Counted from the first letter of the stretch, positions 1 through 64,000 are shown. The stretch is DNA of 64,000 nucleotides from an uncultured Gammaproteobacteria bacterium (GCA_964645555.1 CAZYBP010000001.1:759-64758), one strand, 5' to 3'. Notes: generated by a model not told the origin, from the sequence alone. Translations and numbers: made by a program.

Positions 1-717
1 TTAGTTAAAAAAGCGGTACCAAAAAATAGTCCAGACAGCTTCTACCCCGTCAGCAAAACCGATCTTTTTACCCTCCCCGTAAGTCCTTGGTTGAACTTTA
101 ATTGGGACTTCAAAAACATCATATCCTAATTTTAAGATTTTAATTGTGACTTCCGGCTCAATATTGAATCTATTTGATTTAAGATTAATTTTATCCAAAA
201 CCTCTTTACTGAATAGTTTATAACATGTTTCCATATCTGTCAGGTTTGATCCATACAAGATATTAACCAGCGTAGTTAAAAAACGGTTAGCTAAAAGGTG
301 TAAGGGTAAAACCGTTTTACTTTGACCCCAAAGCTTGAAGGGATAATTAACAAGCCTTGAGCCATATACGACCTTAGTTTTCTTTTGTAGTATTGGGTCC
401 AGTAACTTAACGTAATCTTTTGGATCATATTCCAAATCCGCATCCTGGATAATAATCATATCTCCTGTGATATTTTTTAAAGCGGTTTTCACTGCTGCTC
501 CTTTGCCTTCATTTTTTTCATGCCTTAAAATTTTCAATTTTAAATTTTCAATTTTAAATTCCGATAAAACTTTGGGAGTTTTATCGGTAGATCCGTCATC
601 CACTATAATAATTTCCTTTTTAACTTTTTTAGGAAGCTTGATCAGGGCAACTTTTTCTAAAATAAGTCCGATGGTTTTCTCTTCATTAAAAACAGGAATT
701 ATGATAGATAAAATCAT
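1..717 (-). CDS. Glycosyltransferase family 2 (DPM1/GtrB-like soluble GT-A domain)
   Basis: N-terminal IIIPVFNEE...IIVDDGSTDKT motif and a downstream DAD(L/E) segment typical of GT2. TAA stop at 1-3, ATG at 715-717 overlapping the upstream gene's stop (ATGA). Confidence 0.75.
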   Translation of the reverse strand: MILSIIIPVFNEEKTIGLILEKVALIKLPKKVKKEIIIVDDGSTDKTPKVLSEFKIENLKLKILRHEKNEGKGAAVKTALKNITGDMIIIQDADLEYDPKDYVKLLDPILQKKTKVVYGSRLVNYPFKLWGQSKTVLPLHLLANRFLTTLVNILYGSNLTDMETCYKLFSKEVLDKINLKSNRFNIEPEVTIKILKLGYDVFEVPIKVQPRTYGEGKKIGFADGVEAVWTIFWYRFFN

Positions 718-1406
718 GTTGTCCTTTTTGCAACTACCAGAATTGATGTACCAAAGGGCGGTTTAAAAATATCCTCAAAGGGCAAAATGAAAGGAGCGAC
801 AAAATTAAATATTTTTACTTTCTTTTCATCAACAATTTTTTCCGAGAAGAATTTTGAGGATATCAGCCAACCTAATGCTCCCAAGACATTTAGTATTCTC
901 TCCTTTTCAATTTTAAATCCTGTCTGCTCAAGCAATTTAATTAATTCTTTTTTTTCATATCTTCTGAAATGGCCTATCGATTTGTCAATTGCCCCATATA
1001 GAAACTTATGGGCGGGCACCAGAAGAATCAGGTAGCCTCCTTTTTTTAAAAGAGAGTGCATATTGTTAAGACTTTTTTTATCATCTTTTATATGTTCTAA
1101 AACATTGATGCATAAAATAGTGTCAAATCTTTTTTTAAAAAATAATGATCCGCTCTCAATATCCCCTAAACCAACCTCGGCCCTCTCTCCCAAAAGCCTC
1201 TGTGTCTGACTAATATGTTCTTTATCTATATCAATTGCAAACACTTTGCCAAAGGGAATCAATGCTTGGGTAAAATTACCTATCCCGCAACCTACTTCTA
1301 AAATATCTCCCTTTAGATATTGAACAAATTTTTTTAGGGTCCACTGGTTATACCATACTGCCTGGCTCATTGATTCTAAAGTTTTGGCCCCCAGTTTAGT
1401 GCTCAA
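714..1406 (-). CDS. Class I SAM-dependent methyltransferase
   Basis: Motif I LEVGCGIGNF plus an acidic residue after beta-2 (AIDID). 230 aa. Ends with TGA overlapping the next gene's ATG. Confidence 0.75.
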   Translation of the reverse strand: MSTKLGAKTLESMSQAVWYNQWTLKKFVQYLKGDILEVGCGIGNFTQALIPFGKVFAIDIDKEHISQTQRLLGERAEVGLGDIESGSLFFKKRFDTILCINVLEHIKDDKKSLNNMHSLLKKGGYLILLVPAHKFLYGAIDKSIGHFRRYEKKELIKLLEQTGFKIEKERILNVLGALGWLISSKFFSEKIVDEKKVKIFNFVAPFILPFEDIFKPPFGTSILVVAKRTT

Positions 1407-2215
1407 ATTAATCTCCTTTTCAATTTTCGAAGCGGAGTAAGCAACCGGGCTTTTGCTTTTTCCAATCCTTGCATCCTAAGCCATGGGGAAGGAATAAAAC
1501 TTGGGGTTTTTTGATAAAAAACTTCGGGGAATTTGAATCCGTCTTCTATCTTTTTTCCTATTTCATATTTAAATTTCTCATATTTTCTTTTCAAGGAAGA
1601 TCTTTTCAAATGAGTAACATGCAAAAATGGTGCATTAAGGAAAATTATTTTTTCTCTATCCTGCACAAAACGGTTGTCTTGATCCAAAAAACCTTCTTTT
1701 CCATAAGGAAAATCAACATGAAGACCGGGAATATGTTTACTAAAAGCCTTTAAACTAAGATGTCCTGTTTTCCCTAAAATTTTATATCTTCCTGCTTCCT
1801 GTTGCTGTAAATGATAAATATCTCCCACCGGTACAATCATCGGTACGGCAATTCCTTCAGTATTTCCTTGGTGAATTTTTGAAACTACCTTTTTAATTGA
1901 ATCTTTCCACCAAATTTCATCACCATCTAAAATTAAAATCCAATCACAATCAGACTGTTCAAGCAATTTCTGCCGCATTTTAGTAAATTCGTATCTATCA
2001 ACTGCCCCAACTTCCCTAAAATCCACCTTATCTCCGCAAATTTCCTTTATTTCCCTGATTATATCTACTGTTTTATCTGTTGAACCCGTATCCCAAACTA
2101 AAACCTTATCAACAAAATCCATCACACTCATAATGGAAAACCAAATAAAATTTTCTTCATTGTTTACAATGGTATTTGCCCAAATTTTCATTTTCTTAGT
2201 TTCACTAGCAACCAA
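1403..2215 (-). CDS. GT-A-like glycosyltransferase (GT2-related)
   Basis: VWDTGSTDKT plus LDGDE (DxD-like). Sits in a glycan operon. Confidence 0.55.
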   Translation of the reverse strand: MVASETKKMKIWANTIVNNEENFIWFSIMSVMDFVDKVLVWDTGSTDKTVDIIREIKEICGDKVDFREVGAVDRYEFTKMRQKLLEQSDCDWILILDGDEIWWKDSIKKVVSKIHQGNTEGIAVPMIVPVGDIYHLQQQEAGRYKILGKTGHLSLKAFSKHIPGLHVDFPYGKEGFLDQDNRFVQDREKIIFLNAPFLHVTHLKRSSLKRKYEKFKYEIGKKIEDGFKFPEVFYQKTPSFIPSPWLRMQGLEKAKARLLTPLRKLKRRLI

Positions 2216-3447
2216 ATCAAAGGATAGATAAAGTTAAAAGCCGTACCAACTAGCACAGTAACAGATGCACCTATTATGCCGAAATTTGAAATCATGAAGT
2301 ATCCTACTACTCCTATCACCATTAGATGACCTAAAGCTGCCCAAATAAAAACATCGGGCCTGCTAAAATAAAAAATGATGCTGTGATGTACCGGTATAGA
2401 AAAGAGAAAAACCAGGTTTGCCAGGAATAAAAAAATAAAGGGTATGACTGCCTCAGAGTAGGTGGGACCAAAAAGTATTGGAATAAGATAAGTTGAGACA
2501 GGAATAGTGAGAATCCCCAAAAGACAAAGTCCCAGGACTAAAAACTGGAATTTTTTAAAATAAGTCAACATCTGGGAATTGTTTTGGAAGGAGGCAAATT
2601 TAGGTGAGGAAACAAGGCCTAAGGCTGAAACCAACTGAGGCATAATTTGAACCAGCTGGTTAGCAGCCCCATATATTCCAACTTCCCGGCTGGAAAGCAA
2701 AGCAGCATTCAGATAGGTATCCAATCTGGCCGAAAAAGCGGCAATCAGGCTAAATACTGCAACGGGGATATTATATTTAAAAAGTTCTGCTGACAGGGAA
2801 AATTCCTCCTTAACTTGCAATAACTGCCTGCTGGGAAGAAAAAATAATGCTACAAAGAAACCAAAAAAAGGCAGGAGTATAAAAACAAATAAACTGCTTT
2901 CTATATTAAGTAAGCTTGAAATACCAAGTAGCACTATTAAAACAAGTCTTAAGGCATTGGTGAAAATATTTAACAGGCTCCAAAGAAAATATTTCTGGAA
3001 AGCTTGCAAGGCAGATGTAGCAAACGTAAAAAGTAATGCCCCTCCTGCTCCAAATGCTACCAATCTAAGTGGTAAAATTAGCTCTTCTGTATGGAAAACC
3101 TGGATTGCTAAAAAAGGCGTCAGCAAATAAACTGACAAGAATGTCACTATCCAAGCTACCAGCTTAATTTCCAGGCTCAATTTCAAAAATCTATATGCTT
3201 TTTCCCTGTCTTTTGAAATGTGGGAAGATACAAAACGGATCAATCCGGTATTTGTTCCAATGTCTGCCATGTCAGCAATCAGGACTAAGGTAGTTAAAGA
3301 AACAGTCAGGATGCCAAACTCCGCAGGACCCAAAATCCTGGCCAGCAGGATATAAAACAGCGCACCCAAAACCCCGTTTATAATTGTCCCAATAACTGTA
3401 ATCTGGGATTGTTTCCAGGTGGCTGTAGAAAAAATTTCTTTTAACAT
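2188..3447 (-). CDS. Polysaccharide flippase (Wzx/MOP superfamily, Polysacc_synt-like)
   Basis: 419 aa, about 12 predicted hydrophobic helices. N-terminal G..Y..LAR.LGP..FG pattern typical of Wzx-like O-unit flippases. Confidence 0.7.
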   Translation of the reverse strand: MLKEIFSTATWKQSQITVIGTIINGVLGALFYILLARILGPAEFGILTVSLTTLVLIADMADIGTNTGLIRFVSSHISKDREKAYRFLKLSLEIKLVAWIVTFLSVYLLTPFLAIQVFHTEELILPLRLVAFGAGGALLFTFATSALQAFQKYFLWSLLNIFTNALRLVLIVLLGISSLLNIESSLFVFILLPFFGFFVALFFLPSRQLLQVKEEFSLSAELFKYNIPVAVFSLIAAFSARLDTYLNAALLSSREVGIYGAANQLVQIMPQLVSALGLVSSPKFASFQNNSQMLTYFKKFQFLVLGLCLLGILTIPVSTYLIPILFGPTYSEAVIPFIFLFLANLVFLFSIPVHHSIIFYFSRPDVFIWAALGHLMVIGVVGYFMISNFGIIGASVTVLVGTAFNFIYPLIWLLVKLRK

Positions 3448-3457
3448 CGCACAAGTC

Positions 3458-3688
3458 TCATTCAGAGTTTCTAATATACTCCCAAACTGCCTGCAATATC
3501 CCTATTAACCAACCGATGAAGCTGACTCTCATTAGAGGTTCAGCCAAATTACGAAGAGTTAAAACTGTCAAGACAGCTGCCAGAACAAAAAAACCTAAAG
3601 CTACTTTCATAGAGAAACTGGCCTTTTTTTTCAAAGTCCAGATCACAATTATCCATACCGCCAAAATTGCCCAATAGATTATCTCCAT
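3458..3688 (-). CDS. Small hydrophobic membrane protein (2-3 TM), function unknown
   Basis: 76-aa ORF composed almost entirely of hydrophobic helices. Lies immediately downstream of a family-A membrane gene. Could be a GtrA-like small flippase subunit or spurious. Confidence 0.3.
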   Translation of the reverse strand: MEIIYWAILAVWIIVIWTLKKKASFSMKVALGFFVLAAVLTVLTLRNLAEPLMRVSFIGWLIGILQAVWEYIRNSE

Positions 3689-6606
3689 AATAATTTCCTA
3701 ACAATAATATACACTAGTCCTGCCGCTAGTGACAAAAATGAAACTATCTTACCTGCCTCAAGCACACGTTGAGGAGCAAACTCTAACGTCAGATTAAAAT
3801 CTCCACTTCTCTCTACTAACCAGCCGTTAGCATAAGTATTAGCTAAGAAATGTTTATTAATTCTGGTACCGTCATCTAATGTAGCCTCCCAACTACTGTT
3901 GAATAATTCCGAAAGTACTAAGATAAACGGTTTGTCTGCTGCTTTAATTTGTATTGAATATTTTGTTGGATTATGTTTTATATATGTAATTTTAGGAAGA
4001 GGGGAATCCAATAGAGAATTTTGACTGATTAGTATAGGTAGGGGGTCTATCAAGCGGTTAACGGATAGATTTTTCAGAATAATTTCGGTTGGCATTACAG
4101 AATTTGCCCAAAACATTGCATTAGCTCCTTCGGATCTTTGTGCGTTAAATCCGCCTTTGGCAAATATAAATGAGGTGGAGTTTTTTCCTTTAGTCAGAAG
4201 ATTAAAGTTCGGTGCCTGGAGAACAAGATTATTATTTCTTACCATGTCATTACTCTGATTAAAAATGAATGTGAAGTCCGATCCTGAAGAAATTATGTAG
4301 TTAAATTGTATAAAGTACTTCCCATAAGGATCAAAATTATTGATTTCATAAGAAATTTTTTTATCTTGATTTGTAGAAATAATAAGATCCCTGGGAACAG
4401 AAAGCAGATTTTCAGTTACGGGTCTTTCTATGATAATCTTGTGCTGACCTGGGCTGAAATTAAACAACCCGTATGAAATTTTATTGTTTTGTATCTGGCC
4501 CTTTTGTAAAGCAATTTTATCATCAACAATAACTTTAATATTTGCAGCAATAGATGCTTCATTTGCCTCCAGAATAACATTATCCAAAATAAGCTCATAA
4601 TCAGCATCTTTTTCGGCATTAATTTTATATTCCTTTTTGTGCTCAAAAGATGGTATTTCATCAATAAGAGTTTCCTTTTTTTCTTCCTCAGGATACAAAA
4701 TAGTTACAACGCTCATGCTGTCAATTTCTTTCCGGGTATCGGTTGAAAGTAATACATCATAATGTTCATTGCCCCACAAAACATCTGATATTTTAGATTG
4801 AGGAAAAGTAAATATTGGTTTATTTGCTGCATAAACGGTTCTGTCTGCCCAACTGGTATTTTCCCACAGTTTCAATTTTTCAAATTGAGCAACTTTCTTG
4901 AAACTACCCTCTTCTTCTCTTTCTGCAAGAAGCTTTTCTATAACTTGTGGATCCCTCAACCTTCTTTCCCTGATATCAATATCTGAGCGTGTCAATAAAA
5001 ATTTAACATTTAACAGATTTGCAACTTTAGAAAAATCAGGCTCCCTGACAAACAACTTTTCTAATCCCTCAACTACTTGTGAATAATAAGGGATAGTCGT
5101 ATTAAAAGAGATATTAGGAGTTGAAAAGAGTATCTCGGAAGGCTCTATACCCTGGTAGCCTTTTTCCCATTTATAAGTCATTCCCTCATCACCCAAAGGG
5201 AGACTGATAAACCTAAAATTCTTCCCCTGCCTTTGCAACCAAGTATCAGCCTCCTTATAATAAGATGGCACTTTTACCTGAAAGCCTACTTTGTAATTAT
5301 TATTTGGTGGAGTAACACTGGTAAAAACAAGGCCCGAAAAGAAAGGAAAACCTAAGACGGCCAAAACTAAAAGGAAAAAAACAGAGAAAATTATTAAAAC
5401 GGCTTTTTTACTGTATTCTCCTAATTGAGATACGCCTGCAGCAAAAAGAGGTGCAGAAACTAAAGCGGTTATAAAACCAATTTTTTCAAAAGGGTCTCTT
5501 AAAATTTGCAGAACAGATAATCTGGTAAAAAAGTATTGGAAGACTTCACCAAATGGTTGATTACTACCTTTTGCTATATATAACCCAAAGAAAAATATTA
5601 TAGTCAAATAAAGCACAGATAGCTTTGATCTTAATTGGTAAATTACCCATAAAATTGTTCCGGTAAAACCAAATAGGATTAAACCGGGTAAAAAAGTATT
5701 AAATGCAGCCGACCAAGCCGGACCTTCTCCCTGATAAAAACCTCTATGCATAAATCTTAAAATATCGATTAAATTTCCCAGTTTCCGGCTAAGAATATTT
5801 AGAGTGTAAAGATTGCCTTCGGTAGTTATAAAAAGAGACAGTTCCTTGGCTGTATTTTCAGATTGAACAAACTGAAAAGTGGGGATAATCCACCATGCAT
5901 GCACCAGGATAAAAAAGCTTAAGGTTAATAAAATATATTTGATGGCAAAAAAGGTGAATTCCTTTTTTCTAAAGGCTAAAATGAAAAAAAGCCAGGTGAA
6001 AGCAAGTAATAACCACATAAGAAAGTTAAAAACATACGAAGTAAAGGCATAGGAAAAAATGTAGGTCGCAATACCAAAAATAATACCGGCAATAAAACTT
6101 CGTTTTTGTAACCCCCAAATAAAAAGAAAAAGTAAAATCGGTAAAGCTGCCCAAAAAACCATATAATTATATAAAAACCTGTTCCAGACATTCACCATGG
6201 AAAGAGGGTTAAACCAGTAGAATAAAACTGCCAATAAAACATATTTTTGGGCAAGATTGGGAAATAAAAGTTTTGTTAATCCATACATTCCCACCCCGGC
6301 CGAAATAAATAGAAACCAGAAGGTGAAAGCTTGAAGTATATAGCCTGGTATCCCCAACTTTTGAATTTCCGAAAGCAACCACCAGCTTGGAGCTGATGCA
6401 ACTGTCAGACTTTAGGTACTACCTAACTGAAAATCAGTCCAGGCCCAAGCTGTTTTATCCTTATATCTTTCCAGGTTATGAAACGGAATTATCGCTTCCG
6501 CTGTTCCTAATATATTGCCCTCACGGAACCATATTGAAACTAAAATGCCGGCAAGTAACGCAATTAATATAAAAAAACTTCGTTGCCCAGCAATAAATAA
6601 TTTCAT
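3679..6606 (-). pseudogene. Family-A large polytopic membrane protein (GT-C-like candidate, YfhO/AftD-like architecture) interrupted by one in-frame TAA
   Basis: ORF 6412..6606 (N-terminus ILVSIWFREGNILGTAEAIIPFHNLERY...) and ORF 3679..6378 are in the same frame, separated only by TAA at 6412-6414. The joined product aligns without gaps to the intact paralog 22488..25316 from its N-terminus onward. The ATG at 6604-6606 overlaps the TGA stop of the upstream gene (ATGA). Confidence 0.55.
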
Positions 6607-9272
6607 AGTTTTGTCTTTAATATTACCATCAAAATCCCTATGCTTAAAACCGTCAGCCCCGTTACCAATAAACCTTCCGAAACAAATTTTTGAGCTTTAA
6701 ATTCCAGAATATATTCCCCATTTTTTTCAACCGGGAAAACATTTAGCAAACTATAGCCGGGAAGCGAAGATTTATCATCCAGTTGCCATAAAGGATCATA
6801 GCTTTCAGAAAAAACCAAAAAGCCTGTTCCTTTAAAATCCCTAATCAACACTTTATATTTAGTAGAATTTATTTTCTGATATTCAACTTTCACTGCAGAA
6901 TCGTCAATGGCATTGCTAAATTTTCCAATACTTTGCTGATAAATTAAGGCTTTGTTTTGATAATCAGACCAATCCTCAGGATGCACAAAAATGAGTGCAT
7001 TTATGATATTTATATCCCCGGATGAGGAAACTGTAATTGGAGAATCAGAACTTATTTTTCCTACTTCAAACCATCTGACGTTAGTATCTTTGTCAATTTT
7101 CGTTGAAATTTCCCCGACTAACTGTTCGTCCTGGTAAAAGCTTACTTTCCCGCTTCTTGAGCTCTCCATAACTCTTGCAAGCAATATTTGTCCATTTTTC
7201 AATTTTTCACTCTCAATTTTCAATTTTCTCTCTCCTTCCCCTACTGCCCAGCCCCCTCCGTAATCAAAATCTGTATTGTCTATACCGTATTTTGTCTTAA
7301 GAAAGTACCGAAACCGGATTAAATCCTTTGTCTGTCTTTTCCACCAACCTGATTCATCAGGATCTAATTTCAGTTTCGATGAAGGAAAAATAAACTTAGA
7401 GGCAGGAATAAAAGAAGCAGCCAAATCCAGATTTGTTTTATTATTTAAGATAATTTTTGCATCACTTATTCCTTCCATCCTCTCTGATAACCCCGGGTAT
7501 TCTTCGGCAAAGACTAAAGCATTATTAGATAAACTCAACTTGCTGCTGGTTGTTGCTTCAGCGTAAATACTGTCTGACCCGACTACCCACCAAAAGTTTG
7601 AAGTTACAAAAAATTTATTCTGATGCTTAGTTGTCTTCCAAAGGGGGATGGGGGAATCAGCAATTCTTGATAGCCAGGGAAGTTTATTCAGTTGATCTGA
7701 AAAGGTATCGTAATATTTAACGTTATCCGGATGCAGATCGTCACGCCTTGGATCAAACGCCGGATAGGCAATATACCCTATACCTGCTACATTAAATAAT
7801 TCACCCATAAAGGATGCTTCTCTTAAAAAATTAAATATTTCATAAGTGCCTTTCGTACCTATAGCAAAAGGTCTTTTCTGGACAAACCTGGCTGCCTCGG
7901 CAGAAGGATGATTATCGTCAATCAAACCTAAGGGCGGGATAGCAGGAATCCAAAATATTCGGGAAAATTCCAGGTCATCTCCAACAATATTATTTAATTT
8001 AGAATATTCCTGCTGGTAAATGGGTAAATAAAACGTACCGGTCATTTGCCCCAACCATACAGGTCTAATCAGGAATAAAAGATAGATTATAACTGCGATA
8101 GGAAATAATATCTTAGCTTTCGTACTCTTTAATTTGTTTATAATTTCATCTACCGAAATAGACAGCAGGATCGTAAAGGATAAAGCAACAAGAAAGAAAA
8201 ATTTTGTTGAATCCCGAAATAGGGAAAAACCGGGTATATTATGGAATAAAAAGGGATAAACTTGACTAAGCGGTTCGGATGCTCCTTTTGCTAAAAAGAC
8301 TGACAGTAAAACAACTATCAGCCAAAAACCCACTGTTTTGTCTTTAGGCCGGAATACCGGTGCCAAAAATACAAAAATCGGGATAAGAATAAATTCAAAA
8401 TTCAAAGGACTAATTTTTCCAAAGATATTTTTAAACCAATGAGGAACAATTAAAAACATTGAATGACCTATTGTTGTAAAACTTTCAAAGTTTGTTTGTG
8501 TCAACATTAAATAGGTAGAGTCAGATAACGGTTTTTTAATTATCGGTACAAGCCAATAAGCATTCATCCCCCCGACTATTAAAAGAGAGACAAAAGCCAT
8601 CTGAAATGAATTTTTGATCCAACTTCCCCATTCCTTCCTATTTAAAAATAAGAATTCATAAATGAAACGCAAAAAAGATAGAATTATCAATATATAGACA
8701 AACCTAAAATCTAAAAAACCTAAAACCCAAACGGAATAAGCTGCAATTATCTTATTTATCCATCCTTTTTTGATTGCTGTTTCTATCGCCAAAAAGCTGA
8801 TTGGAAAAAATGCATATGCCATACCAACCACCATCTGTCCCCCGTCAATGACTGAAAGAATATATGTATTAGTTAAATAAAAAATAATCGCTATAGTTTT
8901 TGCCGGCACAGATAATTTAATATTTTGACCGGTTTTCCATATCCCCCAACTACCGAAAGCAAGGATAAAACCGGTTAAAAGAATCCTTTCCAAAAAGGCA
9001 AAAGTAAAACCAAGATGTATCAGTACTGCAGAAATAAACATCATCGGCCAGGACCAAATAGTATAAACTGAATATTCACCCAAACCCTCCGCTCCGAAGT
9101 CAAGCCAAACCCGGGGAATATCAAAAAAGGATTTAAGGGCAGTCTCGGAAACCAGCGGATAGTCAACAGCCACTCTTGGACCGGGTAAAAACCATGTCCA
9201 AAAGATAAATGAAAAAACACAAGTTAAAAGTAATATTGCCGCCTTTTTACTCATGTATTTTTTATCTCCCAT
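6603..9272 (-). CDS. Family-A large polytopic membrane protein (GT-C-like candidate), 889 aa
   Basis: N-terminal multi-TM domain of roughly 12 helices, a large beta-rich C-terminal ectodomain and a final TM anchor (LLVTGLTVLSIGILMVIL). Paralogous to 10964..14386, 22488..25316 and 3679..6606. Confidence 0.7.
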   Translation of the reverse strand: MGDKKYMSKKAAILLLTCVFSFIFWTWFLPGPRVAVDYPLVSETALKSFFDIPRVWLDFGAEGLGEYSVYTIWSWPMMFISAVLIHLGFTFAFLERILLTGFILAFGSWGIWKTGQNIKLSVPAKTIAIIFYLTNTYILSVIDGGQMVVGMAYAFFPISFLAIETAIKKGWINKIIAAYSVWVLGFLDFRFVYILIILSFLRFIYEFLFLNRKEWGSWIKNSFQMAFVSLLIVGGMNAYWLVPIIKKPLSDSTYLMLTQTNFESFTTIGHSMFLIVPHWFKNIFGKISPLNFEFILIPIFVFLAPVFRPKDKTVGFWLIVVLLSVFLAKGASEPLSQVYPFLFHNIPGFSLFRDSTKFFFLVALSFTILLSISVDEIINKLKSTKAKILFPIAVIIYLLFLIRPVWLGQMTGTFYLPIYQQEYSKLNNIVGDDLEFSRIFWIPAIPPLGLIDDNHPSAEAARFVQKRPFAIGTKGTYEIFNFLREASFMGELFNVAGIGYIAYPAFDPRRDDLHPDNVKYYDTFSDQLNKLPWLSRIADSPIPLWKTTKHQNKFFVTSNFWWVVGSDSIYAEATTSSKLSLSNNALVFAEEYPGLSERMEGISDAKIILNNKTNLDLAASFIPASKFIFPSSKLKLDPDESGWWKRQTKDLIRFRYFLKTKYGIDNTDFDYGGGWAVGEGERKLKIESEKLKNGQILLARVMESSRSGKVSFYQDEQLVGEISTKIDKDTNVRWFEVGKISSDSPITVSSSGDINIINALIFVHPEDWSDYQNKALIYQQSIGKFSNAIDDSAVKVEYQKINSTKYKVLIRDFKGTGFLVFSESYDPLWQLDDKSSLPGYSLLNVFPVEKNGEYILEFKAQKFVSEGLLVTGLTVLSIGILMVILKTKL

Positions 9273-9439
9273 AAATATTTAACTGTCCCTACAAAAAAAA
9301 TAAAAAGGGGTAAAATTAAAAGCCGCCCGGCAAACCCTTGATGATTTGAGGCAATTGCTAAAGCTGCCAAAAAAAGAAACACTAACCCAAAAAGAAAGAA
9401 AGACTTAGCAGATAAGCTCATCTTTAAATTATATCCCAA
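9251..9439 (-). CDS. Possible small membrane protein (62 aa)
   Basis: Hydrophobic two-helix ORF in the 196-nt divergent spacer. May simply be promoter-region noise. Confidence 0.2.
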   Translation of the reverse strand: MGYNLKMSLSAKSFFLFGLVFLFLAALAIASNHQGFAGRLLILPLFIFFVGTVKYLWEIKNT

Positions 9440-9467
9440 AACTTTTGATTTAGTATATTATATAAAC

Positions 9468-10967
9468 ATGAAGAAGTTATTCCCCCTGATTATAATATTT
9501 GTAGTTGTTTTCCTCTTATATTATCAGACTCTTTTTGTTTATTTTTCTCAGGATGATTTCTTTATGTTTAAAATCAGTCAAACTGACAATACATTAGGGG
9601 GATTTTTAAACCTGTTTGCCATACATTCTTTTCCGGAAAGAGGCATTGCGTTTTACAGACCCATCTTCAGAGAAGCCTTGCATAATATCTATTTTTCTGC
9701 CTTTGATTTAAACCATCTCCCTTTTAGGATACTAATGCTGATTGTTCATTTTATTAACATATCTTTGGTCTATTTTTTGGTAAATATTATCTTTGGAAAC
9801 AAAATTCTTGCTACCTTGGCAGCTTTTTTCTTCGGCATTACCGCTGCCAATGTTGCTCTTTTATATTATTTGGCCGGGGGAATAGAGACGGGCGGCGCAA
9901 CAATGTTTGCTCTGTTGACATTGATTTTATATAGAAAATATTTAGTAAATAATAATCCGGCGCTGTATCTGGCAACATTTGTTACCTTTTTAATGGCTAT
10001 TTTTTCTCATGAAATAGTGGGAATGACTGCCGGAGTTATGCTTATAATGCTTATTACATCCAACGTTAAAAAAATCTCAAGCAAAGCAATTGCTCTTTTA
10101 CCATTTCTACTTGCTACGGTTTTTCTTTTTTACATAGATTTAGTCAAGATCGGTCTTTCTTCCGGAGAAAAACAATATCAATTTATTTTCAATATCTCTT
10201 CTGTATTAAATTCCATAGTTTGGTATTCTGTTTGGGCTTTTGGCATCCCTGAAATGCTCATTGATTTTATAGGACCGGGGATAAAACTTAATCCGGTACT
10301 CATGCGCTACTGGGGAAATTATTATACGGTTATCTTTATTGCTTTCGGTATTGCTCTTTCCATCTTCCTTTTCATGTTTTTGTATTTAATACTTAAAAAA
10401 AAGTTTGTGTTTTTTGACCGGCGGTTTTGTTTTTTTCTGCTCTGGCTTATGGTGGGGCTGCTGCCGATAATATTTTTACCAAACCATAAATCCACCCACT
10501 ATTTAGTCTTTGTCCTGCCAGCTTTCTGGACTGTTGTGACTTTCATAGTCTTAAATTTTTACACTAACATGTCAAAATATGCTAAATTTACCGCTAGCAT
10601 ACTGACTGCCCTGGTAATTTTTTCCCTTTTAACCCTATCTGCAGTGTCTATAAAACTAGAAGACACTACATATTGGGCAGCAAGCAGAGGAAGACTGGCA
10701 GAAAGATTAATAAATCAAATCAAAACAACTTATCCTAACTTACCCAAAGAAGCTATTATCTACTTCGAAAATGATCCAAATTATCCCCACCTCACTGCAG
10801 AATGGGGTTCCAGTTCCAAACAGGTAGCTGTTATATTAAACAATCAGGACGCTTTAAGACTTATCTATAATGATTCCAACCTGAGAGTATATTATGAGGA
10901 TCTTGACAAACCAGCGGAAAAGCTTCAAGAGACAAATGTCTATCGAATAAAAGCAAAAATATATTAA
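9468..10967 (+). CDS. Family-B polytopic membrane protein (GT-C-fold, GT39/ArnT-like candidate), 499 aa
   Basis: At least 10 TM helices. Acidic FSQDDFFMF motif in the first extracytoplasmic loop, as in the Dx(D/E) loop-1 motif of GT-C enzymes. Stop overlaps the stop of the convergent gene. Confidence 0.6.
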   Translation: MKKLFPLIIIFVVVFLLYYQTLFVYFSQDDFFMFKISQTDNTLGGFLNLFAIHSFPERGIAFYRPIFREALHNIYFSAFDLNHLPFRILMLIVHFINISLVYFLVNIIFGNKILATLAAFFFGITAANVALLYYLAGGIETGGATMFALLTLILYRKYLVNNNPALYLATFVTFLMAIFSHEIVGMTAGVMLIMLITSNVKKISSKAIALLPFLLATVFLFYIDLVKIGLSSGEKQYQFIFNISSVLNSIVWYSVWAFGIPEMLIDFIGPGIKLNPVLMRYWGNYYTVIFIAFGIALSIFLFMFLYLILKKKFVFFDRRFCFFLLWLMVGLLPIIFLPNHKSTHYLVFVLPAFWTVVTFIVLNFYTNMSKYAKFTASILTALVIFSLLTLSAVSIKLEDTTYWAASRGRLAERLINQIKTTYPNLPKEAIIYFENDPNYPHLTAEWGSSSKQVAVILNNQDALRLIYNDSNLRVYYEDLDKPAEKLQETNVYRIKAKIY

Positions 10968-13900
10968 TTTAGTTGCTTCCGGCGAAATTGTTTACCTAAG
11001 AGTAAAAGTGACAGCAGAAAAAATACAGTTAAACTTATCTTCAAACCTGTATACAAATTATCTTGCGGGGTAAATTTTATCCTGAAAGATAATTCACCGG
11101 TTCTATTAATTAACCATCCATTAGCATATCCATTTGTCAAGTAATGATCTTTTTCAGCAACTTCTCCCATTTTTGGAGAATCCATAATCACTTTCCAGCC
11201 ATTATGGAAGCTTTCATTTAATACTATAAACATATCCTGATTGGGATTATTCACTTGCACTTGGTACTCCACCGGGGAAATTTTTTTAAATTCGGCAGTA
11301 ACAGGACTAAAAGTATTGCCAACTGAGCTACTCAACACGACACTACCATTAAAAGATTCAGCTATACTCAAATCCCTAATTTCCACCTTAGATTGATTAT
11401 CGGTAAATATTTTTATCGTTGGCTTATCTGTGCTTCTGTCTAACCGTACTGAAGCCGTATTATTGGTACTTATTGAGAGGGTTAGATATTTCCAATTAAA
11501 ATCATGTGCATTATCACTAATTTCTTTTCTGAGTTTTGGCACTTTAACACCCGTCAGCTTATCAGAATCCTGCCAAAATTGTATCTGCGGGGGGGGACCT
11601 TGAAGCACTTTATAGTTAAAACTCAAGATATACGTTTTATCAGGATTATAGTCCGAAATTGTGTATTCAGTAATTCCCTCTTTGTTGCTATCAACCTTAT
11701 GAAGCACATTCAAATTGTTTTGTATAGATAAACCTATTTCATGTACCCCCGGAGTTAATTCAATCTCACCTAAAGAAAACCAGTTCTTGCTGTCTTCTTG
11801 CTTTAAAACCATATATTTAGCCGTCCCATCAAGATAAACTTTTATAGTCTTGCCGTCTTCTAGACCGAAATGTTTACTATCAACAGATGTTAAAATAAAC
11901 TCCATCCGTGTATGATTACGGATAAAAAACTGGTATACGTTGATCTTGCTGGAATTTTCTACTTCAGTATCAACAAAAGTATAGTAAACCTCAAGACCGA
12001 TATCTTTTAGAAAAGCTGATATCTTTTCAATATCTTCCTTAATTTTCAAATTAATCTCGTTATTGCCGGCGGCATCTATAAAGCTTGTCAGTTTCTTTTT
12101 TTCTTCATCAAGCACTACCTTTATAATGGACTTAGTTTGCGTATCCAAATCTTCCTCAGATAATTTTTTCAACATCCCAGTTGTTTCATCAAGATAAGCG
12201 GAATATTGTGCAATTGACCGATTAAATTCCTGCTCTTTTTTTGCTTGTCTTAAACGATCTGCTTCAATTATTCTCTTTTGAGTTAGAACAAGCATTTTCA
12301 TAGACTTCTCATAAAAAGGCGTAAAATAAAATTCAATTTTTTCCTTCAGAATTACTGCAGGATAAAATATGGAGTCAGGCAAATATTTTATAAATGGTCG
12401 GGGTATTATTATATCAGGAGGGGTTGAAAAAGATTCCAAAGGAATGACCCTCTGCGGATAAAGAATTTCTTTGTAAAGGATACTTTCATCAATATGCTGG
12501 GTACTAAACTCTTGTAAGAAAATGTTGTTTGTATTGATAACATTACCCATAATATAATCCGTTTGGCTTATATCACGGGGGAGGCCACTACCTGATACCA
12601 ATGATATTCCTCCTGCAATATTGACAGCTGACTTGGTTTCGTCTAAAAATTTGTAAACCTTAAGATGTCCTGTTTCTTTAACAATTGAAAGATCTGAAGA
12701 TGTGTTTAAAAAATGCTCTATCTTCTTTGGATTATCAATTCTTCTTTGGGAATAATCTAAATCTTTATTCAAAACAATATATTTTATTCCCAAATTTTTT
12801 AGAATTGCTTTTTGGGCAATATAGTTTTCTTTATGAAAAGTTCTGGCAATTTCCTCAATAAGCCGGTCAACAAAAGGGATATATAACTGCCTGGAGATGG
12901 ATGCTCCGGGAAATAGATGTGAAGCCAGTTCTACTCCGTTATAAGTATATGTCCAGTTATACGTTGCTGCATCCCCTTCTGAAATTGGCAAAATTAATAT
13001 TTTGCCTGGATTTATTGTAAGCTCCTTCGACAAAAAGGCTGAAACTTCTTTGTAATCTGCAGGCACTGTAAAAAAGGGTGGATATTTATCACTCCCAAAT
13101 AACCTATCTCCAAACATTGGCCAAACATAGACAATCATACCCATTACCAAAATAACCGTAATAATTTTTGGAATTAATGCCTTGAATGGCACATTTAGCT
13201 TTATTTTGAATATCCATAAGTTCCGTACTCCCAATGTTATGAGTATGGATGCTGGCAAAAACACCAGCAAGCCAGTTTTTTCGAAAGGATTTCTGATTGC
13301 ACCTAATAAATAAATATTCGCATAAATCCAGGCTGTGATTTTTCCAAAAGGCTCTGCCGCCCCTTTTGCCATAAATACCCCAAAAAGAAAAAGCGTTATC
13401 ATATACCATACTTTTCCTTCTCTTTTGATAAAACTTAACAGAATAAATAGTACTGAAGTCCAGCTTAAAAGCTGGAAGTACGGACTTAAATATACTTCAC
13501 CCCAATCCTTTTCAAAAAACATTATAAAAGGATTAATCCCTCTGATAACATAATTTATTGTGGATTGTGAGCTTAGAGTAAGAAGGGTATCAACATTCCC
13601 TTTATTTGAAAAAGCCGATACTAAATTTGTAGTACTAAACAAAGGATACAACCACCAAAAATTTGTTAATATCCACAAAACAAAAAGTGTAACAGTTAAA
13701 AAAATATTTCTTGTTATTTTTTTAACTTGTCTGCGGTTTTCAAACACGGAGAAAATAAATATAACCGCCACCGCCAGCCAAATTGCTATAACTGGAGCAA
13801 CTGAGGAGAACATATAACTTGCCAGAAATGATATAACAAGGAACAAGAAAATAAATATCATTCTTCCTTTCTCCAAAAGCTTGATATAAAAGAATACAAA

Positions 13901-14386
13901 ATAAGGCAACGATGCCGAGAGGATAAAATTGGCATAAATAAATCTATGCCAAACAATCATCATAAAAGGATTGAATATATAAAATAACCCAGCCAAAAGC
14001 TGCAATCTACCACCATAAGGAATAATTTGCTTACAAAGCAGGCTTACCCCCAAGCCTTGTAAGTAAATTATGATAAAAAATATGACCTTTTGGATCCCGA
14101 TTGCACCAAAACCTAAACGTTCTAAAATACTCATAAAGTAGTAGAAAGGTATTGATGCGGCAACTGTGGGAATTGAAGTACCGGGGCCTAATGCTTCCCA
14201 CCACAACCATCTAATCTGTTCCAATATTTTTCCCGGGGCGTAAGTCGGAATACCTACCTCAGTTCCTCCAAACAATATATTCTTAGTAAACCAAAGTTGC
14301 ACTAATAAAAAAGCAATCAATAAGAAAAAAACTCTTGGATCCAGTAAAATATCTTTTACTTTTTCCAGAGTTTTCATTTTTTCCAT
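10964..14386 (-). CDS. Family-A large polytopic membrane protein (GT-C-like candidate), 1140 aa, with central coiled-coil insert
   Basis: Carries RNPFEKTG, and the C-terminal YANGWLINRTGE motif followed by a TM anchor. Roughly 100 aa of charged helical sequence (EADRLRQAKKEQEF...) sits between the TM domain and the beta-rich ectodomain. Confidence 0.7.
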   Translation of the reverse strand: MEKMKTLEKVKDILLDPRVFFLLIAFLLVQLWFTKNILFGGTEVGIPTYAPGKILEQIRWLWWEALGPGTSIPTVAASIPFYYFMSILERLGFGAIGIQKVIFFIIIYLQGLGVSLLCKQIIPYGGRLQLLAGLFYIFNPFMMIVWHRFIYANFILSASLPYFVFFYIKLLEKGRMIFIFLFLVISFLASYMFSSVAPVIAIWLAVAVIFIFSVFENRRQVKKITRNIFLTVTLFVLWILTNFWWLYPLFSTTNLVSAFSNKGNVDTLLTLSSQSTINYVIRGINPFIMFFEKDWGEVYLSPYFQLLSWTSVLFILLSFIKREGKVWYMITLFLFGVFMAKGAAEPFGKITAWIYANIYLLGAIRNPFEKTGLLVFLPASILITLGVRNLWIFKIKLNVPFKALIPKIITVILVMGMIVYVWPMFGDRLFGSDKYPPFFTVPADYKEVSAFLSKELTINPGKILILPISEGDAATYNWTYTYNGVELASHLFPGASISRQLYIPFVDRLIEEIARTFHKENYIAQKAILKNLGIKYIVLNKDLDYSQRRIDNPKKIEHFLNTSSDLSIVKETGHLKVYKFLDETKSAVNIAGGISLVSGSGLPRDISQTDYIMGNVINTNNIFLQEFSTQHIDESILYKEILYPQRVIPLESFSTPPDIIIPRPFIKYLPDSIFYPAVILKEKIEFYFTPFYEKSMKMLVLTQKRIIEADRLRQAKKEQEFNRSIAQYSAYLDETTGMLKKLSEEDLDTQTKSIIKVVLDEEKKKLTSFIDAAGNNEINLKIKEDIEKISAFLKDIGLEVYYTFVDTEVENSSKINVYQFFIRNHTRMEFILTSVDSKHFGLEDGKTIKVYLDGTAKYMVLKQEDSKNWFSLGEIELTPGVHEIGLSIQNNLNVLHKVDSNKEGITEYTISDYNPDKTYILSFNYKVLQGPPPQIQFWQDSDKLTGVKVPKLRKEISDNAHDFNWKYLTLSISTNNTASVRLDRSTDKPTIKIFTDNQSKVEIRDLSIAESFNGSVVLSSSVGNTFSPVTAEFKKISPVEYQVQVNNPNQDMFIVLNESFHNGWKVIMDSPKMGEVAEKDHYLTNGYANGWLINRTGELSFRIKFTPQDNLYTGLKISLTVFFLLSLLLLGKQFRRKQLN

Positions 14387-15003
14387 TTGATTGCTATTAC
14401 TTGGGCAGCTATATTGGGATTTATATTAGCAACCGGATTCATCAGAAACGAAATAAAATATAACGGCAGCTGTATTAGCTTAATTTCATTACCTGCATGT
14501 GAGTGGCTGCCGTAGACAAGTTTCAACCCTGTGCCAAATACCCGGAAACCCTTTCCTTTAAAATCTTTGGGTAGCCAGGCGGATAAGTGACGTTGATATT
14601 TATTTGCATCATATTCCTCCTGCAAACAATCACCGTTTGGTGTAGTAAGAAGTATCAATGTTTTAGCAATTCTTTCCATCTCTTTTATTAACAAGAAGCC
14701 ATCCTTTTTATCAAGATGCTCTACTGTTTGTAAAGACACAACCATATCAAAACTTTTGTCATCAAAGGGGAGTTTTTTTATCAAATCCACTTTCATAACT
14801 TTTTTATATTTTCCGCCACTTTTACAAATTTTAAGATAGGGTTGGAAGATATCGGCGCCTGTTATCTGATATTTGCCTTCATTATTGACCAAATCTCCAA
14901 ACGCCCCTTTGCCGCACCCCAAATCCAATATGGTATTAATTTTAAATTTCTTAATATTTCTTTTGATCAACCAAGGGTATGTGAAAGGTAAATTATCAAT
15001 CAT
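14374..15003 (-). CDS. Class I SAM-dependent methyltransferase
   Basis: Motif I ILDLGCGKGAFG, 209 aa. Confidence 0.75.
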   Translation of the reverse strand: MIDNLPFTYPWLIKRNIKKFKINTILDLGCGKGAFGDLVNNEGKYQITGADIFQPYLKICKSGGKYKKVMKVDLIKKLPFDDKSFDMVVSLQTVEHLDKKDGFLLIKEMERIAKTLILLTTPNGDCLQEEYDANKYQRHLSAWLPKDFKGKGFRVFGTGLKLVYGSHSHAGNEIKLIQLPLYFISFLMNPVANINPNIAAQVIAIKWKK

Positions 15004-16019
15004 TTGGTTCTTATAAACGAGTCAAAAGAATTTACGATGGCTTTATCATAAAGTAACTTCGTTATCATTTCCTTCCCTGCCTTTTTGGCTTTGCTCTGCA
15101 CTTTTTTGCGCTTTCCGAAAATATCATTTAGATGCAAAGCTACCCAAAGCAGTGAGGTAAATCTTGTTAAACCTAAGTTTATTTTTCTTTTAATAATTAT
15201 CTCCCATAGTCCTGCAGTAAAATAAATAAAAATAGTAACTGGAAGATTTTTCAACAAAAATGGAACAGGATAATTTTTTATCAAAGTTATAATTCTGTTT
15301 TTATTAAAGTGCCATCTGACTTTAATCCTCACCATATCGGATAAATCAGTCGCACCCCGTCTGTGGAAAGCGGAAACTTTAGGAAAATAAACCACTCTAA
15401 ACCCCTGGCTCCAAGCCCGCAGAGCCAAATCAAGATCTTCATATCCGATTCCAAAATCCTCATCAAATAAACCAACTGATTCAACTGATGCTTTTCTAAG
15501 AATTGAGCATGACCCGCTGACCGATAAAACTTCTTTCTCTGCATTAAAATTATCAGCACTCATTCCTGCTCCAATGGTAATTGGGGTTCCAAAAGGATCT
15601 ATCGTCTCCCCCGCACTATCAATAATTTGATGATCAAAGTAGGAAAGTAGTTTGCCTTGTGATAAAGCAATATCTTTATTATTGTCTAAAAACTTGATAA
15701 ATTCCTGGAAATACCCGTTTTCTACCACTACATCATTATTGAAAAAAGCAATATATTCACCGGTTGAATTTTTTATGCCCAAGTTTAATCCTTGGCTATA
15801 CATATTAACGGGATTTTTAATTATTTTTAGTTTTGGAAATTTTTTCCCGGCAACTTCAACACTTTCATCAGTTGAGGCATTATCAACTAAAATAACCTCA
15901 AGATTAGGGTAATTGTTTTTAAATATCGAAGAAACCGCCTCTGTCAGCAGATTTAACTTAAGCCCGTTATAATTTGATATCACAACCGTTACTTTCGGCC
16001 ATTTTTTAACTTTTTTCAT
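15000..16019 (-). CDS. Glycosyltransferase family 2
   Basis: VTVVISNYNG...ILVDNASTDES followed by NNDV, a classic GT2 signature. Confidence 0.8.
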   Translation of the reverse strand: MKKVKKWPKVTVVISNYNGLKLNLLTEAVSSIFKNNYPNLEVILVDNASTDESVEVAGKKFPKLKIIKNPVNMYSQGLNLGIKNSTGEYIAFFNNDVVVENGYFQEFIKFLDNNKDIALSQGKLLSYFDHQIIDSAGETIDPFGTPITIGAGMSADNFNAEKEVLSVSGSCSILRKASVESVGLFDEDFGIGYEDLDLALRAWSQGFRVVYFPKVSAFHRRGATDLSDMVRIKVRWHFNKNRIITLIKNYPVPFLLKNLPVTIFIYFTAGLWEIIIKRKINLGLTRFTSLLWVALHLNDIFGKRKKVQSKAKKAGKEMITKLLYDKAIVNSFDSFIRTK

Positions 16020-17214
16020 TTTTAATCTCTCCTAACTTTTTTATAAACTGGTCAGTCCTATTTTCCCAGTTCCATTCAGATCCAATTAAAGCAATTGCCT
16101 GATTAGATAATTTATTATAAAGGGACTGATTAGTCAAAAGCCGTATAATTTCCGCGGCAAAATCTTCTAAATTCCCCACTCTTACTTTTAACATACCTTG
16201 TGGATAATAACTCTTCAGGGAAGATAAATCAAAACTCACACCCGGCAATCCGAAAGCCATGGCTTCAGCAGCCGCCATACCGCCGGAATCATAAAATGCA
16301 GGATGCAAAACTATTTTACTTTTGGAAAAAATATTGTATTTCTCCGGCCCGTCGAAAACATAACCTAATAGCTTAACATTATCACCTAAATCTAAACGGT
16401 CAATTTTTGCCTGCACATCTTTCATTAACGGCCCATCACCAATCATGGCCAGTTTCGCCTCAGGTAACTTCTTCGTCACCAACTTCCAAATTTCGATTAA
16501 TTCTACTACTCCTTTTTGCGGATGGAATCTGCCCTGAAAAACTGCGTCGTAATTTTTAGGTTTATTTGTACCATTTTCACGAATCCATTTTTTTATCTTT
16601 GAAACATTAACTGCCCCAAGCAAAATCAAGACCTTATTTTGTTTATTTAATTTTGGAAATTGATTTCTTTCCTCCTCGTTGTTAATAAGAACAAAATCAG
16701 CAAATTTTTCAATCAGGGGTTTTACCGGCAGTTGCATCAAATAGTAGCAAAGGGCAGAAAGACGGTAAGTTGTCTGCCTTTTTCCGTTAGTAAAACCCAA
16801 GATAGGATTCGGTGCTGTTTGAAACCAGGCAGCTGCCCAAATCGCTTTAGGAAAACGGAGTTTAAGAATAAATGCCGGTACAGAATCCATCCAGAACTCC
16901 GAGGCAGAATATAAAACCGTGTTATCTGAATTTTCCATTTTTACAGTCAGTGCAATCCTTATCCCCTCAACTATCCGGGCAAGATAGTTAACAAAAAAAC
17001 CGAAGTGCTTCCAAGGATACATACCTGACACACGGTAGTTAATACTCAATCCCTCAAGCATTTGGCTTTTGCACATTCTTAGTCCGTCCTCCCAAAGATA
17101 AATTGCAATCTGATAACCTCTGCTTTGTAGGTTCCTGGCAAGCTCAATAAAAATCCTGTCACTTCCTGAAAGCCCTTTACCTAAAGCCGCCATTGCTATA
17201 ATATAAAACTTCAT
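16006..17214 (-). CDS. Glycosyltransferase family 4 (GT-B fold)
   Basis: C-terminal ...SGGMAAAEAMAFGLPGVSFD..., the E-x7-E / GLP region typical of GT4. Confidence 0.75.
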   Translation of the reverse strand: MKFYIIAMAALGKGLSGSDRIFIELARNLQSRGYQIAIYLWEDGLRMCKSQMLEGLSINYRVSGMYPWKHFGFFVNYLARIVEGIRIALTVKMENSDNTVLYSASEFWMDSVPAFILKLRFPKAIWAAAWFQTAPNPILGFTNGKRQTTYRLSALCYYLMQLPVKPLIEKFADFVLINNEEERNQFPKLNKQNKVLILLGAVNVSKIKKWIRENGTNKPKNYDAVFQGRFHPQKGVVELIEIWKLVTKKLPEAKLAMIGDGPLMKDVQAKIDRLDLGDNVKLLGYVFDGPEKYNIFSKSKIVLHPAFYDSGGMAAAEAMAFGLPGVSFDLSSLKSYYPQGMLKVRVGNLEDFAAEIIRLLTNQSLYNKLSNQAIALIGSEWNWENRTDQFIKKLGEIKNEKS

Positions 17215-17232
17215 ATAAGGTTGATTATACTT

Positions 17233-19038
17233 ATGAAGCTATCGTTAAAACAACTGCTCTGGATTGTAATTGGCATTCCTCTGGTTTCTTATCTACTGTT
17301 AAAACCTACGTTCAATTTGTCTTTATTTGGTGATGATTGGGAGCAGCTTTATTTTATGTGGCTGGAATTTGAATCCAGACATTCCTTTAGCTGGTTTGAC
17401 ATTAAATCTTATCTAGGACCATATAACTTTTCTTATTCTTATTTGGGGATAATAAATAATTTCTTTGGTCTAAATTCCGCAGCTTATTTTTATGCTTCAT
17501 TTCTTTTTAGGGTTCTATCAATAATCTCGGTATATTTTCTGGTTAATTTTCTGACCAAAGAAAAATTAGCCCCCTTTTTAGCTTCGCTAATATTTATTTT
17601 CTCTGCCGCAGGCTTAGAAACCACCAACTGGGTATTCAATATGAATACCTATATGGCCATATTTTTGTTTAATCTTAGCGTAATATTTTATTTAAAATTC
17701 CGATTAAAGCCAAAAATAAATCTGCCGGACCTCGCTTGGTTTATCCTTCTTTTTGCAGCTGCACTCTTTGTAGCCTCAACCAGGATGCATGGAGCAGCCC
17801 CTTTCATAATATTGATCGATTTGATCCTAATATTCCTGTTTGAAAAGAACAAACCAAGCTTAATTTCATATTCGAGATTAATCATTCCCCCGCTTGTACT
17901 TTTGACTCTGATATATTACGGAGCCTTCGGTCATATTGGAGCCGGCGGGTTTACAGACCGTCTCAAGCTGGGAATGGAAACTGCATTAGCTCTTTTGTCA
18001 AAAGGACAATACTTATTTTTATTTTTTCTTCCGGGTATTATCGGCCATATCAGTTTACCGGATTCTTTAACCCTAAACTATAAAACATCTACCTATTTAA
18101 TTGTTGCTATCTTTTCTTTATCTGCTTTATTGTCACTTATTATATGGTTCATTGTAAGCATTGTTAAATTTGAAAAAGCGCAAAAAGATTTAGGCTTGCA
18201 AAGTTTCTTTGGAGTTACATTTATTTGGGCAATTCTGGTATATATAGTCTCTGTATCAAACACTATTATCCCTATCGGCCAATTTTTCTCAATTTTTGTT
18301 GGGGGCGAAATTCTTTTTCTAATTTTTTGGTTATTTTTCTTTCTTAAACATAAGTTCCCCCTGGTTTCTTTTACCTGCATTTTTTCACTACTATATCTTT
18401 TGGCTTTTACCTTAATTTATTGGTTATTCAGTCCGGCGGTTTTTTCTGAAACTACCAGCAGGTATTTAACAATGGGCGGAGTGGGATTTGCTATTTTCTT
18501 TGGTGTATTTTTAAGTTTCCTATTTAAAACACTTCCCTCTGGATTGCAGGTATTACCTATTACATTTTTGTCAATCTGGCTTTTTGTTAATTTTTGGGCC
18601 GGCAGGGAATATTGGATGTTTATGGAAACAAACCGGAACTCCCAATTGGCAAAATCTATTTGGAATTCCTTAACAGCAGATATTAAAGATCTTGATATAG
18701 AAAACCCGACGGTATTTTTTCTGACAGCCGACAACCCCTCTCTGCTCTATTGGAACGTTGACTTTGGTTTTCCCTCCCATATGGGTTTGACTTATAAAAT
18801 ACCTGATTTAAATAACACTCCTGTTTCCACATCGGATTATTCAACATTACTTGAATACGCAAAAGACGGCTCACCCCTTAAAAAAATCCACGGCAGGCCG
18901 GTTAAAGAAATTCCCTTAGATCATATTTATGCATATCATTTAACTCAGGATAAATTTGTTTCTCAAACTGATTTAGTCAGAAAGAAGCTCAAGGAAGATT
19001 TGGACAAAATTACTTCACAACCAAAAGCCGGTTATTAA
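17233..19038 (+). CDS. Family-B polytopic membrane protein (GT-C-fold candidate)
   Basis: LFGDDWEQLYFMW motif after TM1 and more than 12 TM helices. The ORF track starts at TTG 17221; the ATG at 17233 (MKLSLKQLL) is more plausible. The 3' end overlaps the convergent carbamoyltransferase by 29 nt. Confidence 0.6.
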   Translation: MKLSLKQLLWIVIGIPLVSYLLLKPTFNLSLFGDDWEQLYFMWLEFESRHSFSWFDIKSYLGPYNFSYSYLGIINNFFGLNSAAYFYASFLFRVLSIISVYFLVNFLTKEKLAPFLASLIFIFSAAGLETTNWVFNMNTYMAIFLFNLSVIFYLKFRLKPKINLPDLAWFILLFAAALFVASTRMHGAAPFIILIDLILIFLFEKNKPSLISYSRLIIPPLVLLTLIYYGAFGHIGAGGFTDRLKLGMETALALLSKGQYLFLFFLPGIIGHISLPDSLTLNYKTSTYLIVAIFSLSALLSLIIWFIVSIVKFEKAQKDLGLQSFFGVTFIWAILVYIVSVSNTIIPIGQFFSIFVGGEILFLIFWLFFFLKHKFPLVSFTCIFSLLYLLAFTLIYWLFSPAVFSETTSRYLTMGGVGFAIFFGVFLSFLFKTLPSGLQVLPITFLSIWLFVNFWAGREYWMFMETNRNSQLAKSIWNSLTADIKDLDIENPTVFFLTADNPSLLYWNVDFGFPSHMGLTYKIPDLNNTPVSTSDYSTLLEYAKDGSPLKKIHGRPVKEIPLDHIYAYHLTQDKFVSQTDLVRKKLKEDLDKITSQPKAGY

Positions 19039-20710
19039 AAACCAGCACATCCATCTTAGTCCGCAAATAACAATCAATTGCCTCCTGCGGGGTACAGACA
19101 ATCGGCTCATTTTCATTAAATGAAGTATTGAGCAAAACAGGAACACCGCTAAGCTTCTCAAAACTTTTAAGCAGTGAGTATATATGCGGTGAAATATTCC
19201 GTCTGACAGTCTGAATTCTGGCAGTTCCGTCCGCATGTGTTATGCTGGGCAAAAGTTTTGGATCCTTAACCCTTGCGACTATCGTCATAAATGGACTCTC
19301 GTCAAGAATATCAAAATACTTATTTGCATCCTCGTAGGTCACCATCGGTGCAAACGGACGGAAAAACTCCCTTTTTTTAATCCTCGAGTTAAGTATATCT
19401 TTAATGTCACCTCTACGGGCATCCGCCAAGATCGACCTATGTCCCAAAGCCCGCGGTCCAATCTCCATCCCGCCGTCAAAGTAGCCAACAATTTTACCCT
19501 CAAACAGTAACTTTGCCAAAGCAGATGATTGGTCATTGCTAACATCAGCAACCAGTCCTGACTCAGACAAAGCTTTTTCACATTCTTCCATTGTAAACTT
19601 AGGTCCGAAATCAACCCTGTCAAGGATAAATTCGCGTTTTCCACCAAGTTCCTGATGATGTACTGTTAATGCTGCCCCTAAACTGCAACCCCCGTCATAA
19701 GCCACAGGCGGGACATAAATTTTTTTAAACTTTCCTTTCTCAAGCAATATGGTATTCATGAGGACGTTTTGAGCAACACCACCGGCAATACAAAGATTTG
19801 TACTGCCGGTAGAATCATATAGATAAGTGCCCAGATTTAAAGCAATCTCTTCGAGTCTTTTTTGAGCTGAACAGGCAATATCAAAATGTTTTTGTTTATA
19901 TTTTGTACCGTACTCACGTGCCGGACCTAAAGCTTTTGCTAATTTTTGCGAAAAATGCTTTCCTACTCCTTGTGAATATAAACTAATATAATCAACATTC
20001 AGTTTATAAAATGGACTGCCATCATTTTTGAGAATATCTTCAAATATTTTCTGATACCGGTTATGACCATAGGCTGCCATTCCCATCACTTTATACTCAT
20101 CATTAAGCGGTCTGAACCCCAAATATTGAGTGATTGCTCCGTAAAACACCCCCAAAGAGTCATAATAAGGCAGCGAAGTCAATTTTGTAATACTGTTACC
20201 CCGGCCTTTAAATAGAGTAGTTGCCGTATCTTCCCCAAAACCGTCTACTACTAAAATTGCAGCGTCATTAAATTTACTGACCCAGTAAGTACTATAGGCG
20301 TGAGCTGTGTGATGGGCTACATACCTAACAGGCGGTACTTTACCGGTAAAATACTTACGGAAGACTCTTGTCAGATTTGCCATTTGTAGTTTTGTAGCCA
20401 GAGGTGTATAGCTGGCACCTTTTTTAAGAAGGTTTAAACTGGTGGGCAATTGTCTAATAGCAGACAAAAGTTGCATTTTAAGAAACTCCCATGGAAGCCA
20501 GCAGTAAGCAATATAATCAACTTCACTTAAGTTTATCCCAGCACTGTTAAGACAAAAATTAATTGCATTTACAGGGAACGCGTAGGTGTGTTTTTGGCGG
20601 GTAAAACGTTCTTCCTCTGCCATGGCAATTAATTTGCCATTCTTTAAAATACAGGCAGAGGAATCATGGAAATAACAATTAATACCCAATATATATTTTG
20701 ACTTGCTCAT
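19010..20710 (-). CDS. Carbamoyltransferase (NodU/CmcH/NovN/TobZ family)
   Basis: N-terminal ILGINCYFHDSSACILKNGKLIAMAEEERFTRQKH is the hallmark start of NodU-type O-carbamoyltransferases. 566 aa fits the family size. Confidence 0.85.
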   Translation of the reverse strand: MSKSKYILGINCYFHDSSACILKNGKLIAMAEEERFTRQKHTYAFPVNAINFCLNSAGINLSEVDYIAYCWLPWEFLKMQLLSAIRQLPTSLNLLKKGASYTPLATKLQMANLTRVFRKYFTGKVPPVRYVAHHTAHAYSTYWVSKFNDAAILVVDGFGEDTATTLFKGRGNSITKLTSLPYYDSLGVFYGAITQYLGFRPLNDEYKVMGMAAYGHNRYQKIFEDILKNDGSPFYKLNVDYISLYSQGVGKHFSQKLAKALGPAREYGTKYKQKHFDIACSAQKRLEEIALNLGTYLYDSTGSTNLCIAGGVAQNVLMNTILLEKGKFKKIYVPPVAYDGGCSLGAALTVHHQELGGKREFILDRVDFGPKFTMEECEKALSESGLVADVSNDQSSALAKLLFEGKIVGYFDGGMEIGPRALGHRSILADARRGDIKDILNSRIKKREFFRPFAPMVTYEDANKYFDILDESPFMTIVARVKDPKLLPSITHADGTARIQTVRRNISPHIYSLLKSFEKLSGVPVLLNTSFNENEPIVCTPQEAIDCYLRTKMDVLVFNNRLLVVK

Positions 20711-20786
20711 TTAAATTAAGGTAAACATTAACAAAAAACTTAAAAAAAGTATAGACTTTAAATAATACTCATTATATGATGATCTC

Positions 20787-22541
20787 ATGTCCAAAGGTTT
20801 GATTCAAAGTTTACTTCTTTGCTCCATTATAATAGTTATCAGTCTCTTTACACTTTATCCTTCCTTTAAACTTGCTTTGTTTGGAGACGATTGGCAGCAA
20901 ATCTTTCATTATTTTCTTTATCTTGGGCCAAAGAGCAGCGTTTTCGATCATTTAACTTATTTTGTAGGGGGCTATGGGGCTTTTGGAGTTATTACAGGAA
21001 TATCTTACCTGGCTTTTGGCCATGATTATAAAATGTATTATATATTTTCATATATATATAAGTTACTTTCTGCCTTTGCAATTTTTCCCCTTGCTTTTTA
21101 CTTAACCCGTTCAAAACTTGCAGCCTTTTATGCTTCACTATTTTTATCTGTCACCATCATCGGGCTTGAGAGTACTAATTGGGTAGTCAATTCCCCCGCT
21201 TACCTGGCTGTTGCCAACCTATCGTTATTTCTGTATTTTTTTCTAAAGTCCAGGGAAAATTTAAAACCACTCTATTTTATTGGGGCGGCAATATTTTTTT
21301 ACCTTGCCCATATTTTTGCCCCCGTCAGAATGACCGGTCTGCTGCCGTTTACAATAATTTTGGAGATATTTCTATACATTAAATCTCTCAATATTAAATT
21401 ATCGTTTATACGCTTGGTCATTCTATTTGTTGTATTTGCAATCATTACTGTTACGGGAGCATCTGCAGGCAGAACTGATACATTAGCCGGACAAGCATCA
21501 AAAACACTATTTTCCGGGTTTAGCCAAATTGCTGCTGCATTAGACAAAGGCCGCACAGACTTTTTATTTTATCCGGTCATGACTGTTGGCCGTATTGTTG
21601 TACCGGATACCACAGCTATTAAAATATTTCCCATGCTGATTTATCTGATTGTATTTATGGCAGTTTTTTATGCAAATGCCAACAAAAGTAAAAAAGTAAT
21701 TGCCGGTATAGCAGTGGGGATAGCCGTTTGGTCACTAATCAGTATGCTGATTTATGAATCCAATAAACTCACGTTATCAGCCCGCGATGCTTTATCCCTG
21801 GCTATTGGAGGATATTTTTTAACAACTGCCATTATATTATTGTTTTTTTTAAAAAAGCATTTGCTTTTTTACTCTGTATTTATAGCCAGCTTTTGGTCCG
21901 TATTTTCATTTATATTCCCTTGGATTAGAGCACCGGAGACGCTGAACCCGACTGAACATAGATACTTAGTTGCTTCATCGGTTGGTGTTGCAATTTTCTT
22001 TGCCAGTATTATCGGGCTGGGTAAGCAGTTAAAAAACCGTGTTTATCTTTTTTTGGTAGTAATACCGTTTTTATTAATAAATATTTTGGCCACCCGGAGT
22101 TTTCTTACCGACGCTGTCCAAAATAGCCATGGCAGTGAGGCAATAAATAAAATTTGGCCGCAATTTCCCCGTATTGCTGAAATTGGTAAAACGGAAAAAC
22201 CATTAATGTTCTTCTTCACCTCTTCTCCTGAAAAAGAAAAATTAAAACATCATTCTCTGACATTCGGTTTTCCTTTCAGAATGGCCTTTATCTATAATAT
22301 CGACAATTACTGGAAAATGCCTATTGCTACCAACAGCTGGGAAGATATCGTCTCGGCAGTTTCGGACGGACAATCTTTATTTATGAACAATTTCCCCAAA
22401 GATCCTATCCCTGTTGAAAATATTTATGCATTCTACCTTACTTCTGATAACAATTTATTAAATATAACAGAAGCGACAAGAGAAAAATTAAAGGATTTTC
22501 TTAAACAAAACCCAGAGAGTAATAATCAGACCGGAAATTAG
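20787..22541 (+). CDS. Family-B polytopic membrane protein (GT-C-fold candidate)
   Basis: LFGDDWQQIFHYFLYLGP motif, many TM helices. 3' end overlaps the convergent family-A gene by 54 nt. Confidence 0.6.
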   Translation: MSKGLIQSLLLCSIIIVISLFTLYPSFKLALFGDDWQQIFHYFLYLGPKSSVFDHLTYFVGGYGAFGVITGISYLAFGHDYKMYYIFSYIYKLLSAFAIFPLAFYLTRSKLAAFYASLFLSVTIIGLESTNWVVNSPAYLAVANLSLFLYFFLKSRENLKPLYFIGAAIFFYLAHIFAPVRMTGLLPFTIILEIFLYIKSLNIKLSFIRLVILFVVFAIITVTGASAGRTDTLAGQASKTLFSGFSQIAAALDKGRTDFLFYPVMTVGRIVVPDTTAIKIFPMLIYLIVFMAVFYANANKSKKVIAGIAVGIAVWSLISMLIYESNKLTLSARDALSLAIGGYFLTTAIILLFFLKKHLLFYSVFIASFWSVFSFIFPWIRAPETLNPTEHRYLVASSVGVAIFFASIIGLGKQLKNRVYLFLVVIPFLLINILATRSFLTDAVQNSHGSEAINKIWPQFPRIAEIGKTEKPLMFFFTSSPEKEKLKHHSLTFGFPFRMAFIYNIDNYWKMPIATNSWEDIVSAVSDGQSLFMNNFPKDPIPVENIYAFYLTSDNNLLNITEATREKLKDFLKQNPESNNQTGN

Positions 22542-25316
22542 TGCAAATTGCGATATTAAACTATCTTTGTCTAAATCATTTTGCAGACTATATTCCAAAT
22601 TCAAGTCAAAATCTCCTAGTCTGTCGATTAACCAACCGTTAGCAAAAGAGTTGGTCAGGAAATGTTTCTCAACTTTAGTCCCGTCCGGATAACTCAATTG
22701 CCAGCCACTGTTAAAAATAGAGGAGAAAACAACCACAAACGGATTTAAGGAATTTTCAATACGGATGTTGTATCTTGACGGGCTGATTTTGTCATAAGAA
22801 AGATTAGGTGTTTTATTAATTCTATCTTCTAATTTATTGATTAAAACTAAATCCGGTAGCATTAGTTCTCTTACGTTCATATTTTTAACCTTTAAGTTGT
22901 CTAAGTCAGGCCAAAAGTATATATTTAGCGCACTGGCTGTTGAGCGTGCTTCAAACAAATCATTAAACGACTCAAAACGATCTAAAGTGGTAGTTGTTAA
23001 ATCTTTCATATGATACGGACGAATCTTACCTTTTTCTTTTTGATCATTATCAAAAGAAATAACTAACTTTTTTTCTTGTAGTGTCGAATAATCAAAGGAA
23101 ACCAAATATTTTGAGAAAGGATTGATATTTAAGACAGTAAAACTGTTTTTATCATCAGATAAGGTTGTAAGATTACCTGAATACGAAATATTTATTATTA
23201 CTGTGTGTAATCCTTCTGTTAAGTTGAGTTCGCCATAAGACCACCTGCCGTCTTCTCTTAAAACCGGATTTCCTTGTAGCCTGACACCATCAACTAAAAT
23301 ATCTCCAGGTTCCGATAACTTATCCGAAATTAACTCATATTTGCCGCTATTTTTAATATCAAATTTGTAGTAACCGGGTTTGCGCTCCGGATTTTTCAAA
23401 TCATCAGGATGGATAACCCTTAAGTTAACCAGGTCGTCAAGATAGGATATATTTGAAATAGCAGTTCCGGCTGAAGAAGCCTCAGAAAAAGTAAAGTCTT
23501 TTAATTGAACCGTTGGCGATACATCCATTAAATTACCTGTTACATACAGGCTCTTGTCGGTCCAAAATGGGTTTTCCCAAAATTCAAGTTTGCCGAAAGA
23601 TAAGGTTTTTACCAATTCTCCTTTCTTACTTTTGTCCATGGCGATTTTTTGTATTGTTTGAGGATCCCTCATTTTTCTCTCGTAAATATCTACATCGGAT
23701 CTGATTAGTAGATATTTAGCGTTTAAAACATTCATAACCTCATAAAATTTGGGCTTACTGACAAATAACTCTTCCAGTTGATCAGCAACTTTGTCAAAAT
23801 ATAAAATAGTGGTAGAAGACATAATATGCGGAGTATCGAATAGCCACATTGATGTTTCTATTCCTTGGTAGCCTTTTTCCCAATTATAGGTTACCCCTTG
23901 TCCGCTGAAAGGAAAACCGATAAATCTAAAATTATTACCCTGGAACTTGAGCCAATTGTTGGCCTGCTCATAATACTGCGGCACTTTTACCTTATACCCT
24001 ACCGAATAATTGTCTGTCGGCGGGAAAAAACCGGTAAAAACAAGGCCTGACCAAAAGGGATAGCCGTATAAAGCAACTATAATGAATAAAGTGGCTGTAT
24101 AAACTGCTAAATGTAGCTTCTTTTGAAATTTTGACAATAAACCTTCAAGCCCCGCAGCCAATAAGGGTACTGCAGCAAGTAAGGTTATAAAACCAAATTT
24201 TTCAAATGGATTTCTAAAAAATTGCAGAGGAGAAATATTAATAAATAAAAATTGAAATAATTCTCCAAAGGGGGGATTATTTCCTTTGGCAAAGTATAGG
24301 CTTAGAAAAAACAATACGGCCAAAGCTAAAACATTAATATTTTTTCGGGCTTGAAATATAAAAATCAAGATAACTGCGGAAACTAAAAATTCTATTACTA
24401 CCGCTGCCGGCATGGAAAATAACTTCGGCCATTCAATTTGCGGAGTGGTGAAGAATGGCCCATGAAATAATCTAAAAAGGTATGTTAAATCCCCTAATGT
24501 TTTACTTGAGGCGGTCAGCGTCGATAGGCTTACATCGAATTGGAAAAAGGAAGATAATTCTTCAGAATATTTACCTATAAAAAGACTCCTTACAACCTGA
24601 CCAATCCACCATAAATTGACTAAAGAAAAATAAATTAAATTTATAGCAATAAAGCTTAGAGAAAATATTCTTTCCTTGGTTGTCTTAACTGTGATAAATT
24701 TAAATAAGGTAAAGTAAGTAAAAATAAACCATAAAATTATATTAAAGACAGGGTTTGATAATCCTAAAGAAAAAACAGCACAAGTTATCCCCACTACGGA
24801 AACATAATAAAAATTCTGTTTCTGTAAACCTTTGATATAAAAAGCGGAAACCAGAGGCAGAAGTGCCCAAAAAGCTATGTAATTATATAGAAATCGATTC
24901 CAAATATTAACTAAAGAGATAGAATTAAACCAATAAAATATAACTGCTACTACCAAATACTTCCTGCCAATGTGGGGAAAAAATTCCCGGGTAAATAAAG
25001 TAATTCCAACTCCGGATACTACAAGAAAAAACCAAAAAAGTCCGGCTTCAATTATATAATTGGCTACGCCAATTTTCTCAAGTAAAGAAAGCGCAAAAAA
25101 AGTAGGGGAGTATGCAGTCACAATACCGTTGGCAAATCCCAATCCGGAATTTGTGTCGGACCAGGCGCCCTTAACCTGACTATGAAATCTGGATAAATTA
25201 TAAAAGCTAATCTGGCTTTCGGCAGTACCTAATAATAAACCATCTTTAAACCAAGTAAATACCAAAATTGAACTGGCAATGGCTAAAACAGCTAAAAGTA
25301 GAAGGATGCTCCGCAT
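22488..25316 (-). CDS. Family-A large polytopic membrane protein (GT-C-like candidate), 942 aa
   Basis: Carries RNPFEKFGF, and the C-terminal FANGWLIDRLGDF motif with a TM anchor. Serves as the intact reference paralog. Confidence 0.7.
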   Translation of the reverse strand: MRSILLLLAVLAIASSILVFTWFKDGLLLGTAESQISFYNLSRFHSQVKGAWSDTNSGLGFANGIVTAYSPTFFALSLLEKIGVANYIIEAGLFWFFLVVSGVGITLFTREFFPHIGRKYLVVAVIFYWFNSISLVNIWNRFLYNYIAFWALLPLVSAFYIKGLQKQNFYYVSVVGITCAVFSLGLSNPVFNIILWFIFTYFTLFKFITVKTTKERIFSLSFIAINLIYFSLVNLWWIGQVVRSLFIGKYSEELSSFFQFDVSLSTLTASSKTLGDLTYLFRLFHGPFFTTPQIEWPKLFSMPAAVVIEFLVSAVILIFIFQARKNINVLALAVLFFLSLYFAKGNNPPFGELFQFLFINISPLQFFRNPFEKFGFITLLAAVPLLAAGLEGLLSKFQKKLHLAVYTATLFIIVALYGYPFWSGLVFTGFFPPTDNYSVGYKVKVPQYYEQANNWLKFQGNNFRFIGFPFSGQGVTYNWEKGYQGIETSMWLFDTPHIMSSTTILYFDKVADQLEELFVSKPKFYEVMNVLNAKYLLIRSDVDIYERKMRDPQTIQKIAMDKSKKGELVKTLSFGKLEFWENPFWTDKSLYVTGNLMDVSPTVQLKDFTFSEASSAGTAISNISYLDDLVNLRVIHPDDLKNPERKPGYYKFDIKNSGKYELISDKLSEPGDILVDGVRLQGNPVLREDGRWSYGELNLTEGLHTVIINISYSGNLTTLSDDKNSFTVLNINPFSKYLVSFDYSTLQEKKLVISFDNDQKEKGKIRPYHMKDLTTTTLDRFESFNDLFEARSTASALNIYFWPDLDNLKVKNMNVRELMLPDLVLINKLEDRINKTPNLSYDKISPSRYNIRIENSLNPFVVVFSSIFNSGWQLSYPDGTKVEKHFLTNSFANGWLIDRLGDFDLNLEYSLQNDLDKDSLISQFALISGLIITLWVLFKKIL

Positions 25317-25362
25317 AACTTACTAGTTATTATACCAATTAATTTTAAGGTATAATCGAACA
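25317..25362. promoter_or_regulatory. Compact divergent promoter region with back-to-back TATAAT boxes
   Basis: The 46-nt spacer between divergent starts holds ggTATAAT on the + strand at 25347-25352, 10 nt before ATG 25363. The complementary TATAAT on the - strand (from ...ggtataataactagtaagttATG) sits 13 nt before the - gene ATG. This suggests very short leaders. Confidence 0.35.
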
Positions 25363-26229
25363 ATGTCTAATCCTGTTTGTCCTAATTGCAAAAACAATAA
25401 GGATATTTCAAAATTGATTTTTGCCAAAAATCTTTATATATGTAACCTCTGCAATAACGGTTTTTTATTTCCTATTGAAAAAAATTTATCCAGATTCTAC
25501 CCTGCCTCTTACTGGAAATACCCCGGCCAACTATCTTTTATTAGATCCGGATTACATAATTTGCTTCAGTACAGAAGAAAAAAATGGCTAATAAAATATC
25601 TTAAAAGAGGTGCCATTCTGGATGTTGGAGCTGGGGAAGGGGTATTTGGGAAAATATTAGGCTCAGATTATCAAATTACAAATTTAGAATCACCTTTTGC
25701 TGAAATTAGTAATAAAAATACTATCAAAGTTGACTTTCTGGCTTGGAAAACCAACCAAAGATTTGATGGAATCGTATTCCTGGAAAGCTTAGAACACGTA
25801 CCCGGTCCGCAAGAGTATTTAAAAAAAGCACAAAGTCTGCTGAAAAAAGGAGGATATATTTTTGTGGAATGTCCGCGTTTTGACTCATGGGAAGCAAAGT
25901 TTTTCAAAGATAAATGGCTGCATTTAGACTTACCAAGACATCTTGTACATTTAACCAGAGGTGGTTTAGCCACTTTAGCTTCAAGAAGCAAACTTAAAGT
26001 GGTCAGCCAAAAAGGTATGCTTGTATATGAATTTTCATCTTACTGCTTCACGGTCAGTTTAATGCATCTGTTAAAAATAAAGCCCCTAAATTTACGGGAA
26101 AAATCTATTAGTAATTTTACTTCCATTTTACTTGCTTTAGTTCTCCTGCCGGTTGGCTTTATATTTGAAACAATCCTTCATTTATTTGACCAGGATCCTG
26201 TCCAATTATCAGTTTTCCAAAAACAATAG
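25363..26229 (+). CDS. SAM-dependent methyltransferase with N-terminal zinc-ribbon
   Basis: CPNC...CNLC pair followed by motif I ILDVGAGEGVFG. Confidence 0.7.
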   Translation: MSNPVCPNCKNNKDISKLIFAKNLYICNLCNNGFLFPIEKNLSRFYPASYWKYPGQLSFIRSGLHNLLQYRRKKWLIKYLKRGAILDVGAGEGVFGKILGSDYQITNLESPFAEISNKNTIKVDFLAWKTNQRFDGIVFLESLEHVPGPQEYLKKAQSLLKKGGYIFVECPRFDSWEAKFFKDKWLHLDLPRHLVHLTRGGLATLASRSKLKVVSQKGMLVYEFSSYCFTVSLMHLLKIKPLNLREKSISNFTSILLALVLLPVGFIFETILHLFDQDPVQLSVFQKQ

Positions 26230-26238
26230 CTTAAATAT

Positions 26239-26943
26239 ATGTCTTATAAATTCAAAATAAAGAACAAAAAACTATTTCAACATGGTTTAGAAACTTTTGA
26301 CAGACAATATTTTAATCACTTTTTTAAAAAATACAACGAACATGAAATTATGCTTTACTATAGTTTTTTTAGAGGCTGGATAAGGTTTTTGGATAAATTT
26401 CTTCCACTTAAAAACGGGCAGGGAAAAAAGGTACTGGAAATAGGTTGCGGTATAGGAGCTTTTGCCAAAATTCTTGCCGAGAGAGGCTTTGAGGTGGTAG
26501 CTACAGATATTTCTTCCTTTATTATTAATAAGGCAAAGAGGAATATTACAGGCGTTAACTTTCGAGTATTAGATATTGAAAAGGGTACAAATCATGAAGA
26601 GAAATTTGACTATATTTTCGCTTTTGAAGTTTTGGAGCACTTATCAAACCCAATAAAGGCTTTGGAAAATATGAAAAAGAAATTGGGCAAGAAAGGAGTA
26701 TTGATTTTTTCGACCCCTTACCCTACCAAAGAAACTTTAGCAGACCCTATGCATATTAACGTCCATCCGCCGGAATTCTGGTTATCAAATGGCAAAAAAA
26801 TAGGTTTTAACCACGTAACTGTAAAAAATGCATCTTTTATTCCTTATCTTTATAGAATCAATTCATTCTTTAGTAGAGCTATTCCTATAAGGATAAATTC
26901 CCATTTTGTAAACAGTACTTGTTTTTATATTTTTAATATGTAA
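26239..26943 (+). CDS. Class I SAM-dependent methyltransferase
   Basis: VLEIGCGIGAFAKIL...VVATDIS and FAFEVLEHL motifs. Confidence 0.75.
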   Translation: MSYKFKIKNKKLFQHGLETFDRQYFNHFFKKYNEHEIMLYYSFFRGWIRFLDKFLPLKNGQGKKVLEIGCGIGAFAKILAERGFEVVATDISSFIINKAKRNITGVNFRVLDIEKGTNHEEKFDYIFAFEVLEHLSNPIKALENMKKKLGKKGVLIFSTPYPTKETLADPMHINVHPPEFWLSNGKKIGFNHVTVKNASFIPYLYRINSFFSRAIPIRINSHFVNSTCFYIFNM

Positions 26944-26959
26944 TTTTGTATACAAGACA

Positions 26960-27808
26960 ATGAATAATCAAAAACTTAAGTTTTTATACACTGATATTAA
27001 AGATTCGTACCTGGAATTATTGAAAGACACTTTAACTCATATAATTTATGGTAATTATGAGGTAGGTGCAACGCTCTCATCCCGTTTCCTGATCGAGAAA
27101 ATAATATCAAAGATATTGGGTCTAGTACATTTAAAATTAGTATTTAATAAACCTTTTAATCTCAAAGACAGAGAATATGGAAATGACTGGCCGCTAAGCG
27201 CTCACACAATGATTGGAAAAAGACGTCTAAATAATATTCAGTTCTGCATTGAGAATATCTTAAAGGAAAAAATCCCAGGAGATTTGATTGAAGCGGGCGT
27301 GTGGAGAGGAGGAGCCAGCATTTTTATGAAAGGAGTTTTAAAAGCATGCGGAGATAACAAACGGTGTGTTTGGTTAGCGGACTCGTTCCGGGGATTACCG
27401 CCTCCGGATATTAAAATGTACCCCCAGGATAAGGGAGATATTTTTTATCAAGTTGGTTACTTAGCTGTACCGGTTGAGGAGGTAAAAAATAATTTCAAAG
27501 CATACAACCTATTGGATGATAGGGTAAAATTTTTGATTGGATGGTTTAAAGATACATTGCCAAAAGCGCCTATAGGCAAACTTGCCCTTATCAGATGTGA
27601 TGGCGATATGTACGAATCAACTATGGATATATTAGTAAATTTATATCACAAACTTTCTACTGGCGGTTATGTAATTATTGATGACTATTATTATATTCCT
27701 GCATGCAAACAAGCAGTCGATGATTTTAGGAAAAAAAACAATATAAAAGACAAAATATTTGATATTACAGATATCAAAGGGGGAATATATTGGAAAAAAT
27801 TACAATGA
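26960..27808 (+). CDS. Macrocin-O-methyltransferase (TylF/MycF) family sugar O-methyltransferase
   Basis: GDLIEAGVWRGGASIF...WLADSFRGLP...CDGDMYEST...GGYVIIDDY reproduces the conserved blocks of TylF-family MTs. Confidence 0.8.
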   Translation: MNNQKLKFLYTDIKDSYLELLKDTLTHIIYGNYEVGATLSSRFLIEKIISKILGLVHLKLVFNKPFNLKDREYGNDWPLSAHTMIGKRRLNNIQFCIENILKEKIPGDLIEAGVWRGGASIFMKGVLKACGDNKRCVWLADSFRGLPPPDIKMYPQDKGDIFYQVGYLAVPVEEVKNNFKAYNLLDDRVKFLIGWFKDTLPKAPIGKLALIRCDGDMYESTMDILVNLYHKLSTGGYVIIDDYYYIPACKQAVDDFRKKNNIKDKIFDITDIKGGIYWKKLQ

Positions 27809-27827
27809 AAAGCCCAACATTAGAAAA

Positions 27828-29930
27828 CTATTCCCATGGCCAAATTTTAAATAATATATCAATTGTATAATCTCCCTTATTGTCTATCAACCAACCATTG
27901 GCAAACCCATTAACTAAAAAATGTTTGTCTACTACCTGGTTATCGATCCGTGCTTGCCAAAAACCATTGTATGTATCATTTAAAACTAATACAAAAGGTG
28001 TCCTTGCCCCTACTTGGACCTTGAAACGGGTGGGAGATTTCTTTTCAAACACCAAATCAACTGAAGAATCTGAATTTTGGCTAAGCTCGCCTGAAGAGCC
28101 GATAGACTGGTAATTTTCTGTATCGACAAAAGCAGCCTCAGTTGTATCAAACCCGCCGCTGCTTATACTATTTAATGCCTGATCAATGGAATCAAATTCT
28201 GCCAAAGATGTCACTGCGAAGATTTCCGGCTTAACAATGCTTTTTTCTAAAGTGTAAACAGTTAAAGGCCCGAACTCTGCATCCTTAGTAATTTCCCGCC
28301 ACTGGTCTATTTTGACTGTATTTAAATCCAACTGAGGATAAATCATATCACGGTGCAAAATAATATGATCAACTCCCAAAAGTCCTAATGTCCTTGGTAA
28401 GAAATTCTGGGAGAGGTATTTGGGGATTAATATATAGTAGTTGTTAAAAGTAGGTACTGTTGAGCGGGAGACGTTTTGTGAGTCAAACAGATTTTCAGCA
28501 GGGTCCTGTCCAATATAACCCCATGAATATTTTAATAATTCTGCCTGTACTGAAACAGGCAGATGAAAAATTCTTTGGCTTGAATTTGAGTTCAAATAAT
28601 CATTAGCCTGGGTATAATACGGAGGAATTGTCAGCCTGTCTTTAGAAGGGAATATTCTACCATTCCACATCGGATAAACTAAAATGCCATATAATAAGAC
28701 TATCAAAAAAACTCTTAATACCCGGCCGCTTTTTCCGGTAAATTTCTTAAAAATGTAATTCAAACCAAGTGCAAAAAAGACTGAGTAAGGCAAAAGGAAA
28801 ACTAATCAAAATTTCTCATAGGGGTTTCTCAAAGCTGCGCTGAATGGGAATGTTGAAAAGATCACAGAAAAAAATTGGTATCCCAAAGGAAAGTTTGAAC
28901 CCTTACTGACAAACCAGCCAATCAGTAATAAACTAATTAAATATTTAAAATTTTTTTGGGTCTTTTCCTTTACAATACCCAGTATAACAATAGCCAAAAC
29001 AACTAAACTTATTAAGTAACTAAAGAAATTATTATAGAACTCAAACCATCCGGTACTTAAAGAGCTTCCCTTTTCAAAAAAAGCTTTCTGGCGCAGCATT
29101 AAAATATCGGTAGTTCCAAAGTATTTACTTACACCTATTAGTGACTCACGGTGTATTCTCCATTCCTCTGAAAACTTAGCTAAGGTAGCTCCCTGTGCAG
29201 TTGACTTGTGAATTAAAGGATAAATCCACCAGGTGTTGACTAAAACTGTCACAATAACCGTGAATATACACTTTAATAAAAGTTTTAATAAATAAGTTTT
29301 ATTTTTTCTATTTTGAATAAATTTAATAAGGGCATAAATACCTGCCACTGTTAGGTAAACAAACAAATATGCAGGATGGGAAAAAGCATGCGAGAATACT
29401 GTCATGCTTGCAGCAATAAAAATTAGCCAATAAATTTTACCCTCGTCCAACCATTTTATCCAAAGAAAGATAAACAGTGGCAGGTAAGCCCAGGGAAACA
29501 TGCCTTGATAAATGTTCCTTTTCCAAACCTGGGTCATGGAGTATAGATTAAGTAAGTAAAAAAAACTTCCTAGTATAGATATTAGCTTACTTTGTCCAAA
29601 ACCTTTGTAAAGCAAAAGGTACATAAAGACTACACCTGAAAACATGATTATCCAATATGAAAGTGCCTGAATCAAAAAGGGCGCAAATCCGGCCTTTTGA
29701 AACAAGCTCAAAAATGTCAGATAGGGAAATCTTACAAATTCAAAAATATTTACGCTACCTGTACCAGAAGGATACCAACTGCTAGAAAAATATTTTGCAG
29801 TTCTTTCAAAGTTAACAAAAGATAAATTCTCCTCACTATTGTTTGAAACAAAAGTTTTTGTCGAGAACCAGGAAAATATGATTATGAAAGTCACAAAAAA
29901 TGCAAGCAGTAAGAATGATCTGGTCTTCAT
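27828..29930 (-). pseudogene. Family-A membrane protein paralog (shortened) interrupted by in-frame TGA at a conserved Gly codon
   Basis: ORFs 28806..29930 and 27828..28793 are in the same frame. Sequence reads ...RNPYEKF-TGA-LVFLLPYS..., where intact paralogs have RNPFEK(F/I/T)-G-(F/L).... The C-terminal part keeps the FANGWLIDNKGDY motif but lacks the final TM anchor. Confidence 0.55.
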
Positions 29931-31178
29931 TTAAAATTGCAATATTGTACGGGTTGATAAAACTCTTTGTATTTCCTCTTGGCTTCTTTTAATCTCCCTC
30001 AAAATAATCTTGTGCGGTACTAAAACCACCAAAAGGTCTTTACCCAAACAAAGATTCAGTAGAGTCTTCGGATATTTTAAAGCGGAAACTAACGGATCAA
30101 AATGAGAAACAGTAATACCCCTCTTTTTTAATATTTTAACTACCTTAATTGCAGGACTCTCTCGGGTATCAGTAGAATCAACTTTATATGATGCTCCTAA
30201 AACTAGTACTTTAGGCTTTTTAATACCTCTTAGCTTGCTCGCTATGCGTTCTGCAATGTTAGCCGGCACTTGATCGTTAATTTTCCTTGAGGTTGAAATT
30301 AATTTTGAGTTTATCTGATCCACCTCATAAATGAACCAGGGATCTATAGGGATACAGTGTCCTCCGACGCCAATACCAGGATTTAAAATATTGACCCGTG
30401 GATGTTTGTTGGCCAAAGCAATTACTTTTCGGGCTTCTACACCTAAATTTTTCGCGGTTTGGGCAAACTCATTTGCCAAAGCAATATTTACATCTCTAAA
30501 AGAGTTTTCCATCAATTTGCAAAGTTCCGCACTTACTATATCTGTTTTGTATATGTTCCCTTTGACAAAGGACTTGTAAACTTTCTCAGCAAGCTGGCAG
30601 GATTTCTCATCTACACCTCCGATAATCCTGTCATTATGGACAATTTCATAGTAGATATTTCCCGGTAAAATCCGTTCCGGGCAATGCGCTAGGGAAATAT
30701 CTTTACCGGCAATAAGTCCGGTTTTTTCCAGAATTGGTATTGCTAAATTGTTACAAGTATTAGGAGGAATTGTGGATTCAATAATCACCAAATCACCTTT
30801 TTTTAAAAATGGTATGGTTGCCTCTAAGGCTTTTTTCACAAAAGAAAGATCTGCCTTTTTTTTGTTATGAAGCAGCGGGGTTGGAACTGTTATGATAAAA
30901 GTATCTGCTTGAGTCGGAGTCTGCCTTAAAAACAAATTTTTCTTTACTTTAGGGTTTTTTAATAAACGCTGCAGTTGGCTTTCCTGAACTTGAGGCGGCA
31001 ATAAACCATTTTTTAAACCGTCAATTACCTTCCTATTAATATCTACCCCAATAACTTTGTAGCCCGCTTTGGCAAGAAGCAAGGCTGCAGGCAAACCTAC
31101 CACCCCTAAACCCAAAACTACAACATTACTTTTTTCCATATACCTCTCTTTGCCATTCAATTGTTTTCGGTATTCCAA
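29931..31178 (-). CDS. Nucleotide-sugar dehydrogenase (UDP-N-acetyl-D-mannosamine dehydrogenase WecC-like / Ugd family)
   Basis: N-terminal Rossmann motif VVVLGLGVVGLPAALLLA, catalytic GGHCIPIDP, about 415 aa. The start may be the internal Met (MEKSNVVV...). Confidence 0.7.
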   Translation of the reverse strand: MEYRKQLNGKERYMEKSNVVVLGLGVVGLPAALLLAKAGYKVIGVDINRKVIDGLKNGLLPPQVQESQLQRLLKNPKVKKNLFLRQTPTQADTFIITVPTPLLHNKKKADLSFVKKALEATIPFLKKGDLVIIESTIPPNTCNNLAIPILEKTGLIAGKDISLAHCPERILPGNIYYEIVHNDRIIGGVDEKSCQLAEKVYKSFVKGNIYKTDIVSAELCKLMENSFRDVNIALANEFAQTAKNLGVEARKVIALANKHPRVNILNPGIGVGGHCIPIDPWFIYEVDQINSKLISTSRKINDQVPANIAERIASKLRGIKKPKVLVLGASYKVDSTDTRESPAIKVVKILKKRGITVSHFDPLVSALKYPKTLLNLCLGKDLLVVLVPHKIILREIKRSQEEIQRVLSTRTILQF

Positions 31179-32055
31179 CAGACAAGGGTGTCATACTTGC
31201 ATGCTTTAAATCCTTTACCGCCTTTTTTATATTGGATTTTTTGTCTTTTGTGTTGTGTTTTTCAAACTGTACGTATTTAACAAGTTTATCTGTTTTACCC
31301 AAATACGCAAGTATCATATCGGATAAACTTTTAATATCGTGATACTGCGTTCCGGCAATATTATAAACCTCACCGGGTTTGAAATTCTTAACAATGTTTG
31401 CCAAAGTTTGGACTGTATCATCTATATAGGAAGAGGTCCGGTGGTGATTAAGATACACTGTATAGGGCAAATCAAAAAGAGCCTTATAGATAAATTGGCA
31501 TATTACACTACGGTACTCCGAAAAGTATTCCCCCGGGCCATAAGTATTAAAGAGGCGAACTCGGACAGTTTCTGTCCCGAATCTATCTGCAGAGTTTAGA
31601 ATCTGCATCTCATTTACCCATTTCGAAATAGCATAATCGTTCATTTGCCTGATTGGATGCTTACTTATTACATCCTCCCCCATTACATCCGGCCAATCTC
31701 CATACACCTCACTGCTGCTTGCAAAAATCATTTTAAATTTATTTTTCTCCTGAAATCTTAAGATGTTTTTAGTACCTATTGCATTACTTTTCCAAAGCCG
31801 TCCGTAGTAATCTTCACCGTTATGTCTTCCAAATTCAGCAGCCAAATGGTAAACAAAATCAAAGTCCGATCTCTCAAACAAATGTTCAACCTCACGGTAT
31901 TCACTCACATCGCAACGTATATAATTTGGTCCCCCGCTGTGCAAAAGATCACATACCCAAACTTCATGCCCCCCGTCACGCAGTAATTTGACTAAAGGAG
32001 CGCCAACAGCTCCTAATCCTCCGGTTACCAAAATTTTTAGTTTCTTTTTAGACAT
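31126..32055 (-). CDS. NAD-dependent epimerase/dehydratase (extended SDR)
   Basis: ILVTGGLGAVGAPLV glycine-rich NAD motif, 309 aa. Confidence 0.65.
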   Translation of the reverse strand: MSKKKLKILVTGGLGAVGAPLVKLLRDGGHEVWVCDLLHSGGPNYIRCDVSEYREVEHLFERSDFDFVYHLAAEFGRHNGEDYYGRLWKSNAIGTKNILRFQEKNKFKMIFASSSEVYGDWPDVMGEDVISKHPIRQMNDYAISKWVNEMQILNSADRFGTETVRVRLFNTYGPGEYFSEYRSVICQFIYKALFDLPYTVYLNHHRTSSYIDDTVQTLANIVKNFKPGEVYNIAGTQYHDIKSLSDMILAYLGKTDKLVKYVQFEKHNTKDKKSNIKKAVKDLKHASMTPLSVGIPKTIEWQREVYGKK

Positions 32056-33214
32056 AATTTAAAACCCTTGATATATTCTTATCAAATAATTTACCACAAT
32101 CAAACTGACTAACAAAATTTAAAGCATTTTCTCTGTACTCTTTTAATAATTTCCTATCAGATAGAAGTTTAATTACCGCCTTTGTTAAATCCTCTTTTTT
32201 ATAATTAACAACTAATCCTGACCTGGTTTTAATAATCTGTTTACTATAAGAAACAGCACAGGTAGTGATAACCGGCATACCCATTAACATATAATCTTTT
32301 ATTTTACCGGGATCGCCGTTTTTTACCCTGTCGTCGGTAATTTTAGTATTGAAAGTGGCAATACCTAAGGCTCCGTCAGACATGCACTCTTCAAGTATTT
32401 TTCTGTCTTTTACCCAACCATAAAATTTTACGCAACCGCCAACCTTAAGTCTTTGTACTTCACTTTCCAAATGCGCTCGATATTGCCCGTCGCCAAAAAT
32501 TTCTAAAACTGCTCCGGGGATTTTTTTAACTATTTGGGGCATGGCATTGATTATCAAATCAACTCCCATCCAATCAAAAAGAGACCCCCTATAAACAATT
32601 TTTTTTGTGTTTATTTTATTAAATGGTAATCTTTTAGTTTTATTAACCCAGACACAGATGGGAAAAACATACTGTTTGGCATCTCTTTTTAATCCCATCC
32701 TTTTTTCTCTTGCATCAATCATATATTCTGAAACATTCCAGGTTTCATCCGCATACTGGACACAAATCTTATCAAATTGGAAATAAAGCCAATTTAAAAA
32801 TTTATTATCAAATCTGGTAGGCTCATAATCAACCGGGTGATAAATAACTTTCCTTATTTTTCCCATTTTTTTCAGAAGCAATGCTACTAATACATTAATA
32901 TTATTTATTCCAAAAAAAGCATCCCAAATACCTTCATACTTTAAACACCAAAGAAATGTATATACCATATCTTTTAAATGAAGTAGCGGTCTCGGCATAA
33001 CCCAATGAAATGCATTTTTCTTTATGATTAATTTACTGTTTTTAAAATATTCAAACCGCGAACTTCCTTTATAGCTTTCTTTATTCTCAAGTAACGGATG
33101 ACCTATTAGGAGTAATTCCGTGGAGTATTTCTCCAGCAGATATTCTTTAATGTGTTCACCGATGTAACAAGGCAAAGTCTCATGGTAAGCAATAACCACT
33201 CTATATTTTTTCAT
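32048..33214 (-). CDS. Glycosyltransferase, GT-B fold (GT4-like)
   Basis: C-terminal domain of GT4 type (…EIFGDGQYRAHLESEVQRL…GMPVITT). Starts MKKYR with the shared 5' cassette. Confidence 0.6.
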   Translation of the reverse strand: MKKYRVVIAYHETLPCYIGEHIKEYLLEKYSTELLLIGHPLLENKESYKGSSRFEYFKNSKLIIKKNAFHWVMPRPLLHLKDMVYTFLWCLKYEGIWDAFFGINNINVLVALLLKKMGKIRKVIYHPVDYEPTRFDNKFLNWLYFQFDKICVQYADETWNVSEYMIDAREKRMGLKRDAKQYVFPICVWVNKTKRLPFNKINTKKIVYRGSLFDWMGVDLIINAMPQIVKKIPGAVLEIFGDGQYRAHLESEVQRLKVGGCVKFYGWVKDRKILEECMSDGALGIATFNTKITDDRVKNGDPGKIKDYMLMGMPVITTCAVSYSKQIIKTRSGLVVNYKKEDLTKAVIKLLSDRKLLKEYRENALNFVSQFDCGKLFDKNISRVLNYV

Positions 33215-33290
33215 AAAAATTCAAGATACTTCTTCTATTTTTTCATAAAAATTCAAGATTCTTCTTCTATTTTTTCATAAAATTCAACTA
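33206..33290. repeat. Tandem 32-nt repeat (about 2.6 copies) spanning the wecB stop / GT4 start junction
   Basis: The unit ttttttcataaaaattcaagatWcttcttctattt occurs at 33206-33240 and 33238-33272, with a partial third copy to 33290. On the coding strand each unit carries ...TAGAAGAAG.ATCTTGAATTTTTATGAAAAAA. The copies encode both the C-terminal YEKIEEES of the epimerase and the MKK start of the next gene. Confidence 0.6.
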
Positions 33291-34344
33291 ATGTTTTTAC
33301 TATTAGTTGGCCTGAATTACCTTTACCAAAAACGTTTTTCTTCCAGTAAACCTTTCCTTTTCTATATGCATCAATTGCCTTCTTTAATTTATCTTTGTTT
33401 AAACCAACCAAAAAATTGGCAGTTAAAGTCTCTGGCCTTTCGGTAGATTCCCTTAAGGTAATGAGCCATTTTTTCAATATATATGCCTCTTCCTGAATAC
33501 CGCCCGAATCTGTCAAGATAATATGCGAGAAGTTTATCAAAGTAAGCATATCTAAATAATTTATCGGTGGAAATGTTTTTATTTTCTTGTCCAATTTAAT
33601 TTTATTTAATTTCAAACGCTTATATGTATGGGGATGTATCGGCCAAATAATTTCCCTGTTTAAAAAGCTTATTGCATATTCAAACAATAAAATAAGCTGC
33701 TTAAGACGATTTATATCGTCGACATTTTCTGTACGGTGTGCAGTAACCAGAATATAATTATTTTTTTTCAAACCTAACTTTTCTAAAATATCAGACTTTT
33801 CTCCAGCATCAAAGTGTTTTCTCAAAGCATCAACAATAGTATTACCCGTGACAAATATCCGTTCTTTGGCTATACCATCACGCAGTAAGTTTTCTTTTGT
33901 ACCTTTTGTTGGAGCAAATAATATATCACTAATTTTGTCGGTAATAATTCTGTTTATCTCTTCAGGCATTTTATTATCAAAGCTTCTAAGTCCTGCCTCA
34001 ACATGCGCTACTGCTATATGTAGCTTTTTGGCAGCCAGTGACCCTGCCAGCATTGTATTAGTATCCCCATGAACAACTAAAATCTTCGGTCTCTCTTCTT
34101 TTAAAACCCTCTCCACTTCTATCATAATTTTTCCTGTTTGCTCGGCATGGGAGCCTGAACCAATGTTAAGTGTATAGTTAGATTTGGGAAGAATTAAATC
34201 ATCGGTGATATTTTTATTAAGCTCATCAGAATAATGCTGACCGGAATGTATTAAAATATACGGCAATTTTTTTAGCTCTAATTCCTTAATGACAGGAGCC
34301 AGTTTTATAAACTCAGGCCTGGTCCCAAAAAGTACCGCAATCAT
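33253..34344 (-). CDS. wecB: UDP-N-acetylglucosamine 2-epimerase (non-hydrolysing; WecB/MnaA family)
   Basis: MIAVLFGTRPEFIKLAPVI...IHSGQHYS...HVEAGLRSFD, near-diagnostic for the family. Confidence 0.85.
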   Translation of the reverse strand: MIAVLFGTRPEFIKLAPVIKELELKKLPYILIHSGQHYSDELNKNITDDLILPKSNYTLNIGSGSHAEQTGKIMIEVERVLKEERPKILVVHGDTNTMLAGSLAAKKLHIAVAHVEAGLRSFDNKMPEEINRIITDKISDILFAPTKGTKENLLRDGIAKERIFVTGNTIVDALRKHFDAGEKSDILEKLGLKKNNYILVTAHRTENVDDINRLKQLILLFEYAISFLNREIIWPIHPHTYKRLKLNKIKLDKKIKTFPPINYLDMLTLINFSHIILTDSGGIQEEAYILKKWLITLRESTERPETLTANFLVGLNKDKLKKAIDAYRKGKVYWKKNVFGKGNSGQLIVKTLVEFYEKIEEES

Positions 34345-34379
34345 AAATGGTATTATACATTAACAATAGAGGATATAAT

Positions 34380-36716
34380 ATGCTCTCCATGATACCTTTA
34401 CTGTATCTAATTTTATTAACAGTTACTCTCATCGGCACTGTATTATCCCGAAGCCTCATTGATGAAAAAAGACTTTTTATTAATATTCCTGTAGGGATGA
34501 TTTTAGGGACTAGCCTCTATATTTTTTTACTGAATATATTTTCAAAGTTTTTTCCGGGTCAGATGGGCATCATTTTTTCCACAATCAGTCTATTGCTGAT
34601 AGCAATATTTACTTCCTTTTTCCACTATAAAAAAATTATTAATGTTAAATGGCCAAAGCTTCTAAATATATTACTTCTTCTGGTTATAACAATTCCAGTT
34701 ATTTATTTTGCAAGACTCAAGATGACTTCAGTTTTTCCCGTAGCAGATTCTGACATGCAGTGGGCTTATGCTGCCAGTTTCACAAGAGGCAATTATCCGC
34801 TAAAAGTTCCCTGGCAACCTGATTTGACTCCAAATTATCATCTTGGGGCATATTTTTTTGAAGGAGCATTATTGACTCTTACCGGCTTACCTTTAATAAC
34901 TATACACTCTGTGTTAAATGTTTACTTTTTAATAGCGGGAGTTTTATTTGCAATTTTTCTTTTTTGGGAAAAAAACCGATTTCAAAACATTTGGCTTATT
35001 TTGGCTTCCATCGTAACTTATATATCCTTTGGAGTATTAATATTAATATTACCAAGTCAAAATTTTTTTCAGGTTTTAGATATCCACTCTCTCTTTAATG
35101 CAATTACACAACTTCCCTATTTGTGGGCAAAAGGAACTGCAGGGGCAGCTTTAGTTGACCTCAATTCATTGAGTTATCTGCCTGCCCGTTCGCTTGGTAT
35201 TGGGTTGGCTTTTTTAGCTTATTATTTTACTTTCATACCCTTTAGAAACTCAAAAATAAAGATTTTGTCCTTCGTTTTACTTTTTTCTGTTACTGCCTTG
35301 GTTGAGGAATCGGTATTTCTACCGTTATTTTTAACCTTAGTGTCAATATACCTGCTATCCCTTTTACAATTCCTCCCCTCCCTTAATGATTTAAAAAAAC
35401 ATAGCAAAGGTTTATTAATAACAATTTCTGCCATAGCCGTTACCGTCTTACTACAAGGCGGATTTGTCTCGGATTTATTAACTCAAAAAGGCTCGGCTTA
35501 TAATATCCTCCTGCCTCTTTCTAAGTCTTTTTTGGACAGATTCCCTGCAAGTTTTTCTATAATGCCTTCAATCTCAACACCATATAATTTACTGATCCTC
35601 TCCCCATTTATTCTTTCAGTGATAGTTTTGGTTTATTCCATTTTCAAAAAAAGAAGAAACTTGGCCGTTTTCTGCCTTTTTTCTTTAGTTTCTCTTTTCT
35701 CCTATTTGACAATTGAATATAAATATTCTCCTACAAATAATATCAGGTTTTATAATTTTGCCTCCATTAGTTCAGGCCTAGCCTTCGTTTATTTTCTTTA
35801 TGATTTGATGAAGGATAGGTCTTTGTCAAAGAATCTTGTTGTGTTTTCCGTTTTAAGCTTTCTAATGCTTCCCTCATTTATACCGGAGATTATAAACCAG
35901 TCAAAACAACTTCAAACAGCCCGGATGAATGATAACCGCTCCAAAATATTAATATCTTCTCATCCTTTAACCCCTTTTGAAAAAATAAGTGATTGGGCAA
36001 ATAAAAATTTACCCCCGGATAGTAGGCTGGTAAGTATTGATACTGATATACCGTCTCCAAAACGGTCTGTGCAATTTCAATATAAAGGCCTATACACCAC
36101 TCTTGCCCCTCAATATATTCATACTACCCGTCCCGAACCAGGTACGGAGTATTTTGACCTCATATTGACCTTAAACCCTTCAATCCTCAAGCAAACAAAA
36201 ACGCAATATGTGTATATAGAATCAGAATCCGATGCATACAAACAACTGCCTAAATTTAGGAAAGATGAGCTGGAAGACGAAAACTATTTTGAAAAGTTAC
36301 AATCAGTGGATTACCAGGATAATCAAAAAAAGGAGATCTTTTTCAGATTATACAGGGTCCTCCCTCAATACTTAGATCCTCAAAGTGGCGTAAAAGAGAT
36401 TAATGAGGGAACATTAAGGACTTTAAACATTTTAATTCCTAACTTGTCTACTGTTTATATCTCAGATTATGGCGACCCGCCGCATTTTTCTTTTTGGTAT
36501 AGAATGGCCGTAGTCTTACAGTTAAAGGACAAACAAATCAGAAGAAATATCTCACAAACCGATTACCAGGCTATTGAGACTAACCTTATTTATACAACCG
36601 GAAATTCAAACCAAAGGTATGATTATTATATTTCAGCTCCCAATCAGAAGCCCTTCTTACCGGCAACACTTATCTGGTCAAATATTTATGCCTCGGCTTG
36701 GAAAATTGATGGTTGA
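34380..36716 (+). CDS. Family-C polytopic membrane protein with C-terminal soluble domain (GT-C-like candidate)
   Basis: About 12 TM helices. Conserved loop ADSDMQWAYAASFTRGN...WQPDLTPNYHLGAYFFEGAL is shared with 53137..55452. Start chosen at ATG 34380, preceded by AGAGGA. Confidence 0.6.
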   Translation: MLSMIPLLYLILLTVTLIGTVLSRSLIDEKRLFINIPVGMILGTSLYIFLLNIFSKFFPGQMGIIFSTISLLLIAIFTSFFHYKKIINVKWPKLLNILLLLVITIPVIYFARLKMTSVFPVADSDMQWAYAASFTRGNYPLKVPWQPDLTPNYHLGAYFFEGALLTLTGLPLITIHSVLNVYFLIAGVLFAIFLFWEKNRFQNIWLILASIVTYISFGVLILILPSQNFFQVLDIHSLFNAITQLPYLWAKGTAGAALVDLNSLSYLPARSLGIGLAFLAYYFTFIPFRNSKIKILSFVLLFSVTALVEESVFLPLFLTLVSIYLLSLLQFLPSLNDLKKHSKGLLITISAIAVTVLLQGGFVSDLLTQKGSAYNILLPLSKSFLDRFPASFSIMPSISTPYNLLILSPFILSVIVLVYSIFKKRRNLAVFCLFSLVSLFSYLTIEYKYSPTNNIRFYNFASISSGLAFVYFLYDLMKDRSLSKNLVVFSVLSFLMLPSFIPEIINQSKQLQTARMNDNRSKILISSHPLTPFEKISDWANKNLPPDSRLVSIDTDIPSPKRSVQFQYKGLYTTLAPQYIHTTRPEPGTEYFDLILTLNPSILKQTKTQYVYIESESDAYKQLPKFRKDELEDENYFEKLQSVDYQDNQKKEIFFRLYRVLPQYLDPQSGVKEINEGTLRTLNILIPNLSTVYISDYGDPPHFSFWYRMAVVLQLKDKQIRRNISQTDYQAIETNLIYTTGNSNQRYDYYISAPNQKPFLPATLIWSNIYASAWKIDG

Positions 36717-36732
36717 TGATAGTATATATAAA

Positions 36733-38151
36733 ATGAAAACTTATCAATTTGATGTAGTTATAGTTGGATCAGGACCTGCAGGAGTCCATGCTGCATACCC
36801 TTTAATTAAGGCGGGATTAAAAGTTGCTATTATTGACGGTGGTCTGGATAGCAAAAAGCAAGATAAGAAACTTAGCGATTTTTTAGATGTTCATTTCAGA
36901 GAAACAAGCAACGCGTACGATCTGATCAAACAAAGCAGTTATGTATTCAATAAAACCTACCAACTCCTAAAAATAAACAGTAATATCGAAATCATTCAAA
37001 GCTTAGCAAAAGGAGGATTGTCGCAACAATGGCATGGTATCAGTGATTTTTTCTCAAATAAGGAATTAGAAAGAATTGGACTACCATCAAACGAGATACA
37101 AGCTGAATATAAAGAGATAGCTAAACTTATAAAACTTAAATTGGAAGGAAATCTGGACTACCATGCTAAGGCACTTTTAAAAACTGCAGAGAGTAAGCCT
37201 AATCTTAAAGAGAAACTATACCGGGTCCCGCTCGCCTTTCCTTACCGAACCAGTTCTGATATTGAATATTTCAAAAAATTTAAAAACTTTACATATATCC
37301 CCAATCAATTAGTGTTTACAGTAAAGGATATTAAAACTTGTGTGAAAATTGAAAGCCGATCAATTAATAAACAATCTACACTACAAACTAAAGCAGGATA
37401 TGTAATTTTGGCAGCCGGCTCAATTAACACTACCAGAATATTACTAAGAAGCTTAAACCTATTTAACTACAAAACCACATTTTTAACTAAAGCTCATTAT
37501 ATTACCGCCTGTATGCATCCAAGGACTTTCTTACTCCGATCATCTGAAAAATACTTAAAAAAATCAGGATTAGGGCAACTTGTCATCGCTGATAAAAAAA
37601 TAGGTAAAGGAGTCGGTGCTTTTTTTATACAACTATATAGATTTAATCCGCTGGTGATACATAAAGTATTAAAGCATATTCCTTTACCCAAAATAATGGC
37701 ATTACCTCTAATGTCAATTTTTGCTCCCTTTTTAATGATAGCTGACATAAGATTTGCAGCTTCTGAATCGAAAAAGAGATTCTGTAGATTATTAAAAGAT
37801 GCCGATAAAAATGATGTTTTAGAAATTTCATTCCAAGAATCTTTAAAAGAAATGAAAAATCATGAAAGTGAGTTTGTCAAAATTTCCCGTCAGTTAAATT
37901 CCCTCGGGTTATTCCCTCTTAAGACGGTTAAGGACTACACCACCTCCCATTATGCCGGAGGGGTACCTTATATGAAAAATCCGGGTAAAATATCAGTTAA
38001 TTTAAACGGCAGGCTACACCAGGCAAACAGAATTTATGTTGCTGACTCTGCAAGTTGGCGGGCACTACCGGCTAAAGCACCAACCTTGACAATAATGGCC
38101 AACGCTGCCAGAATTGGTAAAAAAGTTTTAGCAAAATTAGCGTTACACTGA
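36733..38151 (+). CDS. FAD-dependent oxidoreductase (GMC-like)
   Basis: FDVVIVGSGPAGV Rossmann FAD motif at the N-terminus. C-terminal YVADSASWRALPAKAPTLTIMANAARIG resembles the GMC C-terminal signature. Confidence 0.5.
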   Translation: MKTYQFDVVIVGSGPAGVHAAYPLIKAGLKVAIIDGGLDSKKQDKKLSDFLDVHFRETSNAYDLIKQSSYVFNKTYQLLKINSNIEIIQSLAKGGLSQQWHGISDFFSNKELERIGLPSNEIQAEYKEIAKLIKLKLEGNLDYHAKALLKTAESKPNLKEKLYRVPLAFPYRTSSDIEYFKKFKNFTYIPNQLVFTVKDIKTCVKIESRSINKQSTLQTKAGYVILAAGSINTTRILLRSLNLFNYKTTFLTKAHYITACMHPRTFLLRSSEKYLKKSGLGQLVIADKKIGKGVGAFFIQLYRFNPLVIHKVLKHIPLPKIMALPLMSIFAPFLMIADIRFAASESKKRFCRLLKDADKNDVLEISFQESLKEMKNHESEFVKISRQLNSLGLFPLKTVKDYTTSHYAGGVPYMKNPGKISVNLNGRLHQANRIYVADSASWRALPAKAPTLTIMANAARIGKKVLAKLALH

Positions 38152-38174
38152 GTAATGTTCGCTATACTCAAATT

Positions 38175-39161
38175 ATGAAAAAAATTATTATTACAGGTGG
38201 CGCAGGTTTCATCGGCAGTAATCTGATTGATTCACTGTTAAAAGATAATCCCAGTATTCAAATCACTTGTATCGACAATTTCGATTCCTTCTATGGCAAG
38301 GATATAAAAATGCGCAATATAAAAAGACATCTAAGAAACCCTAGATTTAAACTGATAGAAGGAGATATACTCGATATTGACACTATAAAAAAACTTTACT
38401 CCGCAATAAAAAATAATCTAGATAAAAAAATTGACGCTATAGTGCATTTGGCGGCCAAAGTAGGAGTCAGGCCAAGTGTAGAAAATCCCGGAATCTATAC
38501 ACAAGTTAATATTGTGGGCACTCAAAACATGTTGGAATTGGCACGTCAGTTGCAATGTGAAAAATTTATTTTTGCTTCGTCAAGCAGCGTATACGGCTTA
38601 AACTCAAATTTCCCCTGGAAGGAAGAAGACCGTCTGCTTTTACCTGCCAGTCCTTATGCCCTTTCCAAAATTTCCGGAGAACTGCTTGGGTCTGTTTACT
38701 CTAGATTGTTCGGCATCCAGTTTATAGCCCTTAGACTATTTACTGTTTACGGTCCCAGACAAAGACCGGATTTAGCAATTCATAAATTCACAAAACTTAT
38801 CCTGCAAGGAAAACCCATTCATCTTTTTGGTAACGGAGAAAGCCTCAGGGATTACACTTATATTGATGATATTGTCAGAGGATTTAAGGCAGCGCTAAAT
38901 TATTCATCCTCAAAATATGAAATTATCAATTTAGGCAATAACAAACCTATCAAACTAATCGAGCTTATATCTCTACTGGAAAAAGTGATAAAAAAGAAAG
39001 CAATCATTAAAAAAAGGCCAAATCAGGCAGGAGACGTACCTCTGACTTTTGCTGATATAAGCAAGGCTCAAAAGCTGCTGGGGTATCTGCCAAAAAATAA
39101 TGTAAAAGCCGGTCTGCAAAGATTTTTCAATTGGTTTAAAAAACAAAATATTCAATTATGA
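38175..39161 (+). CDS. NAD-dependent nucleotide-sugar epimerase (UDP-glucuronate 4-epimerase-like extended SDR)
   Basis: IIITGGAGFIGSNL, catalytic YALSK, and TVYGPRQRPDLA resembling the TVYGPWGRPDMA block of UDP-GlcA 4-epimerases. Confidence 0.6.
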   Translation: MKKIIITGGAGFIGSNLIDSLLKDNPSIQITCIDNFDSFYGKDIKMRNIKRHLRNPRFKLIEGDILDIDTIKKLYSAIKNNLDKKIDAIVHLAAKVGVRPSVENPGIYTQVNIVGTQNMLELARQLQCEKFIFASSSSVYGLNSNFPWKEEDRLLLPASPYALSKISGELLGSVYSRLFGIQFIALRLFTVYGPRQRPDLAIHKFTKLILQGKPIHLFGNGESLRDYTYIDDIVRGFKAALNYSSSKYEIINLGNNKPIKLIELISLLEKVIKKKAIIKKRPNQAGDVPLTFADISKAQKLLGYLPKNNVKAGLQRFFNWFKKQNIQL

Positions 39162-41014
39162 TATTTGTCCATCCAAAGAGCCAATATTAAAAGGGCAAAA
39201 ATATTATTGTCATAACTTAAATTTGTATTAAAATAATTATCCAAATAAACTTTTAAATTCTGTTTTTCAAATATTTTGCCGACCATGCTAGAATTCATAA
39301 TTTTGTTTATAAGATAGTTTTTCAGCTTTCCTTTAAACCACTTATTTTGCGGAATATTGAAACCGTGTTTAGATCTATAAATTATTTCTTGGGGCAAAAG
39401 TTTTTTTCTGAGTGCAATTTCTTTAAGGATTTTCTTTTTTGTTATAAGATTGAATTTCTTATCCGAAGGCATAGCAGCTACTTTCTCCATTAAAGCATGA
39501 TCTAAAAAAGGTGACCGGAGCTCTAATCCGAATGCCATTGAGGCGCTGTCGGTTTTATATAGTAAATCATCCGGCAAGTAGGTATTGATGTCAAATTTCA
39601 ATGCGTTATCCAAAATATCCAGGTTTTTATCATAGAGTTTATGGAAAATTTCAAAAGTATCATTTTTATTTACCGTTTCTTTAAAAAAATTAGTATAAAG
39701 ACTGCTTTTTACTTTATTTGTAAAAAATGAATTATAATTTACATATCTTCTGTAAAATGAATCCTCCAAAGTCACCATAAATCTGGCCATTCTTTCGGTC
39801 TGTTTACTCTCATATAATAAATGAGCAGATTTGGCTGTTAGAAGCAGCGATTTTTTTATAAACTTTGGTAATTTGGAAAACAATTTGGATATACAGGCAA
39901 TTGTATACCTGTCATAGCCGGCAAAATTCTCATCTCCACCGTCTCCGGTTAAAGCTACTTTGACTTTGCTGCTTGCCAGTTTTGAAATTAGCATTGTCGG
40001 AAGTATAGAATTATCACTTATAGGTTCATCATAAATTTCCCCAATTTCATCTATATTAGTTATTAAGTCCTTATCAGTTACATTAAGTTGAGTGTGACTC
40101 GTTTTATAAAGCCTGGATACTAATTTAGCATAGCCACTTTCATCAAATCTCTTATCATTAAAACCTATGCTAAAAGTATTAATCCTTTGAGATGAAAATT
40201 TGGACATTAAACTAACGATAATACTGGAATCAAGTCCTCCGCTTAAAAGGACACCGACCGGGACATCGGAAATTAAATGTGATTTAACACATTTCTCCAA
40301 CTCATCGAATACAAGATCACACCATTGTCCATCTGATAAATTTAATTTTTTGCCAAAATTTAACGACCAATATCTATGTATAGATAATTTATTTTCTTTA
40401 TATAAAAAGAAGTGCCCTGATGGTAATTTATAAATATCCTCAAATCCGGTTTTGGGAGCAGGAACATATTGTAATGTCAAAAAATCATCAATTGCTACAT
40501 TATCTATATCAGGTTTAAAAGCAAGCAAAGACATAATTGCTTTGATTTCGGAAGCAAAAATAAATTTGCCACCATTTATATAGTACTTCAAAGGTTTTTG
40601 ACCTAATCTGTCTCTTGCCCCAAACAATAAATTATTTTTTCTATCAAAGATTACAAAACTAAACATACCGTTTAACTTTTCCAGACATTTCACTCCCCAC
40701 TCTTGATAAGAATACAGAATAACCTCTGTATCTGTTTGTGTTACAAAATGATATTTTTTTTCAAGTAATTTCTTAATTTCATTAAAATTATAAATTTCTC
40801 CATTGAATGTAATACAAAGTGTTTTGTCCTGATTGAACATGGGTTGATGTCCTTTGGAAGAAAGATCTATAATAGAAAGCCGCGTATTTCCTAGCGCCAC
40901 CCCGTCAAAATATTGTCCTCCATGGTCATCCGGACCACGATGGCTAATTGCTTCTATCGCTTTTTTAAGAGAAACTCTTTTTCTAAAACCTGCATAACCC
41001 ACTACTCCGCACAT
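39152..41014 (-). CDS. Asparagine synthetase B-like glutamine amidotransferase (AsnB/WbpS-type)
   Basis: MCGVVGY Cys2 class-II GATase start, SGGLDSS PP-loop, 620 aa. Confidence 0.85.
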   Translation of the reverse strand: MCGVVGYAGFRKRVSLKKAIEAISHRGPDDHGGQYFDGVALGNTRLSIIDLSSKGHQPMFNQDKTLCITFNGEIYNFNEIKKLLEKKYHFVTQTDTEVILYSYQEWGVKCLEKLNGMFSFVIFDRKNNLLFGARDRLGQKPLKYYINGGKFIFASEIKAIMSLLAFKPDIDNVAIDDFLTLQYVPAPKTGFEDIYKLPSGHFFLYKENKLSIHRYWSLNFGKKLNLSDGQWCDLVFDELEKCVKSHLISDVPVGVLLSGGLDSSIIVSLMSKFSSQRINTFSIGFNDKRFDESGYAKLVSRLYKTSHTQLNVTDKDLITNIDEIGEIYDEPISDNSILPTMLISKLASSKVKVALTGDGGDENFAGYDRYTIACISKLFSKLPKFIKKSLLLTAKSAHLLYESKQTERMARFMVTLEDSFYRRYVNYNSFFTNKVKSSLYTNFFKETVNKNDTFEIFHKLYDKNLDILDNALKFDINTYLPDDLLYKTDSASMAFGLELRSPFLDHALMEKVAAMPSDKKFNLITKKKILKEIALRKKLLPQEIIYRSKHGFNIPQNKWFKGKLKNYLINKIMNSSMVGKIFEKQNLKVYLDNYFNTNLSYDNNIFALLILALWMDKYHN

Positions 41015-41075
41015 ATTAATGAATCTCCCCTAACTTATGTCATGGTATCTTCTTGATTCTTGCCTCCGGCAGAAA

Positions 41076-41933
41076 TCAATAAAAATTAAATCTTCTTAAG
41101 AAATCAAAAATTAAAAATCTTAGCCATACAGGAACCAAACCAATACTTAACTCCTGTAAAAAATTATAAAGCTTATCAGATGGTGTCATGTTATATCCAA
41201 GTATTAAAACAGCATTAAGCCGGATAAGGACGGTATTTTTAAGCTGTAAGTCATTTCTGGTTATAGAAACAGACTGTTTATGTATTCGGAGTTTTAATAA
41301 CGGCTTATTTAAGTTCATAAATTTTCCAATTTTACCAACCCGGAAATATAGTTCATAATCCTGACTTACTCTGATCACCTCATTATAGAGCTCTTTTTTT
41401 AAGACTTCAGCCTGCCAGATCGTTGCAGGATGCGCAAAGGGACTATACCTGAATAAATGTTTTCTTATGCTAATATCGTCAATATTGTATTTTCTTATAT
41501 GTTTATATCTTAACTTCGAATCACAGATTTCTATAAAGGATCCGCTCACCACTACATCCGGATTATCCTGCATAAGTTTTACTTGAAGCTTAAATCTCTC
41601 CGGGTAAGACCAGTCATCACCATCCATACGGGCAATATACTCTCCTTTTGAAAGTCTAATTGCCTTATTGAGGCTTTTACTCACTCCTAAATTATTTTTA
41701 TTTCTCCTTAGAACTATTCTTTTATCCTTTTTTTTGAAGGACTTTAAAATTTCAAAGGTACCATCATTACTGTCATCATCAATAATTATGAATTCAAAGT
41801 TGGCGTATGTTTGGTTCAAAATACTTTCTATAGCACTACCAACATATTGTTTAACATTGTATACCGGCATTATTACTGAAACCAAAGGTTTCCTATGATA
41901 TAACAGACTCTTTTTTTTATGCTTTTTTCTCAT
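41076..41933 (-). CDS. Glycosyltransferase family 2
   Basis: VSVIMPVYNVKQYV...IIIDDDSNDGT. Confidence 0.75.
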   Translation of the reverse strand: MRKKHKKKSLLYHRKPLVSVIMPVYNVKQYVGSAIESILNQTYANFEFIIIDDDSNDGTFEILKSFKKKDKRIVLRRNKNNLGVSKSLNKAIRLSKGEYIARMDGDDWSYPERFKLQVKLMQDNPDVVVSGSFIEICDSKLRYKHIRKYNIDDISIRKHLFRYSPFAHPATIWQAEVLKKELYNEVIRVSQDYELYFRVGKIGKFMNLNKPLLKLRIHKQSVSITRNDLQLKNTVLIRLNAVLILGYNMTPSDKLYNFLQELSIGLVPVWLRFLIFDFLRRFNFY

Positions 41934-41950
41934 AATTGATAATTGTGTGA

Positions 41951-42730
41951 CTATGCGTTTTTACATAATAGTTTAAGAAACTCTTGCAAGTATTCTTCAG
42001 ATGTCTTTAGCTTTGGGTATAACTTCTTTATTTTCCTCACACTCATCTCATAAGTTTGTGTTTCAGCATCAGCAGAAATCCGGATTTTTTTCTTAAGAAA
42101 CTTTTGGATTCTTGCAAAATGGAAACTACCATCACCACCGATATTTAAAGTCTGATTTACTACAGACTTTTTTAAAAGTGTTTTTATAATTTGAGCTATA
42201 GCCTGGGTTGTGATAAGTTGTAACCGCGAGCTTAGAGTAATATAGAGAGGCTGATTTTGGATAATATCATAGATTGGACCCTTTCTAAGATTGGACCCTA
42301 AAATCATTGAACAACGCAGTATCAGGAATTTTTCTTTATATTTTTTTACGATAACCTCTGCCAAATGTTTATGAAAGCCGTAGGGAGAAAGATTTGTTGA
42401 AACAGTTGAGTCTCCTTCCTTAGTGTATTTTTTAGCCGTATGATTTTCATAAACATCAGATGAACTAACGTAGATAAAAAATTTAGATGGAAAATCAAAA
42501 ATACTGTTAATTACCGATACTGTTGAAGAAAAAAAATCATCACGGGGGTTTTGATTTGCCCAGTAGCGCCTACTGTTACCATTAGCATTTATCACTATAT
42601 CAAACTCTTTTTGTGTATTTTGGGCATAATTGTCTTTGGTAATTGAGGTAACTGAGTAAGTTGAACTTAAGTACTTAACTAAATCCGAACCTAACATACC
42701 GTTACCTCCGATGACTGCAATTTTTTTCAA
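41951..42730 (-). CDS. SDR-family NAD(P)-dependent sugar reductase/epimerase (RmlD-like size)
   Basis: IAVIGGNGMLGS N-terminal motif and an SPYGFHK (Y-x3-K) catalytic pair. 259 aa. Confidence 0.45.
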   Translation of the reverse strand: MKKIAVIGGNGMLGSDLVKYLSSTYSVTSITKDNYAQNTQKEFDIVINANGNSRRYWANQNPRDDFFSSTVSVINSIFDFPSKFFIYVSSSDVYENHTAKKYTKEGDSTVSTNLSPYGFHKHLAEVIVKKYKEKFLILRCSMILGSNLRKGPIYDIIQNQPLYITLSSRLQLITTQAIAQIIKTLLKKSVVNQTLNIGGDGSFHFARIQKFLKKKIRISADAETQTYEMSVRKIKKLYPKLKTSEEYLQEFLKLLCKNA

Positions 42731-42734
42731 GTGT

Positions 42735-43703
42735 TTAATATGTGATTGCTTTCTTATAATTTTTTGAAAACCATCTAACAGTTTCCTTTATCCCTTTTTC
42801 TATCGATGTTTTTGGCACCCAGCCCAAATGTTTTTTCATTTTGTCAATTCCAAAAATTTTATGCAAAGCTCCGTCAGCTTTAGAGGTGTTATAGACTAAA
42901 ATTCCTTTGTACCCGATTACTTTCTGGATTGTCTCAGCTAATTCTTTCACTGAGATACCTATTCCTGTCGCTATATTCATTGGCTCAATATCGTTGTATC
43001 TTTCTCCTGCACGCAATATTCCTTCAGCCCCATCTTTAACATATAACCAATCTCTTACCGGTTTACCCGTTCCCCATACTTCCACCTGGGGAATTCTATT
43101 TACTTTAGCCTCATATATCTTTTTTATTAATCCGGCAAGAGCTTTACTCTGCTCCGGGTTAAAATGCTCTCCCGGCCCAAACATATTGGCCATAATAAGA
43201 TGAATTGAATTAAAGTTATATTGTTTTTTTAATGCCAAACCGTACACAACTGAGGCCTTCCGTGAAAACCCGTAACTGAAAATGCTTTCATGAATTTGTC
43301 CATTCCAATAATCTTCCTCATTCATTTCACCCTCTTTCAAATATCCCGGATATGAGCATCCTGCCACAATATTAATAAATTTACCAACTCCTACTTTTTG
43401 TGCAACCTGCATAAGGTAAGACCCCATTAGTATATTATCCATAAATAATTCAGCTTGCCTGCCAACATGATAAGCAATCCCTCCCTGATTGGCGGCACAA
43501 TTAATAACAACATCTGGTTTTATTTTCTTAAAATATGACAGGCAAATCCCTTTTTTACGAAAATCTATTCCGTCTTTAGTTTTAGGAATAAATATTTTAC
43601 AAGGTACTTGTTTCAGGGAGTTGATGATATGAGAACCAAAAAAACCTCCTCCCCCGGTAATGACAATTTTTTTATGATCGTAAAACCCTCTATATTTTTT
43701 CAT
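42735..43703 (-). CDS. GDP-L-fucose synthase-like (GDP-4-keto-6-deoxymannose 3,5-epimerase/4-reductase family)
   Basis: The C-terminal half (WGTGKPVRDWLYVKDGAEG...TIQKVIGYKG...SKADG...GWVP) parallels E. coli Fcl blocks. Starts MKKYR with the shared 5' cassette. Confidence 0.55.
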   Translation of the reverse strand: MKKYRGFYDHKKIVITGGGGFFGSHIINSLKQVPCKIFIPKTKDGIDFRKKGICLSYFKKIKPDVVINCAANQGGIAYHVGRQAELFMDNILMGSYLMQVAQKVGVGKFINIVAGCSYPGYLKEGEMNEEDYWNGQIHESIFSYGFSRKASVVYGLALKKQYNFNSIHLIMANMFGPGEHFNPEQSKALAGLIKKIYEAKVNRIPQVEVWGTGKPVRDWLYVKDGAEGILRAGERYNDIEPMNIATGIGISVKELAETIQKVIGYKGILVYNTSKADGALHKIFGIDKMKKHLGWVPKTSIEKGIKETVRWFSKNYKKAITY

Positions 43704-43727
43704 AAAAATTCAAGGTCCTTCTTCTAC
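43688..43727 (-). promoter_or_regulatory. Single copy of the same start-region cassette upstream of the GDP-fucose-synthase-like gene
   Basis: 43691-43727 (tatattttttcataaaaattcaaggtccttcttctac) is identical to 33199-33235 over about 27 nt (ctctatattttttcataaaaattcaag) plus the ttcttcta tail. Both genes therefore begin MKKYR after the same 5' context. Confidence 0.4.
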
Positions 43728-43761
43728 CCCATTATGCACTTAATTTTACTACAAAATATTT

Positions 43762-43790
43762 TTGATACAAGTGAAGATTTTAAATTAATA
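43762..43790 (+). promoter_or_regulatory. Candidate sigma70-type promoter for the GT2 operon starting at 43821
   Basis: TTGATA at 43762-43767, a 17-nt spacer, then TTAATA at 43785-43790, about 30 nt upstream of the ATG. Only a sequence-pattern match. Confidence 0.3.
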
Positions 43791-43820
43791 TATGTTAGAA
43801 TTAATCTTTAACAAAAGCCT

Positions 43821-44525
43821 ATGATTAAATTGGCGCCATCAATTAGTATAATAATACCCACCTATAATGAAGCAAGTAATATCGCCAAGATACTAAAGCG
43901 GACGAAAAAATTAGCTGATATTTACTCAATAGAAATTATAGTAGTTGACGGAGGCTCGAAAGACGGAACACCCGATATAGCAAAAAAAATAGGAGTCAAT
44001 AAACTAATTAAGCTTAAGCAAAGACGGGGAAAAGGAATTGATTTTTGGGAAGGAGTACAAGCTGCAAAAGGCGATTATGTAATCCAAATAGATGCTGATA
44101 TGCAATTTGATCCCCAGCAAATACCTTTATTTATAAAAGCATTTAATAAAGGAGCAGACGTAGTAATAGCCAGGAGGGAAAATTATAAAGAATCTCCTTT
44201 TTGGAGAACGATAGGAAATAAATCACTGTCACTTCTTACATCAATAGTTATAATGTATCGAATTCATGATGTTTTGGCAGGCTTTAAAGGGGCAAGGAGA
44301 GAAGTTATGCTTTCCTTAAAGCTAGAAGAGAAAGGTTTTATGTACGAGTCTGAGCTGGTTATTAAAACAATTAGAATGGGCTATAAATTAGCTCAAATTC
44401 CTGTCCGGTATCATAGGAGGGTGCACGAGAATTCAAAAGTTAATTTAATAAAAGACGGATTAGGATATCTCCGGTCAATCCTTTACTTTGGATTTATTAT
44501 TCCACCGCCACCCAAGCTATCTTAA
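43821..44525 (+). CDS. Glycosyltransferase family 2 (DPM1-like)
   Basis: ISIIIPTYNEASNI...VVDGGSKDGT. Confidence 0.75.
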   Translation: MIKLAPSISIIIPTYNEASNIAKILKRTKKLADIYSIEIIVVDGGSKDGTPDIAKKIGVNKLIKLKQRRGKGIDFWEGVQAAKGDYVIQIDADMQFDPQQIPLFIKAFNKGADVVIARRENYKESPFWRTIGNKSLSLLTSIVIMYRIHDVLAGFKGARREVMLSLKLEEKGFMYESELVIKTIRMGYKLAQIPVRYHRRVHENSKVNLIKDGLGYLRSILYFGFIIPPPPKLS

Positions 44526-44528
44526 ACT

Positions 44529-45242
44529 ATGACAAACATCAAACAAGGTCTTTCTCTTATCATCCCGGTCTTCAATGAGGAAAAAACAATAGAGTTAATA
44601 ATTAAAAGGTGTCACAGTCTACCTCTCGCAAAACAATTAATTGTCGTAAATGACGGATCAAAAGACAAAACTAAATCAGTTTTAGGTAAAATAAGCAAAA
44701 AGTATCCGTCAGTTACCATAATCCACCATCAAACAAATCTTGGTAAAGGAATGGCCATAAAAACAGGACTCAGTCAGGCATTGGGTAAATATGTTTTGGT
44801 TCAGGATGCAGATTTAGAATATTACCCGGAAGAAATTGTTAGATTATATGAAAAAGCCGAAGGAGCGTCGGATGGTATTGTTTTTGGCAATAGATCCGCC
44901 AATAAACAAAAGGGTTATATTCTAGCCCAACTTGGAAATTGGTATTTAAATTTACTCTTTTTTTCGCTTTTTGGATTGCAGTTGCAGGATAGTTATACAT
45001 GTTATAAATTAATACCTAGAAAAATCTGGCAGAGAATCAATTTACAAAGTAATGGCTTTGAAATTGATGCTGAACTGGTTTCTAAGCTCGGTAGAGAAGG
45101 TTATAAAATAATAGAGGTTCCCATCTCCTACCATCCTAGAAAATATTCAGAAGGCAAAAAGATAAATTGGATTGATGTAATTTGGGCAACAAAAGTTGCC
45201 TTTAAAATACGGTTTTTCACCAAGAAGGATTTGTATGAATAG
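44529..45242 (+). CDS. Glycosyltransferase family 2 (DPM1-like)
   Basis: LSLIIPVFNEEKTI...VVNDGSKDKT. Paralogous to the gene at 1..717. Confidence 0.75.
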   Translation: MTNIKQGLSLIIPVFNEEKTIELIIKRCHSLPLAKQLIVVNDGSKDKTKSVLGKISKKYPSVTIIHHQTNLGKGMAIKTGLSQALGKYVLVQDADLEYYPEEIVRLYEKAEGASDGIVFGNRSANKQKGYILAQLGNWYLNLLFFSLFGLQLQDSYTCYKLIPRKIWQRINLQSNGFEIDAELVSKLGREGYKIIEVPISYHPRKYSEGKKINWIDVIWATKVAFKIRFFTKKDLYE

Positions 45243-46380
45243 TTACAGTAAATACACAAAAGGCTTTATCAAATCATATAATGACCCCAATCTGAAAGTA
45301 TTGGAACTAGAAGAAGGAAAAGATGATTTCATAAAATTTTTTAAAAAACTTCATAAAAAATCCAAACGCAAAACAAGAATTGCCCTAATATCAATTAATT
45401 CATTATGGAAACTGATAATTTATATCGCCAGAGTATTAAAGTTAACAACTCTCAAAGTTTCTTATACCTGGATTTCACTCAATCAACTAGAACATATCGC
45501 TACTATTTCTAACTTTAAAGTTTTAGAAAGGGGTTATCGGGTAATCATGCCTAAAGATATACCTCTTGTATCAAACTTCATAAACAAATTATCTGTAAAC
45601 CTTCCCATTTTAAGAAGACTCGGTCTTATTCAATATATAATACTTACTCCTGATAAAATTACTAAACCTTCTCCTTTATCCTGCTCCATTATAGTACCGT
45701 GCTTTAATGAGGAAGATAATGTTGAAAATTGTATAAAAAGATGTCCCAAGATCGGCAAAGGAACAGAAATTATAATTGTTGATGACGGATCAACAGATAA
45801 CACATTAGAAAAGGCCAAAAAAATGGCCAAAAAAAATCCCTTTGTCAAAATCATTTCCTATAAACCAAACCGTGGTAAAGCTTATGCAGTAGAAAAAGGA
45901 TTCAATGCAGCAAAGGGAGAAATCATTATGATTTGGGACGCTGATCGAACAGTACCGGAATCGGAATTACATTTATTTTATGACGTATTAGCCGGAAACA
46001 AAGCAGATTTTGCAAACGGCACAAGACTGATTTATCCGATGGAAAATCAGGCTATGAAATGGTTAAATTTATTTGGTAATAAGATTTGCGGTACGGTATT
46101 TAGTTGGATACTTAGTACACCTATCTCCGATACCTTATGCGGGACAAAAGCTTTGTTTAAAAAAGACTACAAAAAAATCAAAATGGGTAATGAACCGTGG
46201 GGGGATTTTGATCTTTTATTCGGAGCTTCTAAACTAAACCTGAGAATACTTGAAATACCAGTACATTACCGCAAAAGAGTTGCCGGGGAATCTAAAATGA
46301 AAATATTCAAACACGGCCTGGTTTTATCTAAGATGGCTATTATCGGAACGTTAAGATTAAAATTCAATTATAAAAACTAG
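45235..46380 (+). CDS. Glycosyltransferase family 2 with about 150-aa N-terminal extension of unknown function
   Basis: The GT2 core starts at CSIIVPCFNEEDNV...IIVDDGSTDNT. The ATG at 45235 overlaps the upstream stop (ATGAATAG). Confidence 0.65.
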   Translation: MNSYSKYTKGFIKSYNDPNLKVLELEEGKDDFIKFFKKLHKKSKRKTRIALISINSLWKLIIYIARVLKLTTLKVSYTWISLNQLEHIATISNFKVLERGYRVIMPKDIPLVSNFINKLSVNLPILRRLGLIQYIILTPDKITKPSPLSCSIIVPCFNEEDNVENCIKRCPKIGKGTEIIIVDDGSTDNTLEKAKKMAKKNPFVKIISYKPNRGKAYAVEKGFNAAKGEIIMIWDADRTVPESELHLFYDVLAGNKADFANGTRLIYPMENQAMKWLNLFGNKICGTVFSWILSTPISDTLCGTKALFKKDYKKIKMGNEPWGDFDLLFGASKLNLRILEIPVHYRKRVAGESKMKIFKHGLVLSKMAIIGTLRLKFNYKN

Positions 46381-47633
46381 ATAATTTTAGGTTCAGGGAT
46401 GGGAATAATAAATTTACCTCCCCCCTCTCTAAACCACTTTTCTTTCTCCATAATATTTTGTGCATAATTCCATGCTGTAATTACAATATAGTCCGGTGTA
46501 TTACTTTTTAAAATTTCCGGTTTGACAATCAGGATATGATTACCCGGCGTAAACTTTCCTTGCTTGGAAGGGGCACTATCAGTTATATAATCAATCACCT
46601 TAGGACCAATATTGCAATATTGTAGTAAAGTCGTTGCTTTTGCCGATGCTCCATACGCTGCAATTTTTTTACCTTTTTTCTTTAACTCCCCAAGCATCTC
46701 GGTTAATTTCTTTTTTACAAGCGGAGGCCTTTGGGCAAATTTTCTATATGTTGACAATTGATCAAGACCTAATTTTTTTTCGTTTTTCAAAAACTTACTA
46801 ACAGCTTTACCTACTGGTAATGGGGCAAGTGCGTGGGATGCAAAAACCATAATCCCCCCTCCATGAGTATCAGTATGAATAATATCAATTATTTTCATTG
46901 AATGCATATTTAATAAATAGGCTAACGGCCTAACTGCATAAAAACAAATATGTTCATGATAGGTATTATCAAATTCATTATGTGTTAATAAATCTGCCAA
47001 ATACTGTACTTCAAAAACAAAAATACCCTTATCATCCAATAAATCTTTTACACCTTCGAAAATATCATGTAAAACATCCGTATGGGCGAGGGTATTATTT
47101 GATGTAATAATTCCAGCCTTACCGTATTTCTTTATAAGATTTGGTACTTTATCTTTACCAAAAAAATCGGCAATAGTTTCGATACCTTCCTTATTTGCAA
47201 TTTTGGCGATATTTTTTGCCGGGTCTATTCCTAAAACTCTGGCTCCTAATCTTTTAAACGGCTTGAGTAAAACCCCGTCATTGCTTCCTATATCAACAAC
47301 GAGTTTCCTTGATTGATCCGGAAAGCGGCTGAAAACTTCTTTGGCATATTCCTCAAAGTGTTTGACAAGCATCGGTGAGGTTGAAGAAAAATAGGCATAA
47401 TTACTAAAAATGACCGACCTGTCTACTATATGTAAAAGCTGGGCTAACTTACAGTTTCTGCAAAAATAAACTTCAAGAGGGGCTTTAAATTCTTTTTGTC
47501 TAAGTTGCTTTCCAGTCAGATAAGAATTAGCCGGAGCTGCTTTGCCAAGCGATAAATAACAAGTTAATTTCTTCTCTCCGCAGATAAGACACACATTACT
47601 TTTTTTGTATATTTTTTTTATAGATAAAGTCAT
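46377..47633 (-). CDS. NDP-hexose C-methyltransferase (TylCIII/NovU/EvaC family)
   Basis: N-terminal C-x2-C...C-x2-C zinc ribbon, the DIGSNDG motif, about 418 aa with a C-terminal domain, as in sugar C3/C5-methyltransferases. Confidence 0.75.
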   Translation of the reverse strand: MTLSIKKIYKKSNVCLICGEKKLTCYLSLGKAAPANSYLTGKQLRQKEFKAPLEVYFCRNCKLAQLLHIVDRSVIFSNYAYFSSTSPMLVKHFEEYAKEVFSRFPDQSRKLVVDIGSNDGVLLKPFKRLGARVLGIDPAKNIAKIANKEGIETIADFFGKDKVPNLIKKYGKAGIITSNNTLAHTDVLHDIFEGVKDLLDDKGIFVFEVQYLADLLTHNEFDNTYHEHICFYAVRPLAYLLNMHSMKIIDIIHTDTHGGGIMVFASHALAPLPVGKAVSKFLKNEKKLGLDQLSTYRKFAQRPPLVKKKLTEMLGELKKKGKKIAAYGASAKATTLLQYCNIGPKVIDYITDSAPSKQGKFTPGNHILIVKPEILKSNTPDYIVITAWNYAQNIMEKEKWFREGGGKFIIPIPEPKII

Positions 47634-47637
47634 AGTG

Positions 47638-48615
47638 TCAAAACCTTATTGGAGTCTTTTTAATTATAGACTGCTGGGCTAAATCAAGTATTTTACTCAC
47701 CAGTAATGCCTGATTTATATCCGTTTGGTCTTTTTCTCCTTTAATAACTTGAAGAAAGTTTAGTACTTCCGCCCCTAAAGGTAAATCATCGCTGTATGCA
47801 GGGTAACTTATTTTAGGTTCTTTTTGTCTAAATTCACCCTTTAAAAACTCAGGCCCCATATCTTTGAAGTAGGTTAACTTTTTTTCTGCTAAATTATTAT
47901 AGATTATTGTATCCTTCGTACCTACCACAACCAATTCCCTTTTTTTTACAGCAGATAACCAACTCACTTTAATAAATGCAACTGTTCCGTTTGGAAAAAC
48001 CAAGCGGATAAAAGCCATATCATATAATTTACTGTTTGGATACAAACTGCTTACGGCCCAAGCTGTTACTTCCTCAGGTTTTAGTTTTAAGATTTTTAAT
48101 ATCATTGAAACTCCGTGAGGTCCCCATTCCCAGATAACAGACATATCAGAGCGGAACACTCCATTATTTAATCCTTCAAAGCTTATGTAGCGGATCTCAC
48201 CAATGCTGTTAGTGTATTCCTGCAGTTTAATAAAGGGGGGATTATATAAATCTATATATCCTACTAGTACAGCAGGCTTTTTCTTCAGATTGTCATAAAT
48301 ATCTTTTAACTTTAGAGCTTCTTGATAATTTACAGTAAGCGGTTTCTCTACCAGCAGGTTGAAACCATTTTTAAGTAACTCGGATGAAATCTTAAAATGG
48401 GTAGAGCCGGGAGTTGCTATAATCACACCATCGATATCGCTGTATTTAAATAAGCTTTTGTAATTTGTTAGTTTAATATAATCACTGTCAAATGAGTTAA
48501 GTGTCTTTATGCTTGTCGCACAAATATACTTTAGTTTGCAACCCGGAAGAGACTTTATTGTATTTACGTAATTTCTTCCCCACTGACCTGCACCTATCAA
48601 AGCAAGTATCTTCAT
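47638..48615 (-). CDS. Gfo/Idh/MocA-family NAD(P)-dependent oxidoreductase
   Basis: MKILALIGAGQWGRNY N-terminal Rossmann. 325 aa, sits in a sugar-modification operon. Confidence 0.6.
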   Translation of the reverse strand: MKILALIGAGQWGRNYVNTIKSLPGCKLKYICATSIKTLNSFDSDYIKLTNYKSLFKYSDIDGVIIATPGSTHFKISSELLKNGFNLLVEKPLTVNYQEALKLKDIYDNLKKKPAVLVGYIDLYNPPFIKLQEYTNSIGEIRYISFEGLNNGVFRSDMSVIWEWGPHGVSMILKILKLKPEEVTAWAVSSLYPNSKLYDMAFIRLVFPNGTVAFIKVSWLSAVKKRELVVVGTKDTIIYNNLAEKKLTYFKDMGPEFLKGEFRQKEPKISYPAYSDDLPLGAEVLNFLQVIKGEKDQTDINQALLVSKILDLAQQSIIKKTPIRF

Positions 48616-48616
48616 T

Positions 48617-49681
48617 TTAACTGAATTTATATTCCGATTTAAACCAGGTTATAGATTTTTTAAGTCCCGTTTCTAAACCAACTTTTGGATAGTAACCGAC
48701 ATCATTTTTTATTTTAGTTAAATCCGGACAACGTCTGGTAGGCTCACCTGCCGGATAATGTCTTGGGTAACTTTTACGTCTTGGTTTGGCGCCATTTTTC
48801 AGTAAATTGCAAATCGTAGATGCCAGCTCAAACATACTTACTTCCGGCTGATTATTACCAACATTGTAGACCTCCCCATTTTTACCCAAAAGCAAAACTT
48901 TAAAAATAGCAGTAAGGGCATCCGTGATATAACAAAAAGTCCGTGTTTGAATTCCCTTATCATGAACGGGTAAACTTCTACCCCTCAAACCATGATATAA
49001 AAATGTGGGGATAACACGGTAGTCTGTGTGTCTCATGCCCGGGCCATAAATATTGAAAGGTCTAACAATTTTAATAGGTACTTTATAAATGTCATAATAA
49101 ATCATACATAGAGTTTCTGCCAATCTTTTTGATTCATCATAACAAGCCCTAGGTCCAACACTGGAAACACGTCCGGCGTATGTTTCCGGGGTAGGAACGG
49201 CTGTACCTTCGGGATCTCCGTATATTTCACTTGATGAAAAAAATAAAAAACTTTCTACTTTATTAAGGCGTGCCAATTCCAAAAGGTTTTTGGCTCCTAA
49301 AATTGCACTTTCGATTGTTTCCAACGGGTACTTTTTATAATAAAAGGGTGATGCCAGTCCCGCAGCATGGATTATATAATCAATTTTTTCATCAAGATTA
49401 AGTGGCAACCTGACATCTGAATGTAAAAATTTAAATCTTTTATCTTTTATATCGATGATAAAATTTTTTCTTGAGCCGGTTATATAGTTATCTAAAGAAA
49501 TAACTTTGCATTTTTCTTTTAAGACGTTTTTATTGAGAAGATAAAGTACTGCGTTTAAATAAGTACCTATAAAACCTGATCCTCCGGAAATTAGAATAGT
49601 CTTTCCTTCCAGTAATTTGGCCTCTTTTTTTATATCATCCAATACTACCTTTAAATCATTTACAACTGATCTATTGCTCAT
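48617..49681 (-). CDS. UDP-glucuronate decarboxylase / NDP-sugar 4,6-dehydratase family (extended SDR)
   Basis: ILISGGSGFIGTYL and CYDESKRLAE...RPFNIYGPGM resemble the UXS/ArnA-type YDEGKR block. Confidence 0.6.
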   Translation of the reverse strand: MSNRSVVNDLKVVLDDIKKEAKLLEGKTILISGGSGFIGTYLNAVLYLLNKNVLKEKCKVISLDNYITGSRKNFIIDIKDKRFKFLHSDVRLPLNLDEKIDYIIHAAGLASPFYYKKYPLETIESAILGAKNLLELARLNKVESFLFFSSSEIYGDPEGTAVPTPETYAGRVSSVGPRACYDESKRLAETLCMIYYDIYKVPIKIVRPFNIYGPGMRHTDYRVIPTFLYHGLRGRSLPVHDKGIQTRTFCYITDALTAIFKVLLLGKNGEVYNVGNNQPEVSMFELASTICNLLKNGAKPRRKSYPRHYPAGEPTRRCPDLTKIKNDVGYYPKVGLETGLKKSITWFKSEYKFS

Positions 49682-50067
49682 ACCAATTTCAATCTGACAA
49701 GATCCCCTTCATATTTGTCTTGCTCCCTCGGCTCTGTGGTAAATGCCAAAAACACACTGTCTTCTAAAAATTCCATAGCGTGCGCGACCATCGGACGTGA
49801 TAAAACCAAATCCCCCGGTTTTAAGATAACCGATTCTCTCTTTGAATTTTTCTTACTCATATCTTTTTCGCTATAGCGGAATTTACCTGATAAACAATAC
49901 ACAAAATGGGCATCTGTTTTATGATAGTGGTTACCACGGGTACTACCTTTTTTGCTGACAATATATAACACAGCCCTGAGGGGATATTTGTCTTGATCTA
50001 TTAACCGGGTAATGTAACCTCGCTCGTCGGTAAATTCAGGTTTATTTTTTATAACTTTAATTGGCAT
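49678..50067 (-). CDS. Cupin sugar isomerase (FdtA/WxcM-like NDP-4-keto-6-deoxyhexose 3,4-ketoisomerase) candidate
   Basis: 129 aa with ERGYI...RGNHYHK...H motifs typical of WxcM-like cupins. Confidence 0.5.
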   Translation of the reverse strand: MPIKVIKNKPEFTDERGYITRLIDQDKYPLRAVLYIVSKKGSTRGNHYHKTDAHFVYCLSGKFRYSEKDMSKKNSKRESVILKPGDLVLSRPMVAHAMEFLEDSVFLAFTTEPREQDKYEGDLVRLKLV

Positions 50068-50138
50068 CTGAAGTGAAGTTAGTATAGCTTTAGCCTAAAT
50101 TGGTGTCAAGAATTACTTTTTTGATATACTCAACTTTC

Positions 50139-51215
50139 ATGCTTAACAAAAATACATATGATGCGGTAGTAATAGGCGGGGGGTTTTATGGCTGCATTAT
50201 AGCTCTTTTTTTAAAAAGAAAATTTAAAAGGGTACTTCTGATAGAAAAAGGCTCTGACTTGCTACTGAAAGCTTCTTATAATAATCAAGCAAGAATTCAT
50301 AACGGCTATCATTACCCCAGAAGCCATATGACTGCTTTAAGATCACACATAAACTATTCCCGATTTATCTCGGATTTTAAAGATGCAGCTTGTGATAAAT
50401 ACTTAATGATTTATGCCATCGCTGCCAATAATTCAAAAGTTACAGCCGGCCAGTATGTTAAATTTTGTAAATCAATCGGAATCCCCCTTTCGCCTGCAGC
50501 TGATAACATCCGTAAGCTTTTTAACGACAGACTCATTGAGGAAGTATTTGTAGTTGATGAGGCAGTGTTTAATGCCGGAAAGATACGGGATATTCTCAAG
50601 AAAAAACTCTTCTCAGCCGGAGTAAAGGTTATCTATCGAAAAGAAGTTACTAAAGTTACATCAGCAGGACAATTATTAACTTTATATCTTAAAAATGATA
50701 TCACTATAAATAGTAAAAGCGTTTATAACTGCACTTATTCGGCAATTAATCAGATTTTAACTAATTCTTCTTTACCTAAATTACCTTTAAAACACGAGCT
50801 GACAGAAATGCCTCTTATTCAAATGCCCGGAAGATTAAAAAATATGGGTATTACGGTTATGGACGGACCCTTTTTTTCTATAATGCCTTTCCCCGATCTA
50901 AAGATGCATACAATTCACCATGTCCGCTATACACCACACTATTCTACTTTAGATAACTTAGATAACCCCACAAAACCAAACTCTGAATACACTTTTATGA
51001 TTAAAGATGCAATACGTTATATTCCCGAGTTAAGCAAAGTCAAGTATAAAACATCTATTTATGAAACAAAATCTGTCCTTATTGCAGATGAAATAACTGA
51101 CGCCAGACCTATTTTATTTAAAAAAGATTATGTAATAAAAAATTTCCATGTAATTTTGGGTGCAAAGATTGACAATATCTATGACGTTGTTGAAGAAATT
51201 GATAAAAACCTTTAA
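50139..51215 (+). CDS. FAD/NAD(P)-binding oxidoreductase
   Basis: YDAVVIGGGFYGC dinucleotide-binding motif. Start moved to the ATG at 50139 so the Rossmann motif is N-terminal. Confidence 0.45.
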   Translation: MLNKNTYDAVVIGGGFYGCIIALFLKRKFKRVLLIEKGSDLLLKASYNNQARIHNGYHYPRSHMTALRSHINYSRFISDFKDAACDKYLMIYAIAANNSKVTAGQYVKFCKSIGIPLSPAADNIRKLFNDRLIEEVFVVDEAVFNAGKIRDILKKKLFSAGVKVIYRKEVTKVTSAGQLLTLYLKNDITINSKSVYNCTYSAINQILTNSSLPKLPLKHELTEMPLIQMPGRLKNMGITVMDGPFFSIMPFPDLKMHTIHHVRYTPHYSTLDNLDNPTKPNSEYTFMIKDAIRYIPELSKVKYKTSIYETKSVLIADEITDARPILFKKDYVIKNFHVILGAKIDNIYDVVEEIDKNL

Positions 51216-52000
51216 GGATTATATGTACCAAATGCAGTTTTTATAACAGTTACTAGAAAATCCAGATGTCCTGTTACACTTTTAATCTTTGTCGGTATCT
51301 CATGTTTTGGGTACGCTCTTGAAACTGGAAGCTCTGTTACTTTAAACCCCAATTGAGCTGCTTTAACAGGTAAATAAAAAAGCAATTCATATTTAATGAA
51401 TAAATCTCTAAACAGTTTAACTTTTGGACTAAGTAAAACTCTTTTACTGTAAGCACGGAAACCATTGGTTATGTCTGAAAACCAATATCCGGAAGCTATA
51501 CTGAGAAAAGGAGAAATTAAAAACCTTATTCCTAACCACCTAAGAGGCGGTGTATTTATCGCCTTGCCCCCTTTCATAAAACGGGAGCCCTGGATATAAT
51601 CAAATCCCCGGTCCAATTGTTTAATGAATGCTGGTATAGCCTCCACCCCATCTTTACCATTACCATCTATAGTAATAATACCCTCATATCCCTCACGTAA
51701 AGCATATGAAAAACCCATTCTTAATTGTGTACTTTGTCTGCCCGGTGATGTCTTTGTTAATAATGTCCTCACCGCCATTTCTTTCAAGAAGGATTTATCT
51801 AAAGAATCATCAGTACTGCCACCATCTAAAATAAGAATATCTATTAATTTAGCATATTTCTTAGTTTTAAATAATTGTTTCCTGATTCTTTCACCTTCAT
51901 TAATAACAGGTATGCAAAGACAATATTTTGTCTTTCTTTTCCTAAACTCCTCAACAGTAAACTTAGGCAATTGCCAATTTTGATCGTTTAGATTACTCAT
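51212..52000 (-). CDS. Glycosyltransferase family 2
   Basis: CLCIPVINEGERI...ILDGGSTDDS. Confidence 0.65.
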   Translation of the reverse strand: MSNLNDQNWQLPKFTVEEFRKRKTKYCLCIPVINEGERIRKQLFKTKKYAKLIDILILDGGSTDDSLDKSFLKEMAVRTLLTKTSPGRQSTQLRMGFSYALREGYEGIITIDGNGKDGVEAIPAFIKQLDRGFDYIQGSRFMKGGKAINTPPLRWLGIRFLISPFLSIASGYWFSDITNGFRAYSKRVLLSPKVKLFRDLFIKYELLFYLPVKAAQLGFKVTELPVSRAYPKHEIPTKIKSVTGHLDFLVTVIKTAFGTYNP

Positions 52001-52998
52001 ACCACATTAAGCTTATCTTTATTTAAATTAATAACTGATTTGTCCATCTCATCAGCAATAAAATATAACGGTTCATTTCGGGATTCATTTAAGATTCTTA
52101 TTATATATTCTGAGATTAATGTCAGAAGTGAGAATAAAAGAAAAAACATACCTCCAAGCACACTAGCCAAAGTTACCCATCCTTTTGGTGCAAAGTAAGT
52201 TTTGAAAAAAACAGCTGATATGACAACAAAAATAACGTACATCAAAAATACCATACTGATGATCATCCCGGCTGTTGCTAATATTCTGATCGGCTTGAAA
52301 GAGTTTGAGATAACAATATCTGTTACTATCAGTAATATCTCAAAAAAATTTGGAGTCTTAACTTTGATATTGCCCATTAAAGGCTTATATTCCATAATCA
52401 ATCTTCTAAAACCTATTAGATGAGAGATATAACTAAGATTCCTGCTTTTTCTTCTAATTCTGGTTATCGAATTGATAGCCTTTCTATTAACTCCCAGAAG
52501 GTGAATCGGTTCATAACTAAATCCGTGAGTTGACAATTTTTCAATGGTTGATAAAAATAGTCCGCTAAGAGACCATTTCGCTATGGTTCTTTCAACGGAT
52601 TTGGCAATTACAATGTCGTACTTTTCCAAAAGCGGATCTATTAGATAAAGTATTGCACTGGGTGACACTACTTTAATGTCTAAAAGTACAGCATAATCTC
52701 CAATACAATTATCTAATCCCGCTGAAAAAGCTATATCGGTACTTGTTGCTTTTGATAATCTAATAATCTTAATGTGGGGAATTTGACGGTGTAAAGCTCG
52801 GACTTTACTCACTGTATCATCCTTGGAATTATTATCCACTATTAATATTTCGTAATTTTGATAGTTATTTGACAGAACTTCGTTTATTTTCTTGAGTATC
52901 TTTCCAACCACCTGACCATCATTATCAGTTACAATAATGGTAGTAATGATTATTTCTCTGGTAGACGCTATCTCTTTTGGGCTTTTCTTGTTTTTCAT
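51997..52998 (-). CDS. Polyprenyl-phosphate glycosyltransferase (GtrB/ArnC-like GT2 with two C-terminal TM helices)
   Basis: GT2 core (ILIVDNNSKDDT) plus a C-terminal pair of hydrophobic helices (…IISMVFLMYVIFVV… / …GGMFFLLFSLLTLI…), the architecture of lipid-phosphate sugar synthases that feed GT-C enzymes. Confidence 0.7.
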   Translation of the reverse strand: MKNKKSPKEIASTREIIITTIIVTDNDGQVVGKILKKINEVLSNNYQNYEILIVDNNSKDDTVSKVRALHRQIPHIKIIRLSKATSTDIAFSAGLDNCIGDYAVLLDIKVVSPSAILYLIDPLLEKYDIVIAKSVERTIAKWSLSGLFLSTIEKLSTHGFSYEPIHLLGVNRKAINSITRIRRKSRNLSYISHLIGFRRLIMEYKPLMGNIKVKTPNFFEILLIVTDIVISNSFKPIRILATAGMIISMVFLMYVIFVVISAVFFKTYFAPKGWVTLASVLGGMFFLLFSLLTLISEYIIRILNESRNEPLYFIADEMDKSVINLNKDKLNVV

Positions 52999-53014
52999 GA
53001 TTTATTGTCACATA

Positions 53015-53068
53015 ATACCGAGCAGCCCTTCGGTCTGAGCACTCAGTGTCCAAGACCTGCTGCGGGGT
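53015..53068 (+). other. GC-rich (about 65% GC) structured element in a 139-nt divergent spacer; candidate cis-regulatory RNA / small ncRNA
   Basis: accgagcagcccttcggtctgagcactcagtgtccaagacctgctgcgggg. Outer gcagc/gctgc helix (53022-26 with 53059-63), internal C(UUCG)G tetraloop motif at 53028-33, ctga/tcag hairpin at 53035-46 and gtc/gac hairpin at 53048-56. Surrounding DNA is under 35% GC. Confidence 0.3.
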
Positions 53069-53136
53069 AATTCATTAATCTGAATATTAACAGAATATTT
53101 ATCTATGTTACAATATTTTAAAGATCACTAGTTTAA

Positions 53137-55452
53137 ATGTTTTTTTTAATCGCTCTTTTTCTCATTATCATATTATCAGGATTTGTGATTGTCAGAACAA
53201 TCACTAAAGAGACTGATTCATTTATATTACTGCCTGTTTCTCAAATAGTTGGAGCAATTTTTTATATCTTTTTGCTCAATCTAGTTTCCAAGATTTTTCC
53301 CGGGCTAGCAGGCATCAGTATATCTACCATCGGATTAATATTTCTGACGGCTCTTGTTTTTCTAAAATATAAATCCGGTTGGATTAAATTAAGCCCCTTA
53401 TCCTCAAATAATAAATTTTTGGTCCTTCTGATAATTTCTGTAATTTTAATCTTATCAATCCTGAGAATGTTTACTGTACTCCCGGCTGCGGATTCCTCTA
53501 TGCAGTGGGCATATGCAGCAAGCTTTGCCCGGGGAAATCAACCGTTGATGACTTCTTGGCAACCTGATTTGACTCCGAATTATCATCTTGGGGCATATTT
53601 TCTGGAAGGGGCATTATATAGGCTGACAGGAGCAACTTTTCTATTAATTCACACAATATTTAATATTTATTTGCTTCTGGCAGGTAGTTTAATGGTGATA
53701 TTTTTGCTGTGGAAAAAAGGGGGAAACTATACAAAAATTTGGGCAATTGTCTCTGTGATAATATTTTTCATCTCATACGGGGTGATTATTGTAGCTTTAC
53801 CTAATTTTTCCTCTCAACCACAACTGGTTGAAATTTATAAATTGAAGGATTTTGTTTTGGCTAAAGGAGACGCAGGCGCATCTTTGATTGACTTAAATTC
53901 CCTAAGCTATTTACCCGCCAGATCACTAAGTATTGGTTTTGCTTTAACACTTTTATATTTTATGAGCACTCCTTTTAAAAAGAATTTGCTTAAAATTATT
54001 TCCCTTTCAATACTTTTGTCTATATCCGCCCTGGTTGAAGAATCACTGTTTTTACCGCTGATGCTGACTGTCGTTTCTATTTTTATATTGTCGCTTTTTT
54101 CATTCATTCCTAAACTAGAGTATATCGCCAAAATTAGGAAACTGCTGTTTGTCGTCATAATGCTGACAACTGTTATTGTTATTTTCCAGGGAGGTTTTGT
54201 CACCGATAATATGTTCGGCGCCAAAAGAGAGTCGCAAGCTTACAGGATTGTTAACCCGTTGGCTGGTGAGGATGCCTTCATCAGTACTAATATATTCAAA
54301 GATATTTATTTTAAATCCAATCTATGGTTTCCTTTTTCCGGATGGTTTGTACCCTCGCCGCTCTGGTTTATACTGATTTTGGTAATTTATTCGTATATTA
54401 AAAAGGAACCCTTCACCGGTTCAACAGCCCTATTTGCCGCCGTATGTTTTACATTGTTTTTGACTGCTCAATATAAATATTGTACCCAGTGCAATATAAG
54501 ACTGCATAGTTTCGGATACATAGCCTTAGGATTTGGCATTTTTTATCTGATTATCGACCTGCTCAAAAAAACCTCCAAAAAGAAAAACCTAATAAGTTTA
54601 GTCCTATTTATAGTTTTCATACTGATACCAACTATTAGTTCTGATCTTTATTATCAAGATAAAAATATTAATGAGGGTATTCGAGAAAAAAAACCAAGCA
54701 TTATACTTTCCCCGCGGAATTCCATTCCGGATGAGATTGGTATATGGGCCAGAGATAATATTCCCCCCAACGAAAGAATCATTGTGCTTGATGCCGGCTT
54801 CCCCTCTCCCGGAGGCTCTCTTAATTTTCAATATCACGGGTTATATACTATCTTAGGTCCTCAATATGTCAGGGTTAACCGGCAAGAACCGGGTATGGAG
54901 TTTTTTGATCTTGCACTAACTCTAAATCCGTCTTTACTCACCAAAACGAAAACCCGTTATGTTTATATAGAATCGTCATCGCCTGCCTACAAACAACTTC
55001 CTGATTTCAGAAAACAGGAATTAAATAATCCTAATTTCTTTCAGATTCTGAAACGGCTTGAAAGTAATGGTGTCTTTTATGAAATATTACAAGTACTGCC
55101 TCAATATTTAAATGAAAGTATAGGCGGCAAGGAGATAAATGAAGGCAGGTTGGACCAATTAAAAACACTCGTACCAAAAGAGTCCTCAGTTTATCTAAGT
55201 GATTATGGAGACACTCCAGAACTCCTCTCATTCTGGTACAGAATGGCAACAACTTTTAGCCTCGGAGAACACAATCTGGTAATGAATCTTTCACAAACAA
55301 CCTATCAGGTGATCGAAACGGAATTTACCAGAAGACAGGTGCAAGAAGGAGAGGTTTACGATTATTATGTCTTGGGCCCGGGCAAAAAATTGGATTTTAA
55401 CGCGGAACTTATTTGGTCTAATATGTTTGCCTCAGCCTGGAAAAGAATATAA
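53137..55452 (+). CDS. Family-C polytopic membrane protein with C-terminal soluble domain (GT-C-like candidate)
   Basis: AADSSMQWAYAASFARGN...WQPDLTPNYHLGAYFLEGAL. About 50% identical to 34380..36716 along its length. Confidence 0.6.
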   Translation: MFFLIALFLIIILSGFVIVRTITKETDSFILLPVSQIVGAIFYIFLLNLVSKIFPGLAGISISTIGLIFLTALVFLKYKSGWIKLSPLSSNNKFLVLLIISVILILSILRMFTVLPAADSSMQWAYAASFARGNQPLMTSWQPDLTPNYHLGAYFLEGALYRLTGATFLLIHTIFNIYLLLAGSLMVIFLLWKKGGNYTKIWAIVSVIIFFISYGVIIVALPNFSSQPQLVEIYKLKDFVLAKGDAGASLIDLNSLSYLPARSLSIGFALTLLYFMSTPFKKNLLKIISLSILLSISALVEESLFLPLMLTVVSIFILSLFSFIPKLEYIAKIRKLLFVVIMLTTVIVIFQGGFVTDNMFGAKRESQAYRIVNPLAGEDAFISTNIFKDIYFKSNLWFPFSGWFVPSPLWFILILVIYSYIKKEPFTGSTALFAAVCFTLFLTAQYKYCTQCNIRLHSFGYIALGFGIFYLIIDLLKKTSKKKNLISLVLFIVFILIPTISSDLYYQDKNINEGIREKKPSIILSPRNSIPDEIGIWARDNIPPNERIIVLDAGFPSPGGSLNFQYHGLYTILGPQYVRVNRQEPGMEFFDLALTLNPSLLTKTKTRYVYIESSSPAYKQLPDFRKQELNNPNFFQILKRLESNGVFYEILQVLPQYLNESIGGKEINEGRLDQLKTLVPKESSVYLSDYGDTPELLSFWYRMATTFSLGEHNLVMNLSQTTYQVIETEFTRRQVQEGEVYDYYVLGPGKKLDFNAELIWSNMFASAWKRI

Positions 55453-55462
55453 AAAGTTTTAA

Positions 55463-56362
55463 TTATTTGTAGGCTTTAATAAAGATGGTTGTTCCAGTTG
55501 ACGGATGATTACATCCATTAAACCCGTCTGCAAACTCTGCTAGAGCATAATACAACTTAATCAGCGAAGATCTTTTTTTTACATCAAAGTGTTCAAATTT
55601 ATTAGCTTGCCTGGCAAACTGTTTAGATAATTTATTACCGGCTAATAAACGTGCTCCTAAATTAATTAGGTAGTGATTAAAAGGCAAACACCATCTGGTC
55701 TGAACTTCCAATATTTTAATTTTAAATCCTGCCTTTTTTACTACACTGACAATCTCATCTTTGCTATATAATCTAAGATGCTGATTCCAAATACCCGCTA
55801 AAAAACCACTCTTAAAGTGGAAGTTTAACAATCTTTCCGAAACCCAGTTAACCGGATCCCATAAAAAAGGATAGTTTTTGTTTGGGACAGTCAGCAGTAG
55901 TATTCCTTCTTTTTTCATACACCTGTATACTTCTTTTAATCCTGCTAAGTCATCAGGTAAGTGCTCAGCCACCTCGCTCATAACCACCTTGTCAAAAAAA
56001 TTATCTTCAAACGGCATTTTAACAATATCGCCCTCTATTAAGTAGATTCCTTTTTTAATATTTTTTTCCCAGCTGGTAACTTTCTTATATTTAATTTTTA
56101 AATTACTAAAATTCCTTTCAGCCGCAAGTAAGTTTTTTGCATCATACTCTAAACCCACACCGAATATTTTTTCCAGCTGAGAGGCAAGTAAAATATAGTA
56201 CCCATCACCACAACCAACATCCAATATCCTATCGCTCGTTTTGGGATTTAGCTCTGTTAAAATTCTTCTGGCTTTTCTTTTTAGCGAAAGATCAGCTGTA
56301 TTTTCAAGTAGTCTGCTTATTCTTTTATTAAGCTTTGATTTCATATTCATTGACAAAAACAC
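55463..56362 (-). CDS. Class I SAM-dependent methyltransferase
   Basis: ILDVGCGDGYYIL motif I. 299 aa. Confidence 0.75.
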   Translation of the reverse strand: MFLSMNMKSKLNKRISRLLENTADLSLKRKARRILTELNPKTSDRILDVGCGDGYYILLASQLEKIFGVGLEYDAKNLLAAERNFSNLKIKYKKVTSWEKNIKKGIYLIEGDIVKMPFEDNFFDKVVMSEVAEHLPDDLAGLKEVYRCMKKEGILLLTVPNKNYPFLWDPVNWVSERLLNFHFKSGFLAGIWNQHLRLYSKDEIVSVVKKAGFKIKILEVQTRWCLPFNHYLINLGARLLAGNKLSKQFARQANKFEHFDVKKRSSLIKLYYALAEFADGFNGCNHPSTGTTIFIKAYK

Positions 56363-57473
56363 TAGCGTTTTTATTACTATAAAGTTTTTCTATATGACCT
56401 CTGGAGTTTTGCTGTAATCTTTTGTATAAATTCTCATCTTTATACAATTTAATTATTGCATCTGCAATAGCTTTCGCTTCCACATCAACCAATATTCCCA
56501 CCGTCTCGTCAACAACTTCCTTTATCCCGCCGGTACTGGCTGCGACAACAGGTGTCTTACAGGCCAAAGCTTCCATACTGACTCTGCCTAAAGTTTCTTC
56601 AAAGGAAGGCACCACTACTATATCTGCAGCACTGAAAAAAATTGGTGTTAAAGTATTATCAATTTTTCCCAAAAAATGTAAATTAGGATATTTTTTAGCC
56701 ACACCTTCTATCTCTTCTTTTAACGGACCATCACCAATAATATAAAGTTGAATTTGCCCCGGCAGCAAGGATACAGCTTTCAAAAGAGGCCCTATTCCCT
56801 TCTCTTCTATTAATCTTCCGATGAACAGGACAGAGAATTTATCCTCCCAATTTAGTTTATCTTTAGCAACCCTTTTATCCGTAGGTTTAAAAACATCCAA
56901 ATCTATCCAATAAGCACACTTGCCGATTTTACTCTCGGGAATACCTAACTCCCTTACTTCCTGCTCGGATGCCAATGACACACACAAGACCCTATCTGCA
57001 ATATTAAGCATCTGTTTGGAAAACCAGCCAAAGAAATTCTTTTTGAAATGAAAAACAAATTGCATACTGATAAGTACCCTTTTGCCAAAAAGCTTACTTA
57101 AAACTCCTCCTGCCACAATTCCGCTTATACCTTGAACATGTACAACTTCTATTGAGGGGTATTTAATTAAAGCAATCAGTAGGCCGGCAAAAAGAGGCGG
57201 GGTTAAATAGAAAAATTCCAGCAGAGGATAGTTTAATAATCTGTGAAAGAGGTTTTTTCCAAACCAGGGAATTCTCCAGATAGTCAAATTCTCATCATTC
57301 TCAAGCATTGGCGCCGACACCCTCGTTGAAATAGGCGGCAAAGTAACTACCAACAGTTGATACTTTTTTTTGAGCTCATTTGTTAAATCCGTTAAGTGAG
57401 TTTCCAAACCACCAATGTTTGGCCTAAAACCTATTGAAAGTATTACTGCCTTGGGAGAGAAATTATTTTTCAT
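56328..57473 (-). CDS. Glycosyltransferase family 4 (GT-B)
   Basis: N-terminal GG-containing loop (IGGLETH) and C-terminal GT4 block (…EETLGRVSMEALACKTPVVA…). Confidence 0.7.
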   Translation of the reverse strand: MKNNFSPKAVILSIGFRPNIGGLETHLTDLTNELKKKYQLLVVTLPPISTRVSAPMLENDENLTIWRIPWFGKNLFHRLLNYPLLEFFYLTPPLFAGLLIALIKYPSIEVVHVQGISGIVAGGVLSKLFGKRVLISMQFVFHFKKNFFGWFSKQMLNIADRVLCVSLASEQEVRELGIPESKIGKCAYWIDLDVFKPTDKRVAKDKLNWEDKFSVLFIGRLIEEKGIGPLLKAVSLLPGQIQLYIIGDGPLKEEIEGVAKKYPNLHFLGKIDNTLTPIFFSAADIVVVPSFEETLGRVSMEALACKTPVVAASTGGIKEVVDETVGILVDVEAKAIADAIIKLYKDENLYKRLQQNSRGHIEKLYSNKNASVFVNEYEIKA

Positions 57474-58284
57474 TTGCTAATCTGCCTTTTATATAACCTA
57501 AACCGCCGGCTATTTGCTCTAAAGTTAACATAAAAAACATCCCTATTGCTAGTACCGGATGGGAAAATAAAATCCTAAAGTTACGGTAAAAAACAGGCCT
57601 TAGAAAATAAATAGTCTTAGGACTGAAAACGGAAATATTATTCTTCCCTAAATACCGATGGCTTTTTAGAGCATAATAATATTTCTTACTGATTAGTTTA
57701 CGTATCGAAGGAATTCTCTCATAGTGATAGATCTTAGATTTTATTCTCACGAGCTTAAAACCATTTTTTCTAACATTTTCGGGAAAATCCCAATCCTCCG
57801 GGCCGGTAATTGATTCATCATATCCCTCTACTTTATTAAATGCCTCCCTGGTAAAAAATCTGGCAGCATCAGTTGTAATATCGCCTTCAATGTTATAAAA
57901 GGAGCGCTCAAAGGCTTTTACTTTTTCCCAAAAATTTTCACCTATTGATTGTTCCGGTATAACTATTCCGCCTATGCTTGAATCTTTCTCGCATTCCGCA
58001 ACACATTCTGCTACTACATCTTTTTGTAAAACCATATCTGCATCTAAAATCATCAAATATTTACCACTGGATCTTTTTACACCCATATTTCTCTGTGCAC
58101 TTCTTTCGGGACCAAATGTATACACTTTTATCCCCATTTTTTTAGCAATTTGAAAGGTCCCGTCCGTAGAATTGTTATCTACCAGGATTATCTCCAAATT
58201 CTGATAACTTTGATTTCTGATCGAATCAATGAGTCTTTTGATAACATCCTTCTCGTTTTTAGTCGTGATTATAATGGAAACCAT
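57463..58284 (-). CDS. Glycosyltransferase family 2
   Basis: VSIIITTKNEKDVI...ILVDNNSTDGT followed by MILDADM. Confidence 0.8.
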   Translation of the reverse strand: MVSIIITTKNEKDVIKRLIDSIRNQSYQNLEIILVDNNSTDGTFQIAKKMGIKVYTFGPERSAQRNMGVKRSSGKYLMILDADMVLQKDVVAECVAECEKDSSIGGIVIPEQSIGENFWEKVKAFERSFYNIEGDITTDAARFFTREAFNKVEGYDESITGPEDWDFPENVRKNGFKLVRIKSKIYHYERIPSIRKLISKKYYYALKSHRYLGKNNISVFSPKTIYFLRPVFYRNFRILFSHPVLAIGMFFMLTLEQIAGGLGYIKGRLANEK

Positions 58285-58317
58285 TTTTAAATTATATCTT
58301 ACTTTATTGTATATAAT

Positions 58318-58944
58318 ATGTATAATATCGTCATGATTAAAGCTATAATATTTGATTTAGATGGTGTGCTAATTGACGCAACAGAATGGCATTATGAAGC
58401 ATTAAATGATGCACTGAAAATTTTTGGTTATGAATTAGGCCTAGAAGAACACTTAACTACCTATAATGGGTTACCCACAGCCGAAAAGCTCAAGCTACTA
58501 TCGGAGAAAAAAGGGCTTCCTTTGGGTTTACATGAAATTATCAAAGTAATGAAAAGAAAATTAACAGATGAAAGAGTCAGACAACTTTGCAGTCCCAGTC
58601 ACGAAAAACAAATCATGCTCACAAATTTGAAACATAAAGGGTATAAACTTGCCTGTTGTTCCAATGCACAAAAATATTCGGTCATGAATATGTTAGAGTC
58701 TGCAAAGATTGATCATTTTTTTAGTGTTATCATGGGAAATGATGAAGGTTATAAACCTAAACCAGCGCCGGATATATATTTGGCAACATTTAAAGAGCTT
58801 AAAGTTCCTCCAAACGAAGTTATAATTGTTGAGGATGCTTCACACGGCATAGAAGCTGCCAAAAGAAGTGGGGCGAAGGTAATTGCAGTACGTGGTTTCG
58901 AAGATGTAAACTTATCATTGTTTTTGGATTTAAACTTAGTATAG
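58318..58944 (+). CDS. HAD-superfamily hydrolase (beta-phosphoglucomutase/phosphatase subfamily)
   Basis: IIFDLDGVLIDAT motif I (DxDG) and C-terminal EDASHGIEAAKRSG (motif IV region). Confidence 0.7.
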   Translation: MYNIVMIKAIIFDLDGVLIDATEWHYEALNDALKIFGYELGLEEHLTTYNGLPTAEKLKLLSEKKGLPLGLHEIIKVMKRKLTDERVRQLCSPSHEKQIMLTNLKHKGYKLACCSNAQKYSVMNMLESAKIDHFFSVIMGNDEGYKPKPAPDIYLATFKELKVPPNEVIIVEDASHGIEAAKRSGAKVIAVRGFEDVNLSLFLDLNLV

Positions 58945-59703
58945 ATGAAAAACAGCCGTAATTTAAACATTGTTATACCGATGTCTGGAGGTGGCGCCAG
59001 CTTTACTGCTGCCGGTTATACTTTCCCAAAACCCTTAATAGACATTAACGGCAAACCGATGATTCAGTTAATAATTGAAAATTTAACTCCTAAATTTATT
59101 CATCAATTTATATTGATTCCTAAAAAAGAACATTTCGATAAATACTCCCTGCATCAAGTATTTAATAATGTAGCCAAGGGAAATTTTATTACAATTTTGC
59201 AAACTGCACCGACACAGGGAGCAGCGTGCACTGTTTTAAATGCCATCGATTACATCAAGAGTGACACGGAGTTAATCATTGCCAATGCCGACCAAATAAT
59301 TGATGTTGATATCAATAAATTTATTCAGTTTGCCAGAAAATCGAAAGCGGACGGAGTAATCATGACTTTTAATTCTCAACACCCTAAGTGGAGTTATGCC
59401 AGAGTTGATAAAAAAGGGCGGGTCTTAGAGGTAGCGGAAAAAAAGGTTATATCGGATCAGGCAACGGTTGGAATTTATTATTTTAAAAAGGGTTCGGATT
59501 TTGTAACCTCCGCTTTCTCTATGATTGAAAAAAATATCAGGTTTAATAATGATTTTTATGTTTGCCCTACCTTTAATGAAATGATTCTTGCCGGAAAAAA
59601 TATTATCAATTGGGAAATAAAACAATCTCAAATGCATGGCCTGGGTACACCTGAAGATTTAAATAAATATTTGTCTAAGTTAGAACAAAAAACCAAAAGA
59701 TGA
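58945..59703 (+). CDS. Sugar-phosphate nucleotidyltransferase (NTP_transferase fold)
   Basis: VIPMSGGGASF...PKPLIDINGKPMI matches the (I/V)PMAG-G-RF / KPL...GKPMI signature. 252 aa. Confidence 0.6.
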   Translation: MKNSRNLNIVIPMSGGGASFTAAGYTFPKPLIDINGKPMIQLIIENLTPKFIHQFILIPKKEHFDKYSLHQVFNNVAKGNFITILQTAPTQGAACTVLNAIDYIKSDTELIIANADQIIDVDINKFIQFARKSKADGVIMTFNSQHPKWSYARVDKKGRVLEVAEKKVISDQATVGIYYFKKGSDFVTSAFSMIEKNIRFNNDFYVCPTFNEMILAGKNIINWEIKQSQMHGLGTPEDLNKYLSKLEQKTKR

Positions 59704-60470
59704 AAATTATCATTCCGATGGCGGGTAAGGGTTCTAGGTTTTTAGATGCAGCAAACTTAAATCCTGAATATAAAAAGCCAAAACCTTTAATTAAAATACT
59801 GGGTAAACCGATGATCGCCTGGGCAATTGATTCCCTTGCAAAGTTTAAAGTAAAACCCGCCGGTTACATCTTCATTTGCCGTAAGGATCATGAGGATGAA
59901 TTTAAAATCTCTCAATCATTAAAGAATCTATTTGGCAGTCAGATTAAAATAATTTTAATTGATCAAATAACGAGGGGTGCTGCGGAAACTGTCTTGAAGG
60001 CTGAAGAATATATAAATACAGATGAAGATATTTTAATTTCTGACTCAGACCATTATTTTGACGGTAGTTTCCTATATGACAAAATCCGCAGTAAAGATTC
60101 TAAAACGGCGGGCATCATTCCGGTTTTCCAACCCCCTGATCAGGACCCAAAATGGAGTTTTTCTTTAGTTGAGAAAGCTGACGTAATTACAGCAGTAGGA
60201 GAAAAGGATAAAGAGTTAGCTGCCAAGGGAGCACTGGCTAATATTGGTGGTTATTATTTTACTCATGGCAATGTTTTTGTTAAAGAAGTGAAAGAGGCCA
60301 TTTTAAAAAATCATTTAACAGGTGATGAGGGCAAAAAAGAATTTTATGTGGCACCAATTTATCAAAGGCTAATTAATAAAGGAATGAAGATTGTGGCAGC
60401 AATTACCCCCAGGGTTTGGGGTTTAGGTACCCCAAAAGATGTTGAATATTTTGAGAAAAATTTTATCTAA
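59700..60470 (+). CDS. Sugar-phosphate nucleotidyltransferase (paralog of the preceding gene)
   Basis: IIPMAGKGSRF...KPKPLIKILGKPMI. 256 aa. Start overlaps the previous stop (ATGA). Confidence 0.6.
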   Translation: MKIIIPMAGKGSRFLDAANLNPEYKKPKPLIKILGKPMIAWAIDSLAKFKVKPAGYIFICRKDHEDEFKISQSLKNLFGSQIKIILIDQITRGAAETVLKAEEYINTDEDILISDSDHYFDGSFLYDKIRSKDSKTAGIIPVFQPPDQDPKWSFSLVEKADVITAVGEKDKELAAKGALANIGGYYFTHGNVFVKEVKEAILKNHLTGDEGKKEFYVAPIYQRLINKGMKIVAAITPRVWGLGTPKDVEYFEKNFI

Positions 60471-61443
60471 ATCCCTGGTAGCCCTGATAGCAAACTCTTG
60501 CCAATTCCAATACATCATCATGCATAGGACCATTTGTACCTATCGCAACCTGAGTTGATTCATTTACAGAATGTCCATTAACATCTGTAAATTTTCCACC
60601 GGCTTCAATAATTGCCAAACCTCCGGCAGCCAGGTCAAAGAAACCTCCTACTGCATCAGTTAAAGTTAGTCTGGCTGAACCTTTAGCAACCTTTAGCTGC
60701 TGGTCAATATTGCTCCCGCTCATCCTAAAACCTAAATTATTACCAGCTAGATCAACCAAACCCGCCATAAAAGTAAACTTAGAATCTCTGGTTTTTGAAT
60801 TAAACAAAGCATCAATGTAAGCTATACCGCCCACTAAAGTTGGGGCTTTGGAAACCTCTATCTGTCGGCAATCAGTGGTCATAAATAAACCTTCAACTTT
60901 GAGTCCCGAGGGGCTTCCCCAAAGATCTTCTAATTCTTTTTCCCCTGCCAATCTATACAGAAAGGCTCCTTTTCCAGCCACTGCTACAACTAATTCTCTT
61001 TCAAAGGGATGACAAATAACAGCTGCATATGGCCTCTTGCTGCTGTAAACAGCAATGCCAACTGTTGAGTAACGCTGCCCTTCTGCGTAGCTTGATGTTC
61101 CATCCAACGGATCCACATGCCAAGCATTACCTTCACTTGCCGTACCTTTTTCGTCGCCGCTTTCTTCTTCATTAATTCTGTCTTCCGGAAACTGATCGCG
61201 GATCAATCTCTTGATTACAGTACCCGAGTGAGTATCGGCCACCGTTTTAGGAGTGTCTCCATCTTTAGCTTTATACTCAACTTTTAAAACCTCAGGACTG
61301 GCACCATGAATAGCCAATACTTCTCTTGCTCCCTCAATGGCGGCAGCTGCTGCAATAGTAACTCTTGGATCGGAAAGACCTATGGTCTGCAATCTCTCAT
61401 GAGTTTCATTTAGTAAAGATGCACGTTCCGGATTAACTGACAT
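60463..61443 (-). CDS. Inositol-monophosphatase-family phosphatase (IMPase/FBPase fold)
   Basis: WHVDPLDGTSSY, the W-x-(V/I)DP(I/L)DGT metal-binding signature, plus upstream acidic EE residues. Confidence 0.65.
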   Translation of the reverse strand: MSVNPERASLLNETHERLQTIGLSDPRVTIAAAAAIEGAREVLAIHGASPEVLKVEYKAKDGDTPKTVADTHSGTVIKRLIRDQFPEDRINEEESGDEKGTASEGNAWHVDPLDGTSSYAEGQRYSTVGIAVYSSKRPYAAVICHPFERELVVAVAGKGAFLYRLAGEKELEDLWGSPSGLKVEGLFMTTDCRQIEVSKAPTLVGGIAYIDALFNSKTRDSKFTFMAGLVDLAGNNLGFRMSGSNIDQQLKVAKGSARLTLTDAVGGFFDLAAGGLAIIEAGGKFTDVNGHSVNESTQVAIGTNGPMHDDVLELARVCYQGYQGFR

Positions 61444-61540
61444 ACAAAGGGTATGTTAGCATAATATAATACTTGGTACAACTATAAGCTAAACAATTTA
61501 TTGTTGAGTACTATTAAACCTCTATGCTATTATCATTTAA

Positions 61541-62389
61541 GTGAACCAGATAAAAGTTATTTCTCACCGTGGGGGATTCCTACCGGAGGGGCCTATACCT
61601 ACCGTGCAAAATCAATATAAATTGCCGGAGAATACTTTGGAGGCATTTGAAAGAGCTTTCCAAAACGGATGGGGTATTGAGACAGATGTTAGGCTCACAG
61701 GTGATGGAAATTTTATTATCATCCATGACGCAGATATAGTTAGGTTTTCAGGAAATCAGGGTGTAATTGATCAAATGACTGCTTCTCAAATCCAAAAGGT
61801 TGGTTTTAAAACAAATCCCAGTTTTAAAATCCCCGCCTTAGACGAACTCTTTGAACTTACCCAAAAGTATAGTCAAAAAAACCAACTGCCTTTCATTGCC
61901 TTTCAAATTAAACGAGGTAGTAACCCAAAAAGCGGAGTCGAAGTTGGAGAAGCAATCGCAAACGGAATGCAAAAATTTAATTTGCAAACAAGCATTGTCT
62001 TTGATGCAACATTGGAAGAAGCTAAACAATTGCATCGCGAATTTCCCTGGCTTAATTTGTCCGTATCGGTTGGTGAAGAAAATTACAGTCCTACTATTTA
62101 TACACCCTCTCAAGTACTATCAGATGAATTCAGCACCGTTTATACTTCTGTCTGGGCAGATGAATGGAAAAAGCCTTATTCTATATACAAAAAGCGATTA
62201 TTTGAGAACCTACGTAATGTTTACAAGGGCAGGATTGATGTTATCTCACCTGAACTCCATTACAATGAAGATCATCCTACTGCCAGAGATTTAGCCAAAT
62301 TAAAAGCTCTTTGGCAAGAAATTATCAGTTGGGATATTGCAGATGGAATTTGCACTGATTATCCAACAACACTGCAATTGCTTACATAA
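61541..62389 (+). CDS. Glycerophosphodiester phosphodiesterase (GDPD) family protein
   Basis: HRGG...ENTLEAFERAFQNGWGIETDVRLTGDGNFIIIHD, the HR-x-ENT-x-FE-x-D-x-HD pattern of GDPD. Start is GTG in the sequence. Confidence 0.65.
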   Translation: MNQIKVISHRGGFLPEGPIPTVQNQYKLPENTLEAFERAFQNGWGIETDVRLTGDGNFIIIHDADIVRFSGNQGVIDQMTASQIQKVGFKTNPSFKIPALDELFELTQKYSQKNQLPFIAFQIKRGSNPKSGVEVGEAIANGMQKFNLQTSIVFDATLEEAKQLHREFPWLNLSVSVGEENYSPTIYTPSQVLSDEFSTVYTSVWADEWKKPYSIYKKRLFENLRNVYKGRIDVISPELHYNEDHPTARDLAKLKALWQEIISWDIADGICTDYPTTLQLLT

Positions 62390-62413
62390 ATTAGTTATCA
62401 TATAATCCCATTA

Positions 62414-63583
62414 ATGACTGGCTCATTTACTAAAGGTAAGGGACTTACCTTAATCCCTAAAAATATTGATAACCTATTTCGTCTTAGTCCCAAAATTAAG
62501 GAAGAAAGTTTGGATTATGTCCATCTTAAAAAGTTTGTAGAAAAAAGAAAATTTGCACCCATTCTTTTAAAAGAATGCTTCTTTGTAATAAAGCCCAAAG
62601 GGTATTTAACTATTGATTATAAACCTTCAAAACAGATTAATTTTATATCTTTAGAAGAATTACTTTGGTGGTTATTTAGAGGAAACTACACCATTATCTT
62701 ACACAAAGAAGGTGAAATTAACCGTTTGATCATTCAAAAAAAGAAAACTGTTTTTGCAAAAGAAGACAGTATTGATAACTGGTCTTTTGGCATTATCACA
62801 AACGGAGACAGGGATGACTGGATGGAAATGATCATAGAATCAATTAAAAAGCAAAAGATCCCTCATTATGAAATTATCATTTGCGGCAAATACAGAAAAC
62901 GCCCGGAAAAAAATATAACTTACATTCCCTTTAGCGAAAGAGCGGACAGGGGATGGATTACCAAAAAAAAGAATTTAATAGTAGAAAAAGCAAAATATGA
63001 AAATCTTTGTATGATTCATGACCGCCTTGTTTTAAATTCAAACTGGTATCAGGGCATGAAAAAATACGGAAATGCTTTTGAGCTGCTCGGTTGCGTTCAA
63101 AGACAAAGTAACGGAGAACAGGCGGGAGACTGGCTGACTTGGGGAGGTCCATTATATAGCTTTTATAAAATAGCCGGGATGGAATATTCAGACTGGGATT
63201 ATAATACCTATCTGTCAGGGCAGTTAGTAATTATTAAAAAAAGAATATATGAAAAGGTTTTATGGGATGAGACAACTTTTTGGATACCTAAAACCAAACG
63301 CGACCTGGTGGCAGACGGAGATTTTAGTTTTAGGGCCAGAGATTTAGGACATTTAATCAGGTTTAACCCCTACTCTTCCTGCTTGGCGCTTTCCTGGCGC
63401 CACGGACATGTGCCGCTGCGTTATGACCCCACCAAAGGGATTATTCCCGATATGTTAATTCGAAGAACTATCCGGCTTTTCGGAAGAAGGTTTCATAATA
63501 TTCAACCAATCAATTGGCTTGCTCTTAAAATATTAGCTGTTTTAGTAAAAACTGGTGTCTATCAAAAAATAGTCTCCAAATAA
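62414..63583 (+). CDS. Hypothetical protein (possible divergent GT-A-like enzyme)
   Basis: 389-aa ORF with coding-like composition. The internal WSFGIITNGDRDDW...YEIIICG segment weakly resembles a GT-A nucleotide-binding core. No confident family assignment. Confidence 0.4.
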   Translation: MTGSFTKGKGLTLIPKNIDNLFRLSPKIKEESLDYVHLKKFVEKRKFAPILLKECFFVIKPKGYLTIDYKPSKQINFISLEELLWWLFRGNYTIILHKEGEINRLIIQKKKTVFAKEDSIDNWSFGIITNGDRDDWMEMIIESIKKQKIPHYEIIICGKYRKRPEKNITYIPFSERADRGWITKKKNLIVEKAKYENLCMIHDRLVLNSNWYQGMKKYGNAFELLGCVQRQSNGEQAGDWLTWGGPLYSFYKIAGMEYSDWDYNTYLSGQLVIIKKRIYEKVLWDETTFWIPKTKRDLVADGDFSFRARDLGHLIRFNPYSSCLALSWRHGHVPLRYDPTKGIIPDMLIRRTIRLFGRRFHNIQPINWLALKILAVLVKTGVYQKIVSK

Positions 63584-63595
63584 GACCAATATGTC

Positions 63596-64000
63596 ATTTC
63601 TAATTCCAGCTGCCATTATTTTTTTGATTAGCCTCTTTACTTTTTATCCGAGTTTTTCCTTGGGGTTGTTTGGGGATGACTGGCTGGAACTTTGGATGTA
63701 TATGCATTATTTCGGACCGCAAGCAACTCCTGGCATAACCAATCCTTTTAGTTATTTTCTAAGTGGGTATGGCCCTTATGGTACTACTATGGCCTTAATT
63801 TATAAGTTCTTTGGACAAAATCACAGTGTTTATTATCTTTTCTCATACATATTCAGACTGTCTGCCGCTTTTGCCATCTGGCCATTGGTGAACTATTTAA
63901 CCGGCAGTAAATTGGCTGCCTTCTATGGATCATTATTTTTGTCTATCACTTTTATTGGATTGCAGACTACCGATTGGACATTTAATTTAACATCATACCT
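63596..64000 (+). CDS. Family-B polytopic membrane protein (GT-C-fold candidate), 5' partial at window end
   Basis: LGLFGDDWLELWMYMHYFGP matches the LFGDDW motif of 17233.., 20787.. and 9468... Truncated by the window edge. Confidence 0.55.

What the first reader, a model, noticed from the sequence alone, without database searches (positions are those of the whole stretch)
1..64000. The whole window is one glycan-decoration megalocus with eleven GT-C-like polytopic membrane proteins
About 50 genes, essentially all glycan-related. There are at least 13 soluble/peripheral GTs, a Wzx flippase, a GtrB-like lipid-P-sugar synthase, nucleotide-sugar tailoring enzymes, six methyltransferases, a carbamoyltransferase and an amidotransferase. 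Eleven large multi-TM proteins fall into three paralog families (A x5, B x4, C x2). That density of putative lipid-linked-sugar transferases per 64 kb is extraordinary. It suggests a combinatorial system for building and varying a heavily modified surface glycan (S-layer/pilin glycosylation, a teichoic-like polymer or a capsule). None of the membrane families can be tied to a characterised enzyme from sequence alone.
Basis: partly seen in the sequence, partly recalled or inferred. Interest (0 to 1): 0.75.

Follow-up and report, generated by a model that had tools for sequence, protein, structure and literature searches.

The report
GT-C-rich surface-glycan locus in Daviesbacteria
This 64-kb stretch of a tiny-genome groundwater bacterium (Candidatus Daviesbacteria) is almost entirely a sugar-coat factory that carries eleven large membrane enzymes of the kind that add sugars outside the cell, two families of which are in no curated protein-family library.

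Summary
The window carries 52 genes, and about 46 have glycan-related domains.

The locus also holds one GtrB/ArnC-type and four DPM1-like GT2 enzymes, a Wzx-type flippase and many nucleotide-sugar tailoring enzymes.

The source is a Candidatus Daviesbacteria (CPR) population. Related genomes carry the same parts in different orders.

[quoted passage not shown] Lipid-phosphate sugars are made inside, flipped, and added outside by many GT-Cs to a heavily modified envelope glycan.

This is a new variant of a known kind, not a new mechanism. The acceptor, the sugars and the order of steps are inferred.

Two in-frame stop codons in AftD-like genes are private to this window's sequence.

The parts
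1..3447 (-). Tail of a minus-strand operon. It holds a Wzx/MOP flippase (2188-3447), a GT2 (1403-2215), a SAM methyltransferase (714-1406) and a DPM1-like GT2 (1-717).
   Evidence: Pfam. The 1-717 gene is a paralogue of 44529-45242 (40% identity). Its homologues in other phyla sit next to PMT_2 or YfhO GT-C genes.
3679..6606 (-). AftD-like GT-C, 975 codons. The ATG at 6606 overlaps the stop of the upstream gene (ATGA). An in-frame TAA lies at 6412-6414 in this window only.
   Evidence: 36% identity to the 22488-25316 gene. PF11847 hit is weak, 20 bits. Upstream reading frame. The NCBI contig has TCA (Ser) at this codon and an intact 975-aa gene.
6603..9272 (-). Divergent AftD-like GT-C, 889 aa, about 11 TM helices plus a C-terminal TM anchor.
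   Evidence: No Pfam hit. hhalign against the AftD-like alignment A4 gives probability 97.4%, E 1.4e-11, over residues 22-443. The C-terminal roughly 110 aa resemble those of the 3679-6378 gene.
9468..10967 (+). Family B GT-C, 499 aa. It is a PMT_2-related protein that is conserved across Microgenomates.
   Evidence: More than 315 homologues at about 50% identity in Daviesbacteria and Woesebacteria, some carrying PF13231. D29 and D30 are invariant after TM1. hhalign to the 17221/20787 family gives 98.2%, E 3.4e-14.
10964..17214 (-). Module of GT4 (16006-17214), GT2 (15000-16019), methyltransferase (14374-15003) and an AftD-like GT-C of 1140 aa with a DUF5667 insert (10964-14386).
   Evidence: Pfam: PF11847 at 51.6 bits, E 5e-14. 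The same four-gene module occurs in related locus L089.
17221..19038 (+). Family B GT-C, 605 aa, with an FGDDW motif after TM1.
19010..20710 (-). NodU/CmcH-type O-carbamoyltransferase.
   Evidence: PF02543 and PF16861. NodU-like by NCBIfam.
20787..22541 (+). Family B GT-C, 584 aa, with an FGDDW motif.
   Evidence: 30% identity to the 17221-19038 gene. It is a member of alignment A2.
22488..25316 (-). AftD-like GT-C, 942 aa, with a C-terminal TM anchor.
   Evidence: PF11847 at 37.1 bits, E 1.2e-9.
25363..27808 (+). Three methyltransferases: two SAM methyltransferases and one TylF-type O-methyltransferase.
   Evidence: Pfam.
27828..29930 (-). Short AftD-like GT-C, 700 codons, with no C-terminal anchor. 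An in-frame TGA lies at 28806-28808 in this window only.
   Evidence: PF11847 E 5.3e-11 on the C-terminal half. The two halves are in the same frame. NCBI and Logan assemblies have GGA (Gly) at this codon and an intact 700-aa gene.
29931..34344 (-). UDP-ManNAcA module: WecB 2-epimerase (33253-34344), GT4 (32048-33214), SDR (31126-32055) and a UDP-ManNAc-dehydrogenase-like enzyme (29931-31178).
   Evidence: Pfam. NCBIfam: TIGR00236 at 370 bits and TIGR03026 at 376 bits.
34347..36716 (+). Family C GT-C, 789 aa. NCBI calls it as 775 aa.
36574..43703 (.). Tailoring block. It holds a GMC-type FAD oxidoreductase and an SDR on the + strand (to 39161). On the - strand it holds an AsnB-type amidotransferase (39152-41014), a GT2 (41076-41933), an RmlD-like SDR (41951-42730) and an Fcl-like SDR (42735-43703).
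   Evidence: Pfam. NCBIfam.
43821..46380 (+). Three tandem DPM1-like GT2 paralogues. They are candidate polyprenyl-phosphate sugar synthases.
   Evidence: Paralogy. For the 44529-45242 gene, the best solved relatives are ArnC, P. furiosus Dol-P-Man synthase (residues 8-210) and GtrB.
46377..51215 (.). Branched deoxysugar cassette: sugar C-methyltransferase, GFO oxidoreductase, a 4,6-dehydratase-like SDR and an FdtA-like isomerase (46377-50067, - strand). A DAO-type FAD oxidoreductase follows (50100-51215, + strand).
   Evidence: Pfam. FdtA. The cassette is conserved in L087.
51212..52998 (-). GtrB/ArnC-type polyprenyl-phosphate glycosyltransferase with a C-terminal TM hairpin (51997-52998), plus a GT2 (51212-52000).
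   Evidence: Full-length match to GtrB 5EKP, E 2.2e-23, and to ArnC, E 6e-15. TM prediction.
53137..55452 (+). Family C GT-C, 771 aa.
   Evidence: 44% identity to the 34347-36716 gene. It is a member of alignment A1.
55463..58284 (-). GT2, GT4 and a methyltransferase.
   Evidence: Pfam. The same trio lies next to family C in L097.
58318..63583 (.). Peripheral genes: a HAD phosphatase, two sugar-1-P nucleotidyltransferase-like genes, an IMPase-family gene, a GDPD and an unknown 389-aa protein.
   Evidence: Pfam. NCBIfam.
63591..64000 (+). Start of a fourth family B GT-C, at least 136 aa, with an FGDDW motif. It runs off the end of the window.
   Evidence: 51% identity to the 20787-22541 gene. 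The A2 HMM gives E 1.4e-53.

Best explanation
The window is part of a larger locus of a Candidatus Daviesbacteria (CPR/Patescibacteria) genome. The locus builds a complex, heavily tailored cell-envelope glycan by a two-compartment route.

Cytoplasmic side:
- Nucleotide sugars are made and modified. Candidates are ManNAcA, an amidated uronic acid, 6-deoxy sugars and a C-methyl-branched deoxysugar.
- GT2 and GT4 enzymes assemble a lipid-linked oligosaccharide.
- One GtrB/ArnC-type GT2 and four DPM1-like GT2 enzymes charge polyprenyl phosphate with single sugars.

Membrane and outside:
- A Wzx/MOP-type flippase moves lipid-linked intermediates outward. Other flippases may be encoded elsewhere.
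- Eleven GT-C-fold enzymes of three superfamilies each transfer a particular sugar from a polyprenyl-phosphate donor to a particular position of the growing glycan. The long extracytoplasmic domains of the AftD-like enzymes probably hold the acceptor.
- Methyl, carbamoyl and amide groups add further decoration.

What is shown: the domain families, the predicted GT-C folds, the conserved acidic motifs, and the co-location and recurrence of the parts.

What is inferred: the donors, the acceptor (polysaccharide versus protein), the order of steps, and the idea that all genes serve one product.
For: 1. GT-C identity.
- Three AftD-like genes pass the PF11847 gathering score. The fifth links to them by hhalign at 97.4%.

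2. Catalytic-type motifs.
- DD is invariant directly after TM1 in family B.
- An E or D follows TM1 in all AftD-like copies.
- D134 is invariant in family C.

3. Donor synthases.
- The 51997-52998 gene aligns full-length to GtrB and ArnC.
- For the DPM1-like GT2 tested (44529-45242), the best solved relatives are ArnC, Dol-P-Man synthase and GtrB; the other three are its paralogues.
- Homologues of the 1-717 gene in 80 genomes of many phyla are enriched for an adjacent large polytopic protein: 1.6 per 10 kb within 2 kb, against 0.2-0.8 farther away.
- Of 10 such neighbours, 4 are PMT_2 and 2 are YfhO.

4. A Wzx-type flippase is present. Wzx- and MATE-type flippases are accepted components of such systems (PMC8035078; PMC11127046).

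5. The same families co-occur in four related loci in different orders. Family B is fused to a GT2 domain in two Patescibacteria proteins.
Against: - No biochemical data exist for any family here.
- No initiating phosphoglycosyltransferase, Wzy polymerase, ligase, LCP transferase, ABC exporter or GtrA-type flippase is encoded in the window. The backbone pathway and the acceptor are therefore unknown.
Their link to mycobacterial AftD rests on modest Pfam scores only, with no direct match to the AftD PDB sequence.
- Five DPM1/GtrB-like synthases for eleven GT-Cs means the pairing is not one-to-one.
- The genes could serve two or more separate glycans.
- The topology placing family C's D134 outside the membrane is inferred from the positive-inside rule only.
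Confidence: 0.62

Rival explanations
1. The GT-C enzymes are mainly protein glycosyltransferases, either PMT-like O-glycosylation or OST-like en-bloc transfer. They would decorate S-layer proteins, pilins or other surface proteins rather than elaborate a polysaccharide.
For: - Homologues of the 9468-10967 gene hit PMT_2.
- A Wzx flippase together with GT2/GT4 enzymes would fit a lipid-linked oligosaccharide destined for proteins.
Against: - No WWDYG motif in any of the ten complete GT-C proteins (the eleventh, partial ORF was not checked), and no STT3 or PMT Pfam hit.
- Five copies are AftD-like with very large extracytoplasmic domains, as in polysaccharide-building arabinosyltransferases.
- This rival is not exclusive of the main explanation.
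Confidence: 0.25
2. The window is not one pathway. It is several adjacent, independent glycan loci (for example a ManNAcA-containing polymer, a deoxysugar-containing polymer, and side-chain glycosylation modules) that have accumulated in one variable genomic region.
For: - About 20 strand switches and short operon-like modules.
- Modules recur separately in relatives. The GT4-methyltransferase-GT2-AftD module is in L089. The FdtA/C-methyltransferase cassette with family C and family B is in L087. The GT2-GT4-methyltransferase trio with family C is in L097.
- There are several distinct nucleotide-sugar routes.
Against: - Only one flippase and no second set of initiation or export genes are present in the window.
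- Genes are packed with almost no intergenic space and no unrelated genes over 58 kb.
- All related loci mix the three GT-C families.
Confidence: 0.35
3. The locus is an ordinary Wzx/Wzy-type O-antigen or capsule cluster, and the membrane proteins are polymerases, ligases or transporters rather than GT-C transferases.
For: Wzx, many GT2/GT4 genes and sugar-tailoring genes are typical of such clusters.
Against: - No Wzy, WaaL, chain-length regulator, phosphoglycosyltransferase or export genes were found.
- The organism is a CPR bacterium, which from my own knowledge has no outer membrane or LPS.
Confidence: 0.04

Closest known systems
Mycobacterial/corynebacterial arabinogalactan and lipoarabinomannan assembly (AftA-D, EmbA-C, Mpt and PimE GT-C enzymes using decaprenyl-phosphate sugars)
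   Same: - Many different GT-C enzymes, clustered in part, each add one linkage type outside the membrane from polyprenyl-monophosphate donors.
- The AftD-type enzymes are very large, with extracytoplasmic acceptor-binding domains.
- Five genes here belong to or link to Pfam GT-C_AftD.
   Different: - The window has no DPA pathway: no UbiA-type phosphoribosyltransferase and no DprE1/E2 homologues.
- There is no detectable direct similarity to the AftD PDB sequence.
- The proteins are 700-1140 aa against about 1400 aa for AftD, and mostly have a single C-terminal anchor helix by hydropathy.
- The host is a CPR bacterium, not an actinobacterium.
- Two further GT-C families are present that mycobacteria are not known to have.
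Three-component Gtr-type systems and Gram-positive multi-component transmembrane glycosylation systems (GtrB/CsbB plus GtrA/GtcA or Wzx/MATE plus a GT-C such as YfhO, PMT_2 or GT136)
   Same: - A GtrB/ArnC-type synthase, DPM1-like GT-A enzymes, a Wzx-type flippase and GT-C transferases are co-located.
- Soluble GT-A variants and Wzx- or MATE-type flippases are accepted variations of these systems (PMC8035078; PMC11127046).
   Different: - Known systems have one GT-C per module and 1-3 modules per genome. Here there are eleven GT-Cs in at least 64 kb.
- No GtrA-type flippase is present.
- The GT-C families are not YfhO or GT136, and only marginally PMT_2.
Eukaryotic ER-lumenal ALG3/9/12, ALG6/8/10 and PMT pathway
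   Same: A series of GT-C enzymes extends a flipped lipid-linked oligosaccharide using Dol-P-sugars made by DPM1-type synthases. ALG12 and Pmt4/Pmt2 are among the best structural matches.
   Different: Sequence identity is only 9-12%. There is no OST signature. The setting is bacterial, with different sugars.
Wzx/Wzy-dependent O-antigen and capsule loci
   Same: A mosaic, strain-variable locus of GT2/GT4 enzymes, sugar-tailoring enzymes and a Wzx flippase.
   Different: No Wzy, chain-length regulator, ligase or phosphoglycosyltransferase is present in the window. GT-C enzymes dominate instead.

Membership tests
GT-C glycosyltransferase superfamily | Polytopic membrane protein (about 7-13 or more TM helices) with an extracytoplasmic domain | tested here: met
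   Hydropathy predicts 8-14 hydrophobic segments in all ten complete genes. AF2 secondary structure shows 12-16 long helices plus a C-terminal alpha/beta domain.
GT-C glycosyltransferase superfamily | GT-C fold by structure comparison | tested here: met
   [not shown]
GT-C glycosyltransferase superfamily | Conserved acidic residue or motif in the first extracytoplasmic loop | tested here: met
   - D38 (with D39) is invariant in family B, and D29/D30 in the 9468 family.
- An E or D lies 8-15 residues after TM1 in all five AftD-like copies.
- Family C has invariant D134 in 'ADSxMQW'. Its extracytoplasmic location is inferred from the positive-inside rule, not shown.
GT-C glycosyltransferase superfamily | Uses polyprenyl-phosphate-linked sugar donors | not testable with these tools
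   Only contextual support is available: co-located GtrB/ArnC-like and DPM1-like synthases.
AftD family (Pfam PF11847 GT-C_AftD) | Match to PF11847 above the gathering score (26 bits) | tested here: met
   - 10964-14386 scores 51.6 bits; 22488-25316 scores 37.1; the C-terminal half of 27828-29930 scores 41.6.
- 3679-6378 scores only 20 bits, below the cutoff.
- 6603-9272 has no hit and links by hhalign only.
AftD arabinofuranosyltransferase proper (mycobacterial) | 16 TM helices, three CBMs, ACP binding, and a decaprenyl-phospho-arabinose donor with its DPA pathway genes | tested here: not met
   - No sequence match to the AftD PDB chain, even at E of 10 or less.
- No CBM Pfam domains.
- No UbiA-type or DprE1/E2-type genes in the window.
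- Defining features taken from 10.1101/2019.12.22.885152.
- The genes here are remote relatives, not orthologues.
PMT_2 / ArnT-like (Pfam PF13231) | Match to PF13231 | tested here: inconclusive
   None of the window proteins hits at E of 0.01 or less. About 15 of the listed homologues of the 9468-10967 gene carry PF13231, as does one family B homologue in L099, weakly.
Oligosaccharyltransferase (STT3/AglB/PglB) | WWDYG motif in the C-terminal domain and a match to PF02516 | tested here: not met
   [not shown]
YfhO (Pfam PF09586) | Match to PF09586 | tested here: not met
   No hit.
Gtr-type three-component glycosylation system | GtrB-type polyprenyl-phosphate glycosyltransferase | tested here: met
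   The 51997-52998 gene aligns over residues 17-321 to GtrB 5EKP (E 2.2e-23) and to ArnC, and has C-terminal TM segments.
Gtr-type three-component glycosylation system | GtrA-type small flippase | tested here: not met
   No such ORF exists. Intergenic space is under 420 nt everywhere. The only flippase candidate is the Wzx/MOP protein at 2188-3447.
Wzx/Wzy-dependent O-antigen or capsule cluster | Wzx plus a Wzy polymerase, an initiating phosphoglycosyltransferase and a chain-length regulator or ligase | tested here: not met
   Wzx is present. No Wzy_C, Bac_transf, Glycos_transf_4 or Wzz hit occurs in any ORF. These genes could lie outside the window.

The most novel reading that the evidence does not exclude
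A clade of CPR bacteria (Daviesbacteria and related Microgenomates) devotes several percent of a roughly 1-Mb genome to an arabinogalactan-style envelope heteropolysaccharide that is assembled outside the membrane. The machinery is a dozen or more GT-C enzymes, including two GT-C families (B and C) absent from Pfam, NCBIfam and the solved structures. Module shuffling between strains, and possibly on/off variation of individual GT-C genes, would diversify the surface glycan that mediates attachment to hosts or escape from phages.
Probability: 0.3. Interest if true: 0.75.

Novelty: new variant of a known kind. Interest (0 to 1): 0.55.

Why it matters
CPR/Patescibacteria are ultra-small episymbionts. 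They lack most biosynthetic pathways, and their surface chemistry is essentially unknown.

This genome spends at least 64 kb on one glycan region. The region is dominated by extracytoplasmic GT-C transferases, and the pattern recurs in relatives. That points to a complex surface glycan as a central and probably variable part of their biology, for example in host attachment, phage defence or envelope integrity.

The work also yields two confidently modelled GT-C families (B and C) with no curated model. These are concrete targets for CAZy-type classification and biochemistry.

The mechanism itself is established: polyprenyl-phosphate sugar synthase, then flippase, then GT-C. The advance is therefore in scale, lineage and new families, not in principle.

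Tried and rejected
1. Source genome. The one genome-contig scan, using the 1-717 GT2, was meant to recover the source contig and its left flank. The source genome is not in that collection. The scan returned 80 homologues from many phyla, which I reused for a neighbourhood test.

2. Failed exact look-ups. Look-ups of several window proteins found nothing, so the flanks beyond the window could not be read.

3. Library not available. The afdb50 fold library was not installed.

4. PDB sequence searches. Profiles of families B, C and AftD-like, and the single proteins, found nothing significant.

5. Family relationships. hhalign found no significant relationship between family C and family B. I therefore keep them as separate families.

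6. Genetic code. I considered whether the in-frame TGA at a conserved Gly position means genetic code 25 (UGA = Gly, as in some CPR lineages). I rejected this for three reasons: 17 of 50 ORFs end in TGA, the window is not fragmented under code 11, and other assemblies have GGA at that codon.

7. Pseudogenes or phase variation. I considered whether the two stop codons show pseudogenisation or phase variation. I downgraded this because both are private to this window's sequence. A Logan contig is identical over 3.5 kb except at that one base.

8. SNP comparison. The comparison beyond window position 59673 was misaligned by an N-run and indels in the NCBI contig. I ignored it.

9. Literature. Searches for GT-C or glycan loci in CPR, Patescibacteria, Daviesbacteria or Microgenomates found nothing relevant.

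10. RNA genes. No tRNA or Rfam family is present.

Full report
**What is in the window**

Fifty ORFs of at least 150 aa tile the 64 kb with almost no intergenic space. GC content is 32-40%. There are no tRNA genes and no Rfam families. Two further genes complete the list: a 129-aa FdtA-like gene at 49678-50067 and a partial ORF starting at 63591.

Pfam scans of every ORF and NCBIfam scans give the following:
- Ten GT2 and three GT4 glycosyltransferases.
- One Wzx/MOP flippase (2188-3447).
- Seven methyltransferases, including a TylF-type O-methyltransferase and a sugar C-methyltransferase.
- A NodU/CmcH-type carbamoyltransferase.
- An AsnB-type amidotransferase.
- WecB and a UDP-ManNAc-dehydrogenase-like enzyme.
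- Six SDR epimerase/dehydratase/reductases, a GFO oxidoreductase, an FdtA-like isomerase and two FAD oxidoreductases.
- At the right end: a HAD phosphatase, two nucleotidyltransferases, an IMPase-family protein, a GDPD and one protein with no family.

**The eleven membrane proteins**

*Group A, five AftD-like genes.*
- Three match Pfam PF11847 (GT-C_AftD) above the 26-bit gathering score: 10964-14386 (51.6 bits), 22488-25316 (37.1 bits) and the C-terminal half of 27828-29930 (41.6 bits).
- 3679-6606 is 36% identical to 22488-25316.
- 6603-9272 has no Pfam hit. It aligns to the group over its whole membrane domain (hhalign 97.4%, E 1.4e-11).
- All five have an E or D shortly after TM1.
- Four have a 300-700-residue extracytoplasmic region followed by a single C-terminal hydrophobic anchor.

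*Group B, four genes.*
- 17221-19038 and 20787-22541 are 30% identical.
- The partial ORF 63591-64000 is 51% identical to 20787-22541, and the A2 HMM gives E 1.4e-53.
- 9468-10967 links to them by hhalign (98.2%, E 3.4e-14).
- None hits Pfam or NCBIfam at E of 0.01 or less.
- All have an invariant DD directly after TM1, as FGDDW or SQDDF.
- Some homologues of 9468-10967 carry PF13231 PMT_2.

*Group C, two genes.*
- 34347-36716 and 53137-55452 are 44% identical.
- They have no Pfam, NCBIfam or PDB sequence match.
- They show no significant relation to group B (hhalign probability 11.6%, E 0.0026).

**Fold**

AlphaFold2 with family alignments gave confident models.
- Group B (17221-19038): pLDDT 90.8, pTM 0.91.
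- Group C (34347-36716): pLDDT 82.1, pTM 0.86.

- Group C: ALG12 14.9, Pmt2 14.7, AftA 14.4, AftB, STT3B 13.3, AglB 12.2, ArnT 11.6, PglB 11.2, AftD 10.5.

**Donor-making enzymes**
- The 51997-52998 gene aligns full-length to GtrB (5EKP, E 2.2e-23) and to ArnC, and has C-terminal membrane segments.
- Four paralogous GT2 genes share a roughly 235-residue catalytic domain: 1-717, 43821-44525, 44529-45242 and the C-terminal part of 45196-46380. For the one tested (44529-45242), the best solved relatives are ArnC, the Pyrococcus Dol-P-Man synthase (aligned over its whole catalytic domain) and GtrB.

I made an independent test of functional coupling. In 80 genomes from many phyla, homologues of the 1-717 gene have a large polytopic neighbour (at least 400 aa and 8 or more TM segments). 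The rate is 1.6 per 10 kb within 2 kb of the gene, against 0.2-0.8 per 10 kb farther away. Of ten such neighbours scanned, four are PMT_2, two are YfhO, one is Wzx, one carries only TPR repeats and two have no hit.

This supports reading these GT2 genes as polyprenyl-phosphate sugar synthases that feed GT-C enzymes.

**Source and relatives**

Exact-protein look-ups place the window on three contigs of NCBI MAG GCA_016187055.1, Candidatus Daviesbacteria, a CPR/Patescibacteria lineage. The contigs are JACPKN010000087.1, JACPKN010000096.1 and JACPKN010000001.1. The window itself comes from a more contiguous assembly of the same population.

Family sizes and distribution:
- Group C is small. A word-indexed search of 5.8 billion proteins found 25 hits. 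An exhaustive profile search of 1.84 billion representatives found 317 clusters with E of 1e-3 or less.
- Ten distant group C members still have no Pfam domain.
- Named group C members are Daviesbacteria and Woesebacteria. The most distant cluster sits on 3.2-3.6-Mb contigs, so it lies outside the CPR.
- Group B (17221 type) has 34 hits, all Patescibacteria where named. Two of them are fused to a GT2 domain.
- The 9468 type is conserved at about 50% identity across Microgenomates.

Four related loci carry the same families in different order and number:
- L087 has two tandem group C genes, two DPM1-like GT2 genes, the FdtA/C-methyltransferase/GFO/SDR cassette and one group B gene.
- L089 has a group C gene, three AftD-like genes including the GT4-methyltransferase-GT2-AftD module, and a carbamoyltransferase.
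- L097 has a group C gene, two group B genes and the GT2-GT4-methyltransferase trio.
- L099, from another Daviesbacteria, has one group C gene and four to five group B genes within 22 kb.

GT-C-rich mosaic loci are therefore a feature of this clade, not a peculiarity of this window.

**How it most likely works**

The parts match the established logic of multi-component transmembrane glycosylation (PMC8035078; PMC11127046). They also match the mycobacterial arabinan machinery.
1. Cytoplasmic enzymes make tailored nucleotide sugars.
2. GT2/GT4 enzymes build a lipid-linked oligosaccharide.
3. GtrB/DPM1-type enzymes make polyprenyl-phosphate monosaccharides.
4. A flippase exports these intermediates.
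5. GT-C enzymes add single sugars outside the membrane.

What differs is scale. Eleven GT-Cs of three superfamilies sit in at least 64 kb, against one per module and 1-3 modules per genome in the characterised Gram-positive systems.

The closest analogue in density is the mycobacterial arabinogalactan cluster. From my own knowledge, aftA-embC-embA-embB...aftB places five GT-Cs in about 25 kb.

Steps that are shown: family membership, predicted fold, conserved acidic motifs, co-location and recurrence.

Steps that are inferred: the identity of donors and acceptor, the order of action, and whether one or several products are made.

The window encodes no initiating phosphoglycosyltransferase, Wzy, ligase, LCP enzyme, ABC exporter or GtrA flippase. 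The locus runs past the right end of the window and probably past the left end as well.

**Stop codons**

Two AftD-like genes carry a single in-frame stop in the window.
- TAA at 6412-6414. The real start is the ATG at 6606, which overlaps the upstream stop as ATGA.
- TGA at 28806-28808, at a position where the paralogues have Gly.

The NCBI contigs have TCA (Ser) and GGA (Gly) at these codons, and call intact proteins of 975 and 700 aa. A Logan assembly of SRR12113431 is identical to the window over 25607-29089 except at position 28808.

Between positions 3259 and 59673 the window differs from the NCBI MAG at 33 positions. About 19 are synonymous, about 12 are nonsynonymous and 2 are the nonsense changes.

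The stops may be rare variants or sequence errors. They are not good evidence for pseudogenes or phase variation. Genetic code 25 is excluded.

**Novelty and verdict**

No paper in the searchable library describes GT-C-rich glycan loci in CPR bacteria.

The mechanism class is known, so I rate this a new variant of a known kind. It is an unusually GT-C-heavy, modular glycan locus in a reduced-genome lineage. It includes two GT-C families without curated models.

Interest is moderate (0.55). A glycobiologist or CPR specialist would find the scale and the new families notable. No new principle is demonstrated, and the product is unknown.

Noticed in passing
window 6412-6414 and 28806-28808: Single in-frame stop codons (TAA, TGA) interrupt two AftD-like GT-C genes. 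Both are private to this window. The NCBI MAG has TCA (Ser) and GGA (Gly), and a Logan contig is identical over 3.5 kb except at 28808. They may be rare alleles or sequence errors.
   Followed up: yes
window 21388-21434 and 22316-22352: Two tight clusters of 7 and 9 SNP positions against the NCBI MAG lie inside the family B GT-C gene 20787-22541. Most are synonymous. They look like short recombination or strain-mixing tracts.
   Followed up: partly
window 62496-62751: The 5' part of the unknown 389-aa gene (62414-63583) differs at 17-47 positions in Logan contigs from two other samples, and the NCBI contig ends at 62965. This is a strain-variable spot. The protein has no Pfam or NCBIfam family.
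   Followed up: partly
window 63591-64000: A fourth family B GT-C (FGDDW motif) starts here and runs off the window, so the locus continues to the right.
   Followed up: yes
window 6603-6606: An ATGA start/stop overlap joins the two AftD-like genes 6603-9272 and 3679-6606. This suggests translational coupling.
   Followed up: no
P0056 and P0059 (homologues of window 17221-19038): In two Patescibacteria proteins of about 895 aa (one named Woesebacteria), a GT2 domain (PF00535) and a region similar to family B lie in one polypeptide. This is a natural fusion of the presumed donor synthase and the transferase.
   Followed up: no
[not shown]
   Followed up: partly
window 36574-39161: A GMC-type FAD oxidoreductase and an SDR lie directly downstream of a family C GT-C. 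This pair could oxidise and then reduce a sugar, acting as an epimerase analogous in logic to DprE1/DprE2 but not homologous to them. This is speculative.
   Followed up: no
window 10964-14386 (residues 669-757) and L087 5856-6353: DUF5667 occurs as an insert in the 1140-aa AftD-like protein and as a free-standing 165-aa gene in a related locus.
   Followed up: no
L089/L090 about 2976-3311: An IS200-type Y1 transposase fragment sits inside the related glycan locus. This is consistent with rearrangement of these regions.
   Followed up: no
P0316 cluster (distant family C relatives): The most distant family C representatives (922 aa, E about 5e-15) lie on 3.2-3.6-Mb contigs. The family therefore has remote relatives outside the small-genome CPR; their taxon is unknown.
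   Followed up: no

What the first reader, a model, noticed from the sequence alone, without database searches (positions are those of the whole stretch)
3679..29930. Family A: five paralogous 700-1140 aa membrane proteins with conserved ends and hypervariable ectodomains
Genes at 3679..6606, 6603..9272, 10964..14386, 22488..25316 and 27828..29930 share an N-terminal roughly 12-TM domain. It contains an invariant loop motif R(N/D)P(F/Y)EK(F/I/T)G(F/L) and a WNRFLYNY/VWKRNIYQG-like block. In four of the five the C-terminus has a W(Q/E/K)...H(F/Y)L.N.(F/Y)ANGWL(I/V).(R/N).G(D/E) module followed by a TM anchor. The 300-600 aa between them differs greatly in length and sequence, including a roughly 100-aa coiled-coil insert in the 1140-aa member. 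This is the pattern expected for a shared catalytic or donor-binding membrane module fused to divergent acceptor-recognition ectodomains.
Basis: seen in the sequence. Interest (0 to 1): 0.7.

Follow-up and report, generated by a model that had tools for sequence, protein, structure and literature searches.

The report
Five AftD-like membrane glycosyltransferase paralogs

Summary
The five genes are real homologs (BLASTP E from 1e-36 to 0 among A1, A3, A4 and A5; profile-profile E 3.7e-41 for the divergent A2). They are GT-C glycosyltransferases of the AftD/DUF3367 family.

- **Pfam:** PF11847 is passed by A3, A4 and A5.
- **Sequence link:** a broader family profile hits AftD (6W98) at E 1.5e-29.
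- **Topology:** the motif lies on the outer face, where loop EL5 meets TM10.
- **Ectodomain:** a conserved alpha/beta domain, variable CBM-like beta-sandwiches, the conserved "ANGWL" module, then a TM anchor.

- A1 (TAA, codon 65) and A5 (TGA, at the Gly of the motif) are interrupted in this window. Both are intact in a 99.8-99.98% identical sister assembly.
- A2 lacks three of the motifs.
- A5 has no TM anchor.
- The core has 11 TM helices, not 12.

The proteins lack AftD's ACP-binding C-terminal helix bundle, and no arabinose-donor pathway is present. Sugar and acceptor are unknown. This is a new member of a known kind, of moderate interest.

The parts
3679..6606 (-). A1: AftD-like GT-C paralog, 975 codons. 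It is interrupted in this window by TAA at codon 65 (6412..6414); the ORF downstream of the stop is 3679..6378. Its start ATG overlaps the A2 stop (ATGA).
   Evidence: Intact (TCA Ser) in sister contig L003. 36% identical to A4. PF11847 only 19.8-20 bits, below the cut-off of 26.
6603..9272 (-). A2: divergent AftD-like GT-C, 889 aa, intact. It has no Pfam match. Motifs are altered: D37 in EL1, IDGGQ for WNRF, RDSTK for RNPFEK, and a degenerate C-module followed by a TM anchor.
   Evidence: hhalign against the A4 family E 3.7e-41. AF2 pLDDT 83.9. Foldseek best hit AftD 6W98, E 3.6e-12. More than 330 homologs of about 880 aa, none annotated.
10964..14386 (-). A3: AftD-like GT-C, 1140 aa, with a helical DUF5667 insert in the ectodomain.
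   Evidence: PF11847 51.6 bits (E 5e-14) over residues 80-576; DUF5667 30.7 bits.
12116..12382 (-). DUF5667 helical insert of A3 (residues 669-757).
   Evidence: Absent from the other four in the alignment.
22488..25316 (-). A4: AftD-like GT-C, 942 aa, intact. It is the reference member modelled here.
24048..25316 (-). A4 membrane domain (residues 1-423): 11 TM helices plus juxtamembrane helices. Invariant residues are E33 (EL1), W139/R141, W237, G345/P349/G351, and R368/E372/K373.
24198..24215 (-). RNPFEK motif of A4 (residues 368-373), at the outer end of TM10 after loop EL5. It aligns with AftD R357-N358-V-H-K361.
   Evidence: K361 is essential in AftD (bioRxiv 10.1101/2019.12.22.885152).
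23412..24047 (-). A4 extracytoplasmic alpha/beta domain (residues 424-635), conserved among the paralogs. Invariant residues are V445, P446, Y449, P469, W479, G485 and D541. The E487 acid aligns with AftD E475.
22812..23411 (-). A4 variable beta-sandwich region (residues 636-835), CBM-like. It is the fastest-evolving part.
22590..22811 (-). A4 conserved C-terminal 'ANGWL' module (residues 836-909).
   Evidence: The profile finds 5305 representative proteins, almost always 30-40 aa from the C-terminus.
22491..22589 (-). A4 C-terminal TM anchor (residues 910-942), the 12th membrane helix.
   Evidence: Helix 910-941 in the model. Ends in FKKIL, which would be cytoplasmic.
27828..29930 (-). A5: short AftD-like GT-C, 700 codons. 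It is interrupted in this window by TGA at codon 375 (28806..28808), the Gly of RNPYEKF-G. It has no middle CBM-like region and no TM anchor.
   Evidence: Sister contig L001 has GGA and an intact 700-aa gene with PF11847 72.1 bits. The anchor is present in roughly 735-aa relatives.
1..3447 (-). Genes co-directional with A2-A1 and downstream of them: a Wzx-type flippase (2188..3447), GT2 (1403..2215), a methyltransferase (714..1406), and a 238-aa GT2 resembling polyprenyl-phosphate sugar synthases (1..717). These are candidate donor-supply partners.
   Evidence: Pfam. NCBIfam best matches are AglJ, PgfS, PpgS and Dol-P-hexose transferase, all below their cut-offs. The same gene order occurs in L011.

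Best explanation
The five genes encode paralogous extracytoplasmic glycosyltransferases of the GT-C fold. They belong to the AftD/DUF3367 family and sit in a surface-glycan island of at least 64 kb in a Candidatus Daviesbacteria (CPR, Microgenomates) genome.

**Proposed mechanism** (architecture shown, chemistry inferred)
- Each enzyme has an 11-helix membrane domain that binds a polyprenyl-phosphate-linked sugar at the outer leaflet.
- The active site lies between the membrane domain and a conserved alpha/beta ectodomain.
- It is lined by an invariant EL1 acid (E33 in A4, D37 in A2), the R...K pair of the R(N/D)PFEK motif at the EL5/TM10 junction, and a conserved ectodomain acid (E487 in A4).
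- The R...K pair is inferred to bind the donor phosphate and corresponds to AftD R357/K361. The ectodomain acid corresponds to AftD E475.
- Variable CBM-like beta-sandwich domains hold the acceptor polysaccharide.
- The conserved ANGWL beta module and a 12th TM helix tie the ectodomain back to the membrane.
- Different paralogs would add different sugars or linkages to cell-surface glycans.
- Donors would come from the several short DPM1/GtrB/AglJ-like GT2 enzymes in the same island, and would be flipped by a Wzx/MOP-type or unidentified flippase.

In the sequenced variant, A1 and A5 are knocked out by nonsense substitutions, unless these are consensus errors.
For: - **Homology:**
- **Pfam PF11847:** above its cut-off for A3 (51.6 bits), A4 (37.1) and intact A5 (72.1).
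- **Sequence link to AftD:** a profile of 48 proteins carrying the C-module hits AftD 6W98 at E 1.5e-29 over 541 residues. Residue numbering was validated on eight residues named in the AftD paper.
- **Aligned residues:** R357/N358/K361 align with R/N(D)/K in all five proteins, and E475 aligns with E/D in all five. K361 and D474 are essential in AftD.
- **Conservation:** R368, E372 and K373 are invariant in 58/58 relatives; E33 in 55/55; E487 is E or D in 58/58.
- **Topology:** 17 K/R in short cytoplasmic loops against 4 outside, and those 4 are all motif residues (counted by hand from the sequence and helix ends; the script's own loop-only tally there was 4 against 2). This places the motif outside.
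- **Context:** GT2, GT4, Wzx, sugar-nucleotide enzymes, methyl- and carbamoyltransferases across the whole window. Five or six short GT2s resemble polyprenyl-phosphate sugar synthases.
- **Modular ectodomains in relatives:**
Against: - No activity, donor or acceptor is known for any member of this CPR clade.
- Three of the five AftD residues shown to be essential (K39, D41, E251) are not conserved at the aligned columns.
- The GT2 assignments are all far below NCBIfam equivalog cut-offs.
- No GtrA-type flippase was identified.
- A2 lacks the E of the motif and the WNRF block, and could be catalytically different or inactive.
- Two of the five genes are interrupted in this window.
Confidence: 0.85

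Rival explanations
1. They are true arabinofuranosyltransferases, functional orthologs of mycobacterial AftD that use decaprenyl-phospho-arabinose. This is what the NCBI name 'alpha-(1->3)-arabinofuranosyltransferase family protein' on relatives implies.
For: Best structural and profile match is AftD. The Pfam family is named after AftD. NCBI names for relatives P0027 and P0028 say so.
Against: - Only 11-15% identity to AftD.
- No direct sequence hit to AftD with single proteins or with the narrow family profile.
- AftD's TM12-16 bundle that binds ACP is replaced by a single TM helix (against the paper).
- K39, D41 and E251 are not conserved.
- No UbiA-type phosphoribosyltransferase or DprE1/E2-type epimerase was found among the window's ORFs.
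Confidence: 0.05
2. They are YfhO-like decorators of teichoic-acid-type or secondary cell-wall polymers. That is, the GT-C component of a GT-A / flippase / GT-C 'multi-component transmembrane glycosylation system', rather than builders of a glycan backbone.
For: - Same overall architecture: GT-C membrane domain, large ectodomain, C-terminal TM.
- NCBI names relative P0081 'YfhO family protein'.
- Several GtrB/CsbB-like GT2s lie in the island.
- Such systems are described in PMC8035078 and PMC11127046.
- A glycerophosphodiester phosphodiesterase and nucleotidyltransferases lie at 58.9-62.4 kb.
Against: Pfam YfhO (PF09586) is not matched by any of the five at E <= 0.1. No GtrA/GtcA flippase was found. 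This rival differs from the best explanation only in the acceptor, which the data cannot resolve.
Confidence: 0.15
3. They are oligosaccharyltransferases that glycosylate proteins (S-layer or pilins), like PglB, AglB and STT3.
Against: AftD scores clearly higher and aligns 693 residues against about 440. The WWDYG-type signature of the OST ectodomain is not among the conserved columns. The ectodomain carries CBM-like modules typical of glycan-acceptor enzymes.
Confidence: 0.07
4. The shared motifs are compositional artefacts of hydrophobic membrane proteins, and the five genes are unrelated.
For: The genome is AT-rich (GC 32-40%). A2 shows only 17-20% identity to the others.
Against: BLASTP E-values down to 0 and hhalign E 3.7e-41. 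Soluble-domain motifs are conserved too. Both models have the same best structural match.
Confidence: 0.01

Closest known systems
AftD, arabinofuranosyltransferase D of Mycobacterium/Mycobacteroides (PDB 6W98, 6WBX, 6WBY; Pfam PF11847 GT-C_AftD, formerly DUF3367)
   Same: - 11-TM GT-C membrane domain plus alpha/beta ectodomain, followed by CBM-type beta-sandwiches.
- Profile match E 1.5e-29 over AftD residues 27-567.
- Shared R357-N358-x-x-K361 motif at the EL5/TM10 junction, the E475 acid, and the TM7 'WW'.
   Different: - 11-15% identity.
- 700-1140 aa against about 1400 aa.
- One C-terminal TM helix instead of the TM12-16 bundle that binds acyl carrier protein.
- One or two beta-sandwich modules rather than three CBMs.
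- AftD K39, D41 and E251 are not conserved.
- No sign of an arabinose-donor pathway; host is a CPR bacterium without a mycolata envelope.
YfhO / GtlB-type GT-C enzymes of Firmicutes (LTA and WTA glycosylation; Pfam PF09586)
   Same: A polyprenyl-phosphate-sugar-dependent extracytoplasmic GT-C with a large ectodomain. It works with a GtrB/CsbB-like GT2 and a flippase. Several GT-A/GT-C sets can occur per genome.
   Different: No PF09586 match. No GtrA/GtcA flippase was identified here. Acceptor unknown.
Emb arabinosyltransferases (EmbA/B/C) and GT136 ORF12 of Citrobacter (three-component pentofuranose addition)
   Same: GT-C core plus C-terminal CBM that binds the acceptor glycan. Adjacent paralogous genes (embCAB). 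A MOP/MATE-type flippase acts as partner in the GT136 system.
Oligosaccharyltransferases PglB, AglB and STT3
   Different: No WWDYG-type motif. CBM-like ectodomain modules. The closest family is AftD, not OST.

Membership tests
Pfam PF11847 GT-C_AftD (DUF3367) | Score at or above the Pfam gathering threshold (26 bits) | tested here: met
   A3 51.6 bits, A4 37.1, A5 C-terminal half 41.6, and 72.1 for the intact sister copy. Not met by A1 (19.8-20 bits) or by A2 (no hit). These two join the family only through A4 (36% identity) and profile-profile comparison (E 3.7e-41).
GT-C fold glycosyltransferases | Multi-TM domain with a long first extracytoplasmic loop, and a structure superimposable on solved GT-C enzymes | tested here: met
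GT-C fold glycosyltransferases | Conserved acidic residue in EL1 close to TM1 (catalytic base or metal ligand) | tested here: inconclusive
   E33 is invariant in 55/55 A4 relatives and D37 in 39/39 A2 relatives. In the profile alignment the family's EL1 acid column (E33 in A4) matches AftD D37, not the mutated D41. No coordinates were available to check the geometry.
AftD proper (mycobacterial arabinofuranosyltransferase D) | The five residues shown to be essential: K39, D41, E251, K361, D474 | tested here: not met
   Only K361 is conserved, as K373 in A4 and as K in all five. At D474 the five have I, A, V, I and Q, while the neighbouring E475 is conserved. At K39, D41 and E251, A4 has Q, S and S.
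AftD proper | C-terminal TM12-16 with a four-helix bundle that binds acyl carrier protein | tested here: not met
   The models show a single C-terminal helix (A4 910-941, A2 859-888). A5 has none.
AftD proper | Use of decaprenyl-phospho-arabinofuranose, with the DPA pathway present in the genome | tested here: inconclusive
   No UbiA-type or DprE1/E2-type protein was found among the ORFs of the 64 kb window. The rest of the genome was not available.
YfhO family (PF09586) | Pfam match to PF09586 | tested here: not met
   No PF09586 hit at E <= 0.1-1 for any of the five.
Three-component extracytoplasmic glycosylation system (GT-A synthase + flippase + GT-C) | A polyprenyl-phosphate sugar synthase (GtrB/DPM1-like GT2) encoded nearby | tested here: inconclusive
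   GT2s of 234-262 aa, the GT2 part of a 394-aa protein, and a 333-aa GT2 align over most of their length to AglJ, Dol-P-hexose transferase, PpgS, ArnC and PgfS models. All are far below the equivalog cut-offs.
Three-component extracytoplasmic glycosylation system | A dedicated flippase (GtrA, SMR or MATE/MOP type) encoded nearby | tested here: inconclusive
   A Wzx/MOP-type protein (PF01943, 2188..3447) lies directly downstream of A1, with the same position in L011. No GtrA family hit was found. Whether it flips monosaccharide donors or repeat units cannot be told.
Oligosaccharyltransferase (STT3/PglB/AglB) | WWDYG-type motif in the ectodomain | tested here: not met
   No such motif among the invariant or nearly invariant columns of the ectodomain.

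The most novel reading that the evidence does not exclude
The A2-type proteins may be a distinct clade of AftD-like GT-C enzymes that current family models do not recognise. They have no Pfam or NCBIfam assignment and are annotated 'hypothetical', yet they have more than 330 homologs, of which the 119 listed besides the identical sister copy share 46-72% identity.

Their motif set is rewired: IDGGQ replaces WNRF, RDSTK replaces RNPFEK, and there is an additional invariant set including D188, R190, E478, R484 and E485. In 15 of 36 related loci an A2-type gene lies next to a canonical paralog. In the window its stop overlaps the A1 start.

A2 could therefore be the core envelope-polymer enzyme of Microgenomates, or an obligate partner of a canonical paralog as in EmbA-EmbB. 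The accessory paralogs (A1, A5) would then be switched off by nonsense mutations in individual strains, diversifying the cell surface.
Probability: 0.15. Interest if true: 0.6.

Novelty: new member of a known kind. Interest (0 to 1): 0.35.

Why it matters
CPR bacteria have genomes of about 1 Mb and almost no characterised envelope biochemistry. Yet this one has a glycan island of at least 64 kb. It holds five AftD-like GT-C enzymes, at least five further unannotated multi-TM proteins, and about a dozen cytoplasmic glycosyltransferases.

The work here adds three things:
- The family is anchored to a solved and mutated enzyme at residue level (R...K motif = AftD R357/K361; E487 = AftD E475). This gives concrete mutagenesis targets.
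- It corrects the misleading database name 'arabinofuranosyltransferase'.
- It marks the unannotated A2 clade as a GT-C.

This does not change what is known about GT-C enzymes. It is a useful annotation and a lead into CPR surface-glycan diversity and episymbiont-host recognition.

Tried and rejected
- **Direct sequence searches of the PDB** with A3, with the 58-sequence A4-family profile and with P0081 found no AftD. Only the more diverse 48-sequence profile reached it.
- **Exact-product look-ups** for A2, A3, the Wzx gene and the 374-aa A5 fragment found nothing on record. No independent assembly was found that carries the same stop codons, so real polymorphism and consensus error cannot be told apart.
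- **TGA read as Gly (genetic code 25)** for the A5 stop: rejected. TGA ends 17 of 50 ORFs and occurs in-frame nowhere else, and the sister assembly has GGA.
- **A remnant TM anchor downstream of the A5 stop:** nothing convincing in any frame.
- **NCBIfam** gives no family for the five. There is only a sub-threshold MmpA match for A2, 28 bits against a cut-off of 210.
- **Model coordinates** are not exposed. Distances between E33, R368, K373 and E487 and the pocket geometry could not be measured, and topology had to be derived from helix order and charge bias.
- **Literature searches** linking CPR/Patescibacteria with AftD or GT-C returned nothing.
- **One alignment** exceeded the residue limit and was redone with fewer sequences.
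- **Unused:** one homolog search was left unused.

Full report
**1. What is in the sequence**

All five genes lie on the minus strand.
- A2 (6603..9272, 889 aa), A3 (10964..14386, 1140 aa) and A4 (22488..25316, 942 aa) are uninterrupted.
- A1 (3679..6606) contains an in-frame TAA at codon 65. The mechanical ORF is therefore only 3679..6378.
- A5 (27828..29930) contains an in-frame TGA at codon 375 and is split into ORFs of 374 and 321 aa.
- TGA terminates 17 of 50 ORFs in the window, so the standard bacterial code applies.

**2. Origin, and whether the stops are real**

A4 is 100% identical to an NCBI protein from Candidatus Daviesbacteria, a CPR bacterium of the Microgenomates group. Two contigs of assembly GCA_016187055.1 cover window 3259..18251 (3 mismatches) and 18307..30779 (20 mismatches).

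Both stop codons are single-base differences from that assembly. It has TCA (Ser) in A1 and GGA (Gly) in A5, and calls intact genes of 975 and 700 aa. The other differences are mostly synonymous or clustered in a neighbouring gene.

The sister assembly has its own oddity: Cys at an otherwise invariant Trp (W644) of A2. I found no independent assembly with the window's stops. Whether they are strain alleles or consensus errors stays open. Either way, the genes are, or recently were, functional in this population.

**3. Homology**

- BLASTP among A1, A3, A4 and A5 gives E from 1e-36 to 0 over the membrane domain, and separately E from 5e-10 to 1e-19 over the C-terminal region.
- A2 is 17-20% identical to the rest.
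- A profile of 39 A2 orthologs aligns to the 58-sequence A4-family profile with probability 100%, E 3.7e-41, over 775 columns.
- The family resemblance is therefore not compositional.

**4. Which family**

- Pfam PF11847 (GT-C_AftD, formerly DUF3367) is passed by A3 (51.6 bits), A4 (37.1) and A5 (72.1 for the intact copy). A1 is sub-threshold (about 20 bits) and A2 has no hit. NCBIfam adds nothing.
- AlphaFold2 with the family alignment gives a confident A4 model (pLDDT 91.3, pTM 0.89).
- Foldseek agrees (AftD E 3.9e-18). The A2 model (pLDDT 83.9) also has AftD first (E 3.6e-12).

**5. Architecture and topology (A4)**

From the model's helices, hydropathy and charge distribution:

| Element | Residues | Notes |
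|---|---|---|
| TM1 | 2-22 | |
| EL1 | 23-85 | two juxtamembrane helices; invariant E33 |
| TM2-TM7 | 86-233 | W139-N-R141-F at the outer end of TM3; N234-x-W-W237 at the outer end of TM7 |
| EL4 | 234-302 | |
| TM8-TM9 | 303-344 | |
| EL5 | 345-369 | K-G-x-N-P-P-F-G, then R368-N-P-F-E-K373 entering TM10 |
| TM10-TM11 | 370-417 | |
| alpha/beta ectodomain | about 424-635 | |
| beta-sandwich region | 636-909 | |
| 12th TM helix | 910-941 | |

Short cytoplasmic loops and helix ends hold 17 Lys/Arg. The short outside loops hold 4, and all 4 are invariant motif residues. I made this count by hand from the sequence and helix ends printed; the script's own tally there, which ignores helix-end residues, was 4 inside against 2 outside. 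The core has 11 TM helices, not 12.

**6. Residue-level link to AftD**

- A five-sequence profile of the module, run against 1.84 billion representative proteins, found 5305 proteins at E <= 1e-3 and 1539 at E <= 1e-10. In the full-length ones (700-1200 aa) the module sits 30-40 residues from the C-terminus.
- Of 48 such proteins, 33 match PF11847. A few carry Laminin_G_3, CBM_4_9, ConA-like or DUF5667 domains in the middle.
- A profile of these 48 hits AftD (6W98) at E 1.5e-29 over 541 residues. The narrower profile had failed to do so.
- Chain numbering is native +3. I verified this on D37, K39, D41, E251, W272, D351, K361, D474 and E475, which all have the residue types given in the AftD paper.

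Aligning the five window proteins and AftD to the same profile shows:

| AftD residue | A1, A3, A4, A5 | A2 | Comment |
|---|---|---|---|
| R357-N358-V-H-K361 | R-(N/D)-P-F/Y-E-K | R-D-S-T-K | R and K kept in all five; K361 essential in AftD |
| E475 | E, E, E, D | E | conserved acid; neighbour D474 (essential in AftD) is not kept |
| K39, D41, E251 | not conserved | not conserved | the family's EL1 acid column (E33 in A4) aligns with AftD D37 |

**7. Mechanism**

What is shown: fold, family, topology, and conservation of residues around the canonical GT-C cavity. What is inferred: each protein transfers a sugar from a polyprenyl-phosphate donor to a cell-surface glycan on the outer face of the membrane. 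R368 and K373 would bind the donor phosphate. E33 and E487 would act in catalysis or metal and acceptor binding. The CBM-like modules would hold the acceptor.

The genomic context fits this.
- The entire 64 kb window is a glycan island with GT2 and GT4 enzymes, UDP-GlcNAc 2-epimerase, a UDP-sugar dehydrogenase, epimerases/dehydratases, and a TylF-type O-methyltransferase, a sugar C-methyltransferase-type protein and other methyltransferases.
- It also holds a carbamoyltransferase, an asparagine-synthase-like amidotransferase, nucleotidyltransferases and a Wzx-type flippase.
- Five or six short GT2s align end-to-end with polyprenyl-phosphate sugar synthases (AglJ, Dol-P-hexose transferase, PpgS, ArnC, PgfS), though far below the equivalog cut-offs.
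- Apparent operons, judged by strand and overlapping ends, are: A2, A1, Wzx, GT2, methyltransferase, GT2; then GT4, GT2, methyltransferase, A3; then 2-epimerase, GT4, epimerase, UDP-sugar dehydrogenase, A5.

**8. Distribution**

- The pattern QxFR[ND]PFEK occurs in 36 confirmed loci among 185,579 species genomes. The 19 loci whose record names a lineage are all Microgenomates-type CPR MAGs (Daviesbacteria, Woesebacteria, Amesbacteria, 'Patescibacteria group'). The other 17 are records titled 'uncultured Gammaproteobacteria', whose taxonomy I did not check.
- Within about 23 kb, 24 of the 36 loci hold two or three family members and the other 12 hold one. An A2-type gene lies next to another member in 15 of 36.
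- L011 shows the cassette 1162 aa, 879 aa (A2-type), 1141 aa, 425 aa, 267 aa, 231 aa. This mirrors the window's A3 ... A2, A1, Wzx, GT2, methyltransferase, GT2.
- Paralog sets are therefore the norm in this lineage.

**9. How 'hypervariable' is the ectodomain?**

- Among the paralogs, the C-module is the best conserved part (33-47% identity). The membrane domain has 24-39%, the alpha/beta domain 18-50%, and the middle 18-25%, with lengths from 57 to 385 aa.
- Among 17 A4 orthologs the figures are 65% (TM), 65% (alpha/beta), 48% (middle) and 66% (C-module).
- The pattern is real but moderate. It reflects module gain and loss more than point hypervariability.

**10. Comparison with known systems and membership**

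The proteins work like AftD, Emb, YfhO and GT136: lipid-linked-donor GT-C enzymes with CBM-bearing ectodomains. They are members of the Pfam AftD/DUF3367 family.

They are not AftD orthologs.
- They lack the ACP-binding TM12-16 bundle.
- They lack three of the five essential AftD residues.
- They share 11-15% identity with AftD.
- They have no visible arabinose-donor pathway.

They do not match Pfam YfhO, and they lack an OST signature. The database name 'alpha-(1->3)-arabinofuranosyltransferase family protein' should be read as a family label only.

**11. Verdict**

There are five true paralogs, but two are interrupted, A2 lacks the motifs, A5 lacks the anchor, and the core has 11 TM helices.
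- Novelty: a new member of a known kind. The family is already in Pfam and in NCBI annotation, although I found no paper on it in CPR.
- The most interesting leftovers are the unannotated and strongly conserved A2 clade, and the strain-specific nonsense codons in two paralogs.

Noticed in passing
window 6412..6414 and 28806..28808: Ten separate substitution sites or clusters distinguish the window from the 99.8-99.98% identical NCBI assembly over 27.5 kb. Two of them are nonsense codons, both in family-A paralogs (A1 TCA>TAA, A5 GGA>TGA). This could be strain-level inactivation of surface-glycan enzymes, or consensus error.
   Followed up: partly
window 7341 (A2 codon 644): The sister assembly GCA_016187055.1 has TGT (Cys) where the window has TGG (Trp). 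This Trp is invariant in all 39 aligned A2-family proteins. Each assembly therefore carries at least one probably deleterious singleton.
   Followed up: partly
window 21388..21434 and 22316..22352 (gene 20787..22541): Two tight clusters, of 7 and 8 substitutions, account for 15 of the 23 differences from the sister assembly. Both lie in one Pfam-less multi-TM gene. They look like recombination or strain-mixing patches rather than point mutation.
   Followed up: no
window 17221..19038 and 20787..22541; 34347..36716 and 53137..55452; 9468..10967: There are two further paralog pairs of large multi-TM proteins without any Pfam match. The 605- and 584-aa proteins share 30% identity (E 9e-45). The 789- and 771-aa proteins share 44% identity (E 0). 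A 499-aa multi-TM protein lies between A3 and A2 on the opposite strand. These may be further GT-C-like or polymerase/ligase-like glycan-assembly proteins.
   Followed up: partly
window 6603..6606: The A2 stop and the A1 start overlap (ATGA), which suggests translational coupling of two GT-C paralogs. An A2-type gene lies next to another family member in 15 of 36 related loci.
   Followed up: partly
window 27828..27830 (A5 3' end), next to the convergent TylF gene ending at 27808: A5 ends right after the ANGWL module (…LFKIWPWE). It lacks the roughly 35-aa 'PQ..LE.GEK.S + TM helix' tail present in about 735-aa relatives. The truncation is shared with the sister assembly. It abuts a three-gene methyltransferase block on the other strand.
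   Followed up: partly
A2 residues 295-404 (window about 8061..8390): There is a sub-threshold NCBIfam match to the 'MmpA family trehalose lipid delivery protein' (E 6.9e-7, 28 bits against a cut-off of 210). It covers the TM8-TM11 / EL5 region. This hints that MmpA-type proteins may share this GT-C segment.
   Followed up: no
protein P0232 (1705 aa): A representative protein carries the ANGWL module internally (residues 698-771), with a second matched stretch elsewhere. It may be a fusion of two AftD-like enzymes.
   Followed up: no
loci L007, L011-L013, L015, L016, L020, L023, L025, L026, L030, L033, L035-L038 and L040: Seventeen of the 36 related loci are public MAG records titled 'uncultured Gammaproteobacteria' ('binchicken' or SRP co-assemblies). 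They carry these gene cassettes, which otherwise appear only in CPR Microgenomates records. The taxonomic label looks wrong.
   Followed up: no
window 1..64000: The whole window is a glycan-biosynthesis island. It holds about 12 GT2/GT4 enzymes, at least 7 methyltransferases, a carbamoyltransferase, an asparagine-synthase-like amidotransferase, an FdtA-like cupin, a sugar C-methyltransferase-type protein, several epimerases/dehydratases and a GDPD phosphodiesterase. This is a very large investment for a CPR-sized genome.
   Followed up: partly

What the first reader, a model, noticed from the sequence alone, without database searches (positions are those of the whole stretch)
6376..6417. Second family-A paralog also carries a single in-frame stop (TAA) near its N-terminus, with operon-style ATGA coupling upstream
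ORF 6412..6606 (MKLFIAGQRSFFILIALLAGILVSIWFREGNILGTAEAIIPFHNLERY...) is clearly the true N-terminus of the 899-aa ORF 3679..6378. It aligns residue for residue with the N-terminus of 22488..25316. The two pieces are in the same frame, separated only by TAA at 6412-6414, where the paralog has Asn in ...LGFANGIV.... The ATG at 6604-6606 overlaps the TGA of the upstream gene (ATGA), supporting the extended start. Two of five paralogs are thus interrupted by one stop each while otherwise intact. That is unlikely for random decay and is reminiscent of stop-codon-based on/off variation of surface-glycan genes.
Basis: seen in the sequence. Interest (0 to 1): 0.65.

Follow-up and report, generated by a model that had tools for sequence, protein, structure and literature searches.

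The report
Private nonsense SNP in glycosyltransferase gene
A single base change (TCA to TAA) found only in this assembly cuts off the first 64 residues of an otherwise intact cell-surface sugar-transferase gene of a groundwater Daviesbacteria genome; it is an ordinary null allele or a consensus error, not a programmed switch.

Summary
On the minus strand, ATG 6606-6604 opens 64 codons. TAA lies at 6414-6412, and the same frame runs on for 910 codons to 3679. The ATG overlaps the TGA of the upstream gene.

The 64 codons are the true N-terminus of an AftD-like GT-C glycosyltransferase. They are as conserved as the rest of the protein in 24 homologs, and all 24 have a sense codon at the stop position.

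A sister MAG settles the origin. It is Candidatus Daviesbacteria GCA_016187055.1, about 99.9% identical over about 58 kb. It encodes the intact 975-aa protein, identical except Ser65 (TCA), so the stop is one G:C>T:A substitution at 6413.

The second interrupted paralog is the same case (GGA>TGA at 28808). It is intact in the sister MAG and in an independent contig that otherwise matches the window exactly.

No repeat tract or invertible element lies nearby, and the stop codon is not conserved. TAA is the commonest genuine stop in the window.

Best reading: a very recent, assembly-private null allele, or a consensus error. Reads are needed to tell these apart. Two nonsense changes among 19 isolated SNPs, both in this family, hint weakly at tolerated or selected loss. 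Interest is low.

The parts
6604..6606 (-). True start codon ATG of the GT-C gene. It overlaps the upstream gene's TGA (6603-6605) as ATGA.
   Evidence: The same 4-nt overlap is present in ortholog loci L001/L002 and in the sister contig L008 (genes 7335-10004 and 10001-12928).
6415..6606 (-). N-terminal 64 codons: TM1 (about residues 10-26), then the first extracytoplasmic loop with the conserved motif W26 F27 ... A36 E37 ... F42 Y43 L45 ... W56 ... L61 G62.
   Evidence: Alignments A1 and A3. Identity to orthologs is 37-63% here against 35-70% for the rest of the protein. The AlphaFold model of ortholog P0002 has helix 2-18 followed by the loop.
6412..6414 (-). In-frame TAA at codon 65. The sister MAG has TCA (Ser). 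The single difference is at 6413 (+ strand: G in the sister, T in the window).
   Evidence: Homologs carry S/T/A/N (one paralog Ile) at this column.
3679..6411 (-). Remaining 910 codons plus the terminal TAA of the same gene: the rest of the GT-C membrane domain, the periplasmic beta-rich domains and a C-terminal TM helix. It is identical in protein sequence to sister protein MBI2600216.1.
6603..9272 (-). Upstream, translationally coupled gene. It is a distant fifth AftD-like GT-C paralog (889 aa).
   Evidence: hhalign probability 99.3%, E 3.9e-20 against family profile A3. It has no Pfam hit of its own.
3458..3688 (-). Downstream 76-aa gene whose start overlaps the end of the GT-C gene by 10 nt. 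A Wzx-like flippase gene (2188-3447) follows. Polar effects of the stop on these genes are possible (inference).
28806..28808 (-). Second private nonsense codon: TGA at codon 375 of paralog 27828-29930. The sister MAG and Logan contig L023 have GGA (Gly).

Best explanation
The TAA at 6414-6412 comes from one recent G:C>T:A substitution (TCA Ser65 to TAA) carried by the genome or population variant that this assembly captured. The affected gene is otherwise intact and under purifying selection. It encodes an AftD-like GT-C membrane glycosyltransferase and lies in a large surface-glycan gene island of a Candidatus Daviesbacteria (CPR/Patescibacteria) bacterium.

Translation from the ATGA-coupled ATG stops after 64 residues. 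That fragment holds TM1 and the first part of external loop 1, including the near-invariant Glu37.

Any re-initiated product (TTG 6378 or later ATGs) would lack TM1 and that loop. The allele is therefore most likely null, and it may also lower expression of the coupled downstream genes.

Shown: a single-base difference from an intact allele, conservation of the N-terminus, and membership of the fold family.

Inferred: loss of function, polarity, and that the base is a true variant rather than an error.
For: Sister MAG: GCA_016187055.1 contig JACPKN010000087.1 matches window 3259-16606 with only 3 mismatches. One of them is 6413, where the sister has TCA. Its protein MBI2600216.1 (975 aa) equals the window read-through except Ser65.

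Homologs: all 24 aligned homologs are full length, have a conserved N-terminus and carry a sense codon at the stop column. The 70% ortholog has the same synteny and the same ATGA start.

Genetic code: the standard code applies. TAA ends 25 of 50 large ORFs.

Family and fold: Pfam PF11847 hits the paralogs. The AlphaFold model of the ortholog (pLDDT 91) has mycobacterial AftD 6W98 as its best PDB match (E 1.3e-18), followed by STT3 and AftA. In AftD, K39 and D41 just after TM1 are essential (bioRxiv 10.1101/2019.12.22.885152).

Population diversity: real strain diversity exists at this locus in several runs of the same series, so a true private variant is plausible.
Against: No reads were available, so the base call at 6413 is unverified.

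Both nonsense changes are private to this one assembly. They are the only G:C>T:A differences among the 19 isolated SNPs, and G:C>T:A is also a known oxidative-damage error class.

At the second site, an independent contig (L023) that is otherwise identical to the window carries the sense codon. That fits a minority variant or an error as well as a real fixed mutation.
Confidence: 0.58

Rival explanations
1. Consensus, assembly or sequencing error. The organism has TCA at codon 65 and GGA at codon 375 of the other paralog, and the stops exist only in this deposited contig.
For: Both stops are private to this assembly. The sister MAG has sense codons at both sites. Logan contig L023 is identical to the window over 3,483 bp, including the window-type SNP at 26783, but has the sense codon at 28808. 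Both changes are G:C>T:A, which is the 8-oxoG artefact class, and no other isolated SNP is of that class. MAGs of this project can have low coverage: the sister's name ends in _37_8, which by my reading of the naming convention suggests about 8x.
Against: Substitution errors rarely reach the consensus in Illumina assemblies. G:C>T:A paths make up 7 of the 23 single-step routes to a stop codon (my own count from the standard genetic code table, not a tool result), so two out of two is not remarkable. Real SNP-level strain heterogeneity is evident at this locus.
Confidence: 0.32
2. Selected on/off variation. Loss-of-function alleles of individual GT-C paralogs are favoured or tolerated in the population, for example to alter surface glycans under phage or host pressure. 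This would make the two stops non-random, though not mechanistically programmed.
For: Over about 58 kb compared with the sister MAG there are 19 isolated SNPs: 11 synonymous, 6 missense and 2 nonsense. Given 11 synonymous changes, neutrality predicts 27-38 missense and 1.4-2.7 nonsense. Missense changes are therefore purged, while nonsense changes appear at about the neutral rate. Both fall in the AftD-like family, which is only about 21% of the nonsense target. Intact and null alleles coexist in samples of the same run series.
Against: The numbers are tiny and the test was made after the fact. Both stops are seen in only one assembly. There is no recurrence at other sites or in other strains. 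The pattern is equally explained by transient deleterious variants or by errors.
Confidence: 0.12
3. Programmed phase variation, stop-codon readthrough or recoding, or a functional split protein made of the 64-aa peptide plus a re-initiated C-terminal piece.
For: The frame is maintained across the stop. A small hairpin (6398-6380, minus strand) lies 13 nt downstream of the TAA. This genome shows little dependence on SD sequences, so downstream re-initiation cannot be excluded.
Against: There is no simple-sequence repeat, homopolymer or invertible repeat near the site. The stop is absent from every relative, including a 99.9%-identical genome. TAA is the main genuine terminator here. The hairpin lies in the conserved coding sequence ASAPSWW and is also present in the intact allele. 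A split would sever TM1 and the loop carrying Glu37 from the rest of the active site.
Confidence: 0.03
4. 6378 (TTG) or a later ATG is the genuine start, and the 64-aa ORF is a chance upstream ORF.
For: One gene caller started the gene even later, at Met149 (P0001, 827 aa).
Against: The 64 residues align with the N-termini of all full-length homologs at 37-63% identity, with near-invariant positions. The sister allele is one continuous 975-aa ORF.
Confidence: 0.01

Closest known systems
Mycobacterial arabinofuranosyltransferase AftD (GT-C fold; Pfam PF11847 GT-C_AftD / DUF3367; PDB 6W98)
   Same: Both have an N-terminal multi-helix GT-C membrane domain followed by large beta-rich periplasmic (carbohydrate-binding-like) domains. 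AftD is the best structural match in the PDB. Pfam PF11847 hits the paralogs and orthologs. A conserved acidic residue follows shortly after TM1, as with the essential K39/D41 of AftD.
   Different: Sequence identity is only about 11%, and the profile found no PDB match by sequence. The protein is shorter (975 aa; the matched 6W98 chain is 1,312 residues). It ends in a single C-terminal TM helix rather than AftD's ACP-binding four-helix bundle. The host is a CPR bacterium with no arabinogalactan (general knowledge), so donor and acceptor are unknown. This gene's own Pfam score (19.8 bits) is below the 26-bit cut-off.
Strain-specific nonsense (null) alleles in surface-polysaccharide loci such as O-antigen, capsule or LPS genes of cultivated bacteria (general knowledge)
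   Same: A single point nonsense mutation in a glycosyltransferase inside a glycan gene cluster, with intact alleles in close relatives.
   Different: Here it is known only from one metagenome assembly. There is no phenotype and no read-level confirmation.
Contingency loci and phase-variable glycosyltransferases (slipped-strand repeats, as in Neisseria, Haemophilus and Campylobacter; general knowledge)
   Same: The gene class is the same, and an on state and an off state both exist in one population.
   Different: There is no repeat tract or invertible element. A base substitution is not readily reversible.

Membership tests
AftD-like GT-C glycosyltransferase (PF11847 / DUF3367) | Pfam PF11847 match at or above the gathering score | tested here: inconclusive
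   This gene scores 19.8 bits against a cut-off of 26, even when the intact sister protein P0121 is used. Paralogs score 37, 52 and 72 bits. Orthologs P0003-P0008 carry precomputed PF11847. Membership therefore rests on transitivity: 36% identity to paralog 22488-25316.
AftD-like GT-C glycosyltransferase (PF11847 / DUF3367) | GT-C fold, with AftD as the nearest solved structure | tested here: met
   The AlphaFold model of the 70% ortholog P0002 has pLDDT 91.1 and pTM 0.90. Foldseek against the PDB gives 6W98 AftD at E 1.3e-18, then STT3 subunits, AftA and EmbA/B.
AftD-like GT-C glycosyltransferase (PF11847 / DUF3367) | Conserved acidic residue in external loop 1 just after TM1 (AftD D41) | tested here: inconclusive
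   Glu37 (window numbering; E29 in P0002) is conserved at 90% or more in 26- and 54-sequence alignments. It lies about 10 residues after TM1. Its residue-level equivalence to AftD D41 was not established by superposition.
AftD-like GT-C glycosyltransferase (PF11847 / DUF3367) | C-terminal four-helix bundle that binds acyl carrier protein (mycobacterial AftD proper) | tested here: not met
   The model shows only one C-terminal helix, 938-971. This is an AftD-like enzyme, not an AftD orthologue.
AftD-like GT-C glycosyltransferase (PF11847 / DUF3367) | Arabinofuranosyl transfer from a decaprenyl-phosphate donor | not testable with these tools
   Needs biochemistry.
Phase-variable (contingency) gene | Simple-sequence repeat or homopolymer tract, or an invertible segment, at the switch site | tested here: not met
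   There is no tandem repeat within 3000-10000 near 6413. Window 6000-7000 holds only short, chance-level direct and inverted repeats. The lesion is a base substitution.
Programmed readthrough, recoding or alternative genetic code | The stop codon is conserved at the site in relatives, or the codon is not used as a terminator in the genome | tested here: not met
   All 24 homologs and the 99.9%-identical sister have sense codons. TAA terminates 25 of 50 ORFs of 200 aa or more.
Decaying (old) pseudogene | Several disabling lesions and relaxed constraint | tested here: not met
   There is one lesion only. The protein is otherwise 100% identical to the intact sister allele, and the N-terminal piece is as conserved as the rest.

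The most novel reading that the evidence does not exclude
Null alleles of individual AftD-like GT-C paralogs are recurrently selected in this Daviesbacteria population. That would amount to mutation-driven on/off diversification of the cell-surface glycan of an episymbiotic CPR bacterium, for example to escape phages or to change host attachment. The two private stops would be its footprint.
Probability: 0.12. Interest if true: 0.45.

Novelty: already known. Interest (0 to 1): 0.17.

Why it matters
For annotation, 3679-6606 should be treated as one gene, either a pseudogene or null allele of a 975-aa GT-C glycosyltransferase or an intact gene if the base is an error. It should not be annotated as a 64-aa ORF plus an N-terminally truncated enzyme.

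Biologically it matters only a little. If the stop is real, one of five GT-C paralogs in a 64-kb surface-glycan island is switched off in this strain. That could change the surface glycan of an ultra-small symbiotic bacterium. The coincidence of two such stops in one family is a small lead for population-genomic tests of selection on glycan genes in CPR bacteria.

Tried and rejected
1. Alternative genetic code: rejected, because all three stop codons are in regular use.

2. The TGA in the other paralog sits at a conserved Gly, so code 25 (UGA=Gly) was considered. Rejected: it is a single site, TGA ends 17 ORFs, and the sister has GGA.

3. Scans of genome contigs and metagenome contigs for same-species alleles returned only relatives at 39-46% identity.

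4. The window's own contig is not in the gene-position index.

5. Search for Logan contigs spanning 6413: the eight contigs retrieved through the neighbouring 76-aa gene reach only window position 6014. The site could therefore be checked in just one other assembly.

6. PDB sequence search with the family profile found nothing, even at E<=10. Fold search was used instead.

7. Phase-variation features were looked for and none were found.

8. SD-based assessment of re-initiation at TTG 6378 is uninformative, because this genome shows almost no SD motifs.

9. A literature search for DUF3367 returned one unrelated paper.

Full report
**1. Observation**

On the minus strand an ATG at 6606-6604 opens a frame that runs for 64 codons. 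It meets TAA at 6414-6412 and continues in the same frame for 910 more codons to the TAA at 3681-3679. The ORF listing reports the two pieces as 6412..6606 (64 aa) and 3679..6378 (899 aa from a TTG).

The ATG overlaps the TGA (6605-6603) of the upstream 889-aa ORF as ATGA.

The window is 35% G+C and uses all three stop codons as terminators: 25 TAA, 17 TGA and 8 TAG among ORFs of at least 200 aa. The standard bacterial code therefore applies. The stop is in the public record, because the exact 64-aa product is indexed from an 85,981-bp NCBI contig.

**2. What the gene is**

The gene family:
- tblastn with the read-through protein finds three further paralogs in the window. They are 22488-25316 (36% identity, intact), 10964-14386 (27%, intact) and 27828-29930 (25%, interrupted by TGA at 28808-28806).
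- A profile comparison adds the upstream gene 6603-9272 as a distant fifth member, at hhalign probability 99.3%.
- The large ORFs 53137-55452 and 34347-36716 are unrelated.

Family assignment:
- The paralogs hit Pfam PF11847 (GT-C_AftD, formerly DUF3367) above threshold.
- The gene in question scores 19.8 bits against a 26-bit cut-off.
- An AlphaFold model of the 70%-identical ortholog P0002 is confident (pLDDT 91.1, pTM 0.90).
- Its best PDB matches are mycobacterial AftD (6W98, E 1.3e-18), followed by STT3, AftA and EmbA/B. This is the GT-C fold.
- Unlike AftD, the protein ends in a single TM helix rather than an ACP-binding four-helix bundle.

Neighbourhood: the surrounding genes are GT2 and GT4 transferases, methyltransferases, a carbamoyltransferase, sugar-nucleotide enzymes and a Wzx-like flippase. 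The whole window is therefore a surface-glycan island.

**3. The 64 codons are the genuine N-terminus**

- A database search returned full-length homologs of about 970 aa at 42-70% identity.
- In a 26-sequence alignment the first 64 residues align throughout. Near-invariant positions are W26, F27, A36, E37, F42, Y43, L45, W56, L61 and G62.
- Identity to the orthologs is as high in residues 1-64 (37-63%) as in the rest of the protein (35-70%).
- The stop column holds S, T, A or N in the orthologs, and Ile in one distant paralog.
- The closest ortholog comes from Logan contigs of SRR22216451 and SRR22216446. It shows the same gene order, the same ATGA overlap with the upstream gene and AGT (Ser) at the site.
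- In the model, residues 2-18 form TM1 (window numbering about 10-26). The loop carrying the conserved Glu follows, and the stop falls just before the next helix of external loop 1.
- In AftD, K39 and D41 directly after TM1 are essential (bioRxiv 10.1101/2019.12.22.885152). That Glu37 is their equivalent is an inference. I did not obtain a residue-level superposition.

**4. The decisive comparison**

An exact-sequence look-up showed that the window's products cluster with proteins of a second NCBI assembly, Candidatus Daviesbacteria bacterium GCA_016187055.1 (locus tags HYW43_).

- Its protein MBI2600216.1 (P0121) is 975 aa and identical to the window read-through except Ser at position 65.
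- MBI2600302.1 (P0127, 700 aa) is the intact form of the second interrupted paralog, with Gly375.

At the DNA level, sister contigs cover 57,965 bases of the window.

- Window 3259-16606 differs at only three positions. One of them is 6413, where the sister has TCA and the window TAA.
- At 28808 the sister has GGA and the window TGA.
- Both changes are G:C>T:A transversions. Both are derived in the window, because every homolog has a sense codon.

Supplementary Table 18 of He et al. 2021 (PMC7906910) lists the sister MAG under BioProject PRJNA640378. It is the bin Genasci_Feb2018_S35_SO-1_Daviesbacteria_37_8, from an agricultural groundwater site at Modesto, California, on a 0.1-um filter.

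**5. Other assemblies of the same population**

Logan contigs from runs SRR12113383, -384, -385, -420, -424, -430 and -431 carry the same species at 99.6-100% identity.

None of those I could retrieve spans 6413. The longest reaches window position 6014.

One contig, L023 from SRR12113431, spans 28808. It is identical to the window over 3,483 bp, including the window-type base at SNP 26783. At 28808, however, it has the sense codon. The second stop is thus private to the window assembly even on a window-like background. By analogy the same is likely for 6413, but this is not shown.

Contig L013 mixes window-like and sister-like SNPs. Contigs L015-L021 carry additional SNPs. Real strain heterogeneity and mosaicism therefore exist at these loci.

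**6. Is two stops in one family more than chance?**

Three dense divergent tracts and a run of N were excluded. That leaves 19 isolated SNPs between the window and the sister: 11 synonymous, 6 missense and 2 nonsense.

Counting mutational opportunities in the window's genes gives the neutral expectation. For 11 synonymous changes it predicts 27-38 missense and 1.4-2.7 nonsense, for transition/transversion weights of 1-4.

Missense changes are thus about five-fold depleted. Nonsense changes are not depleted, and both lie in the AftD-like family, which is about 21% of the nonsense target.

This is suggestive of tolerated or favoured loss, or of errors. It rests on two events and was examined after the fact.

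**7. Mechanisms considered**

- Phase variation: nothing supports a programmed switch. There is no simple-sequence or tandem repeat and no invertible segment near the site.
- The hairpin: the only hairpin (6398-6380) lies in the conserved coding sequence ASAPSWW and is also present in the intact allele.
- Readthrough or recoding: unsupported, because the stop is absent from all relatives and TAA is the main terminator.
- Re-initiation: start sites in this genome mostly lack SD motifs and often have a TATAAT-like box a few bases upstream. Re-initiation downstream of the stop therefore cannot be judged from sequence. Any such product would lack TM1 and the conserved loop, so I infer loss of function.
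- Polarity: the downstream 76-aa gene overlaps the end of this gene and is followed by the flippase gene. Polarity on these genes is possible (inference).

**8. Verdict**

The feature is an ordinary single-base nonsense change private to one metagenome assembly, in an otherwise intact and conserved AftD-like GT-C glycosyltransferase gene.

My estimates are about 0.58 that it is a true recent null allele and about 0.32 that it is a consensus error. Within the true-allele reading, I put about 0.12 on the null alleles being favoured by selection. The remainder of about 0.04 covers a programmed mechanism or the rejected downstream start. Read mapping would settle it. Novelty is nil for the mechanism, and interest is low.

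Noticed in passing
window 28806-28808 (gene 27828-29930, minus strand): A second private nonsense codon: TGA where the sister MAG and Logan contig L023 have GGA, the Gly of the conserved motif RNP[FY]EKFG. L023 is otherwise identical to the window over 3,483 bp.
   Followed up: yes
window 21388-21434 and 22316-22352 (gene 20787-22541); window 62496-62734 (gene 62414-63583): Dense clusters of SNPs, with small indels in the last tract, against the otherwise 99.9%-identical sister MAG. They look like recombination or strain-mosaic tracts. Gene 20787-22541 has no Pfam hit.
   Followed up: partly
window about 60283-60333 (gene 59700-60470, NTP_transferase): The window has 51 extra in-frame bases (17 codons, EVKEAILKNHLTGDEGK) relative to the sister contig. 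The sister also has a run of N at the start of this gene.
   Followed up: partly
window 6603-9272: This 889-aa protein has no Pfam hit but is a distant AftD-like GT-C paralog (hhalign 99.3%). It is translationally coupled (ATGA) to the interrupted gene, giving a tandem pair of GT-C enzymes.
   Followed up: yes
upstream of many starts, e.g. 25316, 25363, 34344, 58284, 62414: Most genes lack a Shine-Dalgarno motif. Several have a TATAAT-like box 5-12 nt upstream of the ATG, which suggests very short leaders or leaderless mRNAs.
   Followed up: no
L013 (SRR12113424_33524) against window 35549-46889: This contig carries window-type bases at 38714, 41349 and 41352 but sister-type bases at 43180 and 45034. 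That is either a recombinant haplotype or a consensus chimera of co-existing strains.
   Followed up: partly
window 1-64000: The whole window is one surface-glycan biosynthesis island. It holds five GT-C paralogs, many GT2 and GT4 transferases, methyltransferases, a carbamoyltransferase, sugar-nucleotide epimerases and dehydratases, a Wzx-like flippase and an asparagine-synthase-like enzyme.
   Followed up: partly
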